IMG/VR virus record: IMGVR_UViG_3300023179_003795
Span: 1-64,000 of that record
Direction: 5' to 3' (one strand)
DNA from: a virus
Taxonomy: Duplodnaviria > Heunggongvirae > Uroviricota > Caudoviricetes
DNA: 64,000 nucleotides
A program made the position numbers and the translations under genes. The notes under the pieces are model-generated. The model had not been told where the DNA came from. It made no database searches and saw only the letters and a list, made by a program, of their open reading frames with translations. This document shows, in pieces, positions 1 through 64,000 of the stretch; positions within the stretch are counted from its first letter, which is position 1, and every line of letters starts with the position of its first letter.

Positions 1-1178
1 CCAACTGATAATCTAAACCAACCTTTATTTTCTGTTGAACCGAAGTATTCAAATGGAACTAACCCAACTTTACATTCATCAATCAAGAAATCTAACATTC
101 CCTCTAAACTGTTAAACTTATCCATATAATCCAAATAAACTGATATATAGATAGCACCATCAGGTTTTTTATAATCAACCTTACAACCATTAGATTTCAT
201 TTTTTCCAATACATCACAAATACTATCACATATTTGTCCAAATGTATTATTTCTTGTTAATAAAAAAGTATCAATACCTGAATAAGGGTTATCAACATTG
301 GTTGCTAAGTATTGTCCCACCCCAATTTGTTCAGGTTTATTAGCCCAAGCCCCAATATGACTGAATATTTCACCCGCTTTCTTAATTAAATGTTCAGGTC
401 CAAACATCCATCCAACCCTAACACCTGTCGCAGCCAATGATTTTGAAATGCCATCAACACATACCAAAAAATCTTTAATTTGAGGGGTTAAATTAATCGG
501 ATGATGTGTTTGTATTCTTGATAAATCTGAATAAATCTGATCAAAGAAAAGATATACTGGTTGGTATTCATTATTCGTTTCCAACCTTCTTTTATTTTCA
601 TCTACTATGATTTGACAAATATCTTTAAGAACATCAGGATTAATTATTTTCCCTGTTGGATTTTGTGGGGAACAAAGACATACCATCCTCGCTGTTTGAA
701 TATTATCTTTAATTTGTTTTGCTGTTGGAAAGAAATCATTCTCAGGGGAACATTCAATTTTAATTGGTTTCCCATCGTGTAAGAATGTATAGTGATTATT
801 ATTCCAACTTGGAACTGGAAATATAATTTCATCATCTTTATCAATTATTGTCTTAAATATTGTATAAATAAGAGGTCTAACACCAGCACCAATAAGTATT
901 TGACTTGGTGAGTAATCTATAAAATGTTTTCTTTTAAGATGTGATGAAACTGCTTCCCTAAGTGATAATTCACCAACAGGTGTTGGGTAATTTGTATTAG
1001 AAATATTAAAGTTCCATTGTATGTAATCATTTAATTTTTCAGGTATAGGATACAATTGAGAATCGAAATCCCCAATTGTATAATTATATACCTTTTCAGT
1101 CTTGGATTTTATTTTACTTGATATTTTTAATATCTCGGATCCAATAATGTTTTCACCATAATTTGATAATTCACCCAT
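1..1178 (-). CDS. Class I/II PLP-dependent aminotransferase (AspAT-like), partial (C-terminus lies beyond window start)
   Basis: Manual translation of the minus strand from the ATG at 1178 gives MGELSNYGEN...; it contains the aminotransferase hallmarks SPQNPTGK and the PLP-lysine motif ISKSLAATGVRVGWMFGP, and is colinear with AspAT blocks (GDFD, IYSDL). It is absent from the ORF track because it runs off the window edge. Track ORFs 561..782(+) and 644..844(-) lie inside it and are spurious. Confidence 0.75.
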   Translation of the reverse strand, partial: MGELSNYGENIIGSEILKISSKIKSKTEKVYNYTIGDFDSQLYPIPEKLNDYIQWNFNISNTNYPTPVGELSLREAVSSHLKRKHFIDYSPSQILIGAGVRPLIYTIFKTIIDKDDEIIFPVPSWNNNHYTFLHDGKPIKIECSPENDFFPTAKQIKDNIQTARMVCLCSPQNPTGKIINPDVLKDICQIIVDENKRRLETNNEYQPVYLFFDQIYSDLSRIQTHHPINLTPQIKDFLVCVDGISKSLAATGVRVGWMFGPEHLIKKAGEIFSHIGAWANKPEQIGVGQYLATNVDNPYSGIDTFLLTRNNTFGQICDSICDVLEKMKSNGCKVDYKKPDGAIYISVYLDYMDKFNSLEGMLDFLIDECKVGLVPFEYFGSTENKGWFRLSV

Positions 1179-1180
1179 TT

Positions 1181-2173
1181 TTAAAATTCGTAATTTTCAC
1201 CAACATTATTTTCATATACCTCACCCTGAATTGTTTCCATTGGTGACATTCCACCTTCTATATCCATTATCATTTCTTCCATTGGTGGCATTCGTTCCGG
1301 TTCTCTATCATCGTGACCAAATTCATTTTTTCTACCTTCATATTGTTTGATAAGATTATCAGTTTCAGTTTCATCCAATAAAGAAGCGTTTTGAATATTA
1401 TTTTCTTTACAGTAGTTGATGAATAATTCTTTAATGTTTAAAGGTATTGGAACAAACATCATTTCCATTTTAACATCCCAATCAGTCCAACAAGAGAACT
1501 TGTTTGAAAAATTAAACATTTCCATCATTTCACTATCATATTTAACTTCTTCTTCATCGTTATTTATAATAGATTTACTTTTTAACCCACTTAATTGGAA
1601 TTCGTTTGGATTTTTGGTTTTTAATACAGAATGATAATACGATTCATTCATATCGTAATATAAACCAATCTTTCTATTTATATTTTTTTCAACGAAATAA
1701 GCGAGAATACCTTTATCAGTATATCTATAATAATATTCAGATTGAGTTACACACCATTTAGTTCCTCTACCATAAACAGAGGCTGCGTCATATGATAACG
1801 GTAAGAATAACATATACTTATCATCTTCATAAAGGACTTTAATTTCTTTTTTTGCTTTACCAACTGATTTTGTTAAAGTCGCTTCTTTAATTGATTGTTT
1901 AACAGTTGATAGACTTTTATATTGATTTAAGTCAGGTTTTTCAATTAAACCGTTTGTTGCCAATTCATCAAATTTATTTAGGATTTCTAAAATGTATTCC
2001 ATTTCATTTATTGCGGTAATTTCAAAATCACTTGATAGATTTTTTGTAAATCTAACTAAATGTTCTGTATATTTTTTTGTTTTAGAATTGTCAATATTAT
2101 TTGCCAATTCAATAAAATCAATAGGTTTGATTTTATTTTTAAATCTTTCTCTAATTGTGTCAATTTTAGCCAT
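1181..2173 (-). CDS. Hypothetical protein; member 1 of a 7-paralog family with a C-x-YG-x-G-T-K-W-C core
   Basis: 330 aa ORF. Core is LPLSYDAASVYGRGTKWCVTQSEYYYRYTDKGILAYF, preceded by a basic stretch and followed by an acidic C-terminal region. Same architecture as members 2-7. Confidence 0.7.
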   Translation of the reverse strand: MAKIDTIRERFKNKIKPIDFIELANNIDNSKTKKYTEHLVRFTKNLSSDFEITAINEMEYILEILNKFDELATNGLIEKPDLNQYKSLSTVKQSIKEATLTKSVGKAKKEIKVLYEDDKYMLFLPLSYDAASVYGRGTKWCVTQSEYYYRYTDKGILAYFVEKNINRKIGLYYDMNESYYHSVLKTKNPNEFQLSGLKSKSIINNDEEEVKYDSEMMEMFNFSNKFSCWTDWDVKMEMMFVPIPLNIKELFINYCKENNIQNASLLDETETDNLIKQYEGRKNEFGHDDREPERMPPMEEMIMDIEGGMSPMETIQGEVYENNVGENYEF

Positions 2174-2444
2174 TTGTATCTAAATTATATTGTGTTTTAA
2201 TATTTATTTTATTATCGTTGAAATCTTTAATAAGTGAGTCTCCAAACTCATCTACCCATTTATCATAATCGGTAATTTTTTCTTGTTCTTTAAACAAAAC
2301 TTTTAATTTACCATTATCACCAAGTATTGTTATCTTTTCTTCACCTTCAATAATATCTATTGGTGAGAAGTTAATCATTTGAGCCATTATAGCAAAAAAC
2401 TCAAATCTTGCTTTATTTTTTAATGTTTCCCTTAAATCACTCAT
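2166..2444 (-). CDS. Hypothetical protein
   Basis: 92 aa ORF overlapping the downstream gene by 8 nt, in an operon-like run of small minus-strand genes. Confidence 0.45.
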   Translation of the reverse strand: MSDLRETLKNKARFEFFAIMAQMINFSPIDIIEGEEKITILGDNGKLKVLFKEQEKITDYDKWVDEFGDSLIKDFNDNKINIKTQYNLDTNG

Positions 2445-2656
2445 TGTTCAATTCTATATTCATTATGTTTTATAATCCATTTAATTTCACCATCTTTGTA
2501 TAATAATAATTGACCTTCATCGGTTATTATTACTTTATCACAAACATAAGTTGTATCTGTAATAACTTTGGTTTGTTTAGTTGTTTCAATATCACAAGAT
2601 AAGATATTAAATATCAATATCACTCCAATTATACGGAATACCATTGTCATAATCAA
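2441..2656 (-). CDS. Hypothetical small protein with an N-terminal hydrophobic segment
   Basis: 71 aa ORF with an ATGA start/stop overlap to the downstream gene. Begins with a hydrophobic stretch (VFRIIGVILIFNILSC). Confidence 0.4.
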   Translation of the reverse strand: MIMTMVFRIIGVILIFNILSCDIETTKQTKVITDTTYVCDKVIITDEGQLLLYKDGEIKWIIKHNEYRIEQ

Positions 2657-2981
2657 TTGTCTTAAATGAATTTATTAAATTATCTATTTTAGTTAAATCT
2701 TTATTTTTTGAATCAAATTTTAATAGATGTTTTTGATAGTTTTTGACTAATAGTATCATTTCATCAAAATTATTCACAGCGTTTAAAATAAACACAGTGT
2801 CTTTTCTCGTATCAATAATATTTTGTTCATTCCTATTTTCCTCATCTTCTGCGGTTATTGTACCCACAAATAAACCATTTTGATCAACCAAATCAATTGA
2901 CCCGAATGTTTCCGAATCATTCTCATCATTTCTTTCTTCCATTGTTAAAGGAAGTTTCATATTTCTATCAAACATTACCAT
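2607..2981 (-). CDS. Hypothetical acidic protein
   Basis: 124 aa ORF. It overlaps the downstream ORF by 50 nt, so the true start may be an internal Met. Confidence 0.4.
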   Translation of the reverse strand: MVMFDRNMKLPLTMEERNDENDSETFGSIDLVDQNGLFVGTITAEDEENRNEQNIIDTRKDTVFILNAVNNFDEMILLVKNYQKHLLKFDSKNKDLTKIDNLINSFKTIDYDNGIPYNWSDIDI

Positions 2982-3247
2982 TTTTCAGGAACTCCATTTC
3001 CTATATCATTTTTTTTAAATCCAAATAAAACCCATCTATAATAAACCAATAAAATCACATTTACTGATATATTAAACCACGAAGCAATACCCATAGTTCC
3101 AATACCAAATAAAGGTAATAAACCTATTGTTATTGAAAATAACGTAAATGACAAACCAATAAAAATTAATCCTTTACTATTTTTAAAACAAATGGTTTGA
3201 TTATTAATCTCCCTTTCAGGAAACCATTCAACAATATAATTTCTCAT
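2975..3247 (-). CDS. Hypothetical membrane protein
   Basis: 90 aa with two or three hydrophobic helices (LIFIGLSFTLFSITIGLLPLFGIGTMGIASWF...). Confidence 0.45.
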   Translation of the reverse strand: MRNYIVEWFPEREINNQTICFKNSKGLIFIGLSFTLFSITIGLLPLFGIGTMGIASWFNISVNVILLVYYRWVLFGFKKNDIGNGVPEKW

Positions 3248-3297
3248 ATTTTTATATATAATAAATTAAAACCAAAAAAGGAAATATTTATAAAAAA

Positions 3298-5610
3298 ATG
3301 AGCGATATAAACAAAAATAAATTATTCATACCAATAACTGAATCGGAACAATCTAAGAAAGGTAAATTATTTATCCCTAGAAGATTATCAGGTGAAAATT
3401 CTAGATTTATCCAATGGAATAAGGAACAACCCATCGTAGATGGTGTTCAAATTAATCAATATACACATGATGGTAAAAAAGAAGGTATTTGGGAATTTTA
3501 TTACCCCAATGGACAATTAGATACAAAGGGTTCATTTAAAAATGATAATTATGATGGTATTTGGGAATATTATTATAGTGATGGTAAATTAGCTTCTAAG
3601 GGTTCTTATGAAAATAATAAAAAAACAGGTGTTTGGGAAGATTATTATAAAAATGGACAATTAGATTTTAAAGGTTCATTTAAAGATGGTAAAAAAAATG
3701 GTATATGGGAAAGTTATCACGATAATGGACAATTAAGGTACAAGGGTTCATATAAAAATGATAAACTAGATGGTATATGGGAAAGGTATTATAGTAATGG
3801 ACAATTAATGTTTAAAGGTTTATATAGAGATGATGAATTAATTAAATCATTACCATTAACCGAATCTGAACAACCAAAGAAAGGTAAATTATTCATACCT
3901 CGTAGATTATCAGGAGAGAATTCTAGATTTATCCAATGGAATAAGGAACAACCGATAGTTGATGGGGAACGTATTAATCAATATACACATGATGGTAAGA
4001 AAGAAGGATATTGGGAAGAAGTAGATGAAAATAATTTTTTTAGAGAAAACGGTTATTATAAAAATGGTAAAAAGGATGGTGTGTGGAAATATTTAGATTT
4101 TGATTTTATGTTATTAAGTGAAGGAACATTTAAAGATGGTAAAAAAAATGGTATATGGGAATATTATTGGAGATTTGATGGTTCATTAAAGTTAAAAGGT
4201 TTATATAAAGATGATATAAAAACAGGTATTTGGGAGTTTTATTATTATGATGAACAATTAGATAGTAAAGGTCAATTTAAGAATGATAGAAAAGATGGTA
4301 TATGGGAAGAATATTTTCCTAATGGGGGATTAAAAAGTAAGAAATTATTTGATGATGGTAAATTAATTAAAGAATTACCAATAACTGAATCAGAACAATC
4401 TAAAAAAGGTAAATTATTTATTCCTAGAAGATTATCAGGAGAGAATTCCCGATTTATCCAATGGAATAAGGAACAACCCATCGTAGATGGGAAACATATT
4501 AATCAATATACACATGATGGTAAGAAAATTGGTATATGGGAAAGGTATCATAAAAATGGACAATTATGGTCTAAAGGTTTATTTAAAGATGATAAAAAAG
4601 AAGGTATATGGGAATATTATCATTATGATGGACAATTAAGTTCTAAGGGTTTATATAAAGATGGTAAATATGATGGTATTTGGGAAAGTTATTATAGTAA
4701 TGGACAATTAGAATCTAAGGGTTTATATGAAGATGATTTAAAAAATGGTATATGGGAAGAATATAATATACGTGGTAATTTAGTGTTTAAAGGTTTATAT
4801 AGAGATGATGAATTAGTTAAAATATTACCAATAACTGAATCAAAAACCCCATCATTCTTATTAAAAGAAGAAATGGGTTTAATAAGGGAAGGGAATGTTC
4901 AGGATTATATCAATAACGTAATATCAAAAATTAAAAACTTATCTTATGAAACAAAAAAGAAATATATTTTAATAGCAATCTCAACCCTTTTAGGTTACAC
5001 ATCTTACCCTGTCATTCAATCAATGTTTGATAAATCACCAGATAAAGAAACAAAAGAAATTGTTCATAGAGTAATGAACAAAAAAAATAATTTTTCTATG
5101 TTTAAAGATGGAACAAAATTCCGTTTATCTAAAAAAGGTTTTCAACACATTATGGATGAAGAAAAACCAAAACTTATAACATACGCATTAGGTGATGGTA
5201 AAATTACTGTTGGTTATGGACACGCTGAACCGGTTGAAACAACCAAACTTAAAGTAGGTCAAAAAATAACTAAAGAACAAGCAAAATTATACCTTAAACA
5301 AGACCTTAAAATAGCCGCAGATGGTGTTAGAAGAATGTTTAATGATTGGAAAAAACAAGATAAAAACTATAAAGTTACTCAAGATATGTTTGATGCTTTA
5401 GTTTCAATGGCTTTTAATATGGGAGTATCAGGTCTTAGAAATACTAATTTAGTTGATTATCTTAGAGATGGTGATTATAAAACCGCAGGACAACTTATTA
5501 AACAAACAAATATTGATAATGATTCATTTCCAGGTCTTGAAAAAAGAAGAAATAAAGAATCCAATATGTTTTTATCGTATTTGTTACAAAAAAATAAAAT
5601 AAATGCTTAA
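3298..5610 (+). CDS. Modular MORN-repeat protein with a C-terminal GH24 (T4-type) lysozyme domain
   Basis: 770 aa. Three modules each begin with [IL]P[IL]TESEQ.KKGKLFIPRRLSGENSRFIQWNKEQPIVDG and are followed by about 6 MORN repeats (G.WE.YY.NGQL..KG.YK.G...G). The last about 150 aa (about 5155..5610) match T4 lysozyme blocks (TVGYGH ... RR.KESNMF versus T4 TIGIGH ... RAKRVITTF). The start is preceded by atatttataaaaaaATG. Confidence 0.85.
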   Translation: MSDINKNKLFIPITESEQSKKGKLFIPRRLSGENSRFIQWNKEQPIVDGVQINQYTHDGKKEGIWEFYYPNGQLDTKGSFKNDNYDGIWEYYYSDGKLASKGSYENNKKTGVWEDYYKNGQLDFKGSFKDGKKNGIWESYHDNGQLRYKGSYKNDKLDGIWERYYSNGQLMFKGLYRDDELIKSLPLTESEQPKKGKLFIPRRLSGENSRFIQWNKEQPIVDGERINQYTHDGKKEGYWEEVDENNFFRENGYYKNGKKDGVWKYLDFDFMLLSEGTFKDGKKNGIWEYYWRFDGSLKLKGLYKDDIKTGIWEFYYYDEQLDSKGQFKNDRKDGIWEEYFPNGGLKSKKLFDDGKLIKELPITESEQSKKGKLFIPRRLSGENSRFIQWNKEQPIVDGKHINQYTHDGKKIGIWERYHKNGQLWSKGLFKDDKKEGIWEYYHYDGQLSSKGLYKDGKYDGIWESYYSNGQLESKGLYEDDLKNGIWEEYNIRGNLVFKGLYRDDELVKILPITESKTPSFLLKEEMGLIREGNVQDYINNVISKIKNLSYETKKKYILIAISTLLGYTSYPVIQSMFDKSPDKETKEIVHRVMNKKNNFSMFKDGTKFRLSKKGFQHIMDEEKPKLITYALGDGKITVGYGHAEPVETTKLKVGQKITKEQAKLYLKQDLKIAADGVRRMFNDWKKQDKNYKVTQDMFDALVSMAFNMGVSGLRNTNLVDYLRDGDYKTAGQLIKQTNIDNDSFPGLEKRRNKESNMFLSYLLQKNKINA
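4377..4639 (+). repeat. About 263-bp segment identical (inverted) to 31083..31345
   Basis: Spot-checked nucleotide identity over the leader + first MORN repeats (KKGKLFIPRR ... EGIWEYYHYDGQL). A second about 85-bp identical block lies at about 4726..4812 / 30893..30979. Confidence 0.8.
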
Positions 5611-5630
5611 TATTGTATATTTATATAGAT

Positions 5631-7472
5631 ATGGGATTTTTACAATTTTTATTCGAAGGTAGGGTTGATGATTTTAAAAAATTATTTAAGGACAAATATA
5701 CAACCCCTGAACAAATAGACGCTATTATCAAAGTTTCATCTGAAGTAGATGATAAACACAAATATTTAATTTGGTTAGCAAAAACACTTACCAAACCAGT
5801 ATTCAATAATGAAATTGCTTTCGGTGAAGAATTAGCGGAAGCACAAGAACTTCTAATGAAGTTTAAAACAATTGGTCCTAATCTACCAATTAAAGATATT
5901 TCACAATATAAAAACATATCTGAATTAGCAGACGCGATTAAAACTTACGAAAATAGACAAAGAAGAACAATTAAAAAGGTTGATGGTGCTGATATAATCT
6001 ATGATGACGATGATTATACAATTGTCCACCCAAAAGAATATTTCGCATCTTGTTATTACGGTGAAGGTTCTAAATGGTGTACATCATCTAAAAATACTGA
6101 TAGTCATTGGTATTCATATAATAAAGAAGCGAAATTGTTTTATTTTTTATCAAAGAAATTACCTACAAGTAATGACTTTTATAAAGTAGCGTTAGAACAA
6201 AAGTATGATGGAAAAAGAATTTTTTGGAATGCACCTGATAAACCTTTTGCTTCTGGTTGGATATTAGGGACTGATTATATGAACGATTTACTCGAAGTTG
6301 TAGATCAATATATGAAAGACAATTATTCAAGAGAAATTGGTATATTCTCAGACGAACAAAAAGCAAAAATTGAAGCAGAAATTGAAAGACAAAGATTACA
6401 AAGGATTGAAACCCAACGAATAATTAATCAAAAAAGAAGAGATGCTGAAAGTAGAAGGGAAACCGATGAATGGAATCCTGAAGAAGTTACTCACGGTGAA
6501 GTTGGATCACACGCTTGGGCTTTATTCACTTATTTAACCAGATATGAAAATCTTGTACCGAAAGAACCGGGAGATACCGAAAGACTTGAATTTATTAATT
6601 CTGAATTAGATAGGTTAGGTGAATTACAAAGTCAATATGAGGTTGAGGGTAGGGATTTAACTGGTATTGATGCTGAGATTTCAGCATTAGAAGAAGAAAA
6701 AGATGAGTTAGAAAAAAGAGTTGATGTATATGATATGATACCTGAAGGTGGTGATTATACTAATATGTCAAGATTTAGTGTGACAAATCCTGACTATGAT
6801 GGATATGAATGGACTGTCGGTGATGATGATCAAATTAAACAAGCCGCTTTTGATAGTGCTGAATCCTTAATTGACGACATAGGGTATGAAGGATTTAACA
6901 GTTATTTGGTTGAACGACATATTGATGCTGACGCTGTGGCTAGTGAGGCGAGAGATAGTTATGAATATTGGGTTCGTGATAATCCTGAGTCGTATTTAGA
7001 TGAAACAGATAGAGATTTAAGCAAATCACAACAAAAAGAGATTGGTGAATATCAAGAAAAGATTGATAAATACACTTCTTTCCGTGAAAAAGCAACTGAA
7101 CGTCAGGAAAATTATGATTCGGATAGTAGAGAATGGAAAGCACTTGAAAAGGGTATTGATAAACTAACGGATTTAATATCTGACCTTGAATATGATATTG
7201 AAAACATTAAAGAAGAACCGGATGGTGATTGGGATGAAGATAAAATTGAGGAAAAGATTGATGATTTGGTTGATGATGTAAAACGTAATCCATTAGATTG
7301 GTTAAAAGAAATGGGTATTGAAAAATATGATGATTATATAAATAAATATGAGTTTATTGAGGATATAATTGATTCTGATGGGTATTATCAAACATTAAAT
7401 AGTTATAATGGTGATGGTGATACTGTTGAATGGGATGGTGAGACATATCATATAATGAATACAGATAGATAA
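5631..7472 (+). CDS. Hypothetical protein; member 2 of the C-x-YG-x-G-T-K-W-C paralog family with a long acidic C-terminal extension
   Basis: Core is VHPKEYFASCYYGEGSKWCTSSKNTDSHWYSYNKEAKLFYFL. The track start at 5613 lies inside the gtatatttatatagat promoter-like motif. A start at 5631 (MGFLQ...) reproduces the gtatttatatagatATG arrangement seen at 23410 and 31389. The C-terminal about 350 aa are D/E-rich and coiled-coil-like. Confidence 0.65.
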   Translation: MGFLQFLFEGRVDDFKKLFKDKYTTPEQIDAIIKVSSEVDDKHKYLIWLAKTLTKPVFNNEIAFGEELAEAQELLMKFKTIGPNLPIKDISQYKNISELADAIKTYENRQRRTIKKVDGADIIYDDDDYTIVHPKEYFASCYYGEGSKWCTSSKNTDSHWYSYNKEAKLFYFLSKKLPTSNDFYKVALEQKYDGKRIFWNAPDKPFASGWILGTDYMNDLLEVVDQYMKDNYSREIGIFSDEQKAKIEAEIERQRLQRIETQRIINQKRRDAESRRETDEWNPEEVTHGEVGSHAWALFTYLTRYENLVPKEPGDTERLEFINSELDRLGELQSQYEVEGRDLTGIDAEISALEEEKDELEKRVDVYDMIPEGGDYTNMSRFSVTNPDYDGYEWTVGDDDQIKQAAFDSAESLIDDIGYEGFNSYLVERHIDADAVASEARDSYEYWVRDNPESYLDETDRDLSKSQQKEIGEYQEKIDKYTSFREKATERQENYDSDSREWKALEKGIDKLTDLISDLEYDIENIKEEPDGDWDEDKIEEKIDDLVDDVKRNPLDWLKEMGIEKYDDYINKYEFIEDIIDSDGYYQTLNSYNGDGDTVEWDGETYHIMNTDR

Positions 7473-7494
7473 TAAAAATAATATATTTATATAT

Positions 7495-8478
7495 ATGACA
7501 AAAAATGAAGCAAAAAGAGCCTTTTTGGATAAAGGTATATTGAAAAAAGATGCGTTTGATAGATTTTTAAATGAAGATCCAACAACACAAAAGAAATATG
7601 TGTTTTATATGATTAAACAATATTTAAAACAATCTGATGAAGAGGGTATTCAAGTATCTGATTTATCAGCAGATGATTTAAGTATGGGTATTTTATCACC
7701 TATATTTTCATATGTGACAGAATACAACACATTATTAAATAGAGTCCCACAAGATAAAAGAGATATATATAAATTATCTTATAATGAATTGGTTAGTATT
7801 GTTGATGAATTGAACACTTCTAGTGGTGAAACTGATAGATCGTCATTAAGGAAAAGAGCACGTGAAAATTCTGATAATTTTAATGAATTAGGTATTGTAG
7901 AGATTCCAGGTGTATTAGTTGTTGCACCATATAATCACGACGCTATTTGTTGGTATGGTCAAGGAACAAGATGGTGTGTGGCTATGGATTCCGCTCCAAA
8001 CCATTGGGTGAATTATTACACCACACAAAAAAATACTTTTTATATTATAAGTGCTACAAATGATGCCGTTAGAAACAAAATTAAAGAACATTATAAAAAT
8101 AAATGGGAACGAATGGGTTTAGGTAGACCAACAGGGAGTCCACCAAAAATAAAATGGGTGTTAGTTAAAAACGATAAAGACGTGTCTGAAATATCAACCG
8201 AAAATAAAAATGAAGCGGCTGAACTATTCAAAGAAAGATTAAATTTACCATCATTAAAAGGATATGATATTGAAAACTATGGTTATAGAAACCTATATAA
8301 AGTAGCGTTTTTAGTTCCACCAACAAGAGATAGTATGGGTGACGAAATAAAGAATGAAAAAGGTGAATATATACCTAATATGAAAAATGCACAGATTTTT
8401 TCTTCTGACGATATTTCATTTAATAATGGATGGGAAGAATACTTTAAAGTAATTGGTTTATATGATGTTTTTATTTAA
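7495..8478 (+). CDS. Hypothetical protein; member 3 of the C-x-YG-x-G-T-R-W-C paralog family
   Basis: 327 aa. Core is VVAPYNHDAICWYGQGTRWCVAMDSAPNHWVNYYTTQKNTFYII, with an N-terminal DPTTQKKY motif shared with other members. The start follows tatatttatatatATG. Confidence 0.7.
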   Translation: MTKNEAKRAFLDKGILKKDAFDRFLNEDPTTQKKYVFYMIKQYLKQSDEEGIQVSDLSADDLSMGILSPIFSYVTEYNTLLNRVPQDKRDIYKLSYNELVSIVDELNTSSGETDRSSLRKRARENSDNFNELGIVEIPGVLVVAPYNHDAICWYGQGTRWCVAMDSAPNHWVNYYTTQKNTFYIISATNDAVRNKIKEHYKNKWERMGLGRPTGSPPKIKWVLVKNDKDVSEISTENKNEAAELFKERLNLPSLKGYDIENYGYRNLYKVAFLVPPTRDSMGDEIKNEKGEYIPNMKNAQIFSSDDISFNNGWEEYFKVIGLYDVFI

Positions 8479-8485
8479 TAAAATT

Positions 8486-8511
8486 AAAACCCCTTTCATT
8501 GGGGTTTTTTT
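8486..8511 (+). terminator. Rho-independent terminator (aaaacccc-tttcatt-ggggtttt + T-run)
   Basis: Perfect 8-bp GC-centred stem with a 7-nt loop followed by TTTTTTT, directly after the stop of 7495..8478. Confidence 0.6.
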
Positions 8512-8534
8512 ATGTTTTAAACTATTTATATTCG

Positions 8535-8975
8535 ATGAAAAAGATTAAATTAACTGAACAAGATTTAACAAATATAGTTAAAAGAGTAATATCGGAGGAT
8601 GAAAATTCAAAAAAAGGTAAACTATTTATTCCAAGAAAAATTGATGAAAGAAAGATTGAACATCAAAAAATAATCGCTGGTGAAGTAGAAAAGATTAAAA
8701 AAAGTCCTTTTGGTTCAATATCAAAAAAATTTTTATTTGAGTGGTTACAGGAAAATAATTTAGAACAAGAACTAAAACTTTCTTACAAAGGTTCATCTTT
8801 AGGTGAAGTAGGTATGACATCATATGATAATTCAAAAGGTGAAGTTACCCTATATTTAGAATCAAAAGTAACATCTTTAGGTAATGTAGGGATACGTTTT
8901 AAAATATCCGACATTCAAATAGGGTATGTTGAACCAAATGTAATGGAAGATGATAAATTTTATCCAATAGATTAA
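8535..8975 (+). CDS. Hypothetical protein carrying the N-terminal leader (MKKIKLTEQDL ... KKGKLFIPRKIDERK)
   Basis: The track ORF starts at 8499, but that Met lies inside the terminator hairpin. The ATG at 8535 follows actatttatattcg and gives the conserved MK.I.LTE leader. Confidence 0.6.
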   Translation: MKKIKLTEQDLTNIVKRVISEDENSKKGKLFIPRKIDERKIEHQKIIAGEVEKIKKSPFGSISKKFLFEWLQENNLEQELKLSYKGSSLGEVGMTSYDNSKGEVTLYLESKVTSLGNVGIRFKISDIQIGYVEPNVMEDDKFYPID

Positions 8976-8977
8976 TT

Positions 8978-9451
8978 ATGAAAATACTTATAACTGAAGA
9001 ACAAAAAAAGAAGTTATTCATCCCAAGAAGGATTGATGAAAGAAAAGAACAATTTAAAAAAGAATTTTCTGAAAAAACCAAAGAATTATTATCTCATTTT
9101 AATATAACTGAAATAGTAAATCATGGTCGTATTGATGATTATGAAAATGAAATATCTGGTGAAGATATTGAAGAAGGTTATAGTAAAATTGTTATTGATG
9201 GTAAAAATTATTATGGATTTCCAAATTGGGAATTGGTTGAAGATTTAATCAATAACTGGGAAGAAATGTTAGCAGGATATTTAAATATGATTATACCACA
9301 ACCATCGGATGAAAGTATAAGTAAATCACAACCAAATATTGTTGGTAGAATGTTTAGGGTAGATATTACCCCATCAAAAATAGATATTAGTTTTTCTTGC
9401 TCAATTGTAGATTACATAAATAAAAAAGGTAATGAAACCATTACCCTTTAA
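8978..9451 (+). CDS. Hypothetical protein carrying the N-terminal leader (MKILITEEQKKKLFIPRRIDERK)
   Basis: 157 aa, starting 2 nt after the previous stop. The leader is identical in type to those at 23018..23410 and 30520..31389. Confidence 0.6.
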   Translation: MKILITEEQKKKLFIPRRIDERKEQFKKEFSEKTKELLSHFNITEIVNHGRIDDYENEISGEDIEEGYSKIVIDGKNYYGFPNWELVEDLINNWEEMLAGYLNMIIPQPSDESISKSQPNIVGRMFRVDITPSKIDISFSCSIVDYINKKGNETITL

Positions 9452-9683
9452 TATCATCAACCCAAATAGGGGTTTTTTCTCCAACGTAAGCACCTGAAAC
9501 ATTAAAATCAAAGTATTCAATAGCCTCCACCTCATTCATTTCCCTACAAAGAATTTCAATACATTTAGATACCGAATAAACCAATCTCATAGATTTAATA
9601 TCAATACCAATGAGAGCCTCATCAAAACCATCGGCTTTAAGGAAATTCTCATCAGGGTATTTTTCAATAATACTATCAATCAT
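9441..9683 (-). CDS. Hypothetical protein
   Basis: 80 aa ORF convergent with the plus-strand block; its ATGA start overlaps the stop of the next gene. Confidence 0.4.
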   Translation of the reverse strand: MIDSIIEKYPDENFLKADGFDEALIGIDIKSMRLVYSVSKCIEILCREMNEVEAIEYFDFNVSGAYVGEKTPIWVDDIKG

Positions 9684-10462
9684 TAGGATTTAGCCTTTAC
9701 ATTAGGTCTATCCTCAATGTGTTTGATAATCGAATCGTATACGTTAATAAACATTTCTTTGGTTCTAACACCAAATACAACGTCTTTTACTTCAGTTTTG
9801 GTATCCTGAACATTCCAAAATTCAATGTGTTTTTGAATCGCTGTAAACTTCTTACCTTTAGTATCTAATTGATTAAAATCAGAACTCAATTTATCGGATT
9901 GTAAATAAACACCAAAGGTTTCTTTCTGATGATTCTTCTTAGAGATAAAGTAAATCAATACATTCTTTGAGTAATTATAAAAGTGATTTGACGTATCTTT
10001 TGAAGCCGTACACCATTTGGTATTAGAACCATAGGTTAATGAAGCCTCATACGTTAAAGGTGTTCCAATCATATAATCATCATCTTCAAAATATTTATGG
10101 AATTCTTTCTCCCTACGTTTTAACTCACGTTGTTGTTTAGCAACTTCCAATACTTTATTGAAATCTTCAACAGATTTAAACTTAAAAATGTCCGAATCAG
10201 AACCCTTAATAAAGCCTTCTTTTACCAATTCATCAAAAGCAGCACAATCTTTGTTAAAATCGTTTTCCAACCAATCGGTAAATTCATCAAGAATTGATTT
10301 TTTAAGGTTTTCAATTTCATCAGTACAAGACACTAACCATTTAGTGTATTTAAACTGACTTGATTTGTTTTGAGAAGACGGATCATACTTTTTTAGTAAG
10401 TCCAAAAGATTGATGTTTAACTGATCTTTGTATTTTTCTTTGATTTCTGTTATACTAATCAT
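9683..10462 (-). CDS. Hypothetical protein; member 4 of the C-x-YG-x-x-T-K-W-C paralog family
   Basis: 259 aa. Core is GTPLTYEASLTYGSNTKWCTASKDTSNHFYNYSKNVLIYFI, with an N-terminal DPSSQNKSSQFKY motif and a basic RELKRREKE stretch before the core. Confidence 0.7.
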   Translation of the reverse strand: MISITEIKEKYKDQLNINLLDLLKKYDPSSQNKSSQFKYTKWLVSCTDEIENLKKSILDEFTDWLENDFNKDCAAFDELVKEGFIKGSDSDIFKFKSVEDFNKVLEVAKQQRELKRREKEFHKYFEDDDYMIGTPLTYEASLTYGSNTKWCTASKDTSNHFYNYSKNVLIYFISKKNHQKETFGVYLQSDKLSSDFNQLDTKGKKFTAIQKHIEFWNVQDTKTEVKDVVFGVRTKEMFINVYDSIIKHIEDRPNVKAKS

Positions 10463-10522
10463 ATTTTTTATTTTAATTATAATACAAATGTAATTTTTAA
10501 TTTTTTATTATCCAAATTTTTT

Positions 10523-11221
10523 TTAAATTTCTTTTAAAATTTCTAAAACCTCATATTTCATATAGGGTAAAGGAACTCTATCAAAATCCATAGTTTCCCT
10601 ATTCCACCACAAAATCTTCAACTCCCTTAGTTTTTTACCAGTCCTTAATTGATACATATATGCGTAAAAACTTAATTGAATCGCATAAGCGTTATATGAA
10701 CAATCTGATAAATGTGATAAACAACCCTTCATCCAATTCCCATAATCATTCTTATATGTTAATTTTTTATTAGATTTATAGTCATTAATATCAAAGAAAT
10801 CACCATAATCCAACACCAAATCGGATGTTCCAGCAACTTTATATTCATCAATCCATAAACACTCCTCAGCCATTATAGTTTCAGCCTTTAATAAATCCAA
10901 TCTTTTAAAAGCATCTACCACCTGTTTCTCATATTCATCGGTTGGGAAATAAAATCCCTTAGCCTTAATATAATCTTCAATCGGATTATGAACTTTATAA
11001 GTACCAAAATCAGTAGCCTCCTTATTAATAGCCCTCCACTCAGCAATTATATCATCTTTCTTCCTACCATCACGCCTTGCAATCGCCGAAGCAATCTTAT
11101 CCTCCTCAAACTTAACCTTATATTTTCCTAAAATTGCAGATATTGACGTGTATTGTTCACCTGTCTCCCTATTGAAATACTTATGTTGAACCGGTTCTAA
11201 ATATATTTTATTCATTATCAA
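10523..11221 (-). CDS. Putative PD-(D/E)XK-family nuclease (YqaJ/Cas4-like)
   Basis: 232 aa with a D...D/E.K arrangement (AGTSDLVLDYGD ... INDYKS) and a Cys pair in the C-terminal region. The assignment is weak and motif-level only. Confidence 0.4.
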   Translation of the reverse strand: MIMNKIYLEPVQHKYFNRETGEQYTSISAILGKYKVKFEEDKIASAIARRDGRKKDDIIAEWRAINKEATDFGTYKVHNPIEDYIKAKGFYFPTDEYEKQVVDAFKRLDLLKAETIMAEECLWIDEYKVAGTSDLVLDYGDFFDINDYKSNKKLTYKNDYGNWMKGCLSHLSDCSYNAYAIQLSFYAYMYQLRTGKKLRELKILWWNRETMDFDRVPLPYMKYEVLEILKEI

Positions 11222-12373
11222 TTAGTTAAGGTAAAAAGGTGTGTCTTTATATTCTTCCATTACTTCAGTAATACTATTATTACCGGTAAAATCGTCAATA
11301 TAATAATGAAGTCCATCAAAAATGAATGAGAATTCATCATCGCTCATATTGAATTTGGTTTTGTAATATTTTTTAATTTTTTCTTTGATTTCAGCCTGTG
11401 AAACATATTTTTTACCATTATTCCAACCATAGTTAGAACTCCCACTATAACCATAAGCGTATGCGTTATTGTAATTATTTCCAGAACCATAAGTGTATGT
11501 CGATTCTTGTTGTTCGAATACTTGTTTTTCATTACCCAATCTTTCAATAATAGCCACCGATAAATCATAAGCGATTTCAATACCATCAATTAAAACACAT
11601 TCGTTAGATGTGTGATATTGGTAATAAGCCGCAGGTAAATTAATACACTCAAAGTCAAATTTCTTAGTTAATTGACTAACATCGGTAAATGGATGACGAG
11701 CAAATATTCTTACACCATAATCGTATAATAAATCACCAATCTTACCCTCAAATCTTTCTCTACCTGTTTCTTCATCAATAACTACACCAGGTTTAGCCCA
11801 TTCACTACTGAATAACTGATAACCTGAACAATACCAAGAAATCGTATCATTTTCAGGTGAATCGTGTTGAATTGTGTAAGCAACATCGTTAAAGAATTCA
11901 GGATCAGCCTCTCTTGAACCGATACATCCAATTTCTTCTGAAATAAAGAAAGCACATTTCATAACGTCAAACTTATCCATTACCTCAAGAGCCAAGAAAA
12001 TACCCGCTTTATCATCACCCCCACAACCTGTTCTATTAGTTTTGGTGTGTGTTTTTCCTTTAACATAACCACGAAGAACTTGTTGTCCATCACATACACT
12101 TGAATAGTCATATTGACTCTTAATATAAGTTTCTTCAACAATTTCAATACCGTAAGAATCAATCTTATGAACCGTATCCATATGTGCAACCATACAAGGG
12201 TAATATTCAGATCTACCTTTTGTTAGGTAAATATTACCAATTTTGTCAGTATAATGTGGAATGTTACGAATTGTTGCCCAATCAGCAATGTATTTACGAA
12301 CCTTTTCTTCCCTACCAGATACCGATGGGATTGAAAGGATTTCTTTTAATCTTTCTAATTTATTATTATCCAT
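11222..12373 (-). CDS. M20/M28-type zinc metallopeptidase (peptidase T-like) with a low-complexity Y/G/N/S insert
   Basis: N-terminal LKEILSIPSVSGREEKVRKYI and GCGGDDKAGIFLALEVM plus FFISEEIGCIGS resemble the PepT motifs (GADDKAG, DEEIG). The C-terminal part contains YTYGSGNNYNNAYAYGYSGSSNYGWNNG. Confidence 0.55.
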   Translation of the reverse strand: MDNNKLERLKEILSIPSVSGREEKVRKYIADWATIRNIPHYTDKIGNIYLTKGRSEYYPCMVAHMDTVHKIDSYGIEIVEETYIKSQYDYSSVCDGQQVLRGYVKGKTHTKTNRTGCGGDDKAGIFLALEVMDKFDVMKCAFFISEEIGCIGSREADPEFFNDVAYTIQHDSPENDTISWYCSGYQLFSSEWAKPGVVIDEETGRERFEGKIGDLLYDYGVRIFARHPFTDVSQLTKKFDFECINLPAAYYQYHTSNECVLIDGIEIAYDLSVAIIERLGNEKQVFEQQESTYTYGSGNNYNNAYAYGYSGSSNYGWNNGKKYVSQAEIKEKIKKYYKTKFNMSDDEFSFIFDGLHYYIDDFTGNNSITEVMEEYKDTPFYLN

Positions 12374-12396
12374 ACCACAAATGTAATACTATTTTT

Positions 12397-12651
12397 TTAA
12401 TTTCCAAAATATTTTTCCCATAAATCAAAAACTTTATAATTATTTTTCATAACTGATTGAAGTTCATTATTCCTTATGTATTTATAATTGAATTTTGAGT
12501 AGTGTCTAAAATAATATTTTTCAATATCAGTATATAAACCTATACTGTCAGTATAATAAGCAACAAATTCATCTTCATTTATTTTTTTATATATAACTTC
12601 TTCATTACCAGTAAATATCAGATATTTATTTATATGTTTTAATGATTTCAT
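12397..12651 (-). CDS. Hypothetical protein
   Basis: 84 aa ORF, followed on its 3' side by a hairpin. Confidence 0.4.
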   Translation of the reverse strand: MKSLKHINKYLIFTGNEEVIYKKINEDEFVAYYTDSIGLYTDIEKYYFRHYSKFNYKYIRNNELQSVMKNNYKVFDLWEKYFGN

Positions 12652-12683
12652 TTGGCAAATATATGTAAAATAATTTAAAATGA

Positions 12684-12719
12684 AAAACCCACAACTAAAA
12701 AAATTTAGAGTGGGTTTTT
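12684..12719. terminator. Hairpin (aaaacccac ... gtgggtttt) between two minus-strand genes
   Basis: 9-bp stem and a 17-nt loop, flanked by A/T runs on both sides. The long loop lowers confidence. Confidence 0.35.
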
Positions 12720-12750
12720 ACCTGTTTAACTTCGGGAAAAGTCAATATGT

Positions 12751-13494
12751 TTAGATTGTTTCCAAATCTGATTTTAACTTGATTAATTTAATAATACTAT
12801 CTTTTTTATCTTCCGATGAATAAAATTCCAATTTTAATTTAACTTTTGAAAGTTTTTCTTTTAATTCTGTATCACCAATATTAATTTTAGAATCAACTAA
12901 TTCTAAGTTTTCTTTAATTATACTTTCTTCAATTGAAGATAATTTGTTTTCATCGTTACCAATCATTGTTTTAACTAAATCTTTTTCCCATTCAGTTAAA
13001 TGTTCATATTTTTTATTGAACTTCTTAGCAATTAAATTAGTATAAACTTTTATTGGTAGTGTTCCCTCAACTACATTATCCGATACAAATTTTTGTGTTA
13101 ATAAATGTGATACCAAATATTTTTTAGCATTCATTTTACCTTCAATTAAATTAGATTTAGTATCCCTAATTAAAATATCAATATTCTCTAATAATGTTTC
13201 TTTCGTATATACCTTATCTGATTTATATTTTAAAATAAAATCGTGTGCAATTGAAAAGTCATTTTCTAACGATTTAAGATAATCTATACTTTCATTCAAA
13301 TAAGTAGTCGCATCCGACACATCATCAAATTTCTTATTTTCAATATTAGAATATGTTATGTAATATTCTTTAATTGTTTTATTGTTTTTAAGTATGTTAT
13401 AAAACTCCTTAAATAGTCTTTTAAACTTATCTTTATCTGAATACGATTCAAATAAAATGTTATTTATATCTTGTTTAATTTTACCAAATGTCAT
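12751..13494 (-). CDS. Hypothetical helical charged protein (possible scaffold or head-assembly protein by position)
   Basis: 247 aa, K/E-rich and predicted helical, immediately downstream of the portal gene. The functional call is positional only. Confidence 0.45.
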   Translation of the reverse strand: MTFGKIKQDINNILFESYSDKDKFKRLFKEFYNILKNNKTIKEYYITYSNIENKKFDDVSDATTYLNESIDYLKSLENDFSIAHDFILKYKSDKVYTKETLLENIDILIRDTKSNLIEGKMNAKKYLVSHLLTQKFVSDNVVEGTLPIKVYTNLIAKKFNKKYEHLTEWEKDLVKTMIGNDENKLSSIEESIIKENLELVDSKINIGDTELKEKLSKVKLKLEFYSSEDKKDSIIKLIKLKSDLETI

Positions 13495-13533
13495 AGTTGT
13501 ATTTTTTATACCAATAAATATATGATAATTAAA

Positions 13534-15363
13534 TTATAGAATACTTTTGTCAATTTTTTCTATCATTTCTTTTATATCCCTATTATAACTATCTGTTTTA
13601 CTTATCAACTTTTCAGTTATTAAAGGTTTATGTTTTCCGGGTATAAATGATTCTTGTGGTGCTCCCTCAGGTCCACCAACAGGAGGTGCTCCAGCACCAA
13701 CTTCAGGTGTTCCACCACCACCTTCAGTTTCACCACCAATAGGAGTTGCACCAGGTGCTTCACCACCAAATTCATTACCCCCACCACCAAATTCATTACC
13801 CGCCTCAGGAGCACCCTCAGCGGGAACAGGACCACCTTCATCAGGTTTAACACCATAAATTTTATCAACCTTATCAAATACACCTGTTTTTGGTATAACC
13901 GATGCAGTATTAGCCAATTCAGCCGCTGCGGCTTTTTCAATTCTTTGTTGTTGTAAATCTAACGCAATTTCTTCGTCTGACATACCTAATATTTCTTTTT
14001 TACCCCTTACCATAGATATAGCAGAAAAACCATTACCCGCATCAGCCATTGCTTTAGAATATACATCTAATTTTTGTGACCATAATTCAATCTTTAATAA
14101 TTCAGCCTGAGTTGAAGGGTTTGTTAACGCTAATGTAAAGTTATCTAACTCTTCTTCATGTCCCAACATAAATAAATGAATAATAGCAATCTTATTCAAT
14201 TCTTGAATCATCGCTTTTTGTATTCTATTTACTGTCCTTGAGAATCTAATATCTAATAATGATAAGTTTTTACCATCACCCACAGCCTCACCAAAACCTA
14301 AGAAAGGTGCTGGAACTCTAATCGCTGCAAATAATTTCTTTTGTAAGTATTCAATATCATCAATTGGTAATGGTGCCGCTCCCGGTAATGTATCAATAGG
14401 ACTTGCAGCATTTTCAGTTCTAACAGGAACAAACCAATCTTGATCAATACCCGCTTGATTATATCTTAAATCAATTTGTCCTGTTTTACTATCAACAATA
14501 GGTGTTCTTTTAAACTTATTTGCTATTTTTTGAATGTATGCTTCAATATCACTATCTTCCATATTACCAACAAACACCTTGAATATTCTTCTTTCAGGTG
14601 CTCTTACAACCCTATAAATTAACATAGCATCTTCCGACATTACTAATTGTCTATAAATCCTTCTTGCTTTTTCAAGAATACTAGTGCCATAAGGAAGTTT
14701 TCTATCATCACCTAATAATCTAAAATGAGCAATCTGAAATGGTTCAAATTGTAAATCTTTTGTTTTATATTGAAATCTAATTTTCTTTTTCTTAGCAATT
14801 AAATCAGTATCCTCAAATCTTTCAATTTCAATTGTAGGTAATTGAGTACATCCAACAACCCCTTCACCGTGTTCTAAATGTAAATAAACAAAATTATCAC
14901 CATATTTAATTGTCGATCTAGTCCAAGCCTGTAAGTTAGTTTCAATATCTAATGTCTTATTAAAAAGGTCTTGAAGTATAGATCTAACCCTTTCTGATTC
15001 TGAAAATATTGTTAATACTTTACCCTGTTCAGAAGGCACACAAGCCTCTTCCGACATGATATCGAGTGCCGCTGCAATCTCAGGGAAAAATTCCATTGAT
15101 TCAAAATCATAATATGCCGCCATCCTTGTTGGTTCATTGTGAATTGAACGAGCGTACATATCATTTTCAACTTTACCCCATAAATCATTTACATATTTTT
15201 GTTGTTGAAGTTCGGTTTTTGTCACCTTAAACTCTTCAGGGCTTGTTGTCACTAATAAAGGATCAACAGGTCTCTGAGGTTTACTTATTCTTCTTTTATT
15301 TTCATTATTGGGTCCTAATAATATACCCATTCTCTGAAATATCGTTAAATTTTGTTCTGCCAT
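13534..15363 (-). CDS. Portal vertex protein, T4 gp20-like
   Basis: 609 aa. Blocks MLIYRVVRAPERRIFKVFVGNM ... VDTLPGAAPLP ... AIRVPAPFLGF align with T4 gp20 ([22 protein letters not shown] ... VDTLPGADNTG ... ALRVPLSRI). It has a G/P/E-rich C-terminal tail and sits adjacent to TerL. The start follows aaatatttatataATG. Confidence 0.9.
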   Translation of the reverse strand: MAEQNLTIFQRMGILLGPNNENKRRISKPQRPVDPLLVTTSPEEFKVTKTELQQQKYVNDLWGKVENDMYARSIHNEPTRMAAYYDFESMEFFPEIAAALDIMSEEACVPSEQGKVLTIFSESERVRSILQDLFNKTLDIETNLQAWTRSTIKYGDNFVYLHLEHGEGVVGCTQLPTIEIERFEDTDLIAKKKKIRFQYKTKDLQFEPFQIAHFRLLGDDRKLPYGTSILEKARRIYRQLVMSEDAMLIYRVVRAPERRIFKVFVGNMEDSDIEAYIQKIANKFKRTPIVDSKTGQIDLRYNQAGIDQDWFVPVRTENAASPIDTLPGAAPLPIDDIEYLQKKLFAAIRVPAPFLGFGEAVGDGKNLSLLDIRFSRTVNRIQKAMIQELNKIAIIHLFMLGHEEELDNFTLALTNPSTQAELLKIELWSQKLDVYSKAMADAGNGFSAISMVRGKKEILGMSDEEIALDLQQQRIEKAAAAELANTASVIPKTGVFDKVDKIYGVKPDEGGPVPAEGAPEAGNEFGGGGNEFGGEAPGATPIGGETEGGGGTPEVGAGAPPVGGPEGAPQESFIPGKHKPLITEKLISKTDSYNRDIKEMIEKIDKSIL

Positions 15364-15385
15364 ATTATATAAATATTTATCTTTT

Positions 15386-17074
15386 TTATTTCATCCCAAA
15401 TAACCAACCAAATTCACTTTGAGATTGCCTTTGATTTGTTTGTCCCCCCAAAGGATTTATTTTATCTTGCATATTATATGTTGGAATACCTGTCGTGGTT
15501 GTTTCAACAGTCCAAGAATTTAATAATGATTTTATTTGTGATTCATTTTTTGTAAGTTCCTTAAATCTTACCTCACATAAGTATAACGCCAAAGCTAAAG
15601 AAAATAAACAGTCGTCATTACATCCTTTCATATGATCAGGTCTTCCAGAAACTGTCACAATAAATGTTCTCATTTCAGATAATGTTCTTTGACTTCTTAC
15701 TTTGAAGCCTTGTCTTACATTCCTTTCAAATGAGTCTAATACATTCATTCTTGTTATTGATGAACCTATCACTAAACCAGCGGGTAATTCATCTTTATTG
15801 ACATAACCATACATATCCTTCCCTTTATAGTCATAAAAGAAGTTTTTATATCCGTATTCTTTTAACTTATTTACACAAATTAAACCTAACCCACCTGTTA
15901 AATCAGTTATTAACATAGGATTACCATACATTTCCAAATATTTCAATATAAACTCAGCAACCACATCAGGAGCCATCTTACCTCTCCACTCAAATACTTG
16001 TTCCCAAGTTTCAAAATCAACAATGGTTAAAACACTCCAATCATCAGATTGTCCCAATGAAATATCCAATCCTGCGGCATATCTATGTTCTTTTTCGGGT
16101 TCTTTAAATATCCATACCGATTTATCAAATCCCTCAACCCTAATTGGGTCAATTACATTTTCTAATTTTTGTTTATCAATATCTTCACCAGTAACAAATG
16201 TATTACCTGAACCAACAAAATTACCATCAATCTCTTGACTTACTTTTCTTGGTGAATCCATATCGGCTTTCATTCCCTCATACCAGGGTGAAGTTGGTTT
16301 CCAACCATTCCTAATCAATTCTTTCCATTCATCTTCATTCCAATTCTCAATGGTTTGATCATCCTTCAACCACGTCAATTTAACGTTATATCTTGGATCT
16401 TGATACCATTTGATTTCATTTATGACAAATGTATTTTTACCTAATGTGGAATTATTATATGTCTTCCAGTACAATAAATCGTTTCCATTAGGCGTTGAAA
16501 TTAGTATTGCTCTACCTCCTGTTGATAAGGCTGCCATTGATGCTGTCCAAAATTCCTCAACATCAATACTATCAATATGAGCCGCTTCGTCAATAATCAT
16601 TAAAGTAGGTGTATAACCCCTTAAAGCATCCATTGATGTTGCAACGGATTTAACTTCAGATTTGTTATATAATATCTTGTGATACTCCGTTGTTTTATCA
16701 TACATATCTTTTTTATCAACATCAAACATCCAATTAGGACATTGATTGATAAACTCATTAACTTTTTTTAACATTAAGGCGGCAGTATCCCTTTTGTTCG
16801 CAACAATAAGAACCTTCTCAGGTGATTCTTCATCGGCGAATAATAATAACCAACAAACGTAGGCTGCTGTAATAGTAGATAATCCGGCTTGTCTATATTT
16901 CAAAGCCAGATTATATCTTTCGTTTTTAAAATTGTGTAGTATTTTTTTTTGTATGTCAAACAATTTAAAAGGGACATTACCTTTTTGTGTTTGATCGTAA
17001 GTTGTTAAGTAATTTTCAATAAAATAAACATAATCTATACTACACTTTAAATATTCACTTGTAATATCATTCAT
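15386..17074 (-). CDS. Terminase large subunit (T4 gp17-like ATPase/nuclease)
   Basis: 562 aa with a Walker A-like LKYRQAGLSTITAAY (T4: LSRQLGKTTVVA), Walker B LMIIDEAAH and a C-terminal RNase H-like nuclease block AAGLDISLGQSDDWSVLTIVDF. Adjacent to the portal. Confidence 0.9.
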   Translation of the reverse strand: MNDITSEYLKCSIDYVYFIENYLTTYDQTQKGNVPFKLFDIQKKILHNFKNERYNLALKYRQAGLSTITAAYVCWLLLFADEESPEKVLIVANKRDTAALMLKKVNEFINQCPNWMFDVDKKDMYDKTTEYHKILYNKSEVKSVATSMDALRGYTPTLMIIDEAAHIDSIDVEEFWTASMAALSTGGRAILISTPNGNDLLYWKTYNNSTLGKNTFVINEIKWYQDPRYNVKLTWLKDDQTIENWNEDEWKELIRNGWKPTSPWYEGMKADMDSPRKVSQEIDGNFVGSGNTFVTGEDIDKQKLENVIDPIRVEGFDKSVWIFKEPEKEHRYAAGLDISLGQSDDWSVLTIVDFETWEQVFEWRGKMAPDVVAEFILKYLEMYGNPMLITDLTGGLGLICVNKLKEYGYKNFFYDYKGKDMYGYVNKDELPAGLVIGSSITRMNVLDSFERNVRQGFKVRSQRTLSEMRTFIVTVSGRPDHMKGCNDDCLFSLALALYLCEVRFKELTKNESQIKSLLNSWTVETTTTGIPTYNMQDKINPLGGQTNQRQSQSEFGWLFGMK

Positions 17075-17088
17075 ATTACAATAAATAG

Positions 17089-17565
17089 TTAGGATAGTTT
17101 ATTTTCTAAGTTATTCCTTAATACATCGTAAATAATTTTCATATTATCCAAGTCACTCATAGTTTTTTCTTTGGTAATATCTAATACAGATCTAAAGAAC
17201 TCCTTCATACCAATAACTATTTTATCTTTATCTTTAGTAACATAAAAGTTTTCGTGTAAGAAATACCAGAAGTAATCTTTATGATACCCTTCCTCCTTAA
17301 ACTTAATTTTTTCTTTTTTGTATTGACTTATAGTTTGTTTCCATATCCAATTAAAATGACTATATCTATCAGTATCATTCGTAATTGTATCATCACCTAA
17401 ATAACTATCGTGTAATATAGATAATAACGTAATTGTAAAATCAATAAACAAATCTGTTTGTTCAACTTTTACATTTTGTTGGTTGAAAAAATCTTTTGTT
17501 TTTTCTTTAGGTAAAAACTTTCCAATATATTCTATAAAGTTTTTAGGGTTATCCATTTTAGTCAT
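17089..17565 (-). CDS. Hypothetical protein (candidate small terminase subunit by position only)
   Basis: 158 aa, immediately upstream of TerL and in the same orientation, with a size similar to T4 gp16. I see no recognisable motif. Confidence 0.45.
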   Translation of the reverse strand: MTKMDNPKNFIEYIGKFLPKEKTKDFFNQQNVKVEQTDLFIDFTITLLSILHDSYLGDDTITNDTDRYSHFNWIWKQTISQYKKEKIKFKEEGYHKDYFWYFLHENFYVTKDKDKIVIGMKEFFRSVLDITKEKTMSDLDNMKIIYDVLRNNLENKLS

Positions 17566-18244
17566 TGAATTCTTTATAAATATTTAATACCTCAGCAACT
17601 ATTGGATGTCTATGGTTTTCTTTTAAAGTGATTACTTTAAACCCTTTAACTTTACCATCTAAACTAGTTAAAAATGAAAGTCCTGATTCTTTTTTATTCC
17701 TTAAATCCACTTGTGATGTATCACCACATAATACCATTTTACTTCTCATACCCAATCTACCAATAACTAATTCTGTTTGACTATGAATAAGATTTTGGGT
17801 TTCATCAACTATAATAAATGAATCTTGAAATGTATGACCTCTCATATAAGCCAATGGTATCATTTGAATAACACCCTCTTTAATCATCTCATCTACCTTT
17901 TGTTTGTTAAATAACTTATAGAAGTTATTATGTATTGGTTGAATGTATGGCTGTAATTTATCATCAGCTCCACCAGGTAAGAATCCTATTTCTTCTTTAG
18001 ATACCGCTGGACGACAAATAATTATTTTTTCAATTTCCCTTCTATTGTATAAATCTAACGCTATTAAACACGCTAAAAGAGTTTTACCCGAACCCGCTTG
18101 TCCTTTAAGAACCGTTATATCGTTCTCCATTATTAACCGTTTAGCCTCTTTTTGTTCAGCATTAAGGTTGATATTATACCTAATATCACCTTTAGGTTTT
18201 CTTTTTTGGGTGTTAGTTGTTTTACCTGTATATTCCATATTCAT
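17558..18244 (-). CDS. phoH: PhoH-like ATPase
   Basis: 228 aa with Walker A GQAGSGKT, IIICRP, a Walker B IIVDETQN and CGDTSQVDL, the typical PhoH signature order. Confidence 0.85.
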   Translation of the reverse strand: MNMEYTGKTTNTQKRKPKGDIRYNINLNAEQKEAKRLIMENDITVLKGQAGSGKTLLACLIALDLYNRREIEKIIICRPAVSKEEIGFLPGGADDKLQPYIQPIHNNFYKLFNKQKVDEMIKEGVIQMIPLAYMRGHTFQDSFIIVDETQNLIHSQTELVIGRLGMRSKMVLCGDTSQVDLRNKKESGLSFLTSLDGKVKGFKVITLKENHRHPIVAEVLNIYKEFND

Positions 18245-18294
18245 AAATATTTGTTTTATATCTTTATTTTAATTAAAATGATTTGAAAATAAAG

Positions 18295-18336
18295 CATAAA
18301 AAAAGCCACAAGAAATTATTGCATTCTTCGTGGCTC
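18295..18336 (-). terminator. Hairpin + U-tract after the 18369..20072 gene
   Basis: Stem gccacaag/cttcgtggc with one mismatch; the minus-strand reading is followed by TTTTTTT. Confidence 0.45.
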
Positions 18337-18368
18337 TTAAATTAATTATTATCATTCAGTTAGAGATA

Positions 18369-20072
18369 TTATTGTTTTGTTAAACCTTTTACTTCGTTTA
18401 ACATTTTCTTTAGAGTAGCATTTACATCTTCTTTCATAACACTTTTAGCGGCTGGCTTTGTGTTATAGTTGTAATTCATCAACTTCATTATTTTAGAAGT
18501 TTCTTCATTAATCATCTTCTTATTTTTATCAGCCAATACGATTAATTCACCTTCTTCAAATCTAACTTTAGCGGTTCTATTCTTATCAGCGATTTCAAAT
18601 ACTAAACCATTTACTTGGTATTCACTTGGAATAACAACTTTGTCTAAATTCTCAGCATTTTCAACTCTTAATGTTCCCAAATTAATTGAAGCAAACCCTG
18701 ATGAAATACTCATATTTGCTGATGGTCTTTCAACTTTTGGTTGTGAAGTTGAATTAATTTCTTTCATATCGTCATTATTTAAGATTGTCATCCAACCTTC
18801 AGATTCTTTAACTTCTTTCTTTTTGAAGATTTTTGATTTAAATTTTTTCATTTTAGCATCTTTCGCTGCTTTTTTCATTGGTTCTTTTTTATTACCATCT
18901 TTATCTAAATCTAAAAAATCTGGTTTTGATTTTTTACCTTCCTTCATTTTAATTGCTTCTTCTATTATTCTATCTACGATAGATTCTACTGATTCTTTCA
19001 TTCCTTTTTCTCTGTTTAATTTCTCAACATTTTTATTTTTACCCATACCATTGAAAACATTAACTTGATCTCCAATTTTACCATCTTTAGGGAAGATATT
19101 ATATACAGGTGAGTTTAATTTAATTTCTTTTCTTTTTTTAGTTAGTTTAGACATAAAACTTTCATCACCATTTAAGTTCTTTTTAAACTTTGCTTTCCAT
19201 TCATCTGATGGATCAGTATCATAATCTAAACTTTCCATTCCACTACCATTTCTCGCTAATTGATCGTAATACGCTTCTTCATCTTTAACAGGGAATTTTT
19301 TTGTATATTTATCATCACCACTTGTAGCAGTTTTAATATAACCCTCATTATCAATCATAGGTTGTTTTAATTTTATATCGTTATATTTAGAAACTTTTTT
19401 CATACTTTCTTCGTAAGCAGATTTATTTTCTTTAGCGTTATCTTTTGATATTTTGTTATACATACCAACACCAGGTGCTGCTCCACCAATACCAGGTAAA
19501 CTTCTTCTACCCATTATATCAGCCTCTCTCAAGGTTTTCTTTCCACCACAACCACATCCACCTTCTCTAAGTGTTTTCTTTCCACCACAACCACATCCAC
19601 CTTCATTCATCTTATATGTTTTAATATTAGATACCGTTACTTTTTCATTATTATAATCACTTTTCAATACATTTTTATAACCTATTTTACCATTACCTTT
19701 TAATGATTTTTCTAAAAAGGTTTTAGCGTCTTTATGGTTTTTTGATATATTCTTAACACCACCTTTGTTATCCATAGTATAAAATAATTCAATTGTATTA
19801 TCCTCACCTTCATTTACATTATCAACTACAATAGCGGAAATATTTTTCTTTTTTAAATCATCAACTGTTTTAGTGATATCTTTATTTTTAGATTTTGAAA
19901 CGTAAGCAACCTTTTCATTTGACGCAATTTCTTCATCAACAATAAAATTGTCACTATCATCAAATAAATCTTCCATAGTAACTCTTCTTCTTGGTTTCAT
20001 ACTTTTACCCTTACTTTTTCTTTCAACGAATCTGTAATCATCTACATTTTCATATTTTTCGTTAATATTCAT
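18369..20072 (-). CDS. Hypothetical Lys-rich protein with a tandem GGCGCGGKKTLRE repeat
   Basis: 567 aa, very K/E/N-rich. It carries two exact tandem copies of EGGCGCGGKKTLR (a 39-nt unit x2 at about 19533..19611), giving two CGCG cysteine clusters. Confidence 0.6.
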   Translation of the reverse strand: MNINEKYENVDDYRFVERKSKGKSMKPRRRVTMEDLFDDSDNFIVDEEIASNEKVAYVSKSKNKDITKTVDDLKKKNISAIVVDNVNEGEDNTIELFYTMDNKGGVKNISKNHKDAKTFLEKSLKGNGKIGYKNVLKSDYNNEKVTVSNIKTYKMNEGGCGCGGKKTLREGGCGCGGKKTLREADIMGRRSLPGIGGAAPGVGMYNKISKDNAKENKSAYEESMKKVSKYNDIKLKQPMIDNEGYIKTATSGDDKYTKKFPVKDEEAYYDQLARNGSGMESLDYDTDPSDEWKAKFKKNLNGDESFMSKLTKKRKEIKLNSPVYNIFPKDGKIGDQVNVFNGMGKNKNVEKLNREKGMKESVESIVDRIIEEAIKMKEGKKSKPDFLDLDKDGNKKEPMKKAAKDAKMKKFKSKIFKKKEVKESEGWMTILNNDDMKEINSTSQPKVERPSANMSISSGFASINLGTLRVENAENLDKVVIPSEYQVNGLVFEIADKNRTAKVRFEEGELIVLADKNKKMINEETSKIMKLMNYNYNTKPAAKSVMKEDVNATLKKMLNEVKGLTKQ

Positions 20073-20085
20073 ACCTATAAATATA

Positions 20086-21042
20086 TTACTTTTCTATTTT
20101 TGATAATTTTTTGTAATAATAAATATCTTCATATAAATGATCTTTAGCAATTTCTCTAGCAATTCTATTTTTATTGGTGTGTTCCATTTCAACTTTAATA
20201 CCCTTTAACCATTCTTTCATCGCTATTTGTGGTAATATTTTATGTTTTTTAGCGATTTCAATAATTGTCATACCACTTGATTTACCACCAGATATTACTT
20301 CTTCATTAACCCATTTTGTCTTTGTTAAATGAATATTTCCTTTATACCCCTTCGGATATGTTGGCGTTAATTTCATTTCACCTGATAATGAACTTTCACC
20401 CCTATATTTATTACTTAATTCCAAAGGAGAGTCAACAGCTCCTTGAGAACAATAAGGGAATTTTCTACACTTACTCTTTATTTTAACAAATTTACCACCT
20501 TTTCCACCATAAGTTGTCTTAGCACCTTGTCTCATATTTGGAATATTCTTAGCCAAGAAACCAGGGGTTTCATATGACCCAGTTGATGCTGAACCTGTTT
20601 CTTCTTTAATAATTTTTTCTATTAAAGAAATTAACTCACTTTCTGTTATTGTTAAAGTTTTTTTTATACTCTCTTTTCTTGGTTTATATGAAGCCATTGC
20701 TGGTTTATTACCTTTACCTACTTTACTATGTGTTTTTTCAACCCTTCTTTTCTGAGCACAAGCAGCCCTTTTTTGTTCATCAGTCATCTTAGATGCGACA
20801 CTAGCAGCCCTACATTTAGGGTATGATTTATCGGTAGCCTTTTCTCTACCACAAGGAGGATGTTTCCCATCTTCCTTACGACATATATTAACCCAAGGTC
20901 CTTTAGGTTGCTTACTACCTTTTGGCTTCTTCTTAGTTCCAAACCAAACAGCCAAATCCTCATTGGTTAAATCTTCCCTTATTTTCTTCCTAATATTTTC
21001 CATAACATTAACAATATGATCCTGAACATTTTTTCTGTCCAT
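20086..21042 (-). CDS. Hypothetical basic Cys-containing protein with an internal TITESELISLIEKIIKEETGSAS segment
   Basis: 318 aa. It overlaps the upstream ORF by 35 nt, so an alternative start at 21003 (MENIRKK) is possible. It shares the ITESELISLIE + KEETG.AS.G block with 21008..21676. Confidence 0.5.
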   Translation of the reverse strand: MDRKNVQDHIVNVMENIRKKIREDLTNEDLAVWFGTKKKPKGSKQPKGPWVNICRKEDGKHPPCGREKATDKSYPKCRAASVASKMTDEQKRAACAQKRRVEKTHSKVGKGNKPAMASYKPRKESIKKTLTITESELISLIEKIIKEETGSASTGSYETPGFLAKNIPNMRQGAKTTYGGKGGKFVKIKSKCRKFPYCSQGAVDSPLELSNKYRGESSLSGEMKLTPTYPKGYKGNIHLTKTKWVNEEVISGGKSSGMTIIEIAKKHKILPQIAMKEWLKGIKVEMEHTNKNRIAREIAKDHLYEDIYYYKKLSKIEK

Positions 21043-21676
21043 CCAAACCTTTCATTCTTCCCTTACATACTTGAACAGCAAAGCCATTTGCATAAGCACT
21101 AGGGTAAACTTTAAACTTTGATTTAGCAGCGGCTTTACCTCTAGCACATAATTTAGTTCCGGTTTTCTTTTTACCCTCAGATAAACTTTCATCCATCTCC
21201 ATATATTCTTTAAGTTTAATAAACTCTTCTTTAGTTAAACCTGTCCTTATTTTTTTTCTGATTGGTTGATCCAATGCTGTTGAGAATGCTCCTGATGACG
21301 CTGTTCCGGTTTCTTCTTTAATATTTTTCTTATCTCTAACATCCTTAATGTTATAATATAATGTATCCCACCAATCATCATCCTTCATATATTTATTAGC
21401 CATTTGAATATTGATTGAGGCATTTTCAATATAATTATCCACAGCTTTTTCAACGTCTGTATCAATATATTTTTCAGGTAATACTTCTTCAATTTCAATA
21501 GCCACATTCATAGGAGACATCATTCTAAAATCTATTGATTGACCTAAACCTTTATTATCTCTTTTATAGATTCCGTAAGTCATATCTTGACCACCAGAAT
21601 CTTCACCATATTCTTTAATCATTCTTTCAATTAAAGAAATTAATTCACTTTCTTTTAATGTTATTGTTTTTTTCAT
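21008..21676 (-). CDS. Hypothetical protein starting MKKTITLKESELISLIERMIKEYGED (leader-type N-terminus)
   Basis: 222 aa. The C-terminus is KVYPSAYANGFAVQVCKGRMKG ... CSGSYC. Paralogous in part to 20086..21042. Confidence 0.5.
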   Translation of the reverse strand: MKKTITLKESELISLIERMIKEYGEDSGGQDMTYGIYKRDNKGLGQSIDFRMMSPMNVAIEIEEVLPEKYIDTDVEKAVDNYIENASINIQMANKYMKDDDWWDTLYYNIKDVRDKKNIKEETGTASSGAFSTALDQPIRKKIRTGLTKEEFIKLKEYMEMDESLSEGKKKTGTKLCARGKAAAKSKFKVYPSAYANGFAVQVCKGRMKGLDGQKKCSGSYC

Positions 21677-22752
21677 ATAATTGTTTTTAATATTTTATGT
21701 ACAGATTCCTCTACACTATATTTAAGATTAATATTAGGGTTTGTTGATGTTGAATAATAATTATAACGATCCCTACTCTTTACTATATTTTTTTTAGTTT
21801 TGTTTGTCCTTTTTTCTTTATAAGTTCTTTCTAATTGTTTCATAACTTTTTCTCTTACTTCGTTAGGTATCCGATTATACACACTAGGACTTTTAGTTAT
21901 AAATTCATTTTTTGTTTTATAATCCATAGATTTAATATAATCTAATACTTGTTCAAATGTAGCCGTTTCAAGATTAAATCCATATTTATAATTATAATTC
22001 CTTTCTTTCTTTTCTAAGTGTTTCATAACTTTTTCTCTTACTTCGTTAGGTATCTGACTATACACATTTTTACTTTTACTTCTAAATTCATCTTTTGTTT
22101 TATAACCCATAGATTCAATATAATCTAATACTTGTTCAAATGTAGCCGTTTCAAGATTAAATCCATATTTATAATTTCCTTTATAAGTTCTTTCTTTCTT
22201 TTCTAAGTGTTTCATAACTTTCCCTCTAACTTCGTTAGACATCTTAGTATACACAGTAGGACTTTTAGTTGTAAATTCATTTTTTGTTTTATAACCCATA
22301 GATTCAATATATTCTAATACTTGTTCAAATGTGGCTGTTTTAGGATTAAATCCATATTTATTTGGGAATGTTTGAGTTAAAATATCATCAACATTTTTAG
22401 TTAAATTATATTTTTTAGATATCTTACGTGATAAATCATATAATCTCCGATTTTTTACCCTTAAATCTTCTCTACCTTTATATTTAACCAATTTTCCATT
22501 TTCATCTATATAACCATCCAATATTTCTTGTTTGATTTGTTCTGGTGTCATTTTATCATAAAACAATCTTTTAACATACCAAACTAAACCTTGCTTTCTA
22601 GCACTATCATATAATTGATTAAATTTAATTTCAAATTCATCAATATTATTAACTAATTTAACGGCTTGCTTAATTTCTCTCCACCATAAACTCTTAGCTC
22701 CTTCATTTAATAAAAGTGAATTAAATTGTTGTTCTGTTATTAAAATCTTCAT
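21673..22752 (-). CDS. Tandem-repeat protein (3 x about 47 aa repeats) with a shared 125-aa N-terminal domain (MKILITEQQFNSLLLNEGA...)
   Basis: 359 aa. Repeats are ...KYGFNLETATFEQVLDYIESMGYKTKDEF..S.SVY..IPNEVREKVMKHLE x3. The N-terminal about 125 aa are about 90% identical to those of 51886..53019. Confidence 0.65.
   Translation of the reverse strand: MKILITEQQFNSLLLNEGAKSLWWREIKQAVKLVNNIDEFEIKFNQLYDSARKQGLVWYVKRLFYDKMTPEQIKQEILDGYIDENGKLVKYKGREDLRVKNRRLYDLSRKISKKYNLTKNVDDILTQTFPNKYGFNPKTATFEQVLEYIESMGYKTKNEFTTKSPTVYTKMSNEVRGKVMKHLEKKERTYKGNYKYGFNLETATFEQVLDYIESMGYKTKDEFRSKSKNVYSQIPNEVREKVMKHLEKKERNYNYKYGFNLETATFEQVLDYIKSMDYKTKNEFITKSPSVYNRIPNEVREKVMKQLERTYKEKRTNKTKKNIVKSRDRYNYYSTSTNPNINLKYSVEESVHKILKTII
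22465..22752 (-). repeat. About 280-bp direct repeat, about 93% identical to 52745..53019 (shared N-terminal domain DNA)
   Basis: Nucleotide alignment by eye gives long identical runs (ttcatctatataaccatccaatatttcttgttt ... ataaaagtgaattaaattgttgttctgttat). Confidence 0.75.
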
Positions 22753-22754
22753 AC

Positions 22755-23003
22755 TTATTTACCTAAATTAGTTACCCAAAAGTTTCTTCTCATCCATAAT
22801 GTTTTATATAGAGATACCAACACTTCTTTTGATATATCAGTCATTATTTTTTCAGTATCTTTACCCTTTAACTCTTTCTTTAATAAATCAAGAACAGTTT
22901 TTTCCAAATCCTTATCAATTAAATCCTTTATTTGTGATTTAATCATCTTTTCAATTTGATTTTTTTCTGTCTTATTTAATTCTTCAAATAATATTTTTCT
23001 CAT
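22755..23003 (-). CDS. Hypothetical small helical protein
   Basis: 82 aa, K/E-rich. The start follows ctatttatacatatATG. Confidence 0.45.
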   Translation of the reverse strand: MRKILFEELNKTEKNQIEKMIKSQIKDLIDKDLEKTVLDLLKKELKGKDTEKIMTDISKEVLVSLYKTLWMRRNFWVTNLGK

Positions 23004-23017
23004 ATATGTATAAATAG

Positions 23018-23410
23018 TTATAGTTTATATGTTTTACTATCATTCCTTAATTCACTTACTTCGTAATCAAAAGACACTAATAATTTATTTTCTTCAGTTA
23101 TATCTATATCACCCCATATGTGGAATATACCATCAATTCGATCAGCAATCCCTTCAATTAATTTATAAACCGGAGTTTCAAACTCATATAATTCACGGTG
23201 ATTATTACCCCCATCAAAGACACCATGCATATACCAATTCCATTCGTCAGGAGTTGTACTCATATCAAATCGAACACTTGTTTCATTATCTTTTATATAT
23301 TGAAGAACAGGATTCATTCCAATTTCAGATAAATATTGTCTATCCCTTTCATCAATTCTCCTGGGGATAAATAACTTCTTTTTTTGATCTTCACTAATAA
23401 TAATTTTCAT
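23018..23410 (-). CDS. Hypothetical protein carrying the N-terminal leader (MKIIISEDQKKKLFIPRRIDERDRQ)
   Basis: 130 aa. The start is embedded in the reiterated terminator-promoter cassette; the first codons are near-identical at the DNA level to the start of 30520..31389. Confidence 0.6.
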   Translation of the reverse strand: MKIIISEDQKKKLFIPRRIDERDRQYLSEIGMNPVLQYIKDNETSVRFDMSTTPDEWNWYMHGVFDGGNNHRELYEFETPVYKLIEGIADRIDGIFHIWGDIDITEENKLLVSFDYEVSELRNDSKTYKL

Positions 23411-23467
23411 ATCTATATAAATACTTCAGAACATAAAAAAACCCCAATAAAGGGGTTTTAATTTTTT
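23411..23467 (-). promoter_or_regulatory. Terminator-promoter cassette (hairpin aaaacccc-aataaa-ggggtttt, then T-tract, then gtatttatatagatATG)
   Basis: About 68 nt identical to 31374..31442. Read on the minus strand it is a GC-centred hairpin, a U-tract, a TATTTATAT motif, then ATG 4 nt later. Confidence 0.55.
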
Positions 23468-24184
23468 TTATATTAACATTTTCAATCCATCCTTTTCACA
23501 TATATACCCATCCGTATTATTAAGTATCATTTTATTATCAAAGATATGGACATTATTTTCAACCACACAAATCATATAGTCAATATTATGATACAATTTA
23601 TTTATACCATTATATTTAATCTCATATGAATTATCATCATTTAATACGATTGATGAACAAGTTTTAATTTGAGCCTTGAATTCTTTACCATTCTTAATAT
23701 TCTTAATGGTAATGTCATAACCACCAATCATATCATTCAAATCACCTAATTTACCAACACTAATTACTTCATAACCACCTTTAGATTCGAAATGTTTTTT
23801 TAATTTGACTACAACTAAATCTTCTTTTTTACCACCTTTAGATGACGTGTATTGGATTTTATCAGTTATTTTAGGTAACATACCAATCCAATGCCATTTA
23901 TCACTTAATACGTAATCCATCATAGTTTCATACCCTTCTTTAGTTGATGGGTTGAAATTAATCTTAGTGAGGGTTTCATCGACTATTATACCATAAGCCA
24001 AAAAATTAGTATTGATATAATTTAATATACTTTCCTCCTCACATTTATTTGTTTTAAATATTCTTGGTTGTCTATACCCTCCCACTTCTTTTAATAGTTG
24101 TGGATGGTGAGCTTCAAATATCCTTATGTAGTCGTTTTTGAATATCTTAAAACCAATGGTTTCTTTTAATTCTTTCCAGTTCAT
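23468..24184 (-). CDS. Hypothetical protein
   Basis: The track ORF (to 24274) begins inside a palindromic terminator hairpin. The start at 24184 (MNWKELKETIG...) follows tgtataaatattaaatatATG (TATAAATA). Confidence 0.5.
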   Translation of the reverse strand: MNWKELKETIGFKIFKNDYIRIFEAHHPQLLKEVGGYRQPRIFKTNKCEEESILNYINTNFLAYGIIVDETLTKINFNPSTKEGYETMMDYVLSDKWHWIGMLPKITDKIQYTSSKGGKKEDLVVVKLKKHFESKGGYEVISVGKLGDLNDMIGGYDITIKNIKNGKEFKAQIKTCSSIVLNDDNSYEIKYNGINKLYHNIDYMICVVENNVHIFDNKMILNNTDGYICEKDGLKMLI

Positions 24185-24228
24185 ATATTTAATATTTATA
24201 CAAATATATAGTAATAATTTAATAAAAA

Positions 24229-24259
24229 CAAAAAAAGGGGTGAAAACCCCCTTTTTTTT
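24229..24259. terminator. Palindromic bidirectional terminator (aaaaaaagggg-tgaaaac-ccccttttttt)
   Basis: Perfect inverted repeat with A/T runs on both sides, lying between the stop of 24316..25539 and the start region of the next gene. Confidence 0.55.
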
Positions 24260-24315
24260 ACAATTTTTCACCAATATAACATTCAGGTGATAAACTTAAA
24301 CTATTACTATCCATA

Positions 24316-25539
24316 CTACTTATTCTTTAAATCTAAGGTTAAATCTCTTGCGGCTTTTGCTCCCATAAGTTCCATAAAATTCAAAGCCCCATTACCATTA
24401 CCACCACCTGATTGAATTTGTGGAACTACATTACCTTGATATTTACCGAAAGCGTCCGCCCAATATCTTTGAACTTCTTTATAAGCCGCTAACTTTTGTT
24501 CCAAAGCCCCATTCGCTTGAATTTCAGTTCGTTTAGCGTATGCTTGAGCGTCTGCCAATGTCTTAATCTTCTTGGCTTCTAATTCAGCGGCTTGAGCTTG
24601 AATCCTTTGTTGTTCCATATCTTGTTTAGCCACTTCAACCTTTGTTTCAGCCGCTACAACTTGTTTGGTTTGTTCTTGTTTTTGTTGGTATTCAATCTCA
24701 ACCAATCGTTGTTCACCTTTAGCCTTAGCAGTTAATTGTTGTTGTTGTGCGGTTAATAATTCTTGTTTAGATACTGAAGCCTTTGTTGATGCGTCAATTT
24801 TCTTACCTAACATATCATCCACTCTTTTTTCATAATCCACATCGGTAATCTGAGCATCTGCCACCTGAATACCATATTCTTTGATTGATGAAAACTTACG
24901 TTTAGAATTACCTAATTTATCTGTAACTTGATTAGTTTCATATACCCTTTTAGTTTCTTTCGCTAAACTATCATATACGACTCTATCACTTGTTTTAAGA
25001 ATGAATACACCATTTTTTAACTGATCTAAATAATCCTGAGCCATCTGTGCTCTACCACCAGAATAATGAGCCTCTGAATTCATTAACTGAGCTGATGATT
25101 GGAGACATTCTTTAGTATAAGGAGCCAATCGTTTAGATACCAATGATTGTGGTGTTCGGTGTGTATTGTGCATTATAATCATTTCTTTTTCATCCATAGG
25201 TAGGATATATTGTGTGATACCACTTACAAGTGCTGTGGTAGCATCTCCACCAAAACGAATTAAGATTTTACCAATTTCAATAGTCCCATCATTTAAATCC
25301 ATATCAGGTTGATCGGCTTGATAACTTACTGAAATCTGATTAGGCCATTCTTTATGCTTGGATAAAAATCCTGCGTAATATACACCAGGTGTGAATTGAA
25401 CGAATTGTTTACCATCCATCTGTTCCACTACGGTTCGTTCACCCGCATGGTTATAAGAAAATGGATTGAAAGATAGAAGAGCGATAGTAGCGATAACTCC
25501 AACTACTAATTTTACGATTGTTGATTTTTGGATTTCCAT
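24316..25539 (-). CDS. SPFH/band-7 (prohibitin/HflKC/stomatin-like) membrane protein
   Basis: 407 aa with an N-terminal TM (IVKLVVGVIATIALL), an SPFH-like core and a long Q/A/E/K-rich coiled coil (QAQAAELEAKKIKTLADAQAYAKRTEIQANG) typical of HflK/C. Confidence 0.75.
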   Translation of the reverse strand: MEIQKSTIVKLVVGVIATIALLSFNPFSYNHAGERTVVEQMDGKQFVQFTPGVYYAGFLSKHKEWPNQISVSYQADQPDMDLNDGTIEIGKILIRFGGDATTALVSGITQYILPMDEKEMIIMHNTHRTPQSLVSKRLAPYTKECLQSSAQLMNSEAHYSGGRAQMAQDYLDQLKNGVFILKTSDRVVYDSLAKETKRVYETNQVTDKLGNSKRKFSSIKEYGIQVADAQITDVDYEKRVDDMLGKKIDASTKASVSKQELLTAQQQQLTAKAKGEQRLVEIEYQQKQEQTKQVVAAETKVEVAKQDMEQQRIQAQAAELEAKKIKTLADAQAYAKRTEIQANGALEQKLAAYKEVQRYWADAFGKYQGNVVPQIQSGGGNGNGALNFMELMGAKAARDLTLDLKNK

Positions 25540-25596
25540 ATTTATTTACTTTTAATTTTTTTACAAAAATAATACTTTTTTTTAAACTGCCAAATT

Positions 25597-25842
25597 TTAT
25601 TTTTTAATTTCAGTTTTTTTACGAATCTCTTTTACTTTTTTTTCGGTTTCATTAACCTTTTCCACTACTTCTTGATAATCACCAGTCTTTTCTTCAACTT
25701 CCTTTTCAAGGTCATCTAACTCTTTTGGGTTATCACTTTCTTTACTTTTTTTATTTTTACTAAGGTAATTGACTAACCAATCACCACCAAAATAACTTAT
25801 AACCAACACCGCGATTATAATTACAAACATTATTACTCTCAT
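25597..25842 (-). CDS. Small membrane protein with an N-terminal TM and a charged coiled-coil tail
   Basis: 81 aa (MRVIMFVIIIAVLVISYFGG...). Its role is unknown. Confidence 0.4.
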   Translation of the reverse strand: MRVIMFVIIIAVLVISYFGGDWLVNYLSKNKKSKESDNPKELDDLEKEVEEKTGDYQEVVEKVNETEKKVKEIRKKTEIKK

Positions 25843-25868
25843 ACTTCAAATATATTATTTTTTTTATA

Positions 25869-26036
25869 CTAATCAAATTTTTTTAATACTTTTTTTACAA
25901 TTTCGTGAATTTTAAATATTTCACCATTCGATGAATTTTTCGTTAATAACTCAATACTTTCCAATGCCGATTTATATTCGTCATGCCTCATTTGAAAATC
26001 AATAGTTTCTTCAAAAGAATCTTTTTTATTTTTCAT
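25869..26036 (-). CDS. Small hypothetical ORF (55 aa), not in the track
   Basis: Manual translation gives MKNKKDSFEETIDFQMRHDEYKSALESIELLTKNSSNGEIFKIHEIVKKVLKKFD, filling an otherwise uncoded gap. Below the track's length threshold. Confidence 0.3.
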   Translation of the reverse strand: MKNKKDSFEETIDFQMRHDEYKSALESIELLTKNSSNGEIFKIHEIVKKVLKKFD

Positions 26037-26037
26037 A

Positions 26038-26499
26038 TTATATACTTCTTAATTTAGAATACATCCCAATTTTTTTTTCAGTATTTTCACTCGGAACAAT
26101 AGTAATTTCATTCCAAAATAACTCACCCTTCTCTAATTCAGACACAAAATTATCTTTCAATTTGTCTATGTTATAGATAGATGTATTTTTTAATGACGTT
26201 ATAAACTTATTTTTAATGTCCTCCAATAAAAAATCATTTTTTTCAGTTTTTATACTACAAATTACAAAAAACTCCATCCCAACCCCTTCTTCCGTTACAC
26301 CACTAATATTAAAATTAAATTTATTATTTTCATTATTTATAATAGCCTCTATCTTAGATTTATATGATATATGTTTATTATAAAATGTATATGCTAAACC
26401 TGACGATATTAAACACACAACCAATAATAATGTAATTATGTCATTTTTCATGCTACAAAAATTATCCTTCATCATCATCCCAAATAACAGGAACACCAT
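26038..26499 (-). CDS. Hypothetical protein with an N-terminal signal/anchor
   Basis: 153 aa with the hydrophobic stretch ITLLLVVCLISSGLAYTF near the N-terminus. Confidence 0.45.
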   Translation of the reverse strand: MVFLLFGMMMKDNFCSMKNDIITLLLVVCLISSGLAYTFYNKHISYKSKIEAIINNENNKFNFNISGVTEEGVGMEFFVICSIKTEKNDFLLEDIKNKFITSLKNTSIYNIDKLKDNFVSELEKGELFWNEITIVPSENTEKKIGMYSKLRSI

Positions 26500-26788
26500 T
26501 ACTCATTATTTTATCATCCATAACTAAATGTTCGTAGAATATAACACTAATTACTTCGTTATCGTATTCAACCAATATCATCATTATTTCAGATATTTGA
26601 TTTAAAACAGTCCTTACTTTACACATAAAAGGTTCTGATACAATAAGACATATTTTAGCGTCAGTATTATATGTTCCGGCTAAATATTTTTGTTCGTTAT
26701 TGTATGGATATTGTGTTGATGTTGTTAGATTTACCGAATATGAATTATCGTTAGGTATGTAATATTTTCCAATTAAACTTTCTTTCAT
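26462..26788 (-). CDS. Hypothetical protein
   Basis: 108 aa ORF overlapping the next gene by 38 nt; an internal start is possible. Confidence 0.4.
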   Translation of the reverse strand: MKESLIGKYYIPNDNSYSVNLTTSTQYPYNNEQKYLAGTYNTDAKICLIVSEPFMCKVRTVLNQISEIMMILVEYDNEVISVIFYEHLVMDDKIMSNGVPVIWDDDEG

Positions 26789-26964
26789 TATTTAGCCCTT
26801 TCCAAAATAAAACAAAACTTACCATAGTTAGTTGTAGTTGAATAGTTTTGACCACCCCCTCCATTCGTTACGTGTTGAGCCGTCACAGAAACTACTTTCC
26901 ATCCTTTATCTAAAAGGTTTTGAACGTCATATTGACTATCCGTTATTATTACTTTTTGTTCCAT
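26788..26964 (-). CDS. Small hypothetical ORF (58 aa), not in the track
   Basis: Manual translation gives MEQKVIITDSQYDVQNLLDKGWKVVSVTAQHVTNGGGGQNYSTTTNYGKFCFILERAK, filling the gap between track ORFs. Confidence 0.3.
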   Translation of the reverse strand: MEQKVIITDSQYDVQNLLDKGWKVVSVTAQHVTNGGGGQNYSTTTNYGKFCFILERAK

Positions 26965-26970
26965 ATTATT

Positions 26971-27186
26971 TTAATATATTTTTTTACCACATCTAAGTGG
27001 TGTTCCATCTGAATTAAATACTTGCATAGCCGCTCTGTGTTTTATTTTATACACAAACCCATTTTCACACTCAATTGAGTAATCCCAATGAGCACCAATT
27101 TCATATGGATCTTTCTTAGATTCACAATGTTGACATCCTATTGATATTAATAAAAATATCAAGAAAATAATTAAAATTTCTTTCAT
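26971..27186 (-). CDS. Small secreted Cys-rich protein
   Basis: 71 aa with the signal peptide MKEILIIFLIFLLISIGC followed by a domain with 5 Cys. Confidence 0.4.
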   Translation of the reverse strand: MKEILIIFLIFLLISIGCQHCESKKDPYEIGAHWDYSIECENGFVYKIKHRAAMQVFNSDGTPLRCGKKIY

Positions 27187-27203
27187 ACTACAAAGATATT
27201 AAA

Positions 27204-27461
27204 TTAAACCTTAGAAACCAAATTTTCTTTTCTTTTTTTATACCACACAGTTCCCGCAGTTCCAATAAACGAACCAATAACCGCAGGTATTATAAGATAA
27301 TGATTGGTTGAATATGATAACACAACCAAAGCACCTATTAAATAAATCACCACAGCCCAAAATCCTGATTGGAATGGTTTTCTTTCTTCAACTTTAATCA
27401 AATATAAAGTCCAAGCAATATCAACAATAATTGTCGCAATAAAAATTAAAATATATTCCAT
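27204..27461 (-). CDS. Small membrane protein with 2-3 TM helices (holin-like topology)
   Basis: 85 aa of hydrophobic helices ending in the basic tail YKKRKENLVSKV. No lysin is adjacent, so holin status is uncertain. Confidence 0.35.
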   Translation of the reverse strand: MEYILIFIATIIVDIAWTLYLIKVEERKPFQSGFWAVVIYLIGALVVLSYSTNHYLIIPAVIGSFIGTAGTVWYKKRKENLVSKV

Positions 27462-27517
27462 AGTACAAATATACTACTTTTTTATATATATCCAAAAAAA
27501 TTTTTTACTTTATGTTT

Positions 27518-28693
27518 TTATCTAACCATATCAATACCACCCTTTTCAATCCTATCCAAAGTGTAAATCTCCAACTCAGTTCTTAACCTATCTTCACTTT
27601 TTATTTTTTCATACCTGTGTTGTGATTTGTTTTTCCACCATTCAATCATATTTGACAAATGGTATCTATCCCAATTTTCTTTTTTCTCTAAAGGTATACT
27701 CCCACCACTTTTAATATATTCAAAAACATTTTCATAACCATATGTGGAGTAATAATACCTCTTTTTGGTTTTAGATTTCATATTGGTATTTGTGAATTTA
27801 TTAAATGTAACATATAATTCATTATCATAAACTTTTAAATGGTTTTTAATGATGGAAATCATTTTGTTAAATTCTCTGAGTTTAGGACCCGAACCTTTTG
27901 GATCTACCAATGAACCACCCCACTCCGATTTACCAAAATGTTGTCTTAAAAAATCCCTTATTTCCATATATATGTTTTCATTTGGAAATAAAAATAAATC
28001 AGAATCAGTCATACTACCATACCTCATGAAAGGTCTTAGACCATCATATTGACTAACACCCTTTATATCACCATACAATGACGTTGTTTCCATGAATAAA
28101 GTTTCTATTTTATCCCCATATTTTTCATTTAAAATATTTCTAACTTCGTGTGATGAACATATTAACGCTAATAACTTTCCACCCAAATAATTATAACCAA
28201 ACGGTTGTACTGGTACAATGATAGATCCATTTATCATATATCTATTCACCTCATTAGCTGTTAGTCTAAAATCATCAAAAAGGATATTTCTCGGTTTTAT
28301 TGATATAACCGGTGATGATAATCTAATAAATCCAACATATTTATTGGTTGTTGTTTCTTTAACACCCAACATAATTTGTCTACCAATCTGAGATTCCAAA
28401 GGTAGTGAAATTATAATTTGAGTCATAGGGTTAAATAATTTACCATCAATAACCTCAAGTTTAAAATTCATATCTTTTGGTTCTATTGTGTAATCATCAA
28501 ACATTAAATCAACCCATTTAGTGTAGTCAATATCAACAATCTTTTCTTTCTTTCTTTCCAAAAAATAATCCTGTATACCAGTCAATTTTTCGTAAAATGA
28601 TGTTAATTTATTCGCCAAACCAATTGTTTCTTCTTGAGTTAATTTAATATTGTTATTTCCTATTGTTTCTGTATGTTCCATAATGAAAAACAT
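27518..28693 (-). CDS. Hypothetical protein
   Basis: 391 aa. I recognise no domain; the block VPVQPFGYNYLGGKLLALICSSHEV is unassigned. Confidence 0.5.
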   Translation of the reverse strand: MFFIMEHTETIGNNNIKLTQEETIGLANKLTSFYEKLTGIQDYFLERKKEKIVDIDYTKWVDLMFDDYTIEPKDMNFKLEVIDGKLFNPMTQIIISLPLESQIGRQIMLGVKETTTNKYVGFIRLSSPVISIKPRNILFDDFRLTANEVNRYMINGSIIVPVQPFGYNYLGGKLLALICSSHEVRNILNEKYGDKIETLFMETTSLYGDIKGVSQYDGLRPFMRYGSMTDSDLFLFPNENIYMEIRDFLRQHFGKSEWGGSLVDPKGSGPKLREFNKMISIIKNHLKVYDNELYVTFNKFTNTNMKSKTKKRYYYSTYGYENVFEYIKSGGSIPLEKKENWDRYHLSNMIEWWKNKSQHRYEKIKSEDRLRTELEIYTLDRIEKGGIDMVR

Positions 28694-28719
28694 AACAAAA
28701 AATAACTTTTTTGTAAATG

Positions 28720-29646
28720 TTATTTAGCTGATACGGTTTTTTCATTCATACAAAAATCTTTTCTATATTTCAATAAACTTTTTTCTTTCATCTTACTTTC
28801 AATGGTAATCCACACATCTTTACCACAAGAATCAAATGGTTCGTATAACCAATCAGCGTGGGTTTTAATTGTTTTTGTCGGATCTTCGTGTAGTTTCCTA
28901 CTGCTTGAATGATGAACTTCAGGTATTATATTACCCCAAGTCCCATAAGCCAAATTAAATGTTTCCTGATAATCAAACCCACCATTATTACAATAGAAAT
29001 GTAAACTATCAAATACAATTGGTATTCCTATTTCCTGATGTAATTTATATAAATCCTGTGTCATATAGTTATTCTTACCATCATCATTCTCAACGGTTAA
29101 TCTTTTTCTTAACCCTGATGATAATAATTTAAAGTTATCAGCAAATCTTAAAGTCGTTCCTTCTTTATCGTTATATACACCCCCAACGTGAATATTGATA
29201 TTATAAAATGGGGTTTCATCCAATTCCATTAAATCTATCAATTTAGAATGTTGTTCCAACTCATATATGGTTTTTCTAACCACATCTTCATTGGGTGAAG
29301 CCAAACAATTAAAAGGACCTGGATGTAATGAAACCTTATGTCCGTATGATTTAACAAGAGTTCCAGCACCTTTCATAAGGTTTTTAATTGTATTGTAATT
29401 GGGTAAATCCTCAATCTTATACTCTGAGAACCAGGGAAACATATCTGAACTCATTCGGTAGTTCTTAATATTATTCTTTTCATTCCATTTAATAATTTCA
29501 ATCATATCTTTTATGTTGAGAATTATAAGTTCAGAAACATAGGTAAGTCCCTTTGTTTTGAAGGTTTTATTCACCATTCCACGATTGACTGTAATATTAT
29601 TATCAGCCAATGTCATATTTATACAAGCATATCCTAGTTTATCCAT
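28720..29646 (-). CDS. uvdE: UV-damage endonuclease UvdE (TIM-barrel)
   Basis: 308 aa colinear with Bacillus UvdE: GYACINMTL, YRMSSDMFPW, SLHPGPF, INIHVGGVY, TVENDD, FDSLHFY, THADW, ITIESKMKEKSLL. Confidence 0.85.
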   Translation of the reverse strand: MDKLGYACINMTLADNNITVNRGMVNKTFKTKGLTYVSELIILNIKDMIEIIKWNEKNNIKNYRMSSDMFPWFSEYKIEDLPNYNTIKNLMKGAGTLVKSYGHKVSLHPGPFNCLASPNEDVVRKTIYELEQHSKLIDLMELDETPFYNINIHVGGVYNDKEGTTLRFADNFKLLSSGLRKRLTVENDDGKNNYMTQDLYKLHQEIGIPIVFDSLHFYCNNGGFDYQETFNLAYGTWGNIIPEVHHSSSRKLHEDPTKTIKTHADWLYEPFDSCGKDVWITIESKMKEKSLLKYRKDFCMNEKTVSAK

Positions 29647-29918
29647 TTTGTATCGTCAAATTTTTGTGTTAATAAATCATAATGTTCAAAGAAACTTTCC
29701 AATGGCATTGATTTATCACCATTATCAATAATAGATTTAAATCTAATAATTAAAAAGTTATCACCCTTTTCTTTAGCCCAGTCTTTAGTTGCTTCACTAT
29801 GAGTAATACTATTCATACAAAAGGCGTAATTTAATATACCATAGACAATTACCTTATCACCTTTATCTTTGGATTTAAAGATAAGTCCTATTATTTCTTT
29901 CGATACAATATTTTTCAT
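29634..29918 (-). CDS. Hypothetical protein
   Basis: 94 aa ORF overlapping uvdE by 13 nt. Confidence 0.4.
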   Translation of the reverse strand: MKNIVSKEIIGLIFKSKDKGDKVIVYGILNYAFCMNSITHSEATKDWAKEKGDNFLIIRFKSIIDNGDKSMPLESFFEHYDLLTQKFDDTKWIN

Positions 29919-29939
29919 ACGACAAAACTATAATATAAT

Positions 29940-29970
29940 TTTGACAATACCAAATATTTTTTTATCTTTG
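29940..29970 (+). promoter_or_regulatory. Bacteroidetes-type sigma-A promoter (TTTG-N19-TATCTTTG)
   Basis: TTTG at 29940..29943, a 19-nt spacer, then TAtcTTTG at 29963..29970, with the ATG of 29975..30301 4 nt downstream. This would give a nearly leaderless transcript. Confidence 0.4.
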
Positions 29971-29974
29971 TGAA

Positions 29975-30301
29975 ATGAGAACGTTAAAAAAACAATATTT
30001 CATATCAGATATTGATATGTGGTCTTCCGTACGTGGTGAAAATCTACATAAAATAAGATATAATGGAGTAAAATGTTCTTTTGATGGGTATGATTTTTTG
30101 AATAATCAAGGTAAGATAATATTTTCTTATCATAGTTGTTACCATAGTACCCCTATTCAAAGGATACGTATTATAAAAAAAGGTATAAGGTTTAAATTAC
30201 TATCTATTGTTGAAAACGATGGTATAAAAAATTATTTAGGTAAAAATATTAAAACCGGAGAATTAATAACATTTAGTTGGGAACAAATAACTTTTATATA
30301 A
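29975..30301 (+). CDS. Hypothetical protein
   Basis: 108 aa plus-strand ORF in a short plus-strand island. Confidence 0.45.
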   Translation: MRTLKKQYFISDIDMWSSVRGENLHKIRYNGVKCSFDGYDFLNNQGKIIFSYHSCYHSTPIQRIRIIKKGIRFKLLSIVENDGIKNYLGKNIKTGELITFSWEQITFI

Positions 30302-30304
30302 AAA

Positions 30305-30523
30305 ATGAAAAATCAATATAAACAAAGACAGAGACAGATTGAAAAATCAATTAAAGGTGATCATATTCAAAATCAAGACTATTTCTTAGATTTAATGATT
30401 TTACAAGAAAAACGTAAGAAAAAAGAAAGTAAACCCAGATTGGTTTTAAAAAATGGTCAATTAAACATTAAAAGATTGTTTAATAATGGGGTTCCTTTTA
30501 GTTGGGAAGATAACCCCCTTTAA
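30305..30523 (+). CDS. Hypothetical basic small protein
   Basis: 72 aa, starting 4 nt after the previous stop. Confidence 0.4.
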   Translation: MKNQYKQRQRQIEKSIKGDHIQNQDYFLDLMILQEKRKKKESKPRLVLKNGQLNIKRLFNNGVPFSWEDNPL

Positions 30524-31389
30524 TGGGAGTTGTAGGTTTCTAATAATTCCCTTATTTCAATTAATTGTTCTAATTTAAGTTCTTCGTATTTAACCGGAAA
30601 AGATGTTTCTTCTGTATTGTATTTATACCCACCATATACTACAACTTCAACATGATCAGAATAAAATTGTTCAATTAAGGCAACTTCATTTTCTTCATCT
30701 TCAGGACTATACCCATAAACAATTGAATTACCACCCAATTCACCCATACTTATAAAACCTTCTTCTTCTTCAATTATTTCTTTAATCTCAGAAATATATT
30801 TTTGTTTTAGTTCTTCAGCCTCAATCTTTCGTTGATCAATTCTTCTAGGGATAAATAATTTACCTTTTTTAGATTGTTCCGATTCAGTTAGTGACATCAT
30901 TTTAATTAATTCATCATCTCTATATAAACCTTTAAACACTAAATTACCACGTATATTATATTCTTCCCATATACCATTTTTTAAATCATCTTTAAATGAA
31001 CCCCTTTCATATAATTTCCCATTTCCATAATATTCTTCCCATACACCATCTCTTTTACCATTAATATAACTTCCTTTATATTTTAATTGTCCATCATAAT
31101 GATAATATTCCCATATACCTTCTTTTTTATCATCTTTAAATAAACCTTTAGACCATAATTGTCCATTTTTATGATACCTTTCCCATATACCAATTTTCTT
31201 ACCATCATGTGTATATTGATTAATATGTTTCCCATCTACGATGGGTTGTTCCTTATTCCATTGGATAAATCGGGAATTCTCTCCTGATAATCTTCTAGGA
31301 ATAAATAATTTACCTTTTTTAGATTGTTCTGATTCAGTTATTGGTATGAATAATTTCTTTTTTTGTTCTTCAGTTATAATAATTTTCAT
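30520..31389 (-). CDS. MORN-repeat protein with N-terminal leader and an internal second leader copy
   Basis: 289 aa starting MKIIITEEQKKKLFIPITESEQSKKGKLFIPRRLSGENSRFIQWNKEQPIVDG, followed by 5-6 MORN repeats, a second LTESEQSKKGKLFIPRRIDQRK and an acidic C-terminal domain. About 90 aa are identical to part of 3298..5610. Confidence 0.75.
   Translation of the reverse strand: MKIIITEEQKKKLFIPITESEQSKKGKLFIPRRLSGENSRFIQWNKEQPIVDGKHINQYTHDGKKIGIWERYHKNGQLWSKGLFKDDKKEGIWEYYHYDGQLKYKGSYINGKRDGVWEEYYGNGKLYERGSFKDDLKNGIWEEYNIRGNLVFKGLYRDDELIKMMSLTESEQSKKGKLFIPRRIDQRKIEAEELKQKYISEIKEIIEEEEGFISMGELGGNSIVYGYSPEDEENEVALIEQFYSDHVEVVVYGGYKYNTEETSFPVKYEELKLEQLIEIRELLETYNSH
31083..31345 (-). repeat. Inverted copy of 4377..4639
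   Basis: See the paired feature. Confidence 0.8.
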
Positions 31390-31442
31390 ATCTATATAAA
31401 TACTTCAGAACATAAAAAAACCCCAATAAAGGGGTTTTAATT
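31390..31442 (-). promoter_or_regulatory. Terminator-promoter cassette, second copy
   Basis: Identical over about 68 nt to 23395..23462, including the hairpin aaaacccc-aataaa-ggggtttt and gtatttatatagatATG. Confidence 0.55.
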
Positions 31443-32387
31443 CTATTTAGATTTTTTTAACATCATTTTCTTATATCTTTGTCCTTTAACAGCCAAAGTG
31501 TGTGTATCTTTTATGTTAGTATCACTATATTTTTTAAATAATTGAATGGTTTTATTAAACATTCCAATCATTAATTTAATATCAGCCAAAGCGTTATGCC
31601 ATTCATCAATGTTTATTTTAAAGGCTGGTACCACAACACCCATAGAAGTTGAATAATACTTCTTTTCTTTCATTCTTGGAGTTCCATCAGGATTTAACTT
31701 AGGTTGTTTTGTTTTCCAATCCAAATCAGGTTCCATTACATTCCCATCAGGTCCTTTAACAGGTGTTAATAACTTACCTAAAAATTCACCAGCCAATTGA
31801 TTTCCACCTTTTTTTAATGACTTTAACATTGGTAAAAAGAATAATTTTAATATGTTATTTGTATCTAATACTGAAACATTTAATGGTTTTAATCCATATA
31901 GTTTCATTCGTGTATTAACCATTTTCATATCAAATGGTGCGTTATGAGCAATTAATATTGGTTTATCATATGAATTAACAAAGTTTGAAAAGTTTTCCAA
32001 TAAACTTTTTTCATCATAATAACTTCTTGTTCCGGGTGTTTCACCAAACCTTGTCATTTTAAGAACATCTCTTGGATCTTGAAACCTCTCACTAACCTTA
32101 ATCTTAGACCTCCAATTTTCATATTCAGAAGTTCCAGGTTTCATTCTTTTTTCAATATTGGGTAATAACTTAACTTTTTCGTAAAACTTGTCTAATACGT
32201 TAAAATTATTAAACTCACAAACCAAAGCCGCTATTTCTGTTAATTGTTCTGTTCTTGGTGAAAACCCTGTTGTTTCCGTATCAAAAAAGATAAGTGTATT
32301 ATCATTTAACCCTTCAATATAAACCAATACATCTTCAATTGACATACCGAAAAATCTACCTTTTTTTAATGATTTTTTCATAACCAC
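31443..32387 (-). CDS. DEDDh 3'-5' exonuclease (DnaQ/epsilon-like)
   Basis: 314 aa with Exo I IFFDTETTG, Exo II IAHNAPFDMKM and Exo III HNALADIKLM. Confidence 0.8.
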   Translation of the reverse strand: MVMKKSLKKGRFFGMSIEDVLVYIEGLNDNTLIFFDTETTGFSPRTEQLTEIAALVCEFNNFNVLDKFYEKVKLLPNIEKRMKPGTSEYENWRSKIKVSERFQDPRDVLKMTRFGETPGTRSYYDEKSLLENFSNFVNSYDKPILIAHNAPFDMKMVNTRMKLYGLKPLNVSVLDTNNILKLFFLPMLKSLKKGGNQLAGEFLGKLLTPVKGPDGNVMEPDLDWKTKQPKLNPDGTPRMKEKKYYSTSMGVVVPAFKINIDEWHNALADIKLMIGMFNKTIQLFKKYSDTNIKDTHTLAVKGQRYKKMMLKKSK

Positions 32388-32430
32388 AAAGATAATAATA
32401 ATTTTTTAATTACCAAACATTTTATTTTTT

Positions 32431-32691
32431 TTAATATTTGGTTATTTTTAATGTTAACTTACCATTACCTTTTATTGCTCTATGCCATTGATGTTTTGGT
32501 ATTTCTATCTTACCTTCCATTTTAATTGGTAATTCATTATCTCTTTGAAACATCCAATCTGTTTCACCAATTACCTCAACAATCCTATCTTCATTATCCC
32601 GATGCCAAGAAAGTTCTTGACTATCTAACTCAGCATCAAACTCTCTTATAACAACATTTGTATCAATTTCTTTATCTAAATATGGTTTCAT
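32431..32691 (-). CDS. Hypothetical protein
   Basis: 86 aa ORF. Confidence 0.4.
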   Translation of the reverse strand: MKPYLDKEIDTNVVIREFDAELDSQELSWHRDNEDRIVEVIGETDWMFQRDNELPIKMEGKIEIPKHQWHRAIKGNGKLTLKITKY

Positions 32692-32694
32692 AAC

Positions 32695-33216
32695 TTATTT
32701 GTATCCAATATAAACTTGTGGATAGATATATCCTTCAGGGTATTTATTTAATAATTGTATTGTTCTATGCCATCCTTCCAATAATTCATATTTTTCACCT
32801 TTCTTTAAAAGAATTATAGGTTCTGTTGGCATATTACCTTGTATTTTTTTTGCTTGGTATTGATGTCTTTTTAAATCATTTGGAACATTAAAAGGATTTT
32901 TTAAACCACCTTCACGTTGTTTCATATATTGAATTGTTGACGCACCAAAAATATCCAATGAAATAGGGAAATCCTTTTTAAGTTTCCATTTATAATCACC
33001 GTATTCTTTAACCAAAATCTTCATTTCTTCATAGGTGTATGGTCTTTCATTCTTCTTAGCAAATATATCCATTATAATATAATTGGGCATATTTGGAAAT
33101 GTTTCCCTAAACCAATTCAATTGATCTAATTTCCAACCTTGTTTTGTTCTTGGATAATCTTTAAACTCCAAATCATCAACAACCTCTTTTAATATTTTTC
33201 TTATTAAATGTTTCAT
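32695..33216 (-). CDS. Hypothetical protein (weak ParB/Srx-like [LI]-x-[DE]-G-x-H-R motif: YELLEGWHRT)
   Basis: 173 aa. The single motif is suggestive only. Confidence 0.4.
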   Translation of the reverse strand: MKHLIRKILKEVVDDLEFKDYPRTKQGWKLDQLNWFRETFPNMPNYIIMDIFAKKNERPYTYEEMKILVKEYGDYKWKLKKDFPISLDIFGASTIQYMKQREGGLKNPFNVPNDLKRHQYQAKKIQGNMPTEPIILLKKGEKYELLEGWHRTIQLLNKYPEGYIYPQVYIGYK

Positions 33217-33235
33217 ACGTTATTATTTTTTTATT

Positions 33236-33904
33236 TTAAGAAATTGGGTTAAGTTTTAGTAATCTCGTTCTATCCCAATCATTAAATTTAGTTAAATGTT
33301 TTTTTGTTACATAAATAGGTTCTTTATCATTAACATTTATTTCACCATTTTTAAAAGATAATTTTAAATCCTTTTTGGTTTTTTGATTAAAACCAACAAC
33401 ATTATCCGGATAGTTTTTAATCAGTTTTTGCCAAATACCAAATCTACTTAATTCCGTTTGTGTGGAGTCACTATATATCGGTTTTTTAAATTTTTTGCTT
33501 AACCCAACATATATTTTATATCCTAATTCTTTTCCCCTGCTTTCTAATGTAGATGATATTATTCCTACTTTGAAACCATCTAAATAATCATAAAACCCTA
33601 AATATAATATAGGTGTTAGTTTTTCGTTTAAAATAAACAATTTATAATTATCTTGTAGGTTCGGTCTATTAGTATCGTAAATGTGATTATTAAAACCGAT
33701 GTCTATTGACGTTATTTTTTTTCCATTATTTTTCGCATCTTCAAAAGAATAATTAATAAATTTTTCAAAGGAATCCATATTCGGAGCTGCATGATTTGGT
33801 TCAAATGGTGGTCTCATAATTATTTCATTTAAACATTTGTTTAATTCTTGTTCATTCAAAAACTCTCGTATTGTTGTTTTAATAAATTGTTTCAAATCTT
33901 TCAT
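33236..33904 (-). CDS. Hypothetical protein
   Basis: 222 aa ORF. Confidence 0.45.
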   Translation of the reverse strand: MKDLKQFIKTTIREFLNEQELNKCLNEIIMRPPFEPNHAAPNMDSFEKFINYSFEDAKNNGKKITSIDIGFNNHIYDTNRPNLQDNYKLFILNEKLTPILYLGFYDYLDGFKVGIISSTLESRGKELGYKIYVGLSKKFKKPIYSDSTQTELSRFGIWQKLIKNYPDNVVGFNQKTKKDLKLSFKNGEINVNDKEPIYVTKKHLTKFNDWDRTRLLKLNPIS

Positions 33905-33906
33905 AT

Positions 33907-35085
33907 TTACTTACTAAATTTAATAGCTCTATTAACCATTACTATATTTTCTTTAATCATATTTTCAATTGTTTCTTCATCAACATTCTTTTTAACAAAG
34001 AATACAATATTAGGATGTCTATCCGGTATTACTTCATAATTATCACCCACATAATGTTTAAACAAATCAATAAAATTATTTGATTTATAAATTCTCGCCA
34101 TTTGACTTTTAACTGTTGATATTGATATAACGTCAGGGTGGTATTTATCAATATACATTTCTAAAATAATTGGACACATACTAACCAATTTAAGCCATGC
34201 AGATACTGAACTATTAACATTATTATCTGTAAAATTAAAACCAATATTTACAACGCCACCTCTACCTTCATTAGCAACAATTTCACCTTCAATATCTAAA
34301 CCATTACCAACTATCGCAGTTATTGATTTATATTTTTCTTTAATATCTAAAATTTCTAAAGTTTGTTTTTTATCAAAACTTTCTTTTATTGAATCATAGG
34401 TTATTTGTTTAATGATATTTTTATTTTTATCATATATATTCCAAACACCAACCTTTTTACTACCTTTATAATGACCTGAAGCTAATAAATAACCTTGTTT
34501 TGTGTATAGTAACCACTCACCTTCTTTTTTACCATCCACATATTCACCAGACTTTTCAATCCTACCATTATCCCAATATTCTTCCCAATAACCATTCTTT
34601 TCAAGGTTATCATTATACTGATTTATGGATTTATCACCACTATTTAATTGATTGGTATTATGTTTTTTAATATAATCTTTTATATAGGTATCCACTAAAT
34701 TCATAATATTACTTGGTATATTAAATGGGTTTTTTTCTTTAATTGGAATACCTGTATTATTATTATCTGTTTTATCATACCAACCATTTAACTTTTTATA
34801 ATGATTGTCACTTAAACTAAAAAAATAACTATATTTTTTATCTTGTTCTTTTTTATTTATAAAATAAATCAAAATACCATTTTTAGAATATCTACTAAAA
34901 TGACTTTCATTGGACTTTACAGACACACACCACGAAGTAAATGCACCATACTTACAAGACGCATTATGAGTTAATGGTTTTACTACAACCCATTCATCAT
35001 TTTCATATATTTTATCACGCTCATTGGGTTTTACTTTACCTTCAATAAGAAAATCTTTTAATATTTTTACTATTAAATCTTTCAT
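33907..35085 (-). CDS. Hypothetical protein; member 5 of the C-x-YG-x-x-T-S-W-C paralog family with C-terminal MORN-like repeats
   Basis: 392 aa. Core is VVKPLTHNASCKYGAFTSWCVSVKSNESHFSRYSKNGILIYFI; later NGYWEEYWDNGRIEKSGEYVDGKKEGEWLLYTKQGYL is MORN-like. Confidence 0.7.
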   Translation of the reverse strand: MKDLIVKILKDFLIEGKVKPNERDKIYENDEWVVVKPLTHNASCKYGAFTSWCVSVKSNESHFSRYSKNGILIYFINKKEQDKKYSYFFSLSDNHYKKLNGWYDKTDNNNTGIPIKEKNPFNIPSNIMNLVDTYIKDYIKKHNTNQLNSGDKSINQYNDNLEKNGYWEEYWDNGRIEKSGEYVDGKKEGEWLLYTKQGYLLASGHYKGSKKVGVWNIYDKNKNIIKQITYDSIKESFDKKQTLEILDIKEKYKSITAIVGNGLDIEGEIVANEGRGGVVNIGFNFTDNNVNSSVSAWLKLVSMCPIILEMYIDKYHPDVISISTVKSQMARIYKSNNFIDLFKHYVGDNYEVIPDRHPNIVFFVKKNVDEETIENMIKENIVMVNRAIKFSK

Positions 35086-35204
35086 TTTATACTATAAATA
35101 CTAGTAATCTCGATATTTTTCATTACCTAACCTATATCTCATTATTTCTCTTTTAATATTTTTCTTATTAAATGTTTCATAATATATTGATTTACAAGTA
35201 GTTA

Positions 35205-36233
35205 TCACCAGTAACCTGAGGTGCTACCCTTAACAAGACCCGATTTATTTAATCTACACGCCCAATACCCTGCGGTCATTCTATCTTTCTTTTTAGGACA
35301 ATTGTGTCTTGCTGAAAAACTCTTTCTTGCTTTAGAATTACCTGTTTTCGCTTTTAAACCACCTTTTTTATCACCAAATGTAATCTTTTTTATATTACCT
35401 GTTGATGGGTTTTTAACATATACAACATACTTCTTACCTGAACCAGAGTTTCTTTTAATCTTACCCAATGGTGGATGTTTCTTTTCCTTTTCTTCAATGA
35501 TACTTTCAACTAATCCTTGTGATAAATCTGTCATATATTCATTCATTTCATTAGCATAAGTTTTACTATTTAATGTTCCTGTATAATAATCAGATTTTTC
35601 AAAATCAATAAAGTTTTCATAAGACAAATCACCCCAACCTTTTTCTTTAAGATATTCTTCAATTTCATCAACATCTACCTCACCACTAATATCATCATCA
35701 TCATACTCCCCACCATCATATTCAATTAAAAATACATCTAATGGAACTACCTCACCTCTAAACTTACCAAATCTACCAATATCAGTAGTTTCAAATAATT
35801 CTTCATCGTAATCATTTAATTCAATTGAACCATTATCATATAATCTTCTTGTTTCAGATAATAAATCAATATGGGCTTCACTACCTGATCTGTATATACT
35901 TTCATTAACAGATATACCATTTATTAAATGATATTTTAATTCTTCACTTATTACTTTTTTCATACCTATACTTTCATTTATATTTTTATTCCTTAATTCA
36001 TCCAAATATTTTTCAATACCATCACTATCTTCACGATCAAATACTTTTAATAATTTAACATTTTTAGTTGATATGGATTTACGATCCCCACCTTTTTTAA
36101 TATAAACCAATCTTTCATCCAATGCGTGTAATGGCACATCTTGGTATCTATATTTTTCATTGAAGTATCTCAATGGAATCATTATTTCTATTACCGCCGT
36201 TTTATTAGTCATATATGTCTTTATTATCTGCAC
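35205..36233 (-). CDS. Hypothetical protein with an acidic low-complexity core and a basic Cys-containing C-terminus
   Basis: 342 aa with EYDGGEYDDDDISGEVDVDEIEEYL and a C-terminal ...SFSARHNCPKKKDRMTAGYWACR. It overlaps the upstream gene by 29 nt; alternative starts are at 36212 and 36182. Confidence 0.5.
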   Translation of the reverse strand: MQIIKTYMTNKTAVIEIMIPLRYFNEKYRYQDVPLHALDERLVYIKKGGDRKSISTKNVKLLKVFDREDSDGIEKYLDELRNKNINESIGMKKVISEELKYHLINGISVNESIYRSGSEAHIDLLSETRRLYDNGSIELNDYDEELFETTDIGRFGKFRGEVVPLDVFLIEYDGGEYDDDDISGEVDVDEIEEYLKEKGWGDLSYENFIDFEKSDYYTGTLNSKTYANEMNEYMTDLSQGLVESIIEEKEKKHPPLGKIKRNSGSGKKYVVYVKNPSTGNIKKITFGDKKGGLKAKTGNSKARKSFSARHNCPKKKDRMTAGYWACRLNKSGLVKGSTSGYW

Positions 36234-37596
36234 TCATATTTATTATATAATATTTTTGACCTTTATATGTCCAAGTTATTGGTTCCGCTTTAGCGTCAAT
36301 ACAATATGTTGGATAATCTTTTACTAATCTATCTATATCAAAATAATTATCATAGATAAATAACATCCCAAGTAAACCATCAATATTACTATATTTTGGT
36401 GGTTGATTACCTGTTCCTTTATATTTATTTTTGTCATAAAACCCAACCGGATCTTCCATAAATTCTTTTTTTAAGTCATTAATTTCAGGTGATTTTTCAA
36501 TTTCAGCGTCGGTAAGATTATCAATATCGTATTCATTAAAAAATCTAAAACGACTACTATCCATCAATATATCATTAAATAAATCATCCCAAGAAAAATA
36601 TCTTAAAATTTTATTTTCACCAACAAATTTAATTAAATTATTTGTTTTGGTTTTACTTGAATTTAAAATATCGTATTTATCCATATCCTCTATAACATCA
36701 CCTATTGTTTCATCATTAACAACAATATATTCCCCAATAGTTCTTTGACCCCTATTAAGTTTTTTACGTAAATAAAATTTTGAGTCTTCAATAAACATAA
36801 TTTCAGGAAAATAATTATCACCAAGAGATTTAGTCCAATTATCAAATGCTTTAGCCATTAATTGTTTAGGTTTATCAATTATATTAGTTTTCCAATAGTT
36901 TTTTATACTACTACTAACTTTTTTTGGGTATATAATACTACCAGCATAATCATCATATTCAATTTTATCCACATCACCAAATTTAACCGTTAATCTATCA
37001 TCTATAGCATTATATCCTTGAACCTGACCAAAAGCATCAACAAATAACGCTGTTTTATAGTCATTACCATTACTAACTTTATTTAAGATAAAAAACAAAT
37101 TACCTTTTTCCATATAATCTTCGTATGTTGATTCATCTGTAACACACCATCTCGTTCCTTTACCATAAAAACAAGAAGCCTCCGCTGTTGATGGATATAA
37201 TATGACAATACCATCAAACTCATCAACCATATCGATATCATTCTTTAATTGTATCTTTTTGTTCGACCTTTGAAAAGCCTTTTCAGCCGCCATTAAAAAT
37301 GAATCTATATCATTATATGAATACAAATCAGTTGATAACTCAGTATTTTTAAATCTTTGTGGATAGTTATCTAATACTAGTAAAGCATCTCCAACCTTAT
37401 CCCAATATTCGTTATCAAAATATCTAACATTTCTAATACCAAACTCTTCAACAAATCTCTGATATAACCAATAGAGATATTTTTTATTTGGTGAAGGATC
37501 ATAGGGATATAACTCAGATATTAGTTTTGATTCTAATGTGGTTGATTCTGGTATATTATACTTTTTTAAAAATTTTTCTAAAAAATTTTCTTCCAT
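36205..37596 (-). CDS. Hypothetical protein; member 6 of the C-x-YG-x-G-T-R-W-C paralog family
   Basis: 463 aa. Core is VILYPSTAEASCFYGKGTRWCVTDESTYEDYMEKGNLFFIL, with an N-terminal DPSPNKKYLYW motif. Confidence 0.7.
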   Translation of the reverse strand: MEENFLEKFLKKYNIPESTTLESKLISELYPYDPSPNKKYLYWLYQRFVEEFGIRNVRYFDNEYWDKVGDALLVLDNYPQRFKNTELSTDLYSYNDIDSFLMAAEKAFQRSNKKIQLKNDIDMVDEFDGIVILYPSTAEASCFYGKGTRWCVTDESTYEDYMEKGNLFFILNKVSNGNDYKTALFVDAFGQVQGYNAIDDRLTVKFGDVDKIEYDDYAGSIIYPKKVSSSIKNYWKTNIIDKPKQLMAKAFDNWTKSLGDNYFPEIMFIEDSKFYLRKKLNRGQRTIGEYIVVNDETIGDVIEDMDKYDILNSSKTKTNNLIKFVGENKILRYFSWDDLFNDILMDSSRFRFFNEYDIDNLTDAEIEKSPEINDLKKEFMEDPVGFYDKNKYKGTGNQPPKYSNIDGLLGMLFIYDNYFDIDRLVKDYPTYCIDAKAEPITWTYKGQKYYIINMSADNKDIYD

Positions 37597-38048
37597 TACA
37601 TATTTTTAATTTCATCAACAAGTTTTTTATTTAAACCAACTTTCTTAGATGTTTTATCGTCCAACCAATATACGTCAGCATATTTACCACTTTTAGGGTG
37701 TTTTAAATAAGGTCCAAGTTCAAACTTACCACCTTCAAGTTTTCTTTTACCCCAATCACTAATAAGACTTTTCGCTTCATTATGTACCTCACTTTCTAAC
37801 TCTTTGTTTTCCTCATCCTTAGCACCTTGCTTACCTTTAAACCTTATAGATAATACAGCACCAGATGGTTCACCCAATTCAACATTAACGTGATCTCCGT
37901 GTCTTTTTGATAAGTCTTTGAAGTCACCGTATAAATCTTTAATGTGTGATTTTAATTTGTCGAACGTTACTTCATTAAACGCCCATCCTTCATTCATTAA
38001 TTCATTTGCCAATCTATCAATTTGGCTTTCTGTTAATCTTATTTTCAT
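37596..38048 (-). CDS. Hypothetical protein with a leader-like N-terminus (MKIRLTESQIDRLANELMNEGWAF)
   Basis: 150 aa. The start follows ctatttatatataaataaaaaaaacatacaaatATG. Confidence 0.5.
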   Translation of the reverse strand: MKIRLTESQIDRLANELMNEGWAFNEVTFDKLKSHIKDLYGDFKDLSKRHGDHVNVELGEPSGAVLSIRFKGKQGAKDEENKELESEVHNEAKSLISDWGKRKLEGGKFELGPYLKHPKSGKYADVYWLDDKTSKKVGLNKKLVDEIKNM

Positions 38049-38082
38049 ATTTGTATGTTTTTTTTATTTATATATAAATAGT

Positions 38083-40290
38083 TTATTTACTTTTAAAGTG
38101 ACTTAACATTGTATAAACTCCAGCACTTTTTATAATTGTCATAAATGCTTCCATAAAATCAACATTTCCTAACAAACTATTTATTAAGTCTGAATAAGCC
38201 GGTATTAATGTAGCGAAAGCCGTAATTGATAACATTTCATTTTTAAAATCTTTCAATGATTTATTTTTTCTTAAATAAACAACAATCATAGCAATTACTA
38301 AATTAGTTAATTCAAACGAATTTAATGGTTGAACAGTGTATTGTTTAATAAGTGATGTTAAATTTCTTATTAAAGCATTTATCCCACCACCAAATGTCAT
38401 TAAAAATCCAATATCCAATCCAAAAGTTTTTTTAAAATTTTTTAATATATCATCTATATTATCATTTATCTTACCTTCATTAATATTTTTAGTTAATGGT
38501 AATTCTTCATTATATAATTTTTTAAACTCTTCCCACACTTCTTTACCTTTTAAAGGTATTGTTAAATCAAAATACATTAGATTTAAAGGTCCATATTCTG
38601 ATATATCATCAGGGAAACTATCCTTTATTCTTAAAATCATATTATCGTAAATATTTTGCATATTGTCACTATCACTAAAATCAAATTCTTCCGAATCATT
38701 AAATACATCCCAATAAGTAACAAACAAATTAATTGTATTACCAGCATTTATATCACCTTCACCCCACCTACCAATCATATTACGGGTAGTTAAATCATAT
38801 TGATTTATTTTTTTACCATCAATAATAGGTTGCATTTCATTCCATTCTTTTAATCTTTCGTCAATTCTTCTCGGTATAAAAAGTTTACCTTTTTTAGGGT
38901 GTTCAGATTCATCTATGGTTTCAATGGTATATTCCTTATCAGTTGTTTCAAGTCCCAATTTATATATTTTTTCAATTAAACCACTTCTTCTCATAGTTTT
39001 AAAAACAAGATTTTCAGTCGCCATTTCACCACCTTTATCCAAACCAGCCTTCCTATATTTCTTTATCTTATCCTTTAACTTATCCAAAGCCTTTCTGGTT
39101 TCCTCATATTTTTCCTCTTTATATGACTCAACAATTCTATTATATTCACTTTCAAATTGTCTTACCTTTTTCTTAATAGTTTCTCTATCAATTTTTACAT
39201 CTTGAGGTTTTGGTTTCTTAACCCACTCATCATTCATAACGGAATATATACCAGTACTTTCGTGTGGTTCATCTTTATCCTGAGCATATAATTCAACATC
39301 ATATCCTTTTATCTTAATATTATGATTGTCATTCCAAACCGCTTTTTTAGCGTCAAAATACTTCTTAATTAATTCCTTATCATCAAACTCATTAAAGTCT
39401 ATAAGAACGTGTAAATCCACATCCGAATATTGACTCCAATTATAATTAGCCAAAGAACCTGTAAATATAATATCTTCAATAGGTGCTTCCACCTCCAATG
39501 ACTTATGAAATTCTTGTCCGATAGCAACTAATGTGTCTTTTATCTTATTTTTTAATTTACCATCTTCATCCCATACTTTAGGGTTTAATTCCTTTTTAGG
39601 TTCAAATGATTTTAATATATTATCTTTATCTTCCATTTGTTCTTTTATTACCATATTATCGTATTCATCTTTCCAATTCATACTTTCACTAACACCACCA
39701 TCCTTATTATAAAAAATATGAGCAATTTTTTTAGACATATCATAAATAGTTTTACCCGCTACCTTACCATTCATAAAATAATCAACCCATAAACCATCAA
39801 CTTTACCATTAATATAATTACCAATACTACTTAATAAATTATTGTTTTCAAATTGGTTATTAAATGGGTAATACGTTTTCCATATACCAACAGGGCTACT
39901 ATCAACATAACTACCAATTTCTTTTAAATTACCATTTTGATGATACATTTTCCATAAACCATCAAGCTCACCATCTTTTGTTTGTCCATCATATTGGATT
40001 TGACCATTAAGGTAAAATGTTTGATACACACCTCCCCATAAACCATTTTTATATTCTATTCTAGACGTTATTTTATTTTTTTCAAACTCAACCCATAAAC
40101 CATCTTTTTTACCATTAAGTGTATATTGATTTATCTGAACACCATCTACGATGGGTTGTTCCTTATTCCATTGGTTGAATCTACTATTTTCACCGGATAA
40201 TCTACGAGGAATGAATAATTTACCTTTTTTAGATTGTTCCAATTCAGTTAGAGGTAACTTTTTAAATAATTTTTTTTTTACATCACTCAT
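38083..40290 (-). CDS. Multidomain protein: leader + MORN repeats + minimal nucleotidyltransferase (GS-x-SDVDL) domain + second internal leader + C-terminal hydrophobic region
   Basis: 735 aa. N-terminus is LPLTELEQSKKGKLFIPRRLSGENSRFNQWNKEQPIVDG followed by MORN repeats. Mid-protein FTGSLANYNWSQYSDVDLHVLIDFNEFDD matches the pol-beta-type NTase motif G[SG]-x9-13-D-x-D. Later comes HPKKGKLFIPRRIDERLKEWNEMQPIIDG, and the C-terminal about 100 aa are hydrophobic (FLMTFGGGINALIRNLT ... LVIAMIVVYL). Confidence 0.75.
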   Translation of the reverse strand: MSDVKKKLFKKLPLTELEQSKKGKLFIPRRLSGENSRFNQWNKEQPIVDGVQINQYTLNGKKDGLWVEFEKNKITSRIEYKNGLWGGVYQTFYLNGQIQYDGQTKDGELDGLWKMYHQNGNLKEIGSYVDSSPVGIWKTYYPFNNQFENNNLLSSIGNYINGKVDGLWVDYFMNGKVAGKTIYDMSKKIAHIFYNKDGGVSESMNWKDEYDNMVIKEQMEDKDNILKSFEPKKELNPKVWDEDGKLKNKIKDTLVAIGQEFHKSLEVEAPIEDIIFTGSLANYNWSQYSDVDLHVLIDFNEFDDKELIKKYFDAKKAVWNDNHNIKIKGYDVELYAQDKDEPHESTGIYSVMNDEWVKKPKPQDVKIDRETIKKKVRQFESEYNRIVESYKEEKYEETRKALDKLKDKIKKYRKAGLDKGGEMATENLVFKTMRRSGLIEKIYKLGLETTDKEYTIETIDESEHPKKGKLFIPRRIDERLKEWNEMQPIIDGKKINQYDLTTRNMIGRWGEGDINAGNTINLFVTYWDVFNDSEEFDFSDSDNMQNIYDNMILRIKDSFPDDISEYGPLNLMYFDLTIPLKGKEVWEEFKKLYNEELPLTKNINEGKINDNIDDILKNFKKTFGLDIGFLMTFGGGINALIRNLTSLIKQYTVQPLNSFELTNLVIAMIVVYLRKNKSLKDFKNEMLSITAFATLIPAYSDLINSLLGNVDFMEAFMTIIKSAGVYTMLSHFKSK

Positions 40291-40446
40291 ATAATGTATA
40301 AATATGTTGAATATCTATTTATTTTAAAGTTTAGGTTGAATATATTTCCACTATGAACACAATTAGTTAGAATAATTGGACTTCAAGTGTTTCAAAAAAA
40401 ATCCCAATTAAAAACACAAGAATTAATTATAATGAATTATTAGAAT

Positions 40447-40617
40447 ATGAAAATTACATACTTAGAATTATTACAATTATCATTTGGTAATGATATACTT
40501 AAAACAATTGATTATATTAAAGAAACCGGTATAGAAACCGTTATAATCAAAGATGAAGAGATATCGTCAGATAAGTTTTGTAATAACATTAAAGAATATT
40601 ACGACATGACCCGATAA
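40447..40617 (+). CDS. Small hypothetical ORF (56 aa), not in the track
   Basis: MKITYLELLQLSFGNDILKTIDYIKETGIETVIIKDEEISSDKFCNNIKEYYDMTR. First plus-strand gene after a 155-bp divergent intergenic region. Confidence 0.3.
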   Translation: MKITYLELLQLSFGNDILKTIDYIKETGIETVIIKDEEISSDKFCNNIKEYYDMTR

Positions 40618-40618
40618 T

Positions 40619-40843
40619 ATGAAAACAATTAATGACTATAATAACTATAAAAAATTATCATTATTATATGAAAAGTTAAAAAAACAAAATAACTTTTATT
40701 ATATACTAATATTTTATTACCTAAAAAAAGATGATGGGTTATCGGTAGAGTGTAAACCAATTAATCTTAGGAATGAATTACTATCAATCGATACTTTAAG
40801 ATTAATAAAATCAAACCCTAATTTTGAACGATTTATTTTATAA
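40619..40843 (+). CDS. Hypothetical protein
   Basis: 74 aa ORF, starting 2 nt after the previous stop. Confidence 0.4.
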   Translation: MKTINDYNNYKKLSLLYEKLKKQNNFYYILIFYYLKKDDGLSVECKPINLRNELLSIDTLRLIKSNPNFERFIL

Positions 40844-40846
40844 AAA

Positions 40847-41095
40847 ATGAAAAAAAAAGAATATAACTTTATTAAAATTGAAAGGCCTAAGTTTGAAGAA
40901 AAACCAGCCCAAATAATACAAGATATTAAATCAATTGATGGTGAAATTGAATTGGAAGAAAAAAGAACCAATAAATATAAACAGGAGTTGATTAAAGAAT
41001 TACAAAAAATAAAAAAAGATGAAATTCCTGTTATCCCTAATAAAATAACATTATGGATGAAAATAAAGTTTTTATTTACCGGTAAATGGCATTAA
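40847..41095 (+). CDS. Hypothetical charged protein
   Basis: 82 aa, K/E-rich. Confidence 0.4.
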   Translation: MKKKEYNFIKIERPKFEEKPAQIIQDIKSIDGEIELEEKRTNKYKQELIKELQKIKKDEIPVIPNKITLWMKIKFLFTGKWH

Positions 41096-41892
41096 AAAGA
41101 CTTACAAAACAACAACGCTATTATAGGAAAAATAAAGCGAAGTATAAGAAGTGGAGAAAAAAAAGAGTTAAAAAGTTAGTTGAAAATGTTGAGGTGACTA
41201 ATGTTAAAAAACTCAAAAAGAAAATACACAATAAGAAAAAACTAAACAAAAAAAGAAATAAAAATAAAGTTGTTAGGAAAAAAAACGCCACTTATTTTAT
41301 TGCAACAATCATGAATAATAAACCATTCAAAATAATTAATAGATATGTCGACTACTCTTGGGCTTCTAAAAAATGGGATCAAGTATTGGAAGAACAAAAA
41401 AACCTATTCTATCCCGGACTTAAATACCCCTTAATGTTTTTATATAAGGTAAAACCGGGTGAAGAAAATACAATCACCCAAAGAAATAGTATTGGTAAAA
41501 TTATTGAAACCAAAATACCTGGATATAAAATTATATTCCAAGACACATATTATAACGAAAGAAAAATATACTTTAAAAACAAATTAGTTAGAGTTCCAGC
41601 ATACTTCATACTTCAACTATTAAATGTAAATAATAATATTAAACAATGTTTTCTTATTAAGAATAAAATCTGTGTGGAAGATGAAGGTAAGTATTTTGTA
41701 TTCTCTTGTAAAGATGCCGATGAAGCATCATCAATTAAAAATAGACTAAGAGAAAAATATATGGAATTAGGTAAAACTAATGTCCTATTCTTTAATGATG
41801 TAAATACTATATCAATGAAAGAAGAAATCTTTGATAGTATAGTTAAACAAGGAATATGTAATATAGAATATCTTTATAGGGGTGATAATTAA
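41086..41892 (+). CDS. Hypothetical protein with an extremely basic N-terminal 90 aa (K/R-rich)
   Basis: 268 aa beginning KQQRYYRKNKAKYKKWRKKRVKKL ... KKKLNKKRNKNKVVRKKNA, which suggests nucleic-acid binding. Confidence 0.5.
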   Translation: MALKRLTKQQRYYRKNKAKYKKWRKKRVKKLVENVEVTNVKKLKKKIHNKKKLNKKRNKNKVVRKKNATYFIATIMNNKPFKIINRYVDYSWASKKWDQVLEEQKNLFYPGLKYPLMFLYKVKPGEENTITQRNSIGKIIETKIPGYKIIFQDTYYNERKIYFKNKLVRVPAYFILQLLNVNNNIKQCFLIKNKICVEDEGKYFVFSCKDADEASSIKNRLREKYMELGKTNVLFFNDVNTISMKEEIFDSIVKQGICNIEYLYRGDN

Positions 41893-43673
41893 TTATCGTC
41901 AAATAACTTATAGTTATATAATAAACTATAAAACTCATCAACATTATTTAAAATATAATGACTATAACCATTTTCAGTACTTAATGTGACAGATGTTGTT
42001 AAATCATCCATATCAATACCATTTATTCTAAAACTAATATCTTTGTTTCTTGGTAATTTATACCACTTATCAATTCGATATTTTTCAGTTATCTTATCAA
42101 ACATTTCCTTATATTGTGAGAAATTTTCATTTTCCTCAATCTTATCTTTTATTTTTTCCAAGTTTCGTTCCACTTCACGTTGAAATCCTTCTTCGTCAAA
42201 AGCATTCCAATCAATCATTTCGTATGAATTTTCAGACCAACCACCAACACTATCATATTCAGTTATTCTATATAGTAAAGACTCAATTGTACTCTTCTCC
42301 GGTTGGTGTTCTTCAAATAATTTAATTAAATTATTTATGGTTGTTTGATACTCACCAAAACATTTTTTACTTGATTTTTTAAAACCATATTTTTCAAAAT
42401 AATTACATAATTCACTTTCAACAGTATCTCTAACCCCTATCTCAGCCGCTCTATCCATTTCCGATTGGTATTCATATGATATATCACTAGTTTCCCTATC
42501 AAACATTTTTTGTAAGGTTTTAGCAATATTACTTTTTACTTCATCATCACTTAAATCTGCGTTGACATATGTGGGTAAAATATATTTAAGTATTTCTCTT
42601 AATAATTTAGTATTCTCATCATTAAACTTATCTATTATATAACCTTCATCCCACTCTGAATCAATATCCATAGGGTAAAAATGATAATCATTATAAGAAC
42701 TATCAAGTATACTTAAAAACCATTTATCGTCATCAGATAAATCAAATACTTTTTTATAATCATCTAACCCATCAAAACTAATTTCCACTATGGATTCACC
42801 CCTATTCTCTTCATTTTTTTCAAAATCAATAACAATATCTGAAGATAGTATCTGACTTGACGTATCTTCACCTGATATATACCCCCTTAATAAATCAATA
42901 ATAGGTAATTGCTCAGTAAGTTTATTTATTACATTTGTTAATTTAGGGAACTTCTCATATAAAAAATCAATACCCCTTTCTTTATCGAGTGAATCAAATA
43001 CATATTTATTTAGTTTTTTACCATCTTTTTCTAAATATAACGCAACTTTATTTCCCTTGTTTTTTTTATCAATAAAATAATATAAAATACCGTCCCTTGT
43101 ATGTTTATCATAATGATAACGATCATTTTTCATTGAAGTACACCATTTGGTTTCAAAACCATAAAAACAAGATGATTCCCATGTTAAAGGTCTAACAACC
43201 AAATAATTTGAATCTCCAAATATTTTATAAGCACCTTTTTTAGCGATTCTTTCTTCTTCAGATTTTGATTTAGTTTTTTCTAATACTTGTAACATAGCAA
43301 GAAGATAAAAAGGTATTGAATATGAATTAATGTCTTTAGGGGTTTTCTTTATCTTTTCAACGTCAATAAGATTTTTACCTTCCAAATTAACACCACTATC
43401 AATAAGTTTTTCTTCAAATTGTTTTACAATATCATCATCAATTCTTTTATAATTATTTTCAAAAGGTATAATAATTTTAGTTATCATATCTTCAATCTTA
43501 TCATAATCTTTAAACTTTAAAGAAGAATCTAAATAATTACTAATCCATTCAGCGTATTTACCTTGTGATGTTGGATCAATAGAAAACATTCTATCAATGA
43601 ATTCACCATTGGTAGAATGTTTCTTTTTTGTTTTTTCAATAATTTCTTTTTTACCCTCTAATAAAATATCCAT
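41889..43673 (-). CDS. Hypothetical protein; member 7 of the C-x-YG-x-x-T-K-W-C paralog family (long form)
   Basis: 594 aa. Core is VVRPLTWESSCFYGFETKWCTSMKNDRYHYDKHTRDGILYYFI, with an N-terminal DPTSQGKYAEW motif and a long acidic/aromatic C-terminal extension. Confidence 0.7.
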   Translation of the reverse strand: MDILLEGKKEIIEKTKKKHSTNGEFIDRMFSIDPTSQGKYAEWISNYLDSSLKFKDYDKIEDMITKIIIPFENNYKRIDDDIVKQFEEKLIDSGVNLEGKNLIDVEKIKKTPKDINSYSIPFYLLAMLQVLEKTKSKSEEERIAKKGAYKIFGDSNYLVVRPLTWESSCFYGFETKWCTSMKNDRYHYDKHTRDGILYYFIDKKNKGNKVALYLEKDGKKLNKYVFDSLDKERGIDFLYEKFPKLTNVINKLTEQLPIIDLLRGYISGEDTSSQILSSDIVIDFEKNEENRGESIVEISFDGLDDYKKVFDLSDDDKWFLSILDSSYNDYHFYPMDIDSEWDEGYIIDKFNDENTKLLREILKYILPTYVNADLSDDEVKSNIAKTLQKMFDRETSDISYEYQSEMDRAAEIGVRDTVESELCNYFEKYGFKKSSKKCFGEYQTTINNLIKLFEEHQPEKSTIESLLYRITEYDSVGGWSENSYEMIDWNAFDEEGFQREVERNLEKIKDKIEENENFSQYKEMFDKITEKYRIDKWYKLPRNKDISFRINGIDMDDLTTSVTLSTENGYSHYILNNVDEFYSLLYNYKLFDDN

Positions 43674-43859
43674 TTACTTTAATACTTTAGTTTCTTTATA
43701 TACGGCCTTTTTAATCTGTTCCCTTTTTTTAACACATTCTTTAGTGAATACTTGTCTTTCCCTAAGTTCTTTTACAACACCAGTTTTCTCAAACTTCCAC
43801 TTAAACTTCTTTAAAGCCCTATCTAACCCACCTTCTTTTCTTACATCTATTATTATCAT
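43674..43859 (-). CDS. rpsU: 30S ribosomal protein bS21 homolog (phage-encoded)
   Basis: 61 aa MIIIDVRKEGGLDRALKKFKWKFEKTGVVKELRERQVFTKECVKKREQIKKAVYK, aligning with bacterial bS21 ([42 protein letters not shown]...). Confidence 0.85.
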   Translation of the reverse strand: MIIIDVRKEGGLDRALKKFKWKFEKTGVVKELRERQVFTKECVKKREQIKKAVYKETKVLK

Positions 43860-43860
43860 A

Positions 43861-44235
43861 TTATCTCATTAATAACACACCTATAATTATTCCAGGTAAT
43901 ATACCATAAGTAAAATATAAAGTTTTTTTCATTACACCCATAGTTTTATAATCTGTTATAATACCCTTATAGTTTTCTTCGTTTTCTTTAAACTTATCAA
44001 TCACCTCTTCATGTCCGGTAATTATTATACTATCCTTTGTAATTACATCTTTATAATCCATAATTACAGAATCTTGTTGTTTAATAATTTCAGTTTTAGT
44101 TGAATCCTGATACTTTAATTGTTTTATGTTGTGAGCAATATTAATTAATTCAGGTCTTGTAAAACACGTATCCACCTTTTGTGAATAAACATTTATCGTA
44201 ATAAATGTAAATAATAACATTAATAATTTTCTCAT
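43861..44235 (-). CDS. Secreted/membrane protein with signal peptide and C-terminal TM (o-spanin-like position)
   Basis: 124 aa with a signal peptide LLMLLFTFITINVYSQ and a C-terminal LYFTYGILPGIIIGVLLMR. It overlaps the upstream gene by ATGA. There is no clear lipobox. Confidence 0.35.
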   Translation of the reverse strand: MRKLLMLLFTFITINVYSQKVDTCFTRPELINIAHNIKQLKYQDSTKTEIIKQQDSVIMDYKDVITKDSIIITGHEEVIDKFKENEENYKGIITDYKTMGVMKKTLYFTYGILPGIIIGVLLMR

Positions 44236-44543
44236 TTAGCGAAGTCGTGTAAGAAGTTTATTGAGTTATGGATATTTGTATCCTTTGGTAAAGGTTTTTT
44301 CAAATCTTCTTTTTGTTGATTGATTACAGTAGTTCTCTTATCAATATTATTGATTACTTGAGCCCTTTGGGCTTTAATTGAATCAACGACAGTTAAAATA
44401 GAATCTATTTGATTTGAGTTGGCTTCAATTTTATCCAATTTATCTTGAATGGATTTTGTTTTATCATTCATTACTTGTGTGACAATAATATACATACCTA
44501 TTAGTAATGCCACAATTTTAATTATTTCTAATGTTCCCTTCAT
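44232..44543 (-). CDS. Type-II membrane protein with periplasmic coiled coil (i-spanin-like architecture)
   Basis: 103 aa with an N-terminal TM IIKIVALLIGMYIIVTQV followed by a coiled coil (QDKLDKIEANSNQIDSILTVVDSIKAQRAQVINNID). Confidence 0.35.
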   Translation of the reverse strand: MKGTLEIIKIVALLIGMYIIVTQVMNDKTKSIQDKLDKIEANSNQIDSILTVVDSIKAQRAQVINNIDKRTTVINQQKEDLKKPLPKDTNIHNSINFLHDFAK

Positions 44544-45067
44544 ATTCTACGTGTTTCTTTTTTACCTGTTTTTTTTCTTCTTTCTATTCTTCTTTCCGAT
44601 AAGATACCACCCCAAGTTGAAGCCCATTCTTTATAGTTTTGTTTAAGTTTGCCTATCATCTCAAGAGTTTCATCTGTTAATTGTAACATATTTGCAGATA
44701 TATAACAACCATTTTGTTCATCCAATGAATAAACCCATTCAATATTTTCTTGGGTTAAATCACCAACCCATTCAATATTTGATGATGACATATTTAATAT
44801 CTTAAATTCAACTAAATCGGTAATGTTATCTATAAAACCTTGCATTGATGATCTAAAAGCCTCTTTTTCATTTTCCGTAAATTCCAGTTCTGTGGAATCT
44901 AAACCTGACACTTGAACGATGGATCCGTCAATCAAAAATTTCCTAAATTGTTCTTCAGGTTTATCTAAAACCTCTTCATCTTTACTAAATGTAATTTCCT
45001 CTTCATCTTGTTCCACCAATCTTATTCTTTTAAGAATTGATTTAGTTATATCGTGTTTTGTTTTCAT
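44540..45067 (-). CDS. Hypothetical acidic protein
   Basis: 175 aa ORF. Confidence 0.45.
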   Translation of the reverse strand: MKTKHDITKSILKRIRLVEQDEEEITFSKDEEVLDKPEEQFRKFLIDGSIVQVSGLDSTELEFTENEKEAFRSSMQGFIDNITDLVEFKILNMSSSNIEWVGDLTQENIEWVYSLDEQNGCYISANMLQLTDETLEMIGKLKQNYKEWASTWGGILSERRIERRKKTGKKETRRI

Positions 45068-45083
45068 ACATATAAATATGATA

Positions 45084-45659
45084 TTATTTCTTTTTTATCT
45101 TATTTTTTATTTTGGAAAAATCAAAAGCCGGACTTAAATCAGTATATTCTTCATAGTAATTACTTCTACATAAAATACCCTTAACAATTGTAGGGTCCAA
45201 TAATTTTGTGTTATGTCCAACAGTATTCCTTGAAATGGTATATTTAACACATAATTCATCTACCAATTCTTTTAACGATTTTACTTGTTCATCACTATAT
45301 TTAGACCAATAATTATACCCACGCCATTCTTGTTCGTGTACATCACCTTTATAAACCTCACCAATCCAATTATAAAAAAATTTTTTCTTTTTTACTAACC
45401 AACCATCATTCTCTAAAAATATCGTTATCGTCTTATCATTAGGGACAACAAACGAATAATTATCAGGTGTGAAATGATTATACACCTTACCCCCCTTATC
45501 TATCGTATAGTTAGGTATTTTTATACTCTTCCTTAACTTAACCCCATCTAAATAAGACTTTATATTTCTTGATGTATGTCCTAATACAATTTGTTCTTTG
45601 TTATTTGGTATTAAAGAATAATTGCTTTCTAATGTTTTAAAATCATAAATTATATTCAT
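45084..45659 (-). CDS. N-acetylmuramoyl-L-alanine amidase (Amidase_2/PGRP, T7-lysozyme-like); endolysin candidate
   Basis: 191 aa with IVLGHTSRN (T7: IFVHCSAT), a Y/H-containing middle block and VGHNTKLLDPTIVKGILCRSNY (T7: AHHEVAPKACPSF). Confidence 0.55.
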   Translation of the reverse strand: MNIIYDFKTLESNYSLIPNNKEQIVLGHTSRNIKSYLDGVKLRKSIKIPNYTIDKGGKVYNHFTPDNYSFVVPNDKTITIFLENDGWLVKKKKFFYNWIGEVYKGDVHEQEWRGYNYWSKYSDEQVKSLKELVDELCVKYTISRNTVGHNTKLLDPTIVKGILCRSNYYEEYTDLSPAFDFSKIKNKIKKK

Positions 45660-45689
45660 ATATTAATATATAAATAGAAACCCCAATAA

Positions 45690-45727
45690 AATAAAGCAAA
45701 AAAAATGGTGAGATCACTCCCACCATT
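45690..45727 (-). terminator. Hairpin (aatggtg...caccatt) + U-tract overlapping the stop of 45714..46304, followed by tctatttatatattaatatATG
   Basis: 7-9 bp stem; the minus-strand reading gives TTTTTTT downstream. A degenerate copy of the cassette (shares atagaaaccccaataaa). Confidence 0.45.
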
Positions 45728-46304
45728 TTTCAATTTCATCACCCATAATATTAAACAACAACTTACGAGCCCTATTGTGATTTATTTGTGCCATATTCAT
45801 AGCAATTCTTTTCTTATTTACTTCACCAGTATCTTCATCAATTATTGATAACCAACCCTCACCATTCAACACCCTTTTATGTATTAAAGGGTATTTTTTA
45901 AAGTACTCATCAGCATTTTCACTTATTTCAGTAAATTCCATTTGTTTATACCCTGGAGTATCACAATCAACAAAATCGTATTTTGTTTCAAAATAATCAA
46001 GGTATTCCATATTGTAATACTCATCTTTAACCTTTTCAATTAAATTAACACAAAGATTCATTACTTCAGAATCTCTTTTTGCTCTGGTATGATAATCCCT
46101 TTCACCAATGTATTTGGATTGAAACTTTAATTTGGTTTGTAAGATTGTGAAAATATACCAATCACCCCAATCCCTATCTTTCCAAATAATAGGAAACCAT
46201 CTAATTACACTATTAATTGATCGATAAAAATCCCTGATTTTCCAACCAATATTATCCCACCACCAATCGGTGATTTTTTCTAATAAAGTTTCTTTTTCTT
46301 CCAT
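45714..46304 (-). CDS. Hypothetical Trp-rich protein
   Basis: 196 aa (ITDWWWDNIGWKIRDFY ...). Confidence 0.45.
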   Translation of the reverse strand: MEEKETLLEKITDWWWDNIGWKIRDFYRSINSVIRWFPIIWKDRDWGDWYIFTILQTKLKFQSKYIGERDYHTRAKRDSEVMNLCVNLIEKVKDEYYNMEYLDYFETKYDFVDCDTPGYKQMEFTEISENADEYFKKYPLIHKRVLNGEGWLSIIDEDTGEVNKKRIAMNMAQINHNRARKLLFNIMGDEIEKWWE

Positions 46305-46597
46305 TATATTACTTTTTCATACCACCCTTTTTTGGATAGTTTAATTAAAAATACCTTATCTTCATTCGTTAAAGAATTACGATTTTCATAAATCTTATTA
46401 CAAATATCAAACAATCCCTGTTCGGTTGTAGTTCCGACTATTACTTCATCACCATTAACCATATCTTCAACACCTAAATCTTCTTTAAGTGTGTCAAATA
46501 ACTCCCTTTTTTCACTCCTACTTAATTCGTATAGGATATCATCAATATCCACATCCACATTTACTGAAACACTTCCCATATGTCTATATTTTTTCAT
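46304..46597 (-). CDS. Hypothetical protein
   Basis: 97 aa; its stop overlaps the start of the next gene. Confidence 0.4.
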   Translation of the reverse strand: MKKYRHMGSVSVNVDVDIDDILYELSRSEKRELFDTLKEDLGVEDMVNGDEVIVGTTTEQGLFDICNKIYENRNSLTNEDKVFLIKLSKKGWYEKVI

Positions 46598-46628
46598 TTT
46601 ATTACCTCAAAAATTAATGAAATTATTG

Positions 46629-46663
46629 TCCATATCATCACAATAAATGCAATGATATGGACT
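46629..46663. other. Perfect 11-bp hairpin (gtccatatcat-N13-atgatatggac) in the intergenic region
   Basis: Lies between the ClpA-like gene's stop and the start of 46304..46597, with no strong U-tract. Could be a regulatory or RNA-processing site. Confidence 0.3.
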
Positions 46664-46673
46664 ATTTTCTTTC

Positions 46674-48680
46674 TCATTTAACTATTTCTTCTTGCTCTTT
46701 TTTTTTTATTGATACAACAATCTTTTCATCAACATAATTAACAAAAAGTGTTTCACCTTCTTTTATTTCACCCCTTAAAATTTCTTCCGAAATAGTATCT
46801 TCAATATGTTTTTCAATACTACGTTTCAACGGTCTTGCCCCATTTTCAGAATCAAACCCTTCATTCACAACATACTCTTTCATCTTTTCAGATATTTCAA
46901 GTGTATATCCTAATCCAGATATTCTATTCTTCAATCCCATAATTTCCACATCAAAAATTTGGAAGATATGTTCTTTCTCTAATGGATTGAATACAATCAC
47001 ATCATCTAATCTGTTTAAGAATTCAGGTTTAAAGAACTTCTTCAATTCTTTCATTAAAGTAGAATCAATCTTTTCCTTAGAAACACTCTTTTCGTTAGAG
47101 AATCCAATACCCATACCTTGTTCTCTAACTTCCCTTGTTCCCAAGTTAGAAGTCATAATAATAATAGTATTACGAAAATCAATTTTTCTACCAGAAGCAT
47201 CTGTCATAAAACCCTCATCAAATGTTCTTAATAACAAGTTGAAAATATCAGGATGAGCCTTTTCTACCTCATCAAACAATACAACCGAATATGGTTTTCT
47301 TCTAACTTTTTCAGTTAATTCACCACCCTCATCATAACCAACATAACCTGGAGGTGATCCAATTAAACGTGATTGGTTAAACTTCTCAGCGTATTCATTC
47401 ATATCTACACGGATAAGATTATCTCTACCCTCAAATAAATACTCATTTACCGCCTTAGTTAATTGAGATTTACCCACACCTGTCGGTCCTAAAAAAAGGA
47501 ATACACCTGATGGTTTATTTGGATTTTTAACACCCGCTCTTGTTCTTTTAATTGCTTTTGACAATTTAGAAATTGCTTCAGGTTGTCCAATAATCTTTTT
47601 ACCTAACTCAACTTCAATGTTTAATAATTTTTGACCTTCGTTAGTTGTAATCTTAGATAACGGAATGTCAGTCATAATTGAAATGATGTCAGCAATGTCC
47701 GTGTCATTTACAATCGTTTTATTCAATTTCATTGAATCTTGCCAAATCTTACGTTTTAACCCCAATTCTTGATTAACAACATCTTCTTCTTTCTTGATTT
47801 TAGCCGCCAATTCAAATTCTTGAGTTTTAACAACTCTCATCTTTTCCTTTTTAATATCTTCCAATTCTTTTTCAAGTTTGGTAATATCTTCAGGGATAAC
47901 AATATCTTTAATCTGAGTTCTTGAACCTGATTCATCTAACAAATCAATTGCTTTGTCTGGAAGAAATCTATCCGACATATAACGAACTGACAAATTAACA
48001 CAAGCCTTAATTGCTTCATCAGTATATTTTACATTGTGATAATCTTCATAGATACCACGAATGTTATTTAGGATTTGAAGGGTTTCTTCAGGGGTTGGTT
48101 CATTTACCACCACTTTTTGAAATCTACGTTCCATAGCCCCATCTTTTTCAATAGACTCACGATACTCATCAAGAGTGGTAGCACCTATACATTGCATCTC
48201 ACCACGAGCCAACGCTGGTTTAAACATATTAGCGACATCCAATCCTTGCCCACCTGCACCCATAATAGTATGGACTTCATCAATGAAAAGAATAATGTCT
48301 TTACTCTTAGACAATTCAGCCAAAAGAACCTTAACCCTTTCTTCTAATTGACCACGATACTTAGTTCCCGCAACCAAAGCACCGGGTTCAAGTTCAATAA
48401 CCCTTTTGTTTAATAAAGTTCTTGGGGCTTTCTTTTCGTAAATTCTCATAGCCAAACCAGCAACGATTTGTGATTTACCAATACCCGGATCTCCAATAAG
48501 TACTGGATTGTTTTTTTTACGTCTTGTAAGAATTTGAGCAATACGTTCAATTTCTTTGTCACGTCCAATAACCGGATCTAATTTACCCTGTTGAGCCAAA
48601 GCGGTTAAATCCTTACCAAAAGTATCCAATATTGGAGTTTTGTCTGACTTCTTTTCTGAACCATCCATTGTTTCAATCAT
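46674..48680 (-). CDS. ClpA/ClpC-type double-AAA+ ATPase (no N-domain)
   Basis: 668 aa with two P-loops (GDPGIGKSQIV; GPTGVGKSQLTKA), two Walker B motifs (ILFIDEVH; VVLFDEVEKAH), sensor/arginine blocks and a ClpB_D2-small-like C-terminus (GARPLKRSIEKHIED). Confidence 0.85.
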   Translation of the reverse strand: MIETMDGSEKKSDKTPILDTFGKDLTALAQQGKLDPVIGRDKEIERIAQILTRRKKNNPVLIGDPGIGKSQIVAGLAMRIYEKKAPRTLLNKRVIELEPGALVAGTKYRGQLEERVKVLLAELSKSKDIILFIDEVHTIMGAGGQGLDVANMFKPALARGEMQCIGATTLDEYRESIEKDGAMERRFQKVVVNEPTPEETLQILNNIRGIYEDYHNVKYTDEAIKACVNLSVRYMSDRFLPDKAIDLLDESGSRTQIKDIVIPEDITKLEKELEDIKKEKMRVVKTQEFELAAKIKKEEDVVNQELGLKRKIWQDSMKLNKTIVNDTDIADIISIMTDIPLSKITTNEGQKLLNIEVELGKKIIGQPEAISKLSKAIKRTRAGVKNPNKPSGVFLFLGPTGVGKSQLTKAVNEYLFEGRDNLIRVDMNEYAEKFNQSRLIGSPPGYVGYDEGGELTEKVRRKPYSVVLFDEVEKAHPDIFNLLLRTFDEGFMTDASGRKIDFRNTIIIMTSNLGTREVREQGMGIGFSNEKSVSKEKIDSTLMKELKKFFKPEFLNRLDDVIVFNPLEKEHIFQIFDVEIMGLKNRISGLGYTLEISEKMKEYVVNEGFDSENGARPLKRSIEKHIEDTISEEILRGEIKEGETLFVNYVDEKIVVSIKKKEQEEIVK

Positions 48681-48749
48681 AATTTATAATTTTAATGTTG
48701 TTTTTTTTAATAATACAAAGATAGGTAATTATTTTGATAATACCAAATA

Positions 48750-49109
48750 TTAAAATATTTTAATTTTAGCATCAACTTCCTTTAATTCACCCCAATTACC
48801 CATATAGGTGACACCCCTCACTTTTCTATTGTCAATCCAAATGTATTCATCACCATCTTTACATCTTGGTTTATCCGTAATCAATTGGTGGTATTTGAAG
48901 TTGTGTTCATTCAACCAATCCAAAGTTATTTGTCTATCTTTAGTTTCTCGAGCAGTAAAGAATACTATTGTATTTCCCTCACTATACCACTTATTTGTGG
49001 TTTCCTTAGCATTTAAAAATGGTTTAGCGGTAGCGAATAAATGACTTTGTTCGTTTGGAATATCATCACAGATAGTTCCATCAATATCTATAAGAATAAC
49101 TCTACTCAT
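48750..49109 (-). CDS. HAD-superfamily phosphatase (small, DxDGT type)
   Basis: 119 aa with motif I ILIDIDGTICDD, FFTARE and a C-terminal D-containing block. Size and motifs resemble polynucleotide 3'-phosphatase-like HADs. Confidence 0.55.
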   Translation of the reverse strand: MSRVILIDIDGTICDDIPNEQSHLFATAKPFLNAKETTNKWYSEGNTIVFFTARETKDRQITLDWLNEHNFKYHQLITDKPRCKDGDEYIWIDNRKVRGVTYMGNWGELKEVDAKIKIF

Positions 49110-49891
49110 TACCCAAAATATTTAAATAAATCAATTGCGTTTGAACGTATCTTATTAAGACTTTTTTGTTTAATCTGACGAATACGTTCTTTTGTCAAAT
49201 CAAACTCATCTCCAATCGCTTCTAATGTCATTGGTTCTCCATCTATCCCAAAATACATTTTAATAATGGCTTTTTCTTTATCATCCAATTTAGATAATAG
49301 TTTTTCCAACTCTCCTTTGAGATTATCTTGTCCGTTATTTAATTGATGATCCGGCATTAAAGCGTCATCATCTTCAATTATATCCAATAGTTCATCACCA
49401 TCTTCATTGATAATATCAAATATAGATTGTGTTGTTGGAAACATTTCAACCATTTCTTCATCAGAATCTTTGTTTTCTTTCTTAGCCTTTAAATAGTCAT
49501 TTATCTGATTAACAGGGATACGAATATTTCTTGAATGTTCGTTGATAGATTCAATGATAGATTGTTTAATCCACCATACAGCGTATGATATAAATCTATA
49601 ACCTTTAGTTCTATCAAACTTTTCAATCGCTTTTAATAAACCTAAATTACCTTCCGCAATAAGATCGGATAAAGGTATTCCGTTATTTTGATATGTTTTA
49701 GCGATTGATATAACAAATCTTAGATTTGCTTTAATCAATTCTTCACGGGCTTTATTATCCCCACTTAGAACTCTTTCAGTTAGTTCGGCTTCTTCTTCCT
49801 TTGAAATAACGTCAGCGTATTTTCTTATTTCCTTTAAATAAGAACTAATTTGAGATTGATCAATAAAAAAAGTATTGGCAGTATTTGTCAT
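49109..49891 (-). CDS. Sigma-70 family RNA polymerase sigma factor (regions 2-4; RpoS/SigF-like size)
   Basis: 260 aa with region 2 (LRFVISIAKTYQNNGIPLSDLIAEGNLGLLKAIEKFD), region 3 and a region 4 HTH (MTLEAIGDEFDLTKERIRQIKQKSLNKIR). Has an acidic linker insert. Confidence 0.85.
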   Translation of the reverse strand: MTNTANTFFIDQSQISSYLKEIRKYADVISKEEEAELTERVLSGDNKAREELIKANLRFVISIAKTYQNNGIPLSDLIAEGNLGLLKAIEKFDRTKGYRFISYAVWWIKQSIIESINEHSRNIRIPVNQINDYLKAKKENKDSDEEMVEMFPTTQSIFDIINEDGDELLDIIEDDDALMPDHQLNNGQDNLKGELEKLLSKLDDKEKAIIKMYFGIDGEPMTLEAIGDEFDLTKERIRQIKQKSLNKIRSNAIDLFKYFG

Positions 49892-49943
49892 AAAATGTTG
49901 TTTAATTGTTTAATTGTTTAAATACAAATATAGTAAAAAAAGT

Positions 49944-50378
49944 TTAATAAATCAAATTTTTAATTTTTTCTACGTTTTGGTACTGAGCATAATGGACATA
50001 ATTCTTTAAAGAATCTACTTTAATCCATTTATAAGTGTCAAATTCAGGGGTTTTTACACTACCCTCATAAAAATATGAATTACATTTAATATGTAATTTT
50101 TCAATTGGTGTGTCTGTTATAATTAAAAAAGTTTTAATCTTTTTTTTAGAACTTCTATACATTGTAAAATCAAATTCGTGTTTTTCCAATATATTAAGGT
50201 TTGAAAGGGAAATATTGGTTTCTTCCCATAATTCACGAATAGCACAATCAAAATAACTACTATCACTATCATCTAAATGTCCTTTCGGTATAGACCAAGC
50301 GTTTTGATTTGTTACATGACCAACTAAAACCCTATCAATTTCAGTTGAATATAAAAAAATACCACAAGTAATTACCAT
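49944..50378 (-). CDS. NUDIX hydrolase
   Basis: 144 aa with a Nudix-box-like GHLDDSDSSYFDCAIRELWEETNI (G-x5-[ED]-x7-REUxEE). Confidence 0.6.
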   Translation of the reverse strand: MVITCGIFLYSTEIDRVLVGHVTNQNAWSIPKGHLDDSDSSYFDCAIRELWEETNISLSNLNILEKHEFDFTMYRSSKKKIKTFLIITDTPIEKLHIKCNSYFYEGSVKTPEFDTYKWIKVDSLKNYVHYAQYQNVEKIKNLIY

Positions 50379-50782
50379 TAGTTGAATTTTTTTAAGAATT
50401 CCTTTTCTTCTTTCTTTAGGGAATCCATACCTGTCTTACTAATCTTATCTAAAATTGTATTTAAATCTAAAACAACAGATTCTTCTTTTTGTTTTTTAGG
50501 TGTTTTAGTCTTGGTGTTAAACAAATACTTTAATGTTTCTTCGTCAATTTGTAAAGCAATTTCTTTAAACTGCTCTTTTGGGATAAGAATAAACGGAGAA
50601 TCCGCCTCTTTAATCTTTATTTTAAGGTTATCTATGTTGTCTGTTGATTTAAGGGTTAGTAATATAACACTATCACCCTCAGCCATTTTAACAATTTCAT
50701 CACCCAAAAGAATCGTTAGATCTTCACAAATCTGACGATTATTACCGAATATTATCAAGAAATAATTTATCATATTTTTCAT
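50378..50782 (-). CDS. Hypothetical protein
   Basis: 134 aa ORF; its stop overlaps the NUDIX start. Confidence 0.4.
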   Translation of the reverse strand: MKNMINYFLIIFGNNRQICEDLTILLGDEIVKMAEGDSVILLTLKSTDNIDNLKIKIKEADSPFILIPKEQFKEIALQIDEETLKYLFNTKTKTPKKQKEESVVLDLNTILDKISKTGMDSLKKEEKEFLKKFN

Positions 50783-50864
50783 TTTTAGTTTACAAATATA
50801 ATTATAAATATTTTCAATTCCAAAATTTATTTATTTTTTCCAAAATATTATTATTCTATCGGTT

Positions 50865-51236
50865 ATGAAGATAGGAAAAATATACATAAAATTCAACTTT
50901 TATAAAAAAGAAGATGAAATATCAACAAATGAAGTAATTAAATCCGATAAAACACAATACGGAACACTTACTTTTGACAATACCGGAAAACTTGTTGATT
51001 GGTCAGTAGATAAAGATTTACTTAAACAAATTTGTGATCAAGCAGATAGGGAAAGACACGGTGAAGAACAAGCGGATACATTTAATTTCTGTTGGGAACA
51101 TTCCATTAAAAATAAAACAGATTATTCTGACAATGGGGAAAGATTAGTTGGTAAAATGACAGAATCTTGGTTTAATGAATTAATTAAACTTTCAAATGAA
51201 AAAGACACATCACTTATTATATACTCTTGGGACTAA
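50865..51236 (+). CDS. Hypothetical protein
   Basis: 123 aa plus-strand ORF after a divergent intergenic region. Confidence 0.45.
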   Translation: MKIGKIYIKFNFYKKEDEISTNEVIKSDKTQYGTLTFDNTGKLVDWSVDKDLLKQICDQADRERHGEEQADTFNFCWEHSIKNKTDYSDNGERLVGKMTESWFNELIKLSNEKDTSLIIYSWD

Positions 51237-51523
51237 TGAAATTAGAAATTAAAATTGATAAAGAAATTGTGGATTTCTGTAAATTAAACGAGTTGGATTT
51301 ACCTACCTTTATTTACGATTGTCTTGAAAAGGGGTATATCCAAAATAAATGGGGTAGATCCCCTATGGATTCCATTAAAAAGGATACAAGTGAAATCATC
51401 CAAACACCTAAAAAGAAAGGTGGTAGGAAGAAAAAAGAAGAAACTATATCAGAAATAATTGAACAAAAAAAATCGGAGTCTGTTAAACAAACTCCGATAA
51501 ATGATTTATATGGTGAAGATTAA
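51227..51523 (+). CDS. Hypothetical protein
   Basis: 98 aa, overlapping the previous gene by 10 nt. Confidence 0.4.
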   Translation: MGLMKLEIKIDKEIVDFCKLNELDLPTFIYDCLEKGYIQNKWGRSPMDSIKKDTSEIIQTPKKKGGRKKKEETISEIIEQKKSESVKQTPINDLYGED

Positions 51524-51816
51524 TATTGTTCGTAACGATCTTTTTTAATTGGAAAATCACTATTTATTTTATCCAATTCAAATAAATATTTATTACCATA
51601 TTTTATAATACGATCAATGACATTTTGAGCCACTTCTTTTCTTATTTGAAAATTATCCGGTTTTTTTGGTGGCAAGTTTGATATAGAAAAGTTATTTTTA
51701 CCAATATTTCTTTCAGGTGGCTCAACCGTACTTTTAATTCTTGGGTTTGAGACTTCATTCACTATTTTCTTAACAATATTTGTTAAATCCGATTCTTTTA
51801 GTTTAATTGTTTTCAT
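51520..51816 (-). CDS. Hypothetical protein with a leader-like N-terminus (MKTIKLKESDLTNIVKKIVNEV)
   Basis: 98 aa. The N-terminus is near-identical to that of 8535..8975 (MKKIKLTEQDLTNIVKRVISED). Confidence 0.45.
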   Translation of the reverse strand: MKTIKLKESDLTNIVKKIVNEVSNPRIKSTVEPPERNIGKNNFSISNLPPKKPDNFQIRKEVAQNVIDRIIKYGNKYLFELDKINSDFPIKKDRYEQY

Positions 51817-51885
51817 ATCTTCTTTTTTATTATAAATAGTTACTTTTTCAGTTTCTTTAAAATTATGTTTTATTTTTATAAATAC

Positions 51886-53019
51886 TTAATTTTTAGGGAA
51901 TAATTCATCCAACATACCACGTTTTTTAGCCGCATTATACAATTTACTATTTTTAATTCGTAAATCAGGTATACTTTTATAATCACCTTTTTTAAATTCT
52001 TGTCTTACTAATTCTGGTGTCCAGGATATTATGAGTTTATAAGGGATTAATTCATCCAACATACCACGTTTTTTAGCCACATCATATAAGGCAAAATTTT
52101 TAATTTGTAAATCACCTCTACCTTTATAATCACCTTTTTTAAATTCTTGTCTTATCAATTCAGGTGTCCAAGATTTTATGAGTTTATCAGGTATTAATTC
52201 ATCTAACATATTACGTCTTTTAGCTGCAAGATACAAAGCAATATTTTTAATTTGAAAATCAAGTCTACCTTTATAATCACCTTTTTTAAATTCTTGTCTT
52301 ATCAATTCAGGTGTCCAGTCCGTAGTGAGTTTATTGGGTATTAATTCATCTAACATATCATGTCTTTTAGCTGCATGAAATAATTTATTATTTTTTTCCT
52401 CTAAATCACTTCTACCTTTATAATCACCTTTTTTAAATTCTTGTCTTATCAATTCAGGTGTCCAAGATGTTTGTAAGGTATCAGGAATTAATTCATCTAC
52501 CATACCACGTTTTTTAGCCGCCTGATATAAATTACCATTTTTAATTTTTAAATCACTTCTACTTTTATAATCACCTTTTTTAAATTCTTGTCTTATTAAT
52601 TCTGGTGTCCAATATCTTTGTAAGGTATCAGGAAATACTTGTGTTAATATATCATCAACTTTTTTAGTTAAATTATATTTCTTAGATATCTTACCAGCTA
52701 ATTTATATAATTTTTGATTTTTTTCCTTTAAATCGTTTCTACCTTTATATTTAACCAATTTTCCATTTTCATCTATATAACCATCCAATATTTCTTGTTT
52801 AACTTGTTCCGGTGTCATTTTATCATAAAACAATCTTTTAACATACCAAACTAAACCTTGTTTTCTAGCACTATCATATAATTGACTAAATTTAATTTCA
52901 AATTCATCAATATTATTAACTAATTTAACCGCTTGTTTAATTTCTTTCCACCATAGACTAGGAGCACCTTCATTTAATAAAAGTGAATTAAATTGTTGTT
53001 CTGTTATTATTATTCTCAT
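51886..53019 (-). CDS. Tandem-repeat protein (5 x about 49 aa repeats) sharing the 125-aa N-terminal domain with 21673..22752
   Basis: 377 aa. N-terminus is MRIIITEQQFNSLLLNEGA.... Repeats are IPD.L..SWTPELIRQEFKKGDYKGR.DL.IKN..LY.AAKRRGMLDEL x5. Confidence 0.65.
   Translation of the reverse strand: MRIIITEQQFNSLLLNEGAPSLWWKEIKQAVKLVNNIDEFEIKFSQLYDSARKQGLVWYVKRLFYDKMTPEQVKQEILDGYIDENGKLVKYKGRNDLKEKNQKLYKLAGKISKKYNLTKKVDDILTQVFPDTLQRYWTPELIRQEFKKGDYKSRSDLKIKNGNLYQAAKKRGMVDELIPDTLQTSWTPELIRQEFKKGDYKGRSDLEEKNNKLFHAAKRHDMLDELIPNKLTTDWTPELIRQEFKKGDYKGRLDFQIKNIALYLAAKRRNMLDELIPDKLIKSWTPELIRQEFKKGDYKGRGDLQIKNFALYDVAKKRGMLDELIPYKLIISWTPELVRQEFKKGDYKSIPDLRIKNSKLYNAAKKRGMLDELFPKN
52745..53019 (-). repeat. 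Direct-repeat partner of 22465..22752
   Basis: See the paired feature. Confidence 0.75.
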
Positions 53020-53068
53020 ATTTTTATAAATACTTACTTTTTACTTAGAAATTAGTATTATTTAACTT

Positions 53069-55834
53069 ATGGAAAATAAATATAAATCACCAACAATACG
53101 AGTAGAATGGGAAGATTACCCAGAAAACTTTACAAAGGAAAGAAAACTTAGAGTTAAATCATATTTCCAAAAGAAATATAATACCCCAAAAATATCTATA
53201 ATACTTAAACCAAAAAAAGTTAAACAATCAGAACAAACTGAAATTATATCTGAAAACTTATTTGACCTTAACTACCAAAAGAAACTTATTAAAGAATATG
53301 TTTTACTTAATGGTAATAACATCGATTCGGATTTTATTGAACGATTAGATGATAAAGTAAATGAAAGATTAGTCACCAAAAAAGACCTTTCATTCAAAAT
53401 AAATGAATGTAAAATTAAATCAATTCATTTTTCTAATTTCCTTTCATATGGAGATAATAACCAAATAAACTTTGAGAAAATACCAGGTATTACCATTATT
53501 AATTCAAACCCAGGAAATGCCGCAGGTAAAACTACGTTATTAAATGCTATAGTATTCCTCCTATTTGGTTCAACATTCTCCACTAAAAAGAATGAAGAAA
53601 TATTTAACCTATACACAGATAAAAATGAAGTAAAAGTATCAGGTGTAATTCAAATTGACGATCACGATTTTAGATTGGATAGAACACTCACTAGAAAACC
53701 TAAAAAGAAAGGTTCTGCTGAATGGTCTTATTCATCTGTATTTAATTTCTTTAAACTAAATCCTGATGGAACAGAAGTGAATGAAACTGAAGAACAAAGA
53801 AAAGAAACTGAAAAAGTCCTTAAACAAAATATTGGGGATATTGATGATTTTCTTTTAACAATTATCGCTACTTCAGATAACTTAGAAGATTTAATCCACG
53901 CAGGTGCTACTGATAGAGGTAAGATATTTTCAAGATTTATGGGTTTAGATATTTTACAAGAAAAAGGTGATATCGGTAAAACACTTTATACCGAATACCA
54001 AAAAGGTCTTAAATCTAATCAATATAATACTGAACAACTCAAAGGTGAAATTGATTTACATAAAGAAGAAATAACCAAAATAAGGGAAGATATTTTAGAT
54101 AGACAAACCAAAATTGATACAATTAAATTAGATATAATTGATTTAAATACCCAAAAGGATAATTTACTTAAAGATATAATTAAAATCGATCCAGAGGTGG
54201 TTAAATTGTCTTATACAGCACTTTTAGGTGATAAATCTTTATCCGAAACAACATTATTAGAAAAGGAAACACAATATTTAAATCTTAAAACTAATATTGA
54301 TGGATTAGAACACCATTATGAAGAAACCAAATATAATTTTTTATTAGAAAAGGAAAAAGAACTACTATCTATCCTTTCAAAATATAAATCTAACTTAGAT
54401 ACAATTAAGGAAGAAAATACAAAATTAGAACTTAAATTATCTGAAAAGGATTTAATTGATAAAACAATTATTGATTTAGAAAATCAGATTAAAGAAAAAG
54501 AAAGTTCAATTTTAGAACATATGTTTAATCAGGATGTGTTAGATAACATTATAACTGAACTTGGTGTTATTACCAATGAAAGGGCTAATAATAATAAAGA
54601 TATTCTATCCACATTAGATTTAATTAAACAATTAGAAGAAGGTGAATTTTGTCCAACCTGTAAAAGAAAATTAGAAGATGTAGATCATACAGATGAAATC
54701 AACCAATTAAAACAAAAAGTAAAAGATTTAAAGGTGAAAAATGAAACAAATATGTTACTTTTAACCGAACTAAATGGTAAGATTGATATTCAAAAAGGTG
54801 AAAAACTTAAATTGGATAATAACTTATTAATTGAAAGGGGTATTGAAAAATTAAAGTCGTCTATTGATATTAATAAAACCAAATTGGAATCAATGACTGA
54901 AGCTCAAAATACTATTGAAACAAATAAAGGTAGAATAAATAAAGGTGAAGAATTAATTAAAACCAAACAATCTGAATTAGATATCATATTAGAAGATATT
55001 AAATACCAGAAAGAACAAAAAGATATATTGGACACCAAATTAAATAATGAGATTTTACTTTCAAGGATTGAGTTAGATGTAGAAAGATTAAAGAATAAGT
55101 TAAATACAATATTATCAAACATTCAAAAGTACGAAGATAATGTGGTGAATATTGAAAATAACAAAACAATTGAAACAAAGACAAATGTATTACAATTTGA
55201 CATTAATACTAAGTCAGATGAAATGAATGGTTATAATGAAGATGTTGTGGTATTCCAAGTTAATATTGAGAATATTGATAAAACTATTTTGGATAAGGAA
55301 AACACAATTAAAACAATTACTATTGAAGAAAAATATATTAAAACATTTGATTTCTATATTGAAATGTTCGGTAAGAATGGTATTGTTAAATTGATTTTAA
55401 GAGATAAAATACCTTATATCAATGATAGGTTAAATGATTTATTGGGTGATTTAACAGATTTCTCAGTTAATATCCAATTAAACGACAAAAAAGAGTTGGA
55501 TTTTGTTATGACTGAAAATAACACCGGTTTGAATAAGTTTTTATACACCGGTTCAGGGTTTGAAAGGACAATGGGGTCGTTAGCGTTAAGACATATATTA
55601 GTGGAAATAAATTGTTTACCAAAATTCAATATGTTATTTTTGGATGAGATTTTGGGTAAGGTATCACATAATAATTACGATAAAGTGGAAATGTTATTGA
55701 GTAAAATTAAAGATACTTATGATAATGTATTATTTATAACTCACATTGAAGAAACTCGTAATTGGGGTGAATTTGTAATTCAAGTTCTTAAAGAAGATAA
55801 CATATCAAGGATTGATTTAGTGGGGATGAATTAA
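53069..55834 (+). CDS. SbcC/Rad50-family ATPase (T4 gp46-like) with a CxxC zinc hook
   Basis: 921 aa with a Walker A NPGNAAGKTTLLNAIVFLLFG (after a roughly 130-aa N-terminal extension), a long coiled coil, a central EGEFCPTCKRKLE hook, a signature/Q-loop region and a Walker B/D-loop MLFLDEILGKV ... LFITH. Confidence 0.85.
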   Translation: MENKYKSPTIRVEWEDYPENFTKERKLRVKSYFQKKYNTPKISIILKPKKVKQSEQTEIISENLFDLNYQKKLIKEYVLLNGNNIDSDFIERLDDKVNERLVTKKDLSFKINECKIKSIHFSNFLSYGDNNQINFEKIPGITIINSNPGNAAGKTTLLNAIVFLLFGSTFSTKKNEEIFNLYTDKNEVKVSGVIQIDDHDFRLDRTLTRKPKKKGSAEWSYSSVFNFFKLNPDGTEVNETEEQRKETEKVLKQNIGDIDDFLLTIIATSDNLEDLIHAGATDRGKIFSRFMGLDILQEKGDIGKTLYTEYQKGLKSNQYNTEQLKGEIDLHKEEITKIREDILDRQTKIDTIKLDIIDLNTQKDNLLKDIIKIDPEVVKLSYTALLGDKSLSETTLLEKETQYLNLKTNIDGLEHHYEETKYNFLLEKEKELLSILSKYKSNLDTIKEENTKLELKLSEKDLIDKTIIDLENQIKEKESSILEHMFNQDVLDNIITELGVITNERANNNKDILSTLDLIKQLEEGEFCPTCKRKLEDVDHTDEINQLKQKVKDLKVKNETNMLLLTELNGKIDIQKGEKLKLDNNLLIERGIEKLKSSIDINKTKLESMTEAQNTIETNKGRINKGEELIKTKQSELDIILEDIKYQKEQKDILDTKLNNEILLSRIELDVERLKNKLNTILSNIQKYEDNVVNIENNKTIETKTNVLQFDINTKSDEMNGYNEDVVVFQVNIENIDKTILDKENTIKTITIEEKYIKTFDFYIEMFGKNGIVKLILRDKIPYINDRLNDLLGDLTDFSVNIQLNDKKELDFVMTENNTGLNKFLYTGSGFERTMGSLALRHILVEINCLPKFNMLFLDEILGKVSHNNYDKVEMLLSKIKDTYDNVLFITHIEETRNWGEFVIQVLKEDNISRIDLVGMN

Positions 55835-55835
55835 A

Positions 55836-55868
55836 AAGGAAAAGGGACTTAAAGTCCCTTTTTTTATT
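55836..55868. terminator. Bidirectional terminator (aaagggact-taa-agtcccttt + T-run)
   Basis: 9-bp stem and 3-nt loop between convergent genes 53069..55834(+) and 55870..56388(-). Confidence 0.6.
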
Positions 55869-55869
55869 T

Positions 55870-56388
55870 TTATATATTGGATGACAAAATAATATTATCA
55901 GACTTATAACTTATATCATATGTTAAATTGTATTTCTTAATTAGATTAAAATTAATCAGAACACTATCTCTAGTTTGTTTATTATTGGACATTTTATCCC
56001 TTTTTAGTGACTGTTCATTACTATACATAGTTTCAAAATTATCGTCATAATATATCGTTACCGACAATAATAACAATCCATCACAACTAAATAATGAACA
56101 ACACGTATTTTTTTTATCATATGTCATGTCTTTATCAACCCTACCAAAAGTACCTATTGGTGTAGATGAATTAACTTTATATTTACCACCCTTATTAATT
56201 TTTAAAGTACTACTTTTCAACGAGAATTCATTACTATCAGGTCCATGAATCCTATGACCCCAACTATTAGATAAACCCAACCTCTCCAATTGAATCTTTT
56301 CCCTCCATTTATAATTGTGGAAATCGGTTTGAGGTATAATACTAAACACGTGTTTTATTTTTTCTTCGTATGATAAGTTATCTGTCAT
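55870..56388 (-). CDS. Hypothetical protein
   Basis: 172 aa ORF. Confidence 0.45.
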   Translation of the reverse strand: MTDNLSYEEKIKHVFSIIPQTDFHNYKWREKIQLERLGLSNSWGHRIHGPDSNEFSLKSSTLKINKGGKYKVNSSTPIGTFGRVDKDMTYDKKNTCCSLFSCDGLLLLSVTIYYDDNFETMYSNEQSLKRDKMSNNKQTRDSVLINFNLIKKYNLTYDISYKSDNIILSSNI

Positions 56389-56496
56389 ATTTAATTTATG
56401 TATTTTTATTGTTAAATAGTAAACATTTTTTCCCGATAAAACAAAAAAAAGAATAATTTCTTACTCTTTTTTTTAAATTATTTAACAATCAATTAA

Positions 56497-57783
56497 TTAT
56501 TTCTTTTCATCGTATTTAGGATTCATATACTTGCAGCTAATCCTATTATTATTCTTAGTTCTTATAACCACCCCTTCAATTATTCTACCAACAGATTCTT
56601 CTTTAATGAAGATTTCTTTACAAGTATTTTCCAATTCTTCAATTGAGTTTGGTTTAATCCATACAGATTTGGTATATGGTAATCCTGTTTCTATACCCAC
56701 AGATTCTAAGTTATGAAATTGTCTGTAATGATTTCTTACTGAAAATCCGGTTTCCAATCCATCCACACCAAACAAAACAATTGTTTGTTTTTGTTTAGCA
56801 TCAGAATTTAATTTATTACCAGAACCTTTCAATCCTTCACCCATTAATTCACCCCTGAAAGCCAATTCAACATCGTATTTCTTACAATATTCAACCAACT
56901 TTTCAACATAACCTTTATCGTTAGCAACATCAATCCAACTATCCCTTACTTCAGTTGTAATAGGGGTTAAATTTTCTTTAGCCCATTCATCGGTAATAAA
57001 TGTTCTACTATCATCATTAAACCAACCTTTTTCTTTTGTTTCAGGGTGAATGTATTTGTGAAACTCACTTCCAAGATGATCAACATAAAGTGAAGTATAT
57101 GCTTGCTCAAGTTTCTTTTCTTGGCTTCTTGAACAAATTCCGTGATAAAACTCACCATCAGCATTTTTCTTTACATACATAGTCCAACTCGATCCATCAC
57201 CTTTTAAACATAAACCAAATTCTTCACCATCTTCAATAGCACCTTTCACATAACCAACTTTATTAAAAAAATTTTCTTCATCTGTGCGATACATAAATGA
57301 AGGGAAATCACCAGCAACCATACCTGAAGCACCTGTTTCAGGTTCTTCATATTTTACAATACCCAATACTTCAGATAAATCACTTACCTTATCAATTGTG
57401 GTATGTAAAAAAGTCTCTACTTCACTTACAGGTAATAAAATACCGAATGAATAAATTGGATCTGAAGTATTATCAAAGCTAAAGTTAAACTTAACCGCTC
57501 TAATACGACTATTCTTACCCAATTTAGATTTCTTAGGATCACCATTTGGTTTGGTAAAACTATCAAATAAAGCAATATCACTAACACAATAATCCGGTTG
57601 AATATAACAGGCTTTATCCCCTATCTTATATAGATCTTTTTGTGATATTAAATGATATCCACAAGGACTACCATCGTCATACTTAAAATGAACCACTTCA
57701 ATTGCATTTGCTGGCTCACCATTCTTATAGATTACAATTTTTTCAGTAATCTCTACAATTTCTACACTTTTTATTTCTTTCAT
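56497..57783 (-). CDS. Putative ATP-dependent polynucleotide ligase (Rnl-like nucleotidyltransferase) with an N-terminal extension
   Basis: 428 aa. Candidate motif I is LCLKGDGSSW (KxDG), motif III AFRGELMGEG, motif IV IIEGVVIR and motif V ISCKYMNPKY, in ligase order. Confidence 0.5.
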   Translation of the reverse strand: MKEIKSVEIVEITEKIVIYKNGEPANAIEVVHFKYDDGSPCGYHLISQKDLYKIGDKACYIQPDYCVSDIALFDSFTKPNGDPKKSKLGKNSRIRAVKFNFSFDNTSDPIYSFGILLPVSEVETFLHTTIDKVSDLSEVLGIVKYEEPETGASGMVAGDFPSFMYRTDEENFFNKVGYVKGAIEDGEEFGLCLKGDGSSWTMYVKKNADGEFYHGICSRSQEKKLEQAYTSLYVDHLGSEFHKYIHPETKEKGWFNDDSRTFITDEWAKENLTPITTEVRDSWIDVANDKGYVEKLVEYCKKYDVELAFRGELMGEGLKGSGNKLNSDAKQKQTIVLFGVDGLETGFSVRNHYRQFHNLESVGIETGLPYTKSVWIKPNSIEELENTCKEIFIKEESVGRIIEGVVIRTKNNNRISCKYMNPKYDEKK

Positions 57784-58526
57784 TATTTTATTTCTTTTAA
57801 TCTTTCTTCACTATATTTTACTTGTTCTAAACTTATCTCAGAACCAATGTAATTCATATTAAGGTTTTTACAAGCCAAAGCCGTTGTTCCTGTCCCCATA
57901 AATGGATCATACACCAAATTACCTTCCTTTGAATAGATTGATAATAACTTCTCACATAGTTCAGTTGAATATGTTGCTTTATTTAAGTTATTACTACCAT
58001 CATTATTCTTTGCGGTTATAAAATTATCAATTATTTCATAATATTTTTGTCCTTTTGGTGATGTTTTAACCACTTTCTTATAACAATTAAAGGTTTTTAA
58101 CTCATCCTTCCTACAAAAAATATAAATAAACTCAACAATCCTATTTAATCTATTATAAGATGCTGGATGTGGAATACTATTGGATTTTTTCCAAATAATA
58201 GTATCGGCAACCATAAAACTAGTGTTTTGTATAATCGCCGATACCAATAAATAAGGTAGTGATGGGGTTTCAATTGAATATGAAAAGTTATATATTACCA
58301 CACCATTAGGTTTCAATACCTTATCAAATGAATTAAATATATTTAATGACCATTTGATGTATTCATCTTCACTTTTCCAATCATTGTACGTGTCATACCT
58401 CATCTGTTTATCCGCATAACCACCCTTCCTTTTTGTCATATTATATGGTGGTGATGTTAATATCACATCTATTGGATTAATTTTACTCATAGTCAATAAA
58501 CAATCCTCATTATAAATCTTATTCAT
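57783..58526 (-). CDS. DNA methyltransferase, beta-class (SPPY ... DPFMGTGTT; N4-C or N6-A)
   Basis: Motif IV ILTSPPY lies near the N-terminus and motif I VYDPFMGTGTTALA near the C-terminus. The track ORF extends to 58610, but the start at 58526 (MNKIYNEDCLLTMSKI) fits the conserved DCL...L N-terminal MTase block. Confidence 0.7.
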   Translation of the reverse strand: MNKIYNEDCLLTMSKINPIDVILTSPPYNMTKRKGGYADKQMRYDTYNDWKSEDEYIKWSLNIFNSFDKVLKPNGVVIYNFSYSIETPSLPYLLVSAIIQNTSFMVADTIIWKKSNSIPHPASYNRLNRIVEFIYIFCRKDELKTFNCYKKVVKTSPKGQKYYEIIDNFITAKNNDGSNNLNKATYSTELCEKLLSIYSKEGNLVYDPFMGTGTTALACKNLNMNYIGSEISLEQVKYSEERLKEIK

Positions 58527-59199
58527 TAAAAAAATCAAATTTACCGTCAATATATTGAACAACCACAGGTTTATTAACTGGTTCATATTCCTCATTACAA
58601 GTGCTCGCATTTACGAATAATATACCTTCATATTCTTTATAACCGTACCCACAATGAATGTGACCAAAAACGTGGAGTTTAGGTTTTACAACCATAACCC
58701 TATTAAGTAAATCCTGACATCCAATATTAGTTAAATCCCAAGGCATATAATCACACATATATTTTGGAGGTCCGTGACTTAATAAAACATCAGTATCTTC
58801 AGGGATTAAAGCCCACTTTTCAGCACATTCAACACCTCTTTTCAAATTAAACGCCCAATTATAAAACTCAGGTTGATACGGAGTTCCATAAAACTTCATA
58901 CCATCAATCACTACTTCACTATCTTCTAAATAATGAACATTCTTCGGTAATCCTTCAATTAATTCATCAACCCAAGATGCTTTATCTTCAAATGATAATT
59001 CGTGATTACCCGCAATGAATATAATATGTTCAAAAATCTCCGATTGTTTGGTTATCCATTTAAAAAAGTTCTTCACCTCACTTTGTTTGCCCATACCTGA
59101 AAAATCACCTGAATGAACAAGAATATTACCTTCAGGTAATACAATCTTATTATGCTTATTATGTGTATCAGATATCAACACAATTTTTTTGTTTTCCAT
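58519..59199 (-). CDS. Calcineurin-like metallophosphoesterase
   Basis: 226 aa with ISDTHNKH, HSGDF, GNHE, SHGPP and GHIHCGYG, the canonical MPP motif order. Confidence 0.75.
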   Translation of the reverse strand: MENKKIVLISDTHNKHNKIVLPEGNILVHSGDFSGMGKQSEVKNFFKWITKQSEIFEHIIFIAGNHELSFEDKASWVDELIEGLPKNVHYLEDSEVVIDGMKFYGTPYQPEFYNWAFNLKRGVECAEKWALIPEDTDVLLSHGPPKYMCDYMPWDLTNIGCQDLLNRVMVVKPKLHVFGHIHCGYGYKEYEGILFVNASTCNEEYEPVNKPVVVQYIDGKFDFFNE

Positions 59200-59201
59200 T
59201 T

Positions 59202-59501
59202 TTATTCCACCCTCAATTTTTTAATATATTTCCAATACTTTCTAACAGGATCTCTTGTTAGTTCGTGTAAAAAAGTAAGGTATTTAATATGATGTGTTGA
59301 AAATAATTCCTCCCTTGTTGGGTTATTATTCCACCTCATATATTCTTCTTTTGTCGCTGGTTCAATCTTTGATAAAACCATTTCTTTTAATTTGTAATAA
59401 CCAGAACATTGTTCATCAATTGGGAGTTTTGAACAGTATAAACCATCCAAATACTTTTCACAAAACGCATCAAATGGTGTTGGTTTCCAAAGAGTTCTCA
59501 T
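59202..59501 (-). CDS. Hypothetical protein
   Basis: 99 aa ORF. Confidence 0.4.
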   Translation of the reverse strand: MRTLWKPTPFDAFCEKYLDGLYCSKLPIDEQCSGYYKLKEMVLSKIEPATKEEYMRWNNNPTREELFSTHHIKYLTFLHELTRDPVRKYWKYIKKLRVE

Positions 59502-59503
59502 TT

Positions 59504-59704
59504 TTATTTCTTATTAAAAGGGTTATTTTTTCTAAGGTTATAAATTATGTATTGATTATAAAGCCAAGGTCCAACCCACATTGATCCAACAATACCACAT
59601 AGAAAAATCAACCATATTGGATAAATAAATAATCCAATAAAATGAGGGATTGTCAAAAGAACATACCCCAATAATCCAAATAAAACTTTATATAGTAAAT
59701 TCAT
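59504..59704 (-). CDS. Small membrane protein (2 TM)
   Basis: 66 aa of hydrophobic helices. Confidence 0.35.
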   Translation of the reverse strand: MNLLYKVLFGLLGYVLLTIPHFIGLFIYPIWLIFLCGIVGSMWVGPWLYNQYIIYNLRKNNPFNKK

Positions 59705-59739
59705 AATACAAAAATAATAAAAAAATGGAATAAAACAAA

Positions 59740-60795
59740 TTATTCCACTTCTTTACCCCAAAAAGGTTTTTGATATGTTGGTCTTAACATTCTCCAAATG
59801 GTATCAGAGTAATCTTTTCCATCATACAATAAAAACAATATTGGTTGATATTGTCTTGGTTGTTCTTTAACCCACATAGCGAATTCTTTCTTACCCATAT
59901 CATCAAAAGTAAATCCAGGTCTTTTATCCTTAAAATCTTCAAATAATAAATGAACAGTTTCTTCTATTTTATGGTATTCATCAACTAAACCATTCTTAAT
60001 ACCCTTAACCCAAGAATCAAATTCGTCAGGTGTCCTATCTAAAAAATAATTAAAGTTTGTTTTAGACTTTAAACACTTCCAAATATCCAAATTAGAGAAA
60101 TTAGTTAATAAACGATGCAACCTAACATACTCATCACCCTTAATTTTTACTCTAACACCTGAATTACGAAACTTAATTACAAAACCTTCTTGATTATCAC
60201 CAATCATAGATTTCATTTCTTTAATATTGGTTAAACCATCATATTTTTTAACCCTTGTTAAACCATCAAAAAAATAGTAATCAATATTCAATTCAGTTGT
60301 TCCCACAAAAGCACCGGTTAATACAACATCTTCTTCAGAGTAATGACATACGATCCTATTTTCAGGATATATGATTTCAAATATATAAGTAATTGTATGG
60401 TATAATGTTATATGTCCATATTTCCTATCAAATATTTCTTTTCCTTTTATTGCTTGTTCTGAAATAAATGAACCCTTAGATGCAAATATCCATTCACCTT
60501 TATAGTTGAATAGAATACCTAATGAACCGTCCAATTTTTCATACACATCAAACTCTTCATTCGGTATGTCTTGTAATTCATCAAGGTTAAAAAACTTATT
60601 GAATGATTTAGCGATTAATACACCCCTATCATCTAATACAGTTCCACGCATAGCAAGAGTAATATCATCCCACTTCTTTTCAAACTGACAATCACGAGAG
60701 TAGTTATATATTTTCAATGGCAGAGTTGGATGTGATTGACATTCTAACAACCCATCTTTAATATACATATTTAATATGTCTAAATTATATTTCAT
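59740..60795 (-). CDS. RNA ligase (Rnl2-like, PF09414-type)
   Basis: 351 aa with motif I VYEKLDGSLGILF (KxDGS), motif IV EGFVIKF, motif V VRVKIKGDEY and a C-terminal helical domain. Confidence 0.6.
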   Translation of the reverse strand: MKYNLDILNMYIKDGLLECQSHPTLPLKIYNYSRDCQFEKKWDDITLAMRGTVLDDRGVLIAKSFNKFFNLDELQDIPNEEFDVYEKLDGSLGILFNYKGEWIFASKGSFISEQAIKGKEIFDRKYGHITLYHTITYIFEIIYPENRIVCHYSEEDVVLTGAFVGTTELNIDYYFFDGLTRVKKYDGLTNIKEMKSMIGDNQEGFVIKFRNSGVRVKIKGDEYVRLHRLLTNFSNLDIWKCLKSKTNFNYFLDRTPDEFDSWVKGIKNGLVDEYHKIEETVHLLFEDFKDKRPGFTFDDMGKKEFAMWVKEQPRQYQPILFLLYDGKDYSDTIWRMLRPTYQKPFWGKEVE

Positions 60796-60800
60796 TTTTT

Positions 60801-61025
60801 TTAATCTAATCTTTCACACCAATCAACCGTTTTACTTTTTAAGTTATGAACAATATACACACCTCTACGATGCTTACATAACTTATATATCGTTTCTTCT
60901 TCATTTGATTTTCTCGGCATCCTATATAAATTAAATCTACTAATATTCAAATCAGTTAATCTCAATCCTTTAATATAAGCCCCATCCATTCCACCCCTAA
61001 AATCACCCTGTTTAACATCTATCAT
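60801..61025 (-). CDS. Hypothetical protein
   Basis: 74 aa ORF. Confidence 0.4.
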   Translation of the reverse strand: MIDVKQGDFRGGMDGAYIKGLRLTDLNISRFNLYRMPRKSNEEETIYKLCKHRRGVYIVHNLKSKTVDWCERLD

Positions 61026-61028
61026 TTT

Positions 61029-61640
61029 CTATTCCTCACTAAATAATTTTCCCAAATAATCAACCATAGGTTGTAAATAATTTACATCCTCAACCCCATC
61101 CCAATCAATAGGAACACCATTCCCTAATTCAACTTTAAACCCAAGTCTTGATATAAACTCAGGGTTTTCTTCTTTATATTTCTTAAACATTGATGATTTT
61201 GTCATCTTTGAATATTGAACATTTGCTATCCTATCACATAATTTAACAAATACAGCACCTTTAGTGTTTCTAATACCTTCATAGTATTTGTCATTAGCCC
61301 TTTCTTTACGTGTTTTACCCTTTTCATTGGAAACCGCATAAACAATATCAGCAACAAATACACCAAGTCTATTTCTAACATCATTATACGATGTTCTGGT
61401 GTCCTCAATCAAATCGTGGGCTGCCGTAGCGCAAAGACAAGTTTGTAGTGTAATATCAACCACCTCCCAACAATTTTTATATTCTTCTTTTTCCTCAGTT
61501 ATTAAATTTTTAGGTAAAAGATGTTTAAAATCTTCATACACCTGTAATGTCATTTTTAAGTGAAATTTGTAGGGGATATATCCATCATAATAATGATTAG
61601 TATCACTATGTTGTTTAAAAATCCATTCTAAGTTATTCAT
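61029..61640 (-). CDS. HD-domain phosphohydrolase
   Basis: 203 aa with ...CATAAHDLIEDT... (HD motif) and an upstream His. Confidence 0.5.
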   Translation of the reverse strand: MNNLEWIFKQHSDTNHYYDGYIPYKFHLKMTLQVYEDFKHLLPKNLITEEKEEYKNCWEVVDITLQTCLCATAAHDLIEDTRTSYNDVRNRLGVFVADIVYAVSNEKGKTRKERANDKYYEGIRNTKGAVFVKLCDRIANVQYSKMTKSSMFKKYKEENPEFISRLGFKVELGNGVPIDWDGVEDVNYLQPMVDYLGKLFSEE

Positions 61641-61671
61641 AATTTTTATATTAGATTAATACAAACCTTTT

Positions 61672-62235
61672 TTAAGTTTTACCATATGTATAATCAGATA
61701 CAGCCTTTTTAACTGTTCTAATAACTCTATCTTTATCTTTACCAAAAATAAGAGTAAATAATTTATCACCTGAAATGTATAATATCTCCTGATCATTGTG
61801 ATTAATTTTAACACATCTACCTTCAGGATTCTTATCATTAATCACACCATAAACACATTTATAGTCAGGATTACTCTCTTTGAATGTTGAAAGTTCATCA
61901 TACTTTTTGCTTTTTGATGACGAATTATCTGTATTGTATCTATTCTTTAATTCAATAATTATTTTTCTTCTATTATTCATTAAATCAAATCCAAATTCAT
62001 ACCCTTCTTTTAACCTTATAAAGTTTTTGTATTCCCCAATGACAGATTCCCATATTTTACCATATTTCATCTGTCTTTGTTTAACTTTTAAAACATTAAA
62101 ATGAAGTTCATTCTCCAAGAATGGATCCAAAATGTCATAAGTAATGTCTGACTTTTCTGGTGTATCAAGGATTTCAAGTGTGATTTCCTTAATCCTATTA
62201 AAAAAATCTTTATTTTCATATTTTTTTCTTATCAT
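61672..62235 (-). CDS. Hypothetical protein
   Basis: 187 aa ORF. Confidence 0.45.
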   Translation of the reverse strand: MIRKKYENKDFFNRIKEITLEILDTPEKSDITYDILDPFLENELHFNVLKVKQRQMKYGKIWESVIGEYKNFIRLKEGYEFGFDLMNNRRKIIIELKNRYNTDNSSSKSKKYDELSTFKESNPDYKCVYGVINDKNPEGRCVKINHNDQEILYISGDKLFTLIFGKDKDRVIRTVKKAVSDYTYGKT

Positions 62236-62271
62236 ATTACAAAGGTAATATATTTTAATTAAACCACCAAA

Positions 62272-62721
62272 TTAAATTAATTTTAATTCAAATCTATTTT
62301 TCATTATTTCCAACTTATCATCAGGAACTCCGTGAATATTCTTACCTCCGTGGCGATTTTCCACAATTATAGAGAATACTTGGTAGTCGTGTTCTTTAGC
62401 CATATCATAATAATCCTTCATTTCCCATTCTTGAGTAAAGGTATTGGATACTACAATAGGTGAATGTTCGTATTTCATAAGAAATTCAACTTCTTCCTTA
62501 CACCAAATATGAGCCTCTTTTATTTTTGAAGGTTCAAACTTATAATTACCATCCCCATCAACAAAATACATATCAGCCTCTTTGTGACAATAATCCTTAT
62601 TGACTAATAATTTAGCAAATGTCGATTTACCATTCCCCGGCAATCCTCTGATTAAAAATAGTTTTTTCATAATGATACAAAGATAATAAAAAAATTTATA
62701 AAAAAAAACTTGTATTGTCAA
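62272..62721 (-). CDS. P-loop kinase resembling the T4 polynucleotide kinase (Pnk) 5'-kinase domain
   Basis: 149 aa. MKKLFLIRGLPGNGKSTFAKLL aligns with T4 Pnkp [22 protein letters not shown], and it has a downstream VVSNTF block (T4: IISDTNL). There is no fused phosphatase domain. Confidence 0.6.
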   Translation of the reverse strand: MTIQVFFYKFFYYLCIIMKKLFLIRGLPGNGKSTFAKLLVNKDYCHKEADMYFVDGDGNYKFEPSKIKEAHIWCKEEVEFLMKYEHSPIVVSNTFTQEWEMKDYYDMAKEHDYQVFSIIVENRHGGKNIHGVPDDKLEIMKNRFELKLI

Positions 62722-62739
62722 ATTAAAGTATTATATTTG
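62710..62739 (+). promoter_or_regulatory. Bacteroidetes-type promoter (cTTG-N19-TATATTTG) upstream of 62765..63340
   Basis: TTG at 62710..62712, a 19-nt spacer, then TAtaTTTG at 62732..62739, with the ATG 25 nt downstream. Confidence 0.35.
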
Positions 62740-62764
62740 TTCCACAATTATAAACAATACCACT

Positions 62765-63340
62765 ATGACTAAGAAAAAAGAAGTAATCATCCCTGAAATT
62801 ATTAACAATGTAATCAGTAAATGTGATGATTTAATTAATCAAGCAATGGAACGTGAAAACAAAAGATTCCAATCTTTAATTACAAGATTTCAAGAATGGC
62901 ACTCTAAACAAGAACCAAACACTAAATTTATGTATGGTCCAATTATACCATTTTTACAACAAATATCCGGTAAATATAAAGTTGGTGGGACTGTTGAGTA
63001 TTATTCAATAAGTTATTCATTCCCTGAAAATAGAAAAAGTAGTGTGTTAGTTTATAGTCAAGAATCATTTGATAAATGGTTTAATAACTACAAAGAAGAT
63101 TATAAAATCAATCAGATTTGGAAACTTACCCAATCAATGATGAAACACCTAACCGATAAGGATAGTTTAAGTTCTGACGTAAGAATTAGTAAAACACCAA
63201 AAGGTTTTTGTGTTGATTTCCAATACTTAAATGATGGACAATTATTCAATTACCAAACAGACGCAATTGAAGCGGGTGGTCATAATATTCAATGTTTCCA
63301 TTACCGATACATAACCAAAATAAAAAAAGTGATTAATTAG
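62765..63340 (+). CDS. Hypothetical protein
   Basis: 191 aa plus-strand ORF. Confidence 0.45.
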   Translation: MTKKKEVIIPEIINNVISKCDDLINQAMERENKRFQSLITRFQEWHSKQEPNTKFMYGPIIPFLQQISGKYKVGGTVEYYSISYSFPENRKSSVLVYSQESFDKWFNNYKEDYKINQIWKLTQSMMKHLTDKDSLSSDVRISKTPKGFCVDFQYLNDGQLFNYQTDAIEAGGHNIQCFHYRYITKIKKVIN

Positions 63341-63374
63341 TCACTTTTTTTATTTTCATAACTATTTATATGGT

Positions 63375-64000
63375 ATGGAAAAAGTTTTATTAAAAGAAAT
63401 AAATAAAATGAGGAGATTAATGAATCTTATGGAGGTTGAAGATATTGAAACCGAAGATACATTAAATAACGATCCTCTCAAAGATACTATCATTAAATCA
63501 TTAAAAAAACAACTTGGTGGTGATAAAGAAATATACGTTAGATTAGTTGATAACAGACCCGGTAAAGAAGGTAAATCAAATATTGTGAAAATGATAAATG
63601 GTGAGGTTATTGATATTGATGACGATCAACCAGAACCAGTTAGTGAGAGTATTAAAGACACACTTAAAATAGGTGCAGTATGTCTTATATTAGCCTCAGG
63701 TATGATTAGTTGTACAAAAGAAGGTTCCGGATATGGATATAATTTAGGTGCTAGCGGTTTTAAATATAATATAAATCCTGCTGGAAATAAAAACATTTCG
63801 GTATTCTCAAATAATGGGGTACAACAATATAAAGTTGATTCAATGTCAAAAACTGACTTAGGTGGTGAATCAAGTGAAGGATCAATTTTTACAAGAAAAA
63901 TAACACCAACAGAAGCAATAATACTTTCTTTAGGTATGGAAAAATATGCTGAAGAATTAGCGAATAAAAATGCATCTAAAAATGTGGTATATGATTTAAT
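63375..64000 (+). CDS. Hypothetical protein, partial (runs off the window end)
   Basis: Manual translation from the ATG at 63375 (MEKVLLKEINKMRRLMNL...) stays open to the end of the window. The start follows actatttatatggtATG. Confidence 0.45.
   Translation, partial: MEKVLLKEINKMRRLMNLMEVEDIETEDTLNNDPLKDTIIKSLKKQLGGDKEIYVRLVDNRPGKEGKSNIVKMINGEVIDIDDDQPEPVSESIKDTLKIGAVCLILASGMISCTKEGSGYGYNLGASGFKYNINPAGNKNISVFSNNGVQQYKVDSMSKTDLGGESSEGSIFTRKITPTEAIILSLGMEKYAEELANKNASKNVVYDL

Follow-up and report, generated by a model that had tools for sequence, protein, structure and literature searches.

A probable RNA break-repair module in a minus-strand gene string of a large low-GC phage

Results and discussion

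The stretch of DNA analysed (the window, 64 kb of a large low-GC phage) contains a string of co-directional genes that probably carries a phage RNA break-repair module. This reading is built on observed protein families and folds, gene linkage and gene fusions, and the substrates it assigns are presumptive. Phage RNA-repair cassettes of this kind are widespread, and the module is an unremarkable example. In the scheme proposed here, the stand-alone kinase would phosphorylate 5'-OH ends, a phosphoesterase would open or remove the 3' phosphate, the Rnl1 ligase, as partner of the kinase, would reseal breaks in single-stranded loops, and the Rnl5 ligase would seal nicks in duplex regions, which is the role of Rnl2 in T4. 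The order of these steps, the choice of 3' healing enzyme and the host nuclease countered are likewise presumptive.

Organization of the gene string

The string (55870-62670) consists of 12 tightly packed ORFs with gaps mostly of 0-36 nt and one of 108 nt. The hairpin that closes it (Table 1) sits between an SbcC-like gene on the plus strand and g172 on the minus strand. The six ORFs named in a preliminary description of this DNA were all found at or near the positions given there, all on the minus strand, and for each of the six proteins profile and structure-database searches gave family matches far beyond chance. That description called the toolkit 'dispersed', which is overstated, as all the genes except that of the HAD phosphatase share the one string. 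No tRNA genes were found within the 64-kb window, a point against the repair reading.

Table 1. Positions and assignments of the features discussed
Feature	Position	Strand	Matches and remarks
Small stand-alone HAD phosphatase, 119 aa	48750..49109	-	DxDGT; phrog_1238; PDB 1xpj
Bidirectional terminator-like hairpin	55837-55865	.	13-bp stem, then T run; closes the minus-strand string
Rnl5-family (DraRnl/NgrRnl-type) nick-sealing RNA ligase, 428 aa	56497..57783	-	NgrRnl, TIGR02306, phrog_968, fold
N6/N4 DNA methyltransferase	57783..58526	-	PF01555 1.3e-40; variable slot
MPPED2-like class III binuclear metallophosphodiesterase, 226 aa	58519..59199	-	PDB MPPED2 (3rl4) 2.2e-56; PF00149 1e-10
g99, small protein	59202..59501	-	Between phosphodiesterase and Rnl1; position conserved in L002, L004, L036
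g66, small hydrophobic protein	59504..59704	-	Position conserved in L002, L004, L036
Rnl1-family ATP-dependent RNA ligase, 351 aa	59740..60795	-	PF09511, phrog_562, TIGR02308, T4 Rnl1
g74, small protein	60801..61025	-	Immediately upstream of Rnl1; conserved in L002, L004, L036
RelA/SpoT-type small alarmone hydrolase (HD domain), 203 aa	61029..61640	-	SAH 6yvc, 6z3n; phrog_990
Eco47II-like restriction endonuclease homologue	61672..62235	-	PF09553 1.8e-13; variable insertion
Stand-alone polynucleotide-kinase-like P-loop protein, 132 aa	62272..62670	-	AAA_33 2e-8; phrog_2071 2e-42

The window forms a clade with three other loci (L002, L004 and L036). Among the small ORFs conserved in it, g99 has no Pfam or PHROG match, and g66 and g74 have no PHROG match. 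The methyltransferase, which probably starts at M29 of the listed ORF, probably lies outside the RNA pathway; its slot is occupied in L002 and L004 by an unrelated D12-class methyltransferase. The restriction endonuclease homologue lies between the kinase and the alarmone hydrolase, where L002 and L004 have four small ORFs.

The kinase and its linkage to Rnl1

The P-loop protein, which contains the motif MKKLFLIRGLPGNGKST, is predicted to be of the polynucleotide kinase type, a prediction supported by profile and fold matches. The best PDB match of its family profile is T4 Pnk (1ly1, 4.9e-5, full length), followed by PSTK (a tRNA kinase), Capnocytophaga Pnkp1 and CthPnk. Foldseek with the AF2 model, in which the C-terminal lid is of low confidence, places T4 Pnk first (7.6e-6) and CthPnk second (2.7e-5). 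These matches assign the protein to the polynucleotide kinases and not to the nucleoside or thymidylate kinases. Two substitutions speak against it: by manual count, Phe takes the place of Arg38 of T4 Pnk, which binds the acceptor 3'-phosphate, and Asn that of Asp85. In its favour, the invariant D33 aligns with the general base D35 of T4 Pnk, and V115-P116 with the nucleobase-pocket residues V131-P132 (PMC2831316). The ORF had previously been extended to 62721; the P-loop protein is real, and its start is now placed at ATG 62670, because the homologues listed are mostly of 131-133 aa and begin with MK. The TTG at 62721 probably belongs to non-coding sequence upstream of the gene and begins a TTGACA hexamer in a promoter scan that overall was not above chance.

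In 21 of 31 loci the kinase gene either is fused to an Rnl1-family gene or has one within 10 kb, usually within ~4 kb. After removal of redundancy the link is seen in about 12 of 18 arrangements, with Rnl1 on either side of the kinase, and the ligases in the linked loci share only 35-49% identity. In the control set of 80 loci centred on an MPPED2-like gene, Rnl1 is near the centre gene only once (Fisher p = 4e-14; 3e-10 with redundancy removed). Fusions occur in both orders: kinase then Rnl1 (a single ORF in locus L029; representatives P0132 and P0232), and Rnl1 then kinase (P0164, P0165 and P0231). The profile phrog_8238, of 737 positions, matches the kinase at 1-109 and Rnl1 at 439-710. The kinase is also fused, in both orders, to an HD phosphohydrolase (P0140, P0143, P0145, P0192 and P0252), and P0141 combines two kinase domains with a CNPase domain. 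Gene neighbourhood (21/31 against 1/80) and the fusions to Rnl1, HD and CNPase thus give good support to a kinase-ligase repair pair.

The stand-alone kinase has matches in 626 phage genome records and 8,477 representative clusters. Its homologues in phage records are often annotated as polynucleotide kinase and adjoin an RNA ligase and a phosphoesterase, and the three genes stand together in Escherichia phage JeffSchatz and, with the phosphoesterase annotated as phosphodiesterase, in Pseudomonas phage 254 (vB_PseuGesM_254). The idea that the split, unfused layout is unusual finds no support: the stand-alone kinase is widespread, usually accompanied by a separate Rnl1 and a separate phosphoesterase. 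Phage RNA repair has been described as a general scheme with ligases, kinases and varied phosphoesterases (PMC7824862).

The two ligases

Adenylyltransferase motifs are present in both ligases, as quoted in the preliminary description. In the 351-aa ligase, motifs I (KLDGS, in YEKLDGS), IV (EGFVIKF) and V (KIKGDEY) align with T4 Rnl1. This ligase had been called Rnl2-like; its family, however, is Rnl1 (T4 gp63 type), as it matches PF09511 (RNA_lig_T4_1) at 2.4e-12 with 47.6 bits against a cutoff of 28.3 and has no PF09414 match in the profile search. It also matches phrog_562 (1e-59) and TIGR02308 (5e-12), and T4 Rnl1 (2c5u, 1.8e-9) is its sole significant PDB match. T4 Rnl1 has a second role in tail-fibre attachment, and by analogy its homologue here may have the same.

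The 428-aa protein, which had been taken for a divergent ligase, is indeed one and belongs specifically to the Rnl5 family. The motifs LKGDGSS, FRGELMGE, EGVVIR and KYMNPKY are present, and the invariant residues are K194/D196/G197, R310/G311/E312, E403/G404 and K418. It matches NgrRnl (5cot) at 5.6e-13, phrog_968 at 4e-37 and, over the full length, TIGR02306 at 5.5e-13, with 48.5 bits, which is below the equivalog cutoff of 151. In the AF2 model (pLDDT 90) both domains match NgrRnl, and Foldseek gives 1e-19 with a TM of 0.77-0.79 over the whole target, the next best match being at 8e-6. The protein is ~90 residues longer than NgrRnl, much of the excess lying between motifs I and III. Rnl5 has joined the kinase cassette in three lineages (the window clade, L005-8 and L023), and the clade member L036 is without it.

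Healing of the 3' end

The usual phosphoesterase of the cassette is a dedicated small metallophosphoesterase that adjoins the kinase in most phages with this kinase; the closest PDB match of its family is aq_1665 (1xm7, 1.5e-13). This family is absent from the 64-kb window. Its most likely stand-in would be the adjacent MPPED2-like enzyme, a candidate 2',3'-cyclic phosphodiesterase that may or may not belong to the pathway. Enzymes of the MPPED family act on diesters only, with a preference for 2',3'-cAMP, and leave monoesters unhydrolysed (PMC10547211), which fits the activity proposed earlier for this gene. Since monoesters are spared, a 3'- or 2'-phosphate would remain. Tpt1, 2H and RtcB genes were not found in the window ORFs scanned. 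The earlier claim that every activity is supplied goes beyond the evidence; no 3'-phosphomonoesterase was identified.

Viral contigs often carry MPPED2-like genes (355 relatives). Of 80 other viral loci with such a gene, one has it beside Rnl1 and three beside the kinase, and in three contigs (L012/L081, L021/L038 and L018/L040) it coexists, at distant sites, with complete cassettes. Because of this coexistence and of the lack of a general link to ligases or kinases, the assignment of the gene to repair rests on adjacency within the clade.

The HD protein matches small alarmone hydrolases in the PDB (6yvc, 8.4e-10; 6z3n, 1.1e-9), MESH1 (3e-4) and phrog_990 (1.4e-18), with HD_4 (8.6e-5) below cutoff. 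The HD hydrolase described earlier is thus more exactly a RelA/SpoT-type small alarmone hydrolase. It is present in L002 and L004, was undetected in L036 and in other kinase loci, and is an accessory to the repair module. It may strip (pyro)phosphates from tRNA 3' termini, or degrade alarmones.

It is rather unlikely, but deserves consideration, that the pathway is the kinase-Rnl1 pair only (perhaps with Rnl5), and that the remaining enzymes come from independent counter-defence or takeover genes that have small nucleotides as targets and share this accessory region by chance. The MPPED2-like enzyme would then degrade cyclic-nucleotide signals and the alarmone hydrolase (p)ppGpp or (p)ppApp, other metabolites would be the targets of the Nudix and HAD proteins, and 3' healing would come from a gene outside the window or from a host enzyme. 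The scarcity of MPPED2-like genes beside ligase or kinase genes favours this, as do the absence of the hydrolase, Rnl5 and HAD from L036 and the variable slots filled by the methyltransferase and the restriction enzyme homologue. Moreover, small alarmone hydrolases are known alarmone-degrading enzymes (bioRxiv 10.1101/2021.04.30.441581), and phage calcineurin-like phosphodiesterases have been predicted to counter cyclic-nucleotide signalling (PMC7824862). However, the MPPED2-like gene adjoins g99-g66-Rnl1 in all four clade members with gaps of 0-35 nt, the family prefers 2',3'-cyclic substrates, such as a cut RNA end presents (PMC10547211), and the cassette phosphoesterase is missing from the window.

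The HAD phosphatase

The preliminary description counted the HAD protein in the toolkit as the Pnkp 3'-phosphatase, which together with the kinase and both ligases would counter anticodon nucleases of the PrrC or RloC type. The protein does have the DxDGT motif (IDIDGT), and there are weak matches to Pnkp-phosphatase models (PF25109, phrog_505 at 1.5e-5 and phrog_415 at 8e-11) and tblastn matches to Pnkp genes of Proteus, Enterococcus, Gordonia and Ochrobactrum phages (1e-4 to 1e-6). Stand-alone HAD phosphatases have also been noted in jumbo-phage RNA repair (PMC7824862). However, the PF25109 (HAD_PNKP) match (22.6 bits, 1.2e-4) is below the gathering score of 27.6, and the best matches are phrog_1238 (1e-16), PDB 1xpj (3e-5) and the capsule-biosynthesis phosphatases of TIGR01689. 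Its best phage homologues are cyanophage HADs among heptose/carbohydrate genes, and it resembles sugar phosphatases no less than Pnkp phosphatases. The gene is the last of a g134-Nudix-sigma70-HAD string, 7.4 kb from the nearest repair gene, and this sigma-factor context is kept in L032. In L036, a close relative, it was undetected, the space between the sigma and ClpB genes being too small to hold it, and in none of 31 loci was a HAD gene found within 10 kb of the kinase. The evidence does not support the HAD protein as a Pnkp-phosphatase equivalent; it is probably outside the repair module, and the earlier model is very unlikely.

Least likely of all is that the kinase and Rnl5 act in the repair or replication of DNA or of RNA-DNA hybrids instead of in defence against tRNA cleavage, healing 5'-OH ends and sealing nicks with a ribonucleotide on the 3' side: Rnl5 enzymes do seal nicks in duplexes where the 3'-OH strand is RNA, and Deinococcus becomes more sensitive to radiation when DraRnl is lost (PMC4408790, PMC5397189), T4 Pnk acts on DNA too, an SbcC-like gene abuts the string and UvdE and an exonuclease are encoded in the window, but the recurrent partner of the kinase, by adjacency and fusion, is Rnl1, a single-stranded RNA sealing enzyme, its other fusion partners (HD, CNPase) are RNA-end phosphoesterases, and Rnl5 is dispensable in the clade.

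Comparison with known repair systems

With the T4 Pnkp + Rnl1 (+ Rnl2) repair of tRNA cut by PrrC, the module has in common an Rnl1-family ligase, a second nick-sealing ligase, a kinase of the same fold with P-loop and general-base Asp, and the presumed purpose of reversing host RNA cleavage. In contrast to T4, the kinase is a 132-aa stand-alone protein without a fused HAD phosphatase and with Phe instead of Arg38, Rnl5 stands in for Rnl2 as second ligase, a convincing HAD 3'-phosphatase is lacking, and the genes are clustered.

The three-gene cassette of Rnl1, small metallophosphoesterase and kinase in cultured and metagenomic myoviruses (JeffSchatz bas55_0211-0213; vB_PseuGesM_254) has the same kinase family (49-52% identity) and ligase family (~31% identity) in adjacent unfused genes. 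The window differs in having the MPPED2-like enzyme, Rnl5 and the small alarmone hydrolase in place of the cassette phosphoesterase, and its Rnl1 is of a longer, 351-aa subtype.

Clostridium thermocellum Pnkp likewise combines a P-loop polynucleotide kinase, a binuclear metallophosphoesterase and an adenylyltransferase ligase; its phosphoesterase has 2',3'-cyclic phosphodiesterase activity (PMC2190708), and its kinase is the second-best fold match noted above. CthPnkp is one polypeptide with a lambda-phosphatase-type phosphoesterase, an Rnl4-type ligase and a Hen1 methyltransferase partner, whereas the window has separate genes, an MPPED2-type phosphoesterase and the ligases Rnl1 and Rnl5; a Hen1 gene was not seen.

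The fungal and plant Trl1 (ligase-kinase-CPDase; PMC6379707) shares an Rnl1-related ligase, a P-loop RNA kinase and a cyclic phosphodiesterase that leaves a phosphomonoester, the one in the window being a candidate. The phosphodiesterase of Trl1 is of the 2H type, and removal of the 2'-phosphate depends on Tpt1; neither a 2H domain nor Tpt1 was found in the window. Close homologues of the window kinase fused to Rnl1 or to a CNPase domain resemble Trl1 and the CNPase-type kinase + 2H proteins.

Like DraRnl and NgrRnl, the Rnl5 ligase of the window has the family-defining N-domain and, after it, an NTase domain with motif V at its end (PMC4408790), without a C-terminal appendage, and has KxDG as motif I. 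Much of its extra length is a beta-rich insert between motifs I and III, and it sits in a phage repair cluster, while the physiological role of Rnl5 has been called 'uncharted' (PMC5397189).

Core of the proposed RNA repair system

The preliminary description had claimed a complete RNA-repair toolkit of the T4 type, with the functions of Pnkp and Rnl1/2 split among separate genes. Comparative evidence upholds the part of this claim that concerns a predicted RNA end-healing kinase accompanied by two sealing ligases, and this core finding is real and well supported. The typing of one ligase as Rnl2, the role assigned to a HAD phosphatase and the completeness of the toolkit are not supported.

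Genomic setting

The window is phage DNA with a G+C content of 28% and has genes for a large terminase, portal protein, endolysin, sigma-70 factor, ClpB-like and SbcC-like ATPases and PhoH (1e-59). The terminase shares approximately 28% identity with its counterparts in uncultured huge phages and in Microcystis and Flavobacterium phages. Megablast of positions 48000-63000 against the phage collection found no nucleotide-level relatives among the deposited phage genomes, and no tRNA genes were found within the window.

All the ORFs named in the preliminary description exist, on the minus strand, and the motifs quoted there were confirmed. The repair genes except for HAD form a single co-directional, packed string from 62670 down to 55870, in which the gaps are mostly 0-36 nt, with a single gap of 108 nt. 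The genes run in the order kinase, Eco47II-like nuclease, HD protein, g74, 351-aa ligase, g66, g99, metallophosphoesterase, DNA methyltransferase, 428-aa ligase and g172, where g74, g66 and g99 are small ORFs flanking the 351-aa ligase gene and g172 is the last ORF. A bidirectional terminator-like hairpin closes the string. Promoter-like sites in a promoter scan were not above those in shuffles (53 versus 54.9), and therefore the start of an operon cannot be claimed from the scan. Pfam scans of 20 further window ORFs revealed no Tpt1, 2H, RtcB, RlaP or CCA-adding genes.

Coordinates of the repair genes and other features in the window
Feature	Position	Strand	Length
Polynucleotide-kinase-like protein	62272-62670	-	132 aa
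Eco47II-like restriction endonuclease homologue	61672-62235	-	
HD protein (RelA/SpoT type)	61029-61640	-	
Rnl1-family ligase	59740-60795	-	351 aa
MPPED2-like metallophosphoesterase	58519-59199	-	
N6/N4 DNA methyltransferase	57783-58526	-	
Rnl5 ligase	56497-57783	-	428 aa
Terminator-like hairpin	55837-55865		
Tandem-repeat protein	51886-53019	-	377 aa
Nudix hydrolase	49944-50378	-	
Sigma-70 factor	49109-49891	-	
HAD	48750-49109	-	
bS21-like ORF	43674-43859	-	61 aa
UvdE UV-damage endonuclease	28720-29646	-	
DruA-domain protein	27518-28693	-	391 aa
PhoH	17558-18244	-	

The restriction endonuclease homologue and the DNA methyltransferase lie 3 kb apart within the string, and in relatives other genes fill their slots. 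The window is strongly depleted of the Eco47II recognition site, GGNCC (17 observed, 52 +/- 7 expected), and all 17 are GGWCC.

Several features elsewhere in the window may be mentioned. The bS21-like ORF, of which an identical gene in the comparison locus L032 is flagged as PF01165 (Ribosomal_S21), is a putative phage-encoded ribosomal protein. The 391-aa protein has a match to DruA from the anti-phage system Druantia (PF14236, 6e-13), which one would not expect to meet in a phage genome. UvdE was matched at 7e-54, and the tandem-repeat protein contains about five repeats of ~48 aa (…WTPELIRQEFKKGDYKGRSDL…).

The kinase

The kinase ORF as delimited in the preliminary description starts at a TTG whose first base is that of a TTGACA hexamer. 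The homologues listed are mostly 131-133 aa long and start at the MKK equivalent to position 62670. A single-sequence search of the PDB with the kinase gave nothing significant (T4 Pnk, E = 0.88). A profile built from 16 members of the family placed T4 Pnk first (1ly1, 4.9e-5, end to end; also 1ltq), with the tRNA kinase PSTK, Pnkp1 of Capnocytophaga and the Pnkp kinase of Clostridium thermocellum (CthPnk) after it. The predicted structure has a pLDDT of 76.8, with the C-terminal 27 residues (106-132) poor, and its top Foldseek matches, T4 Pnk 1ly1 (7.6e-6) and CthPnk 4jt2 (2.7e-5), agree in rank with the profile search.

The general base of T4 Pnk, D35, corresponds to the invariant D33 of the kinase, and the nucleobase pocket V131-P132 to V115-P116; Arg38, to which the acceptor's 3'-phosphate binds, corresponds to a nearly invariant Phe (F36), and Asp85 to an Asn (N76) (T4 Pnk functions from PMC2831316). 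The fused C-terminal HAD 3'-phosphatase of T4 Pnkp is missing from the kinase, which like most of its homologues is a short protein, and the fusions seen in the family are to Rnl1, HD or CNPase domains and not to HAD. The fold and profile rankings, together with the comparison of residues, point to a protein that is predicted to work like a polynucleotide kinase but belongs to a distinct family of its own, and is not an orthologue of T4 Pnkp.

This family comprises 8,477 representative clusters at E <= 1e-3. The kinase matches 626 deposited phage records, including those of rV5-like, PAK_P1-like, Campylobacter and Vibrio phages, and the annotations on the matches vary among polynucleotide kinase, ATPase and NEDD4-binding-protein-2-like. 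It may resemble the eukaryotic N4BP2/N4BP2L kinases; one GenBank annotation reads 'putative NEDD4-binding protein 2'. No biochemical characterisation of the stand-alone kinase family was found in the searchable literature.

Conservation of the kinase far exceeds that of the partner ligase from the same contigs (78% versus 41-42% identity between the window and the comparison loci L001, L005-L008 and others), and the kinase contains the near-invariant blocks VSNTFTQEWEM and ENRHGGxNxHGVP. This excess of conservation suggests either that constraint on the kinase is unusually strong or that its gene was exchanged recently.

Linkage between kinase and ligase

Thirty-one kinase loci were fetched, and their ORFs were classified with the window proteins and the proteins of two cultured phages. 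A gene of the Rnl1 family is within 10 kb of the kinase (usually within ~4 kb) or fused to it in 21 of the 31 loci, or in approximately 12 of 18 non-redundant arrangements. These ligases are found on either side of the kinase and are just 35-49% identical. In the control, Rnl1 is present in only one of 80 loci centred on the MPPED2-like gene (Fisher p = 4e-14, and 3e-10 after removal of redundancy).

Fusions give the same picture. The kinase and Rnl1 form a single polypeptide in one locus (L029), and in phrog_8238 the N-terminus is kinase and the C-terminus Rnl1. The long proteins among the closest kinase representatives include five kinase/Rnl1 fusions and five HD/kinase fusions, in both cases in both orders, and another has two kinase domains and a CNPase domain. 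The neighbourhood and the fusions together are strong comparative evidence that the kinase would prepare RNA 5' ends for Rnl1.

The HD protein of the window was considered as a counterpart of the fusion partner and rejected, since the fused HD domains are of another type (HPEG...FHDxGK, PF01966); in a phmmer comparison, none of them matched the RelA/SpoT-type HD of the window.

The two ligases

The 351-aa ligase had been labelled Rnl2-like, and the label fails: at E <= 0.01 there was no match to PF09414, and a PDB search at E <= 1 returned no Rnl2 or REL1 chain. PF09511 (RNA_lig_T4_1), by comparison, was passed with 47.6 bits (cutoff 28.3). The protein also matches phrog_562, the PHROG family of T4 gp63, at 1e-59 over residues 15-343, and its sole significant relative of solved structure is T4 Rnl1. 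In the HMMER alignment with T4 Rnl1 (2c5u), the NTase motifs I, IV and V pair as KLDGS/KEDGS, EGFVIKF/EGYVAVM and KIKGDEY/KIKSDWY. T4 Rnl1 has a tRNA-specificity domain at its C-terminus; in the 351-aa ligase the alignment to the PDB ends at residue 236, and the C-terminal 110 residues are covered by the PHROG profile only. The score lies under the stricter TIGR02308 equivalog cutoff (45.6 versus 242 bits). By these matches the protein is assigned to the Rnl1 family and not to Rnl2.

The 428-aa protein is an Rnl5 enzyme of the DraRnl/NgrRnl type. Its match to NgrRnl of Naegleria is at 5.6e-13, and TIGR02306, the model of the DRB0094 family, extends over its full length (residues 42-424 to profile positions 27-338 of 341). 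Its predicted model (pLDDT 90) matches NgrRnl in Foldseek with E 1e-19, which leaves the next hit 14 orders of magnitude behind, and with a TM of 0.77-0.79 normalised to the whole 336-340-aa target. The motif I, III, IV and V residues K194-x-D196-G197, R310-G311-E312, E403-G404 and K418 are invariant among 32 homologues, and LKGDGSS aligns with K170 of NgrRnl in VKLDGSS. There are ~90 extra residues, much of them in a beta-rich insert between motifs I and III.

Rnl5 enzymes consist of an N-terminal clade-specific domain and an NTase domain with no C-terminal appendage, and stop right after motif V (PMC4408790). The 428-aa ligase has the same architecture, ending six residues past motif V. Characterised Rnl5 enzymes seal duplex nicks with RNA as the 3'-OH strand, and what they do physiologically has been called 'uncharted' (PMC4408790, PMC5397189). 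Rnl5 belongs to the cassette in three separate lineages, which fits a division of labour between a loop-sealing and a nick-sealing ligase.

In the metagenomic relative L004 (6415-9157), the Rnl5 gene is broken into two ORFs by a split intein, while that of the window is intact. The N-terminal piece ends in ...TDEDN|CFEENQ..., the C-terminal piece starts with ...NLLVHN|CMNKVGY..., and the two are separated by a free-standing endonuclease-like ORF of 347 aa (DUF7487). Production of the L004 ligase would require protein trans-splicing.

Candidates for 3'-end healing

A small metallophosphoesterase, the one of the canonical phage Rnl1-phosphoesterase-kinase cassette, adjoins the kinase in 21 of the 31 loci, usually directly upstream. 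It belongs to a distinct family, whose nearest solved relative is the uncharacterised Aquifex protein aq_1665, and is annotated as a phosphoesterase or phosphodiesterase in cultured phages. It is absent from the window, as judged by tblastn with three family members as queries (E <= 0.01). In the phage contig L001 (294 kb), the cassette phosphoesterase is separated from the kinase by a gene homologous to Tad6, the Thoeris inhibitor (8515-9249; PF25188, 1e-16), and a cREC_REC domain protein is encoded a few kb upstream.

The metallophosphoesterase of the window is, by sequence, clearly an MPPED2-type class III phosphodiesterase. It matches MPPED2 (3rl4) at 2.2e-56 over nearly the whole protein and has the metal-binding motifs DxH, GD, GNHE and GHxH as SDTHNKH, SGDF, GNHE and GHIH. 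MPPED-family enzymes hydrolyse diesters only and favour 2',3'-cAMP (PMC10547211). By analogy, this preference would be the right chemistry to open a 2',3'-cyclic RNA end; a phosphomonoester would still be left.

The MPPED2-like gene stays beside g99-g66-Rnl1 in all four members of the window clade (the window, L002, L004 and L036), and in the kinase loci alone it had appeared only where the cassette phosphoesterase is missing. General displacement of the cassette phosphoesterase by this gene is rejected, however, because the family, which is common in viral contigs, almost never adjoins a ligase or kinase in the 80 MPPED2-centred loci, and because three contigs carry the gene far from a complete cassette. 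The enzyme is therefore no more than a plausible candidate for a role in RNA repair here, and displacement limited to the window clade is a possibility.

The HD protein matches solved small alarmone hydrolases (6yvc, 8.4e-10; 6z3n, 1.1e-9; MESH1, 3.3e-4) and has the HD...ED motif as AAHDLIEDT; its Pfam HD_4 score is under the cutoff (22.8 versus 27.2). It is thus identified, by homology, as a RelA/SpoT-type small alarmone hydrolase. Some such enzymes strip the pyrophosphate put on the tRNA CCA end by toxSAS toxins, an activity that the authors liken to that of the T4 Pnk 3'-phosphatase (bioRxiv 10.1101/2021.04.30.441581). Besides the window, just two near relatives have the gene; none was detected in L036.

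The HAD, which had been proposed as the Pnkp 3'-phosphatase, is the weakest candidate for 3'-end healing. It has the DxDxT motif, yet its PF25109 score of 22.6 bits is below the cutoff of 27.6, other HAD families score higher, and it is at least as near to capsule/heptose-type phosphatases as to Pnkp phosphatases. Its gene is the last of a Nudix-sigma-factor string, a conserved context, was not detected in L036, and no HAD was found near the kinase in any of the 31 loci. The Nudix hydrolase, encoded directly upstream of the sigma-70 factor and HAD, weakly resembles RppH, the RNA pyrophosphohydrolase (1e-7, below cutoff), and the order by the sigma-factor gene is kept in L032 and L036.

A possible common role of the string

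Phages classically counter the anticodon nucleases of their hosts by RNA repair and, to our knowledge, only the T4 enzymes among those of phage RNA repair have been studied in depth. The preference of MPPED for 2',3'-cyclic substrates has, as far as we know, no known biological meaning. It is conceivable, though improbable, that the string is one combined operon for 'tRNA damage reversal', each of its enzymes reversing a different form of attack by the host on tRNA. Cuts in the anticodon loop would be mended by the kinase and Rnl1 together with the MPPED2-type cyclic phosphodiesterase, Rnl5 would mend stem nicks, and the RelA/SpoT-type hydrolase would remove the pyrophosphate that toxSAS/CapRel-type defences attach to the 3'-CCA. 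In that case the MPPED family would gain its first physiological substrate, RNA 2',3'-cyclic phosphate ends, and Rnl5 a defined role.

Comparison with known systems

The kinase and the two ligases may be set beside systems already described. Burroughs and Aravind 2016 (NAR 44:8525) is said to be the primary survey of RNA repair systems and is reportedly the source cited for the repair design of jumbo phages. A comparative-genomic account of jumbo phages (PMC7824862) describes ATP-dependent RNA ligases with separate polynucleotide kinases and HAD, 2H, calcineurin-like or HD phosphoesterases. Many cultured phages already carry annotations of the kinase-ligase-phosphoesterase cassette, and the unfused state of the genes is the norm for the kinase family and no peculiarity of the window phage.

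The traits specific to the window are that the cassette phosphoesterase is missing, that an MPPED2-type diesterase adjoins the ligase, that Rnl5 and a small alarmone hydrolase share one string, and that the string has variable slots, taken here by a DNA methyltransferase and an Eco47II-like nuclease. Because the cassette phosphoesterase is missing and the MPPED2-type diesterase, Rnl5 and the alarmone hydrolase are nearby, the window suits tests of 3'-end healing; it is a reasonable test bed for which enzymes heal 3' ends and for the in vivo roles of Rnl5 and MPPED. Its main value is as one more, slightly rearranged, example of the cassette and not as a new kind of system.
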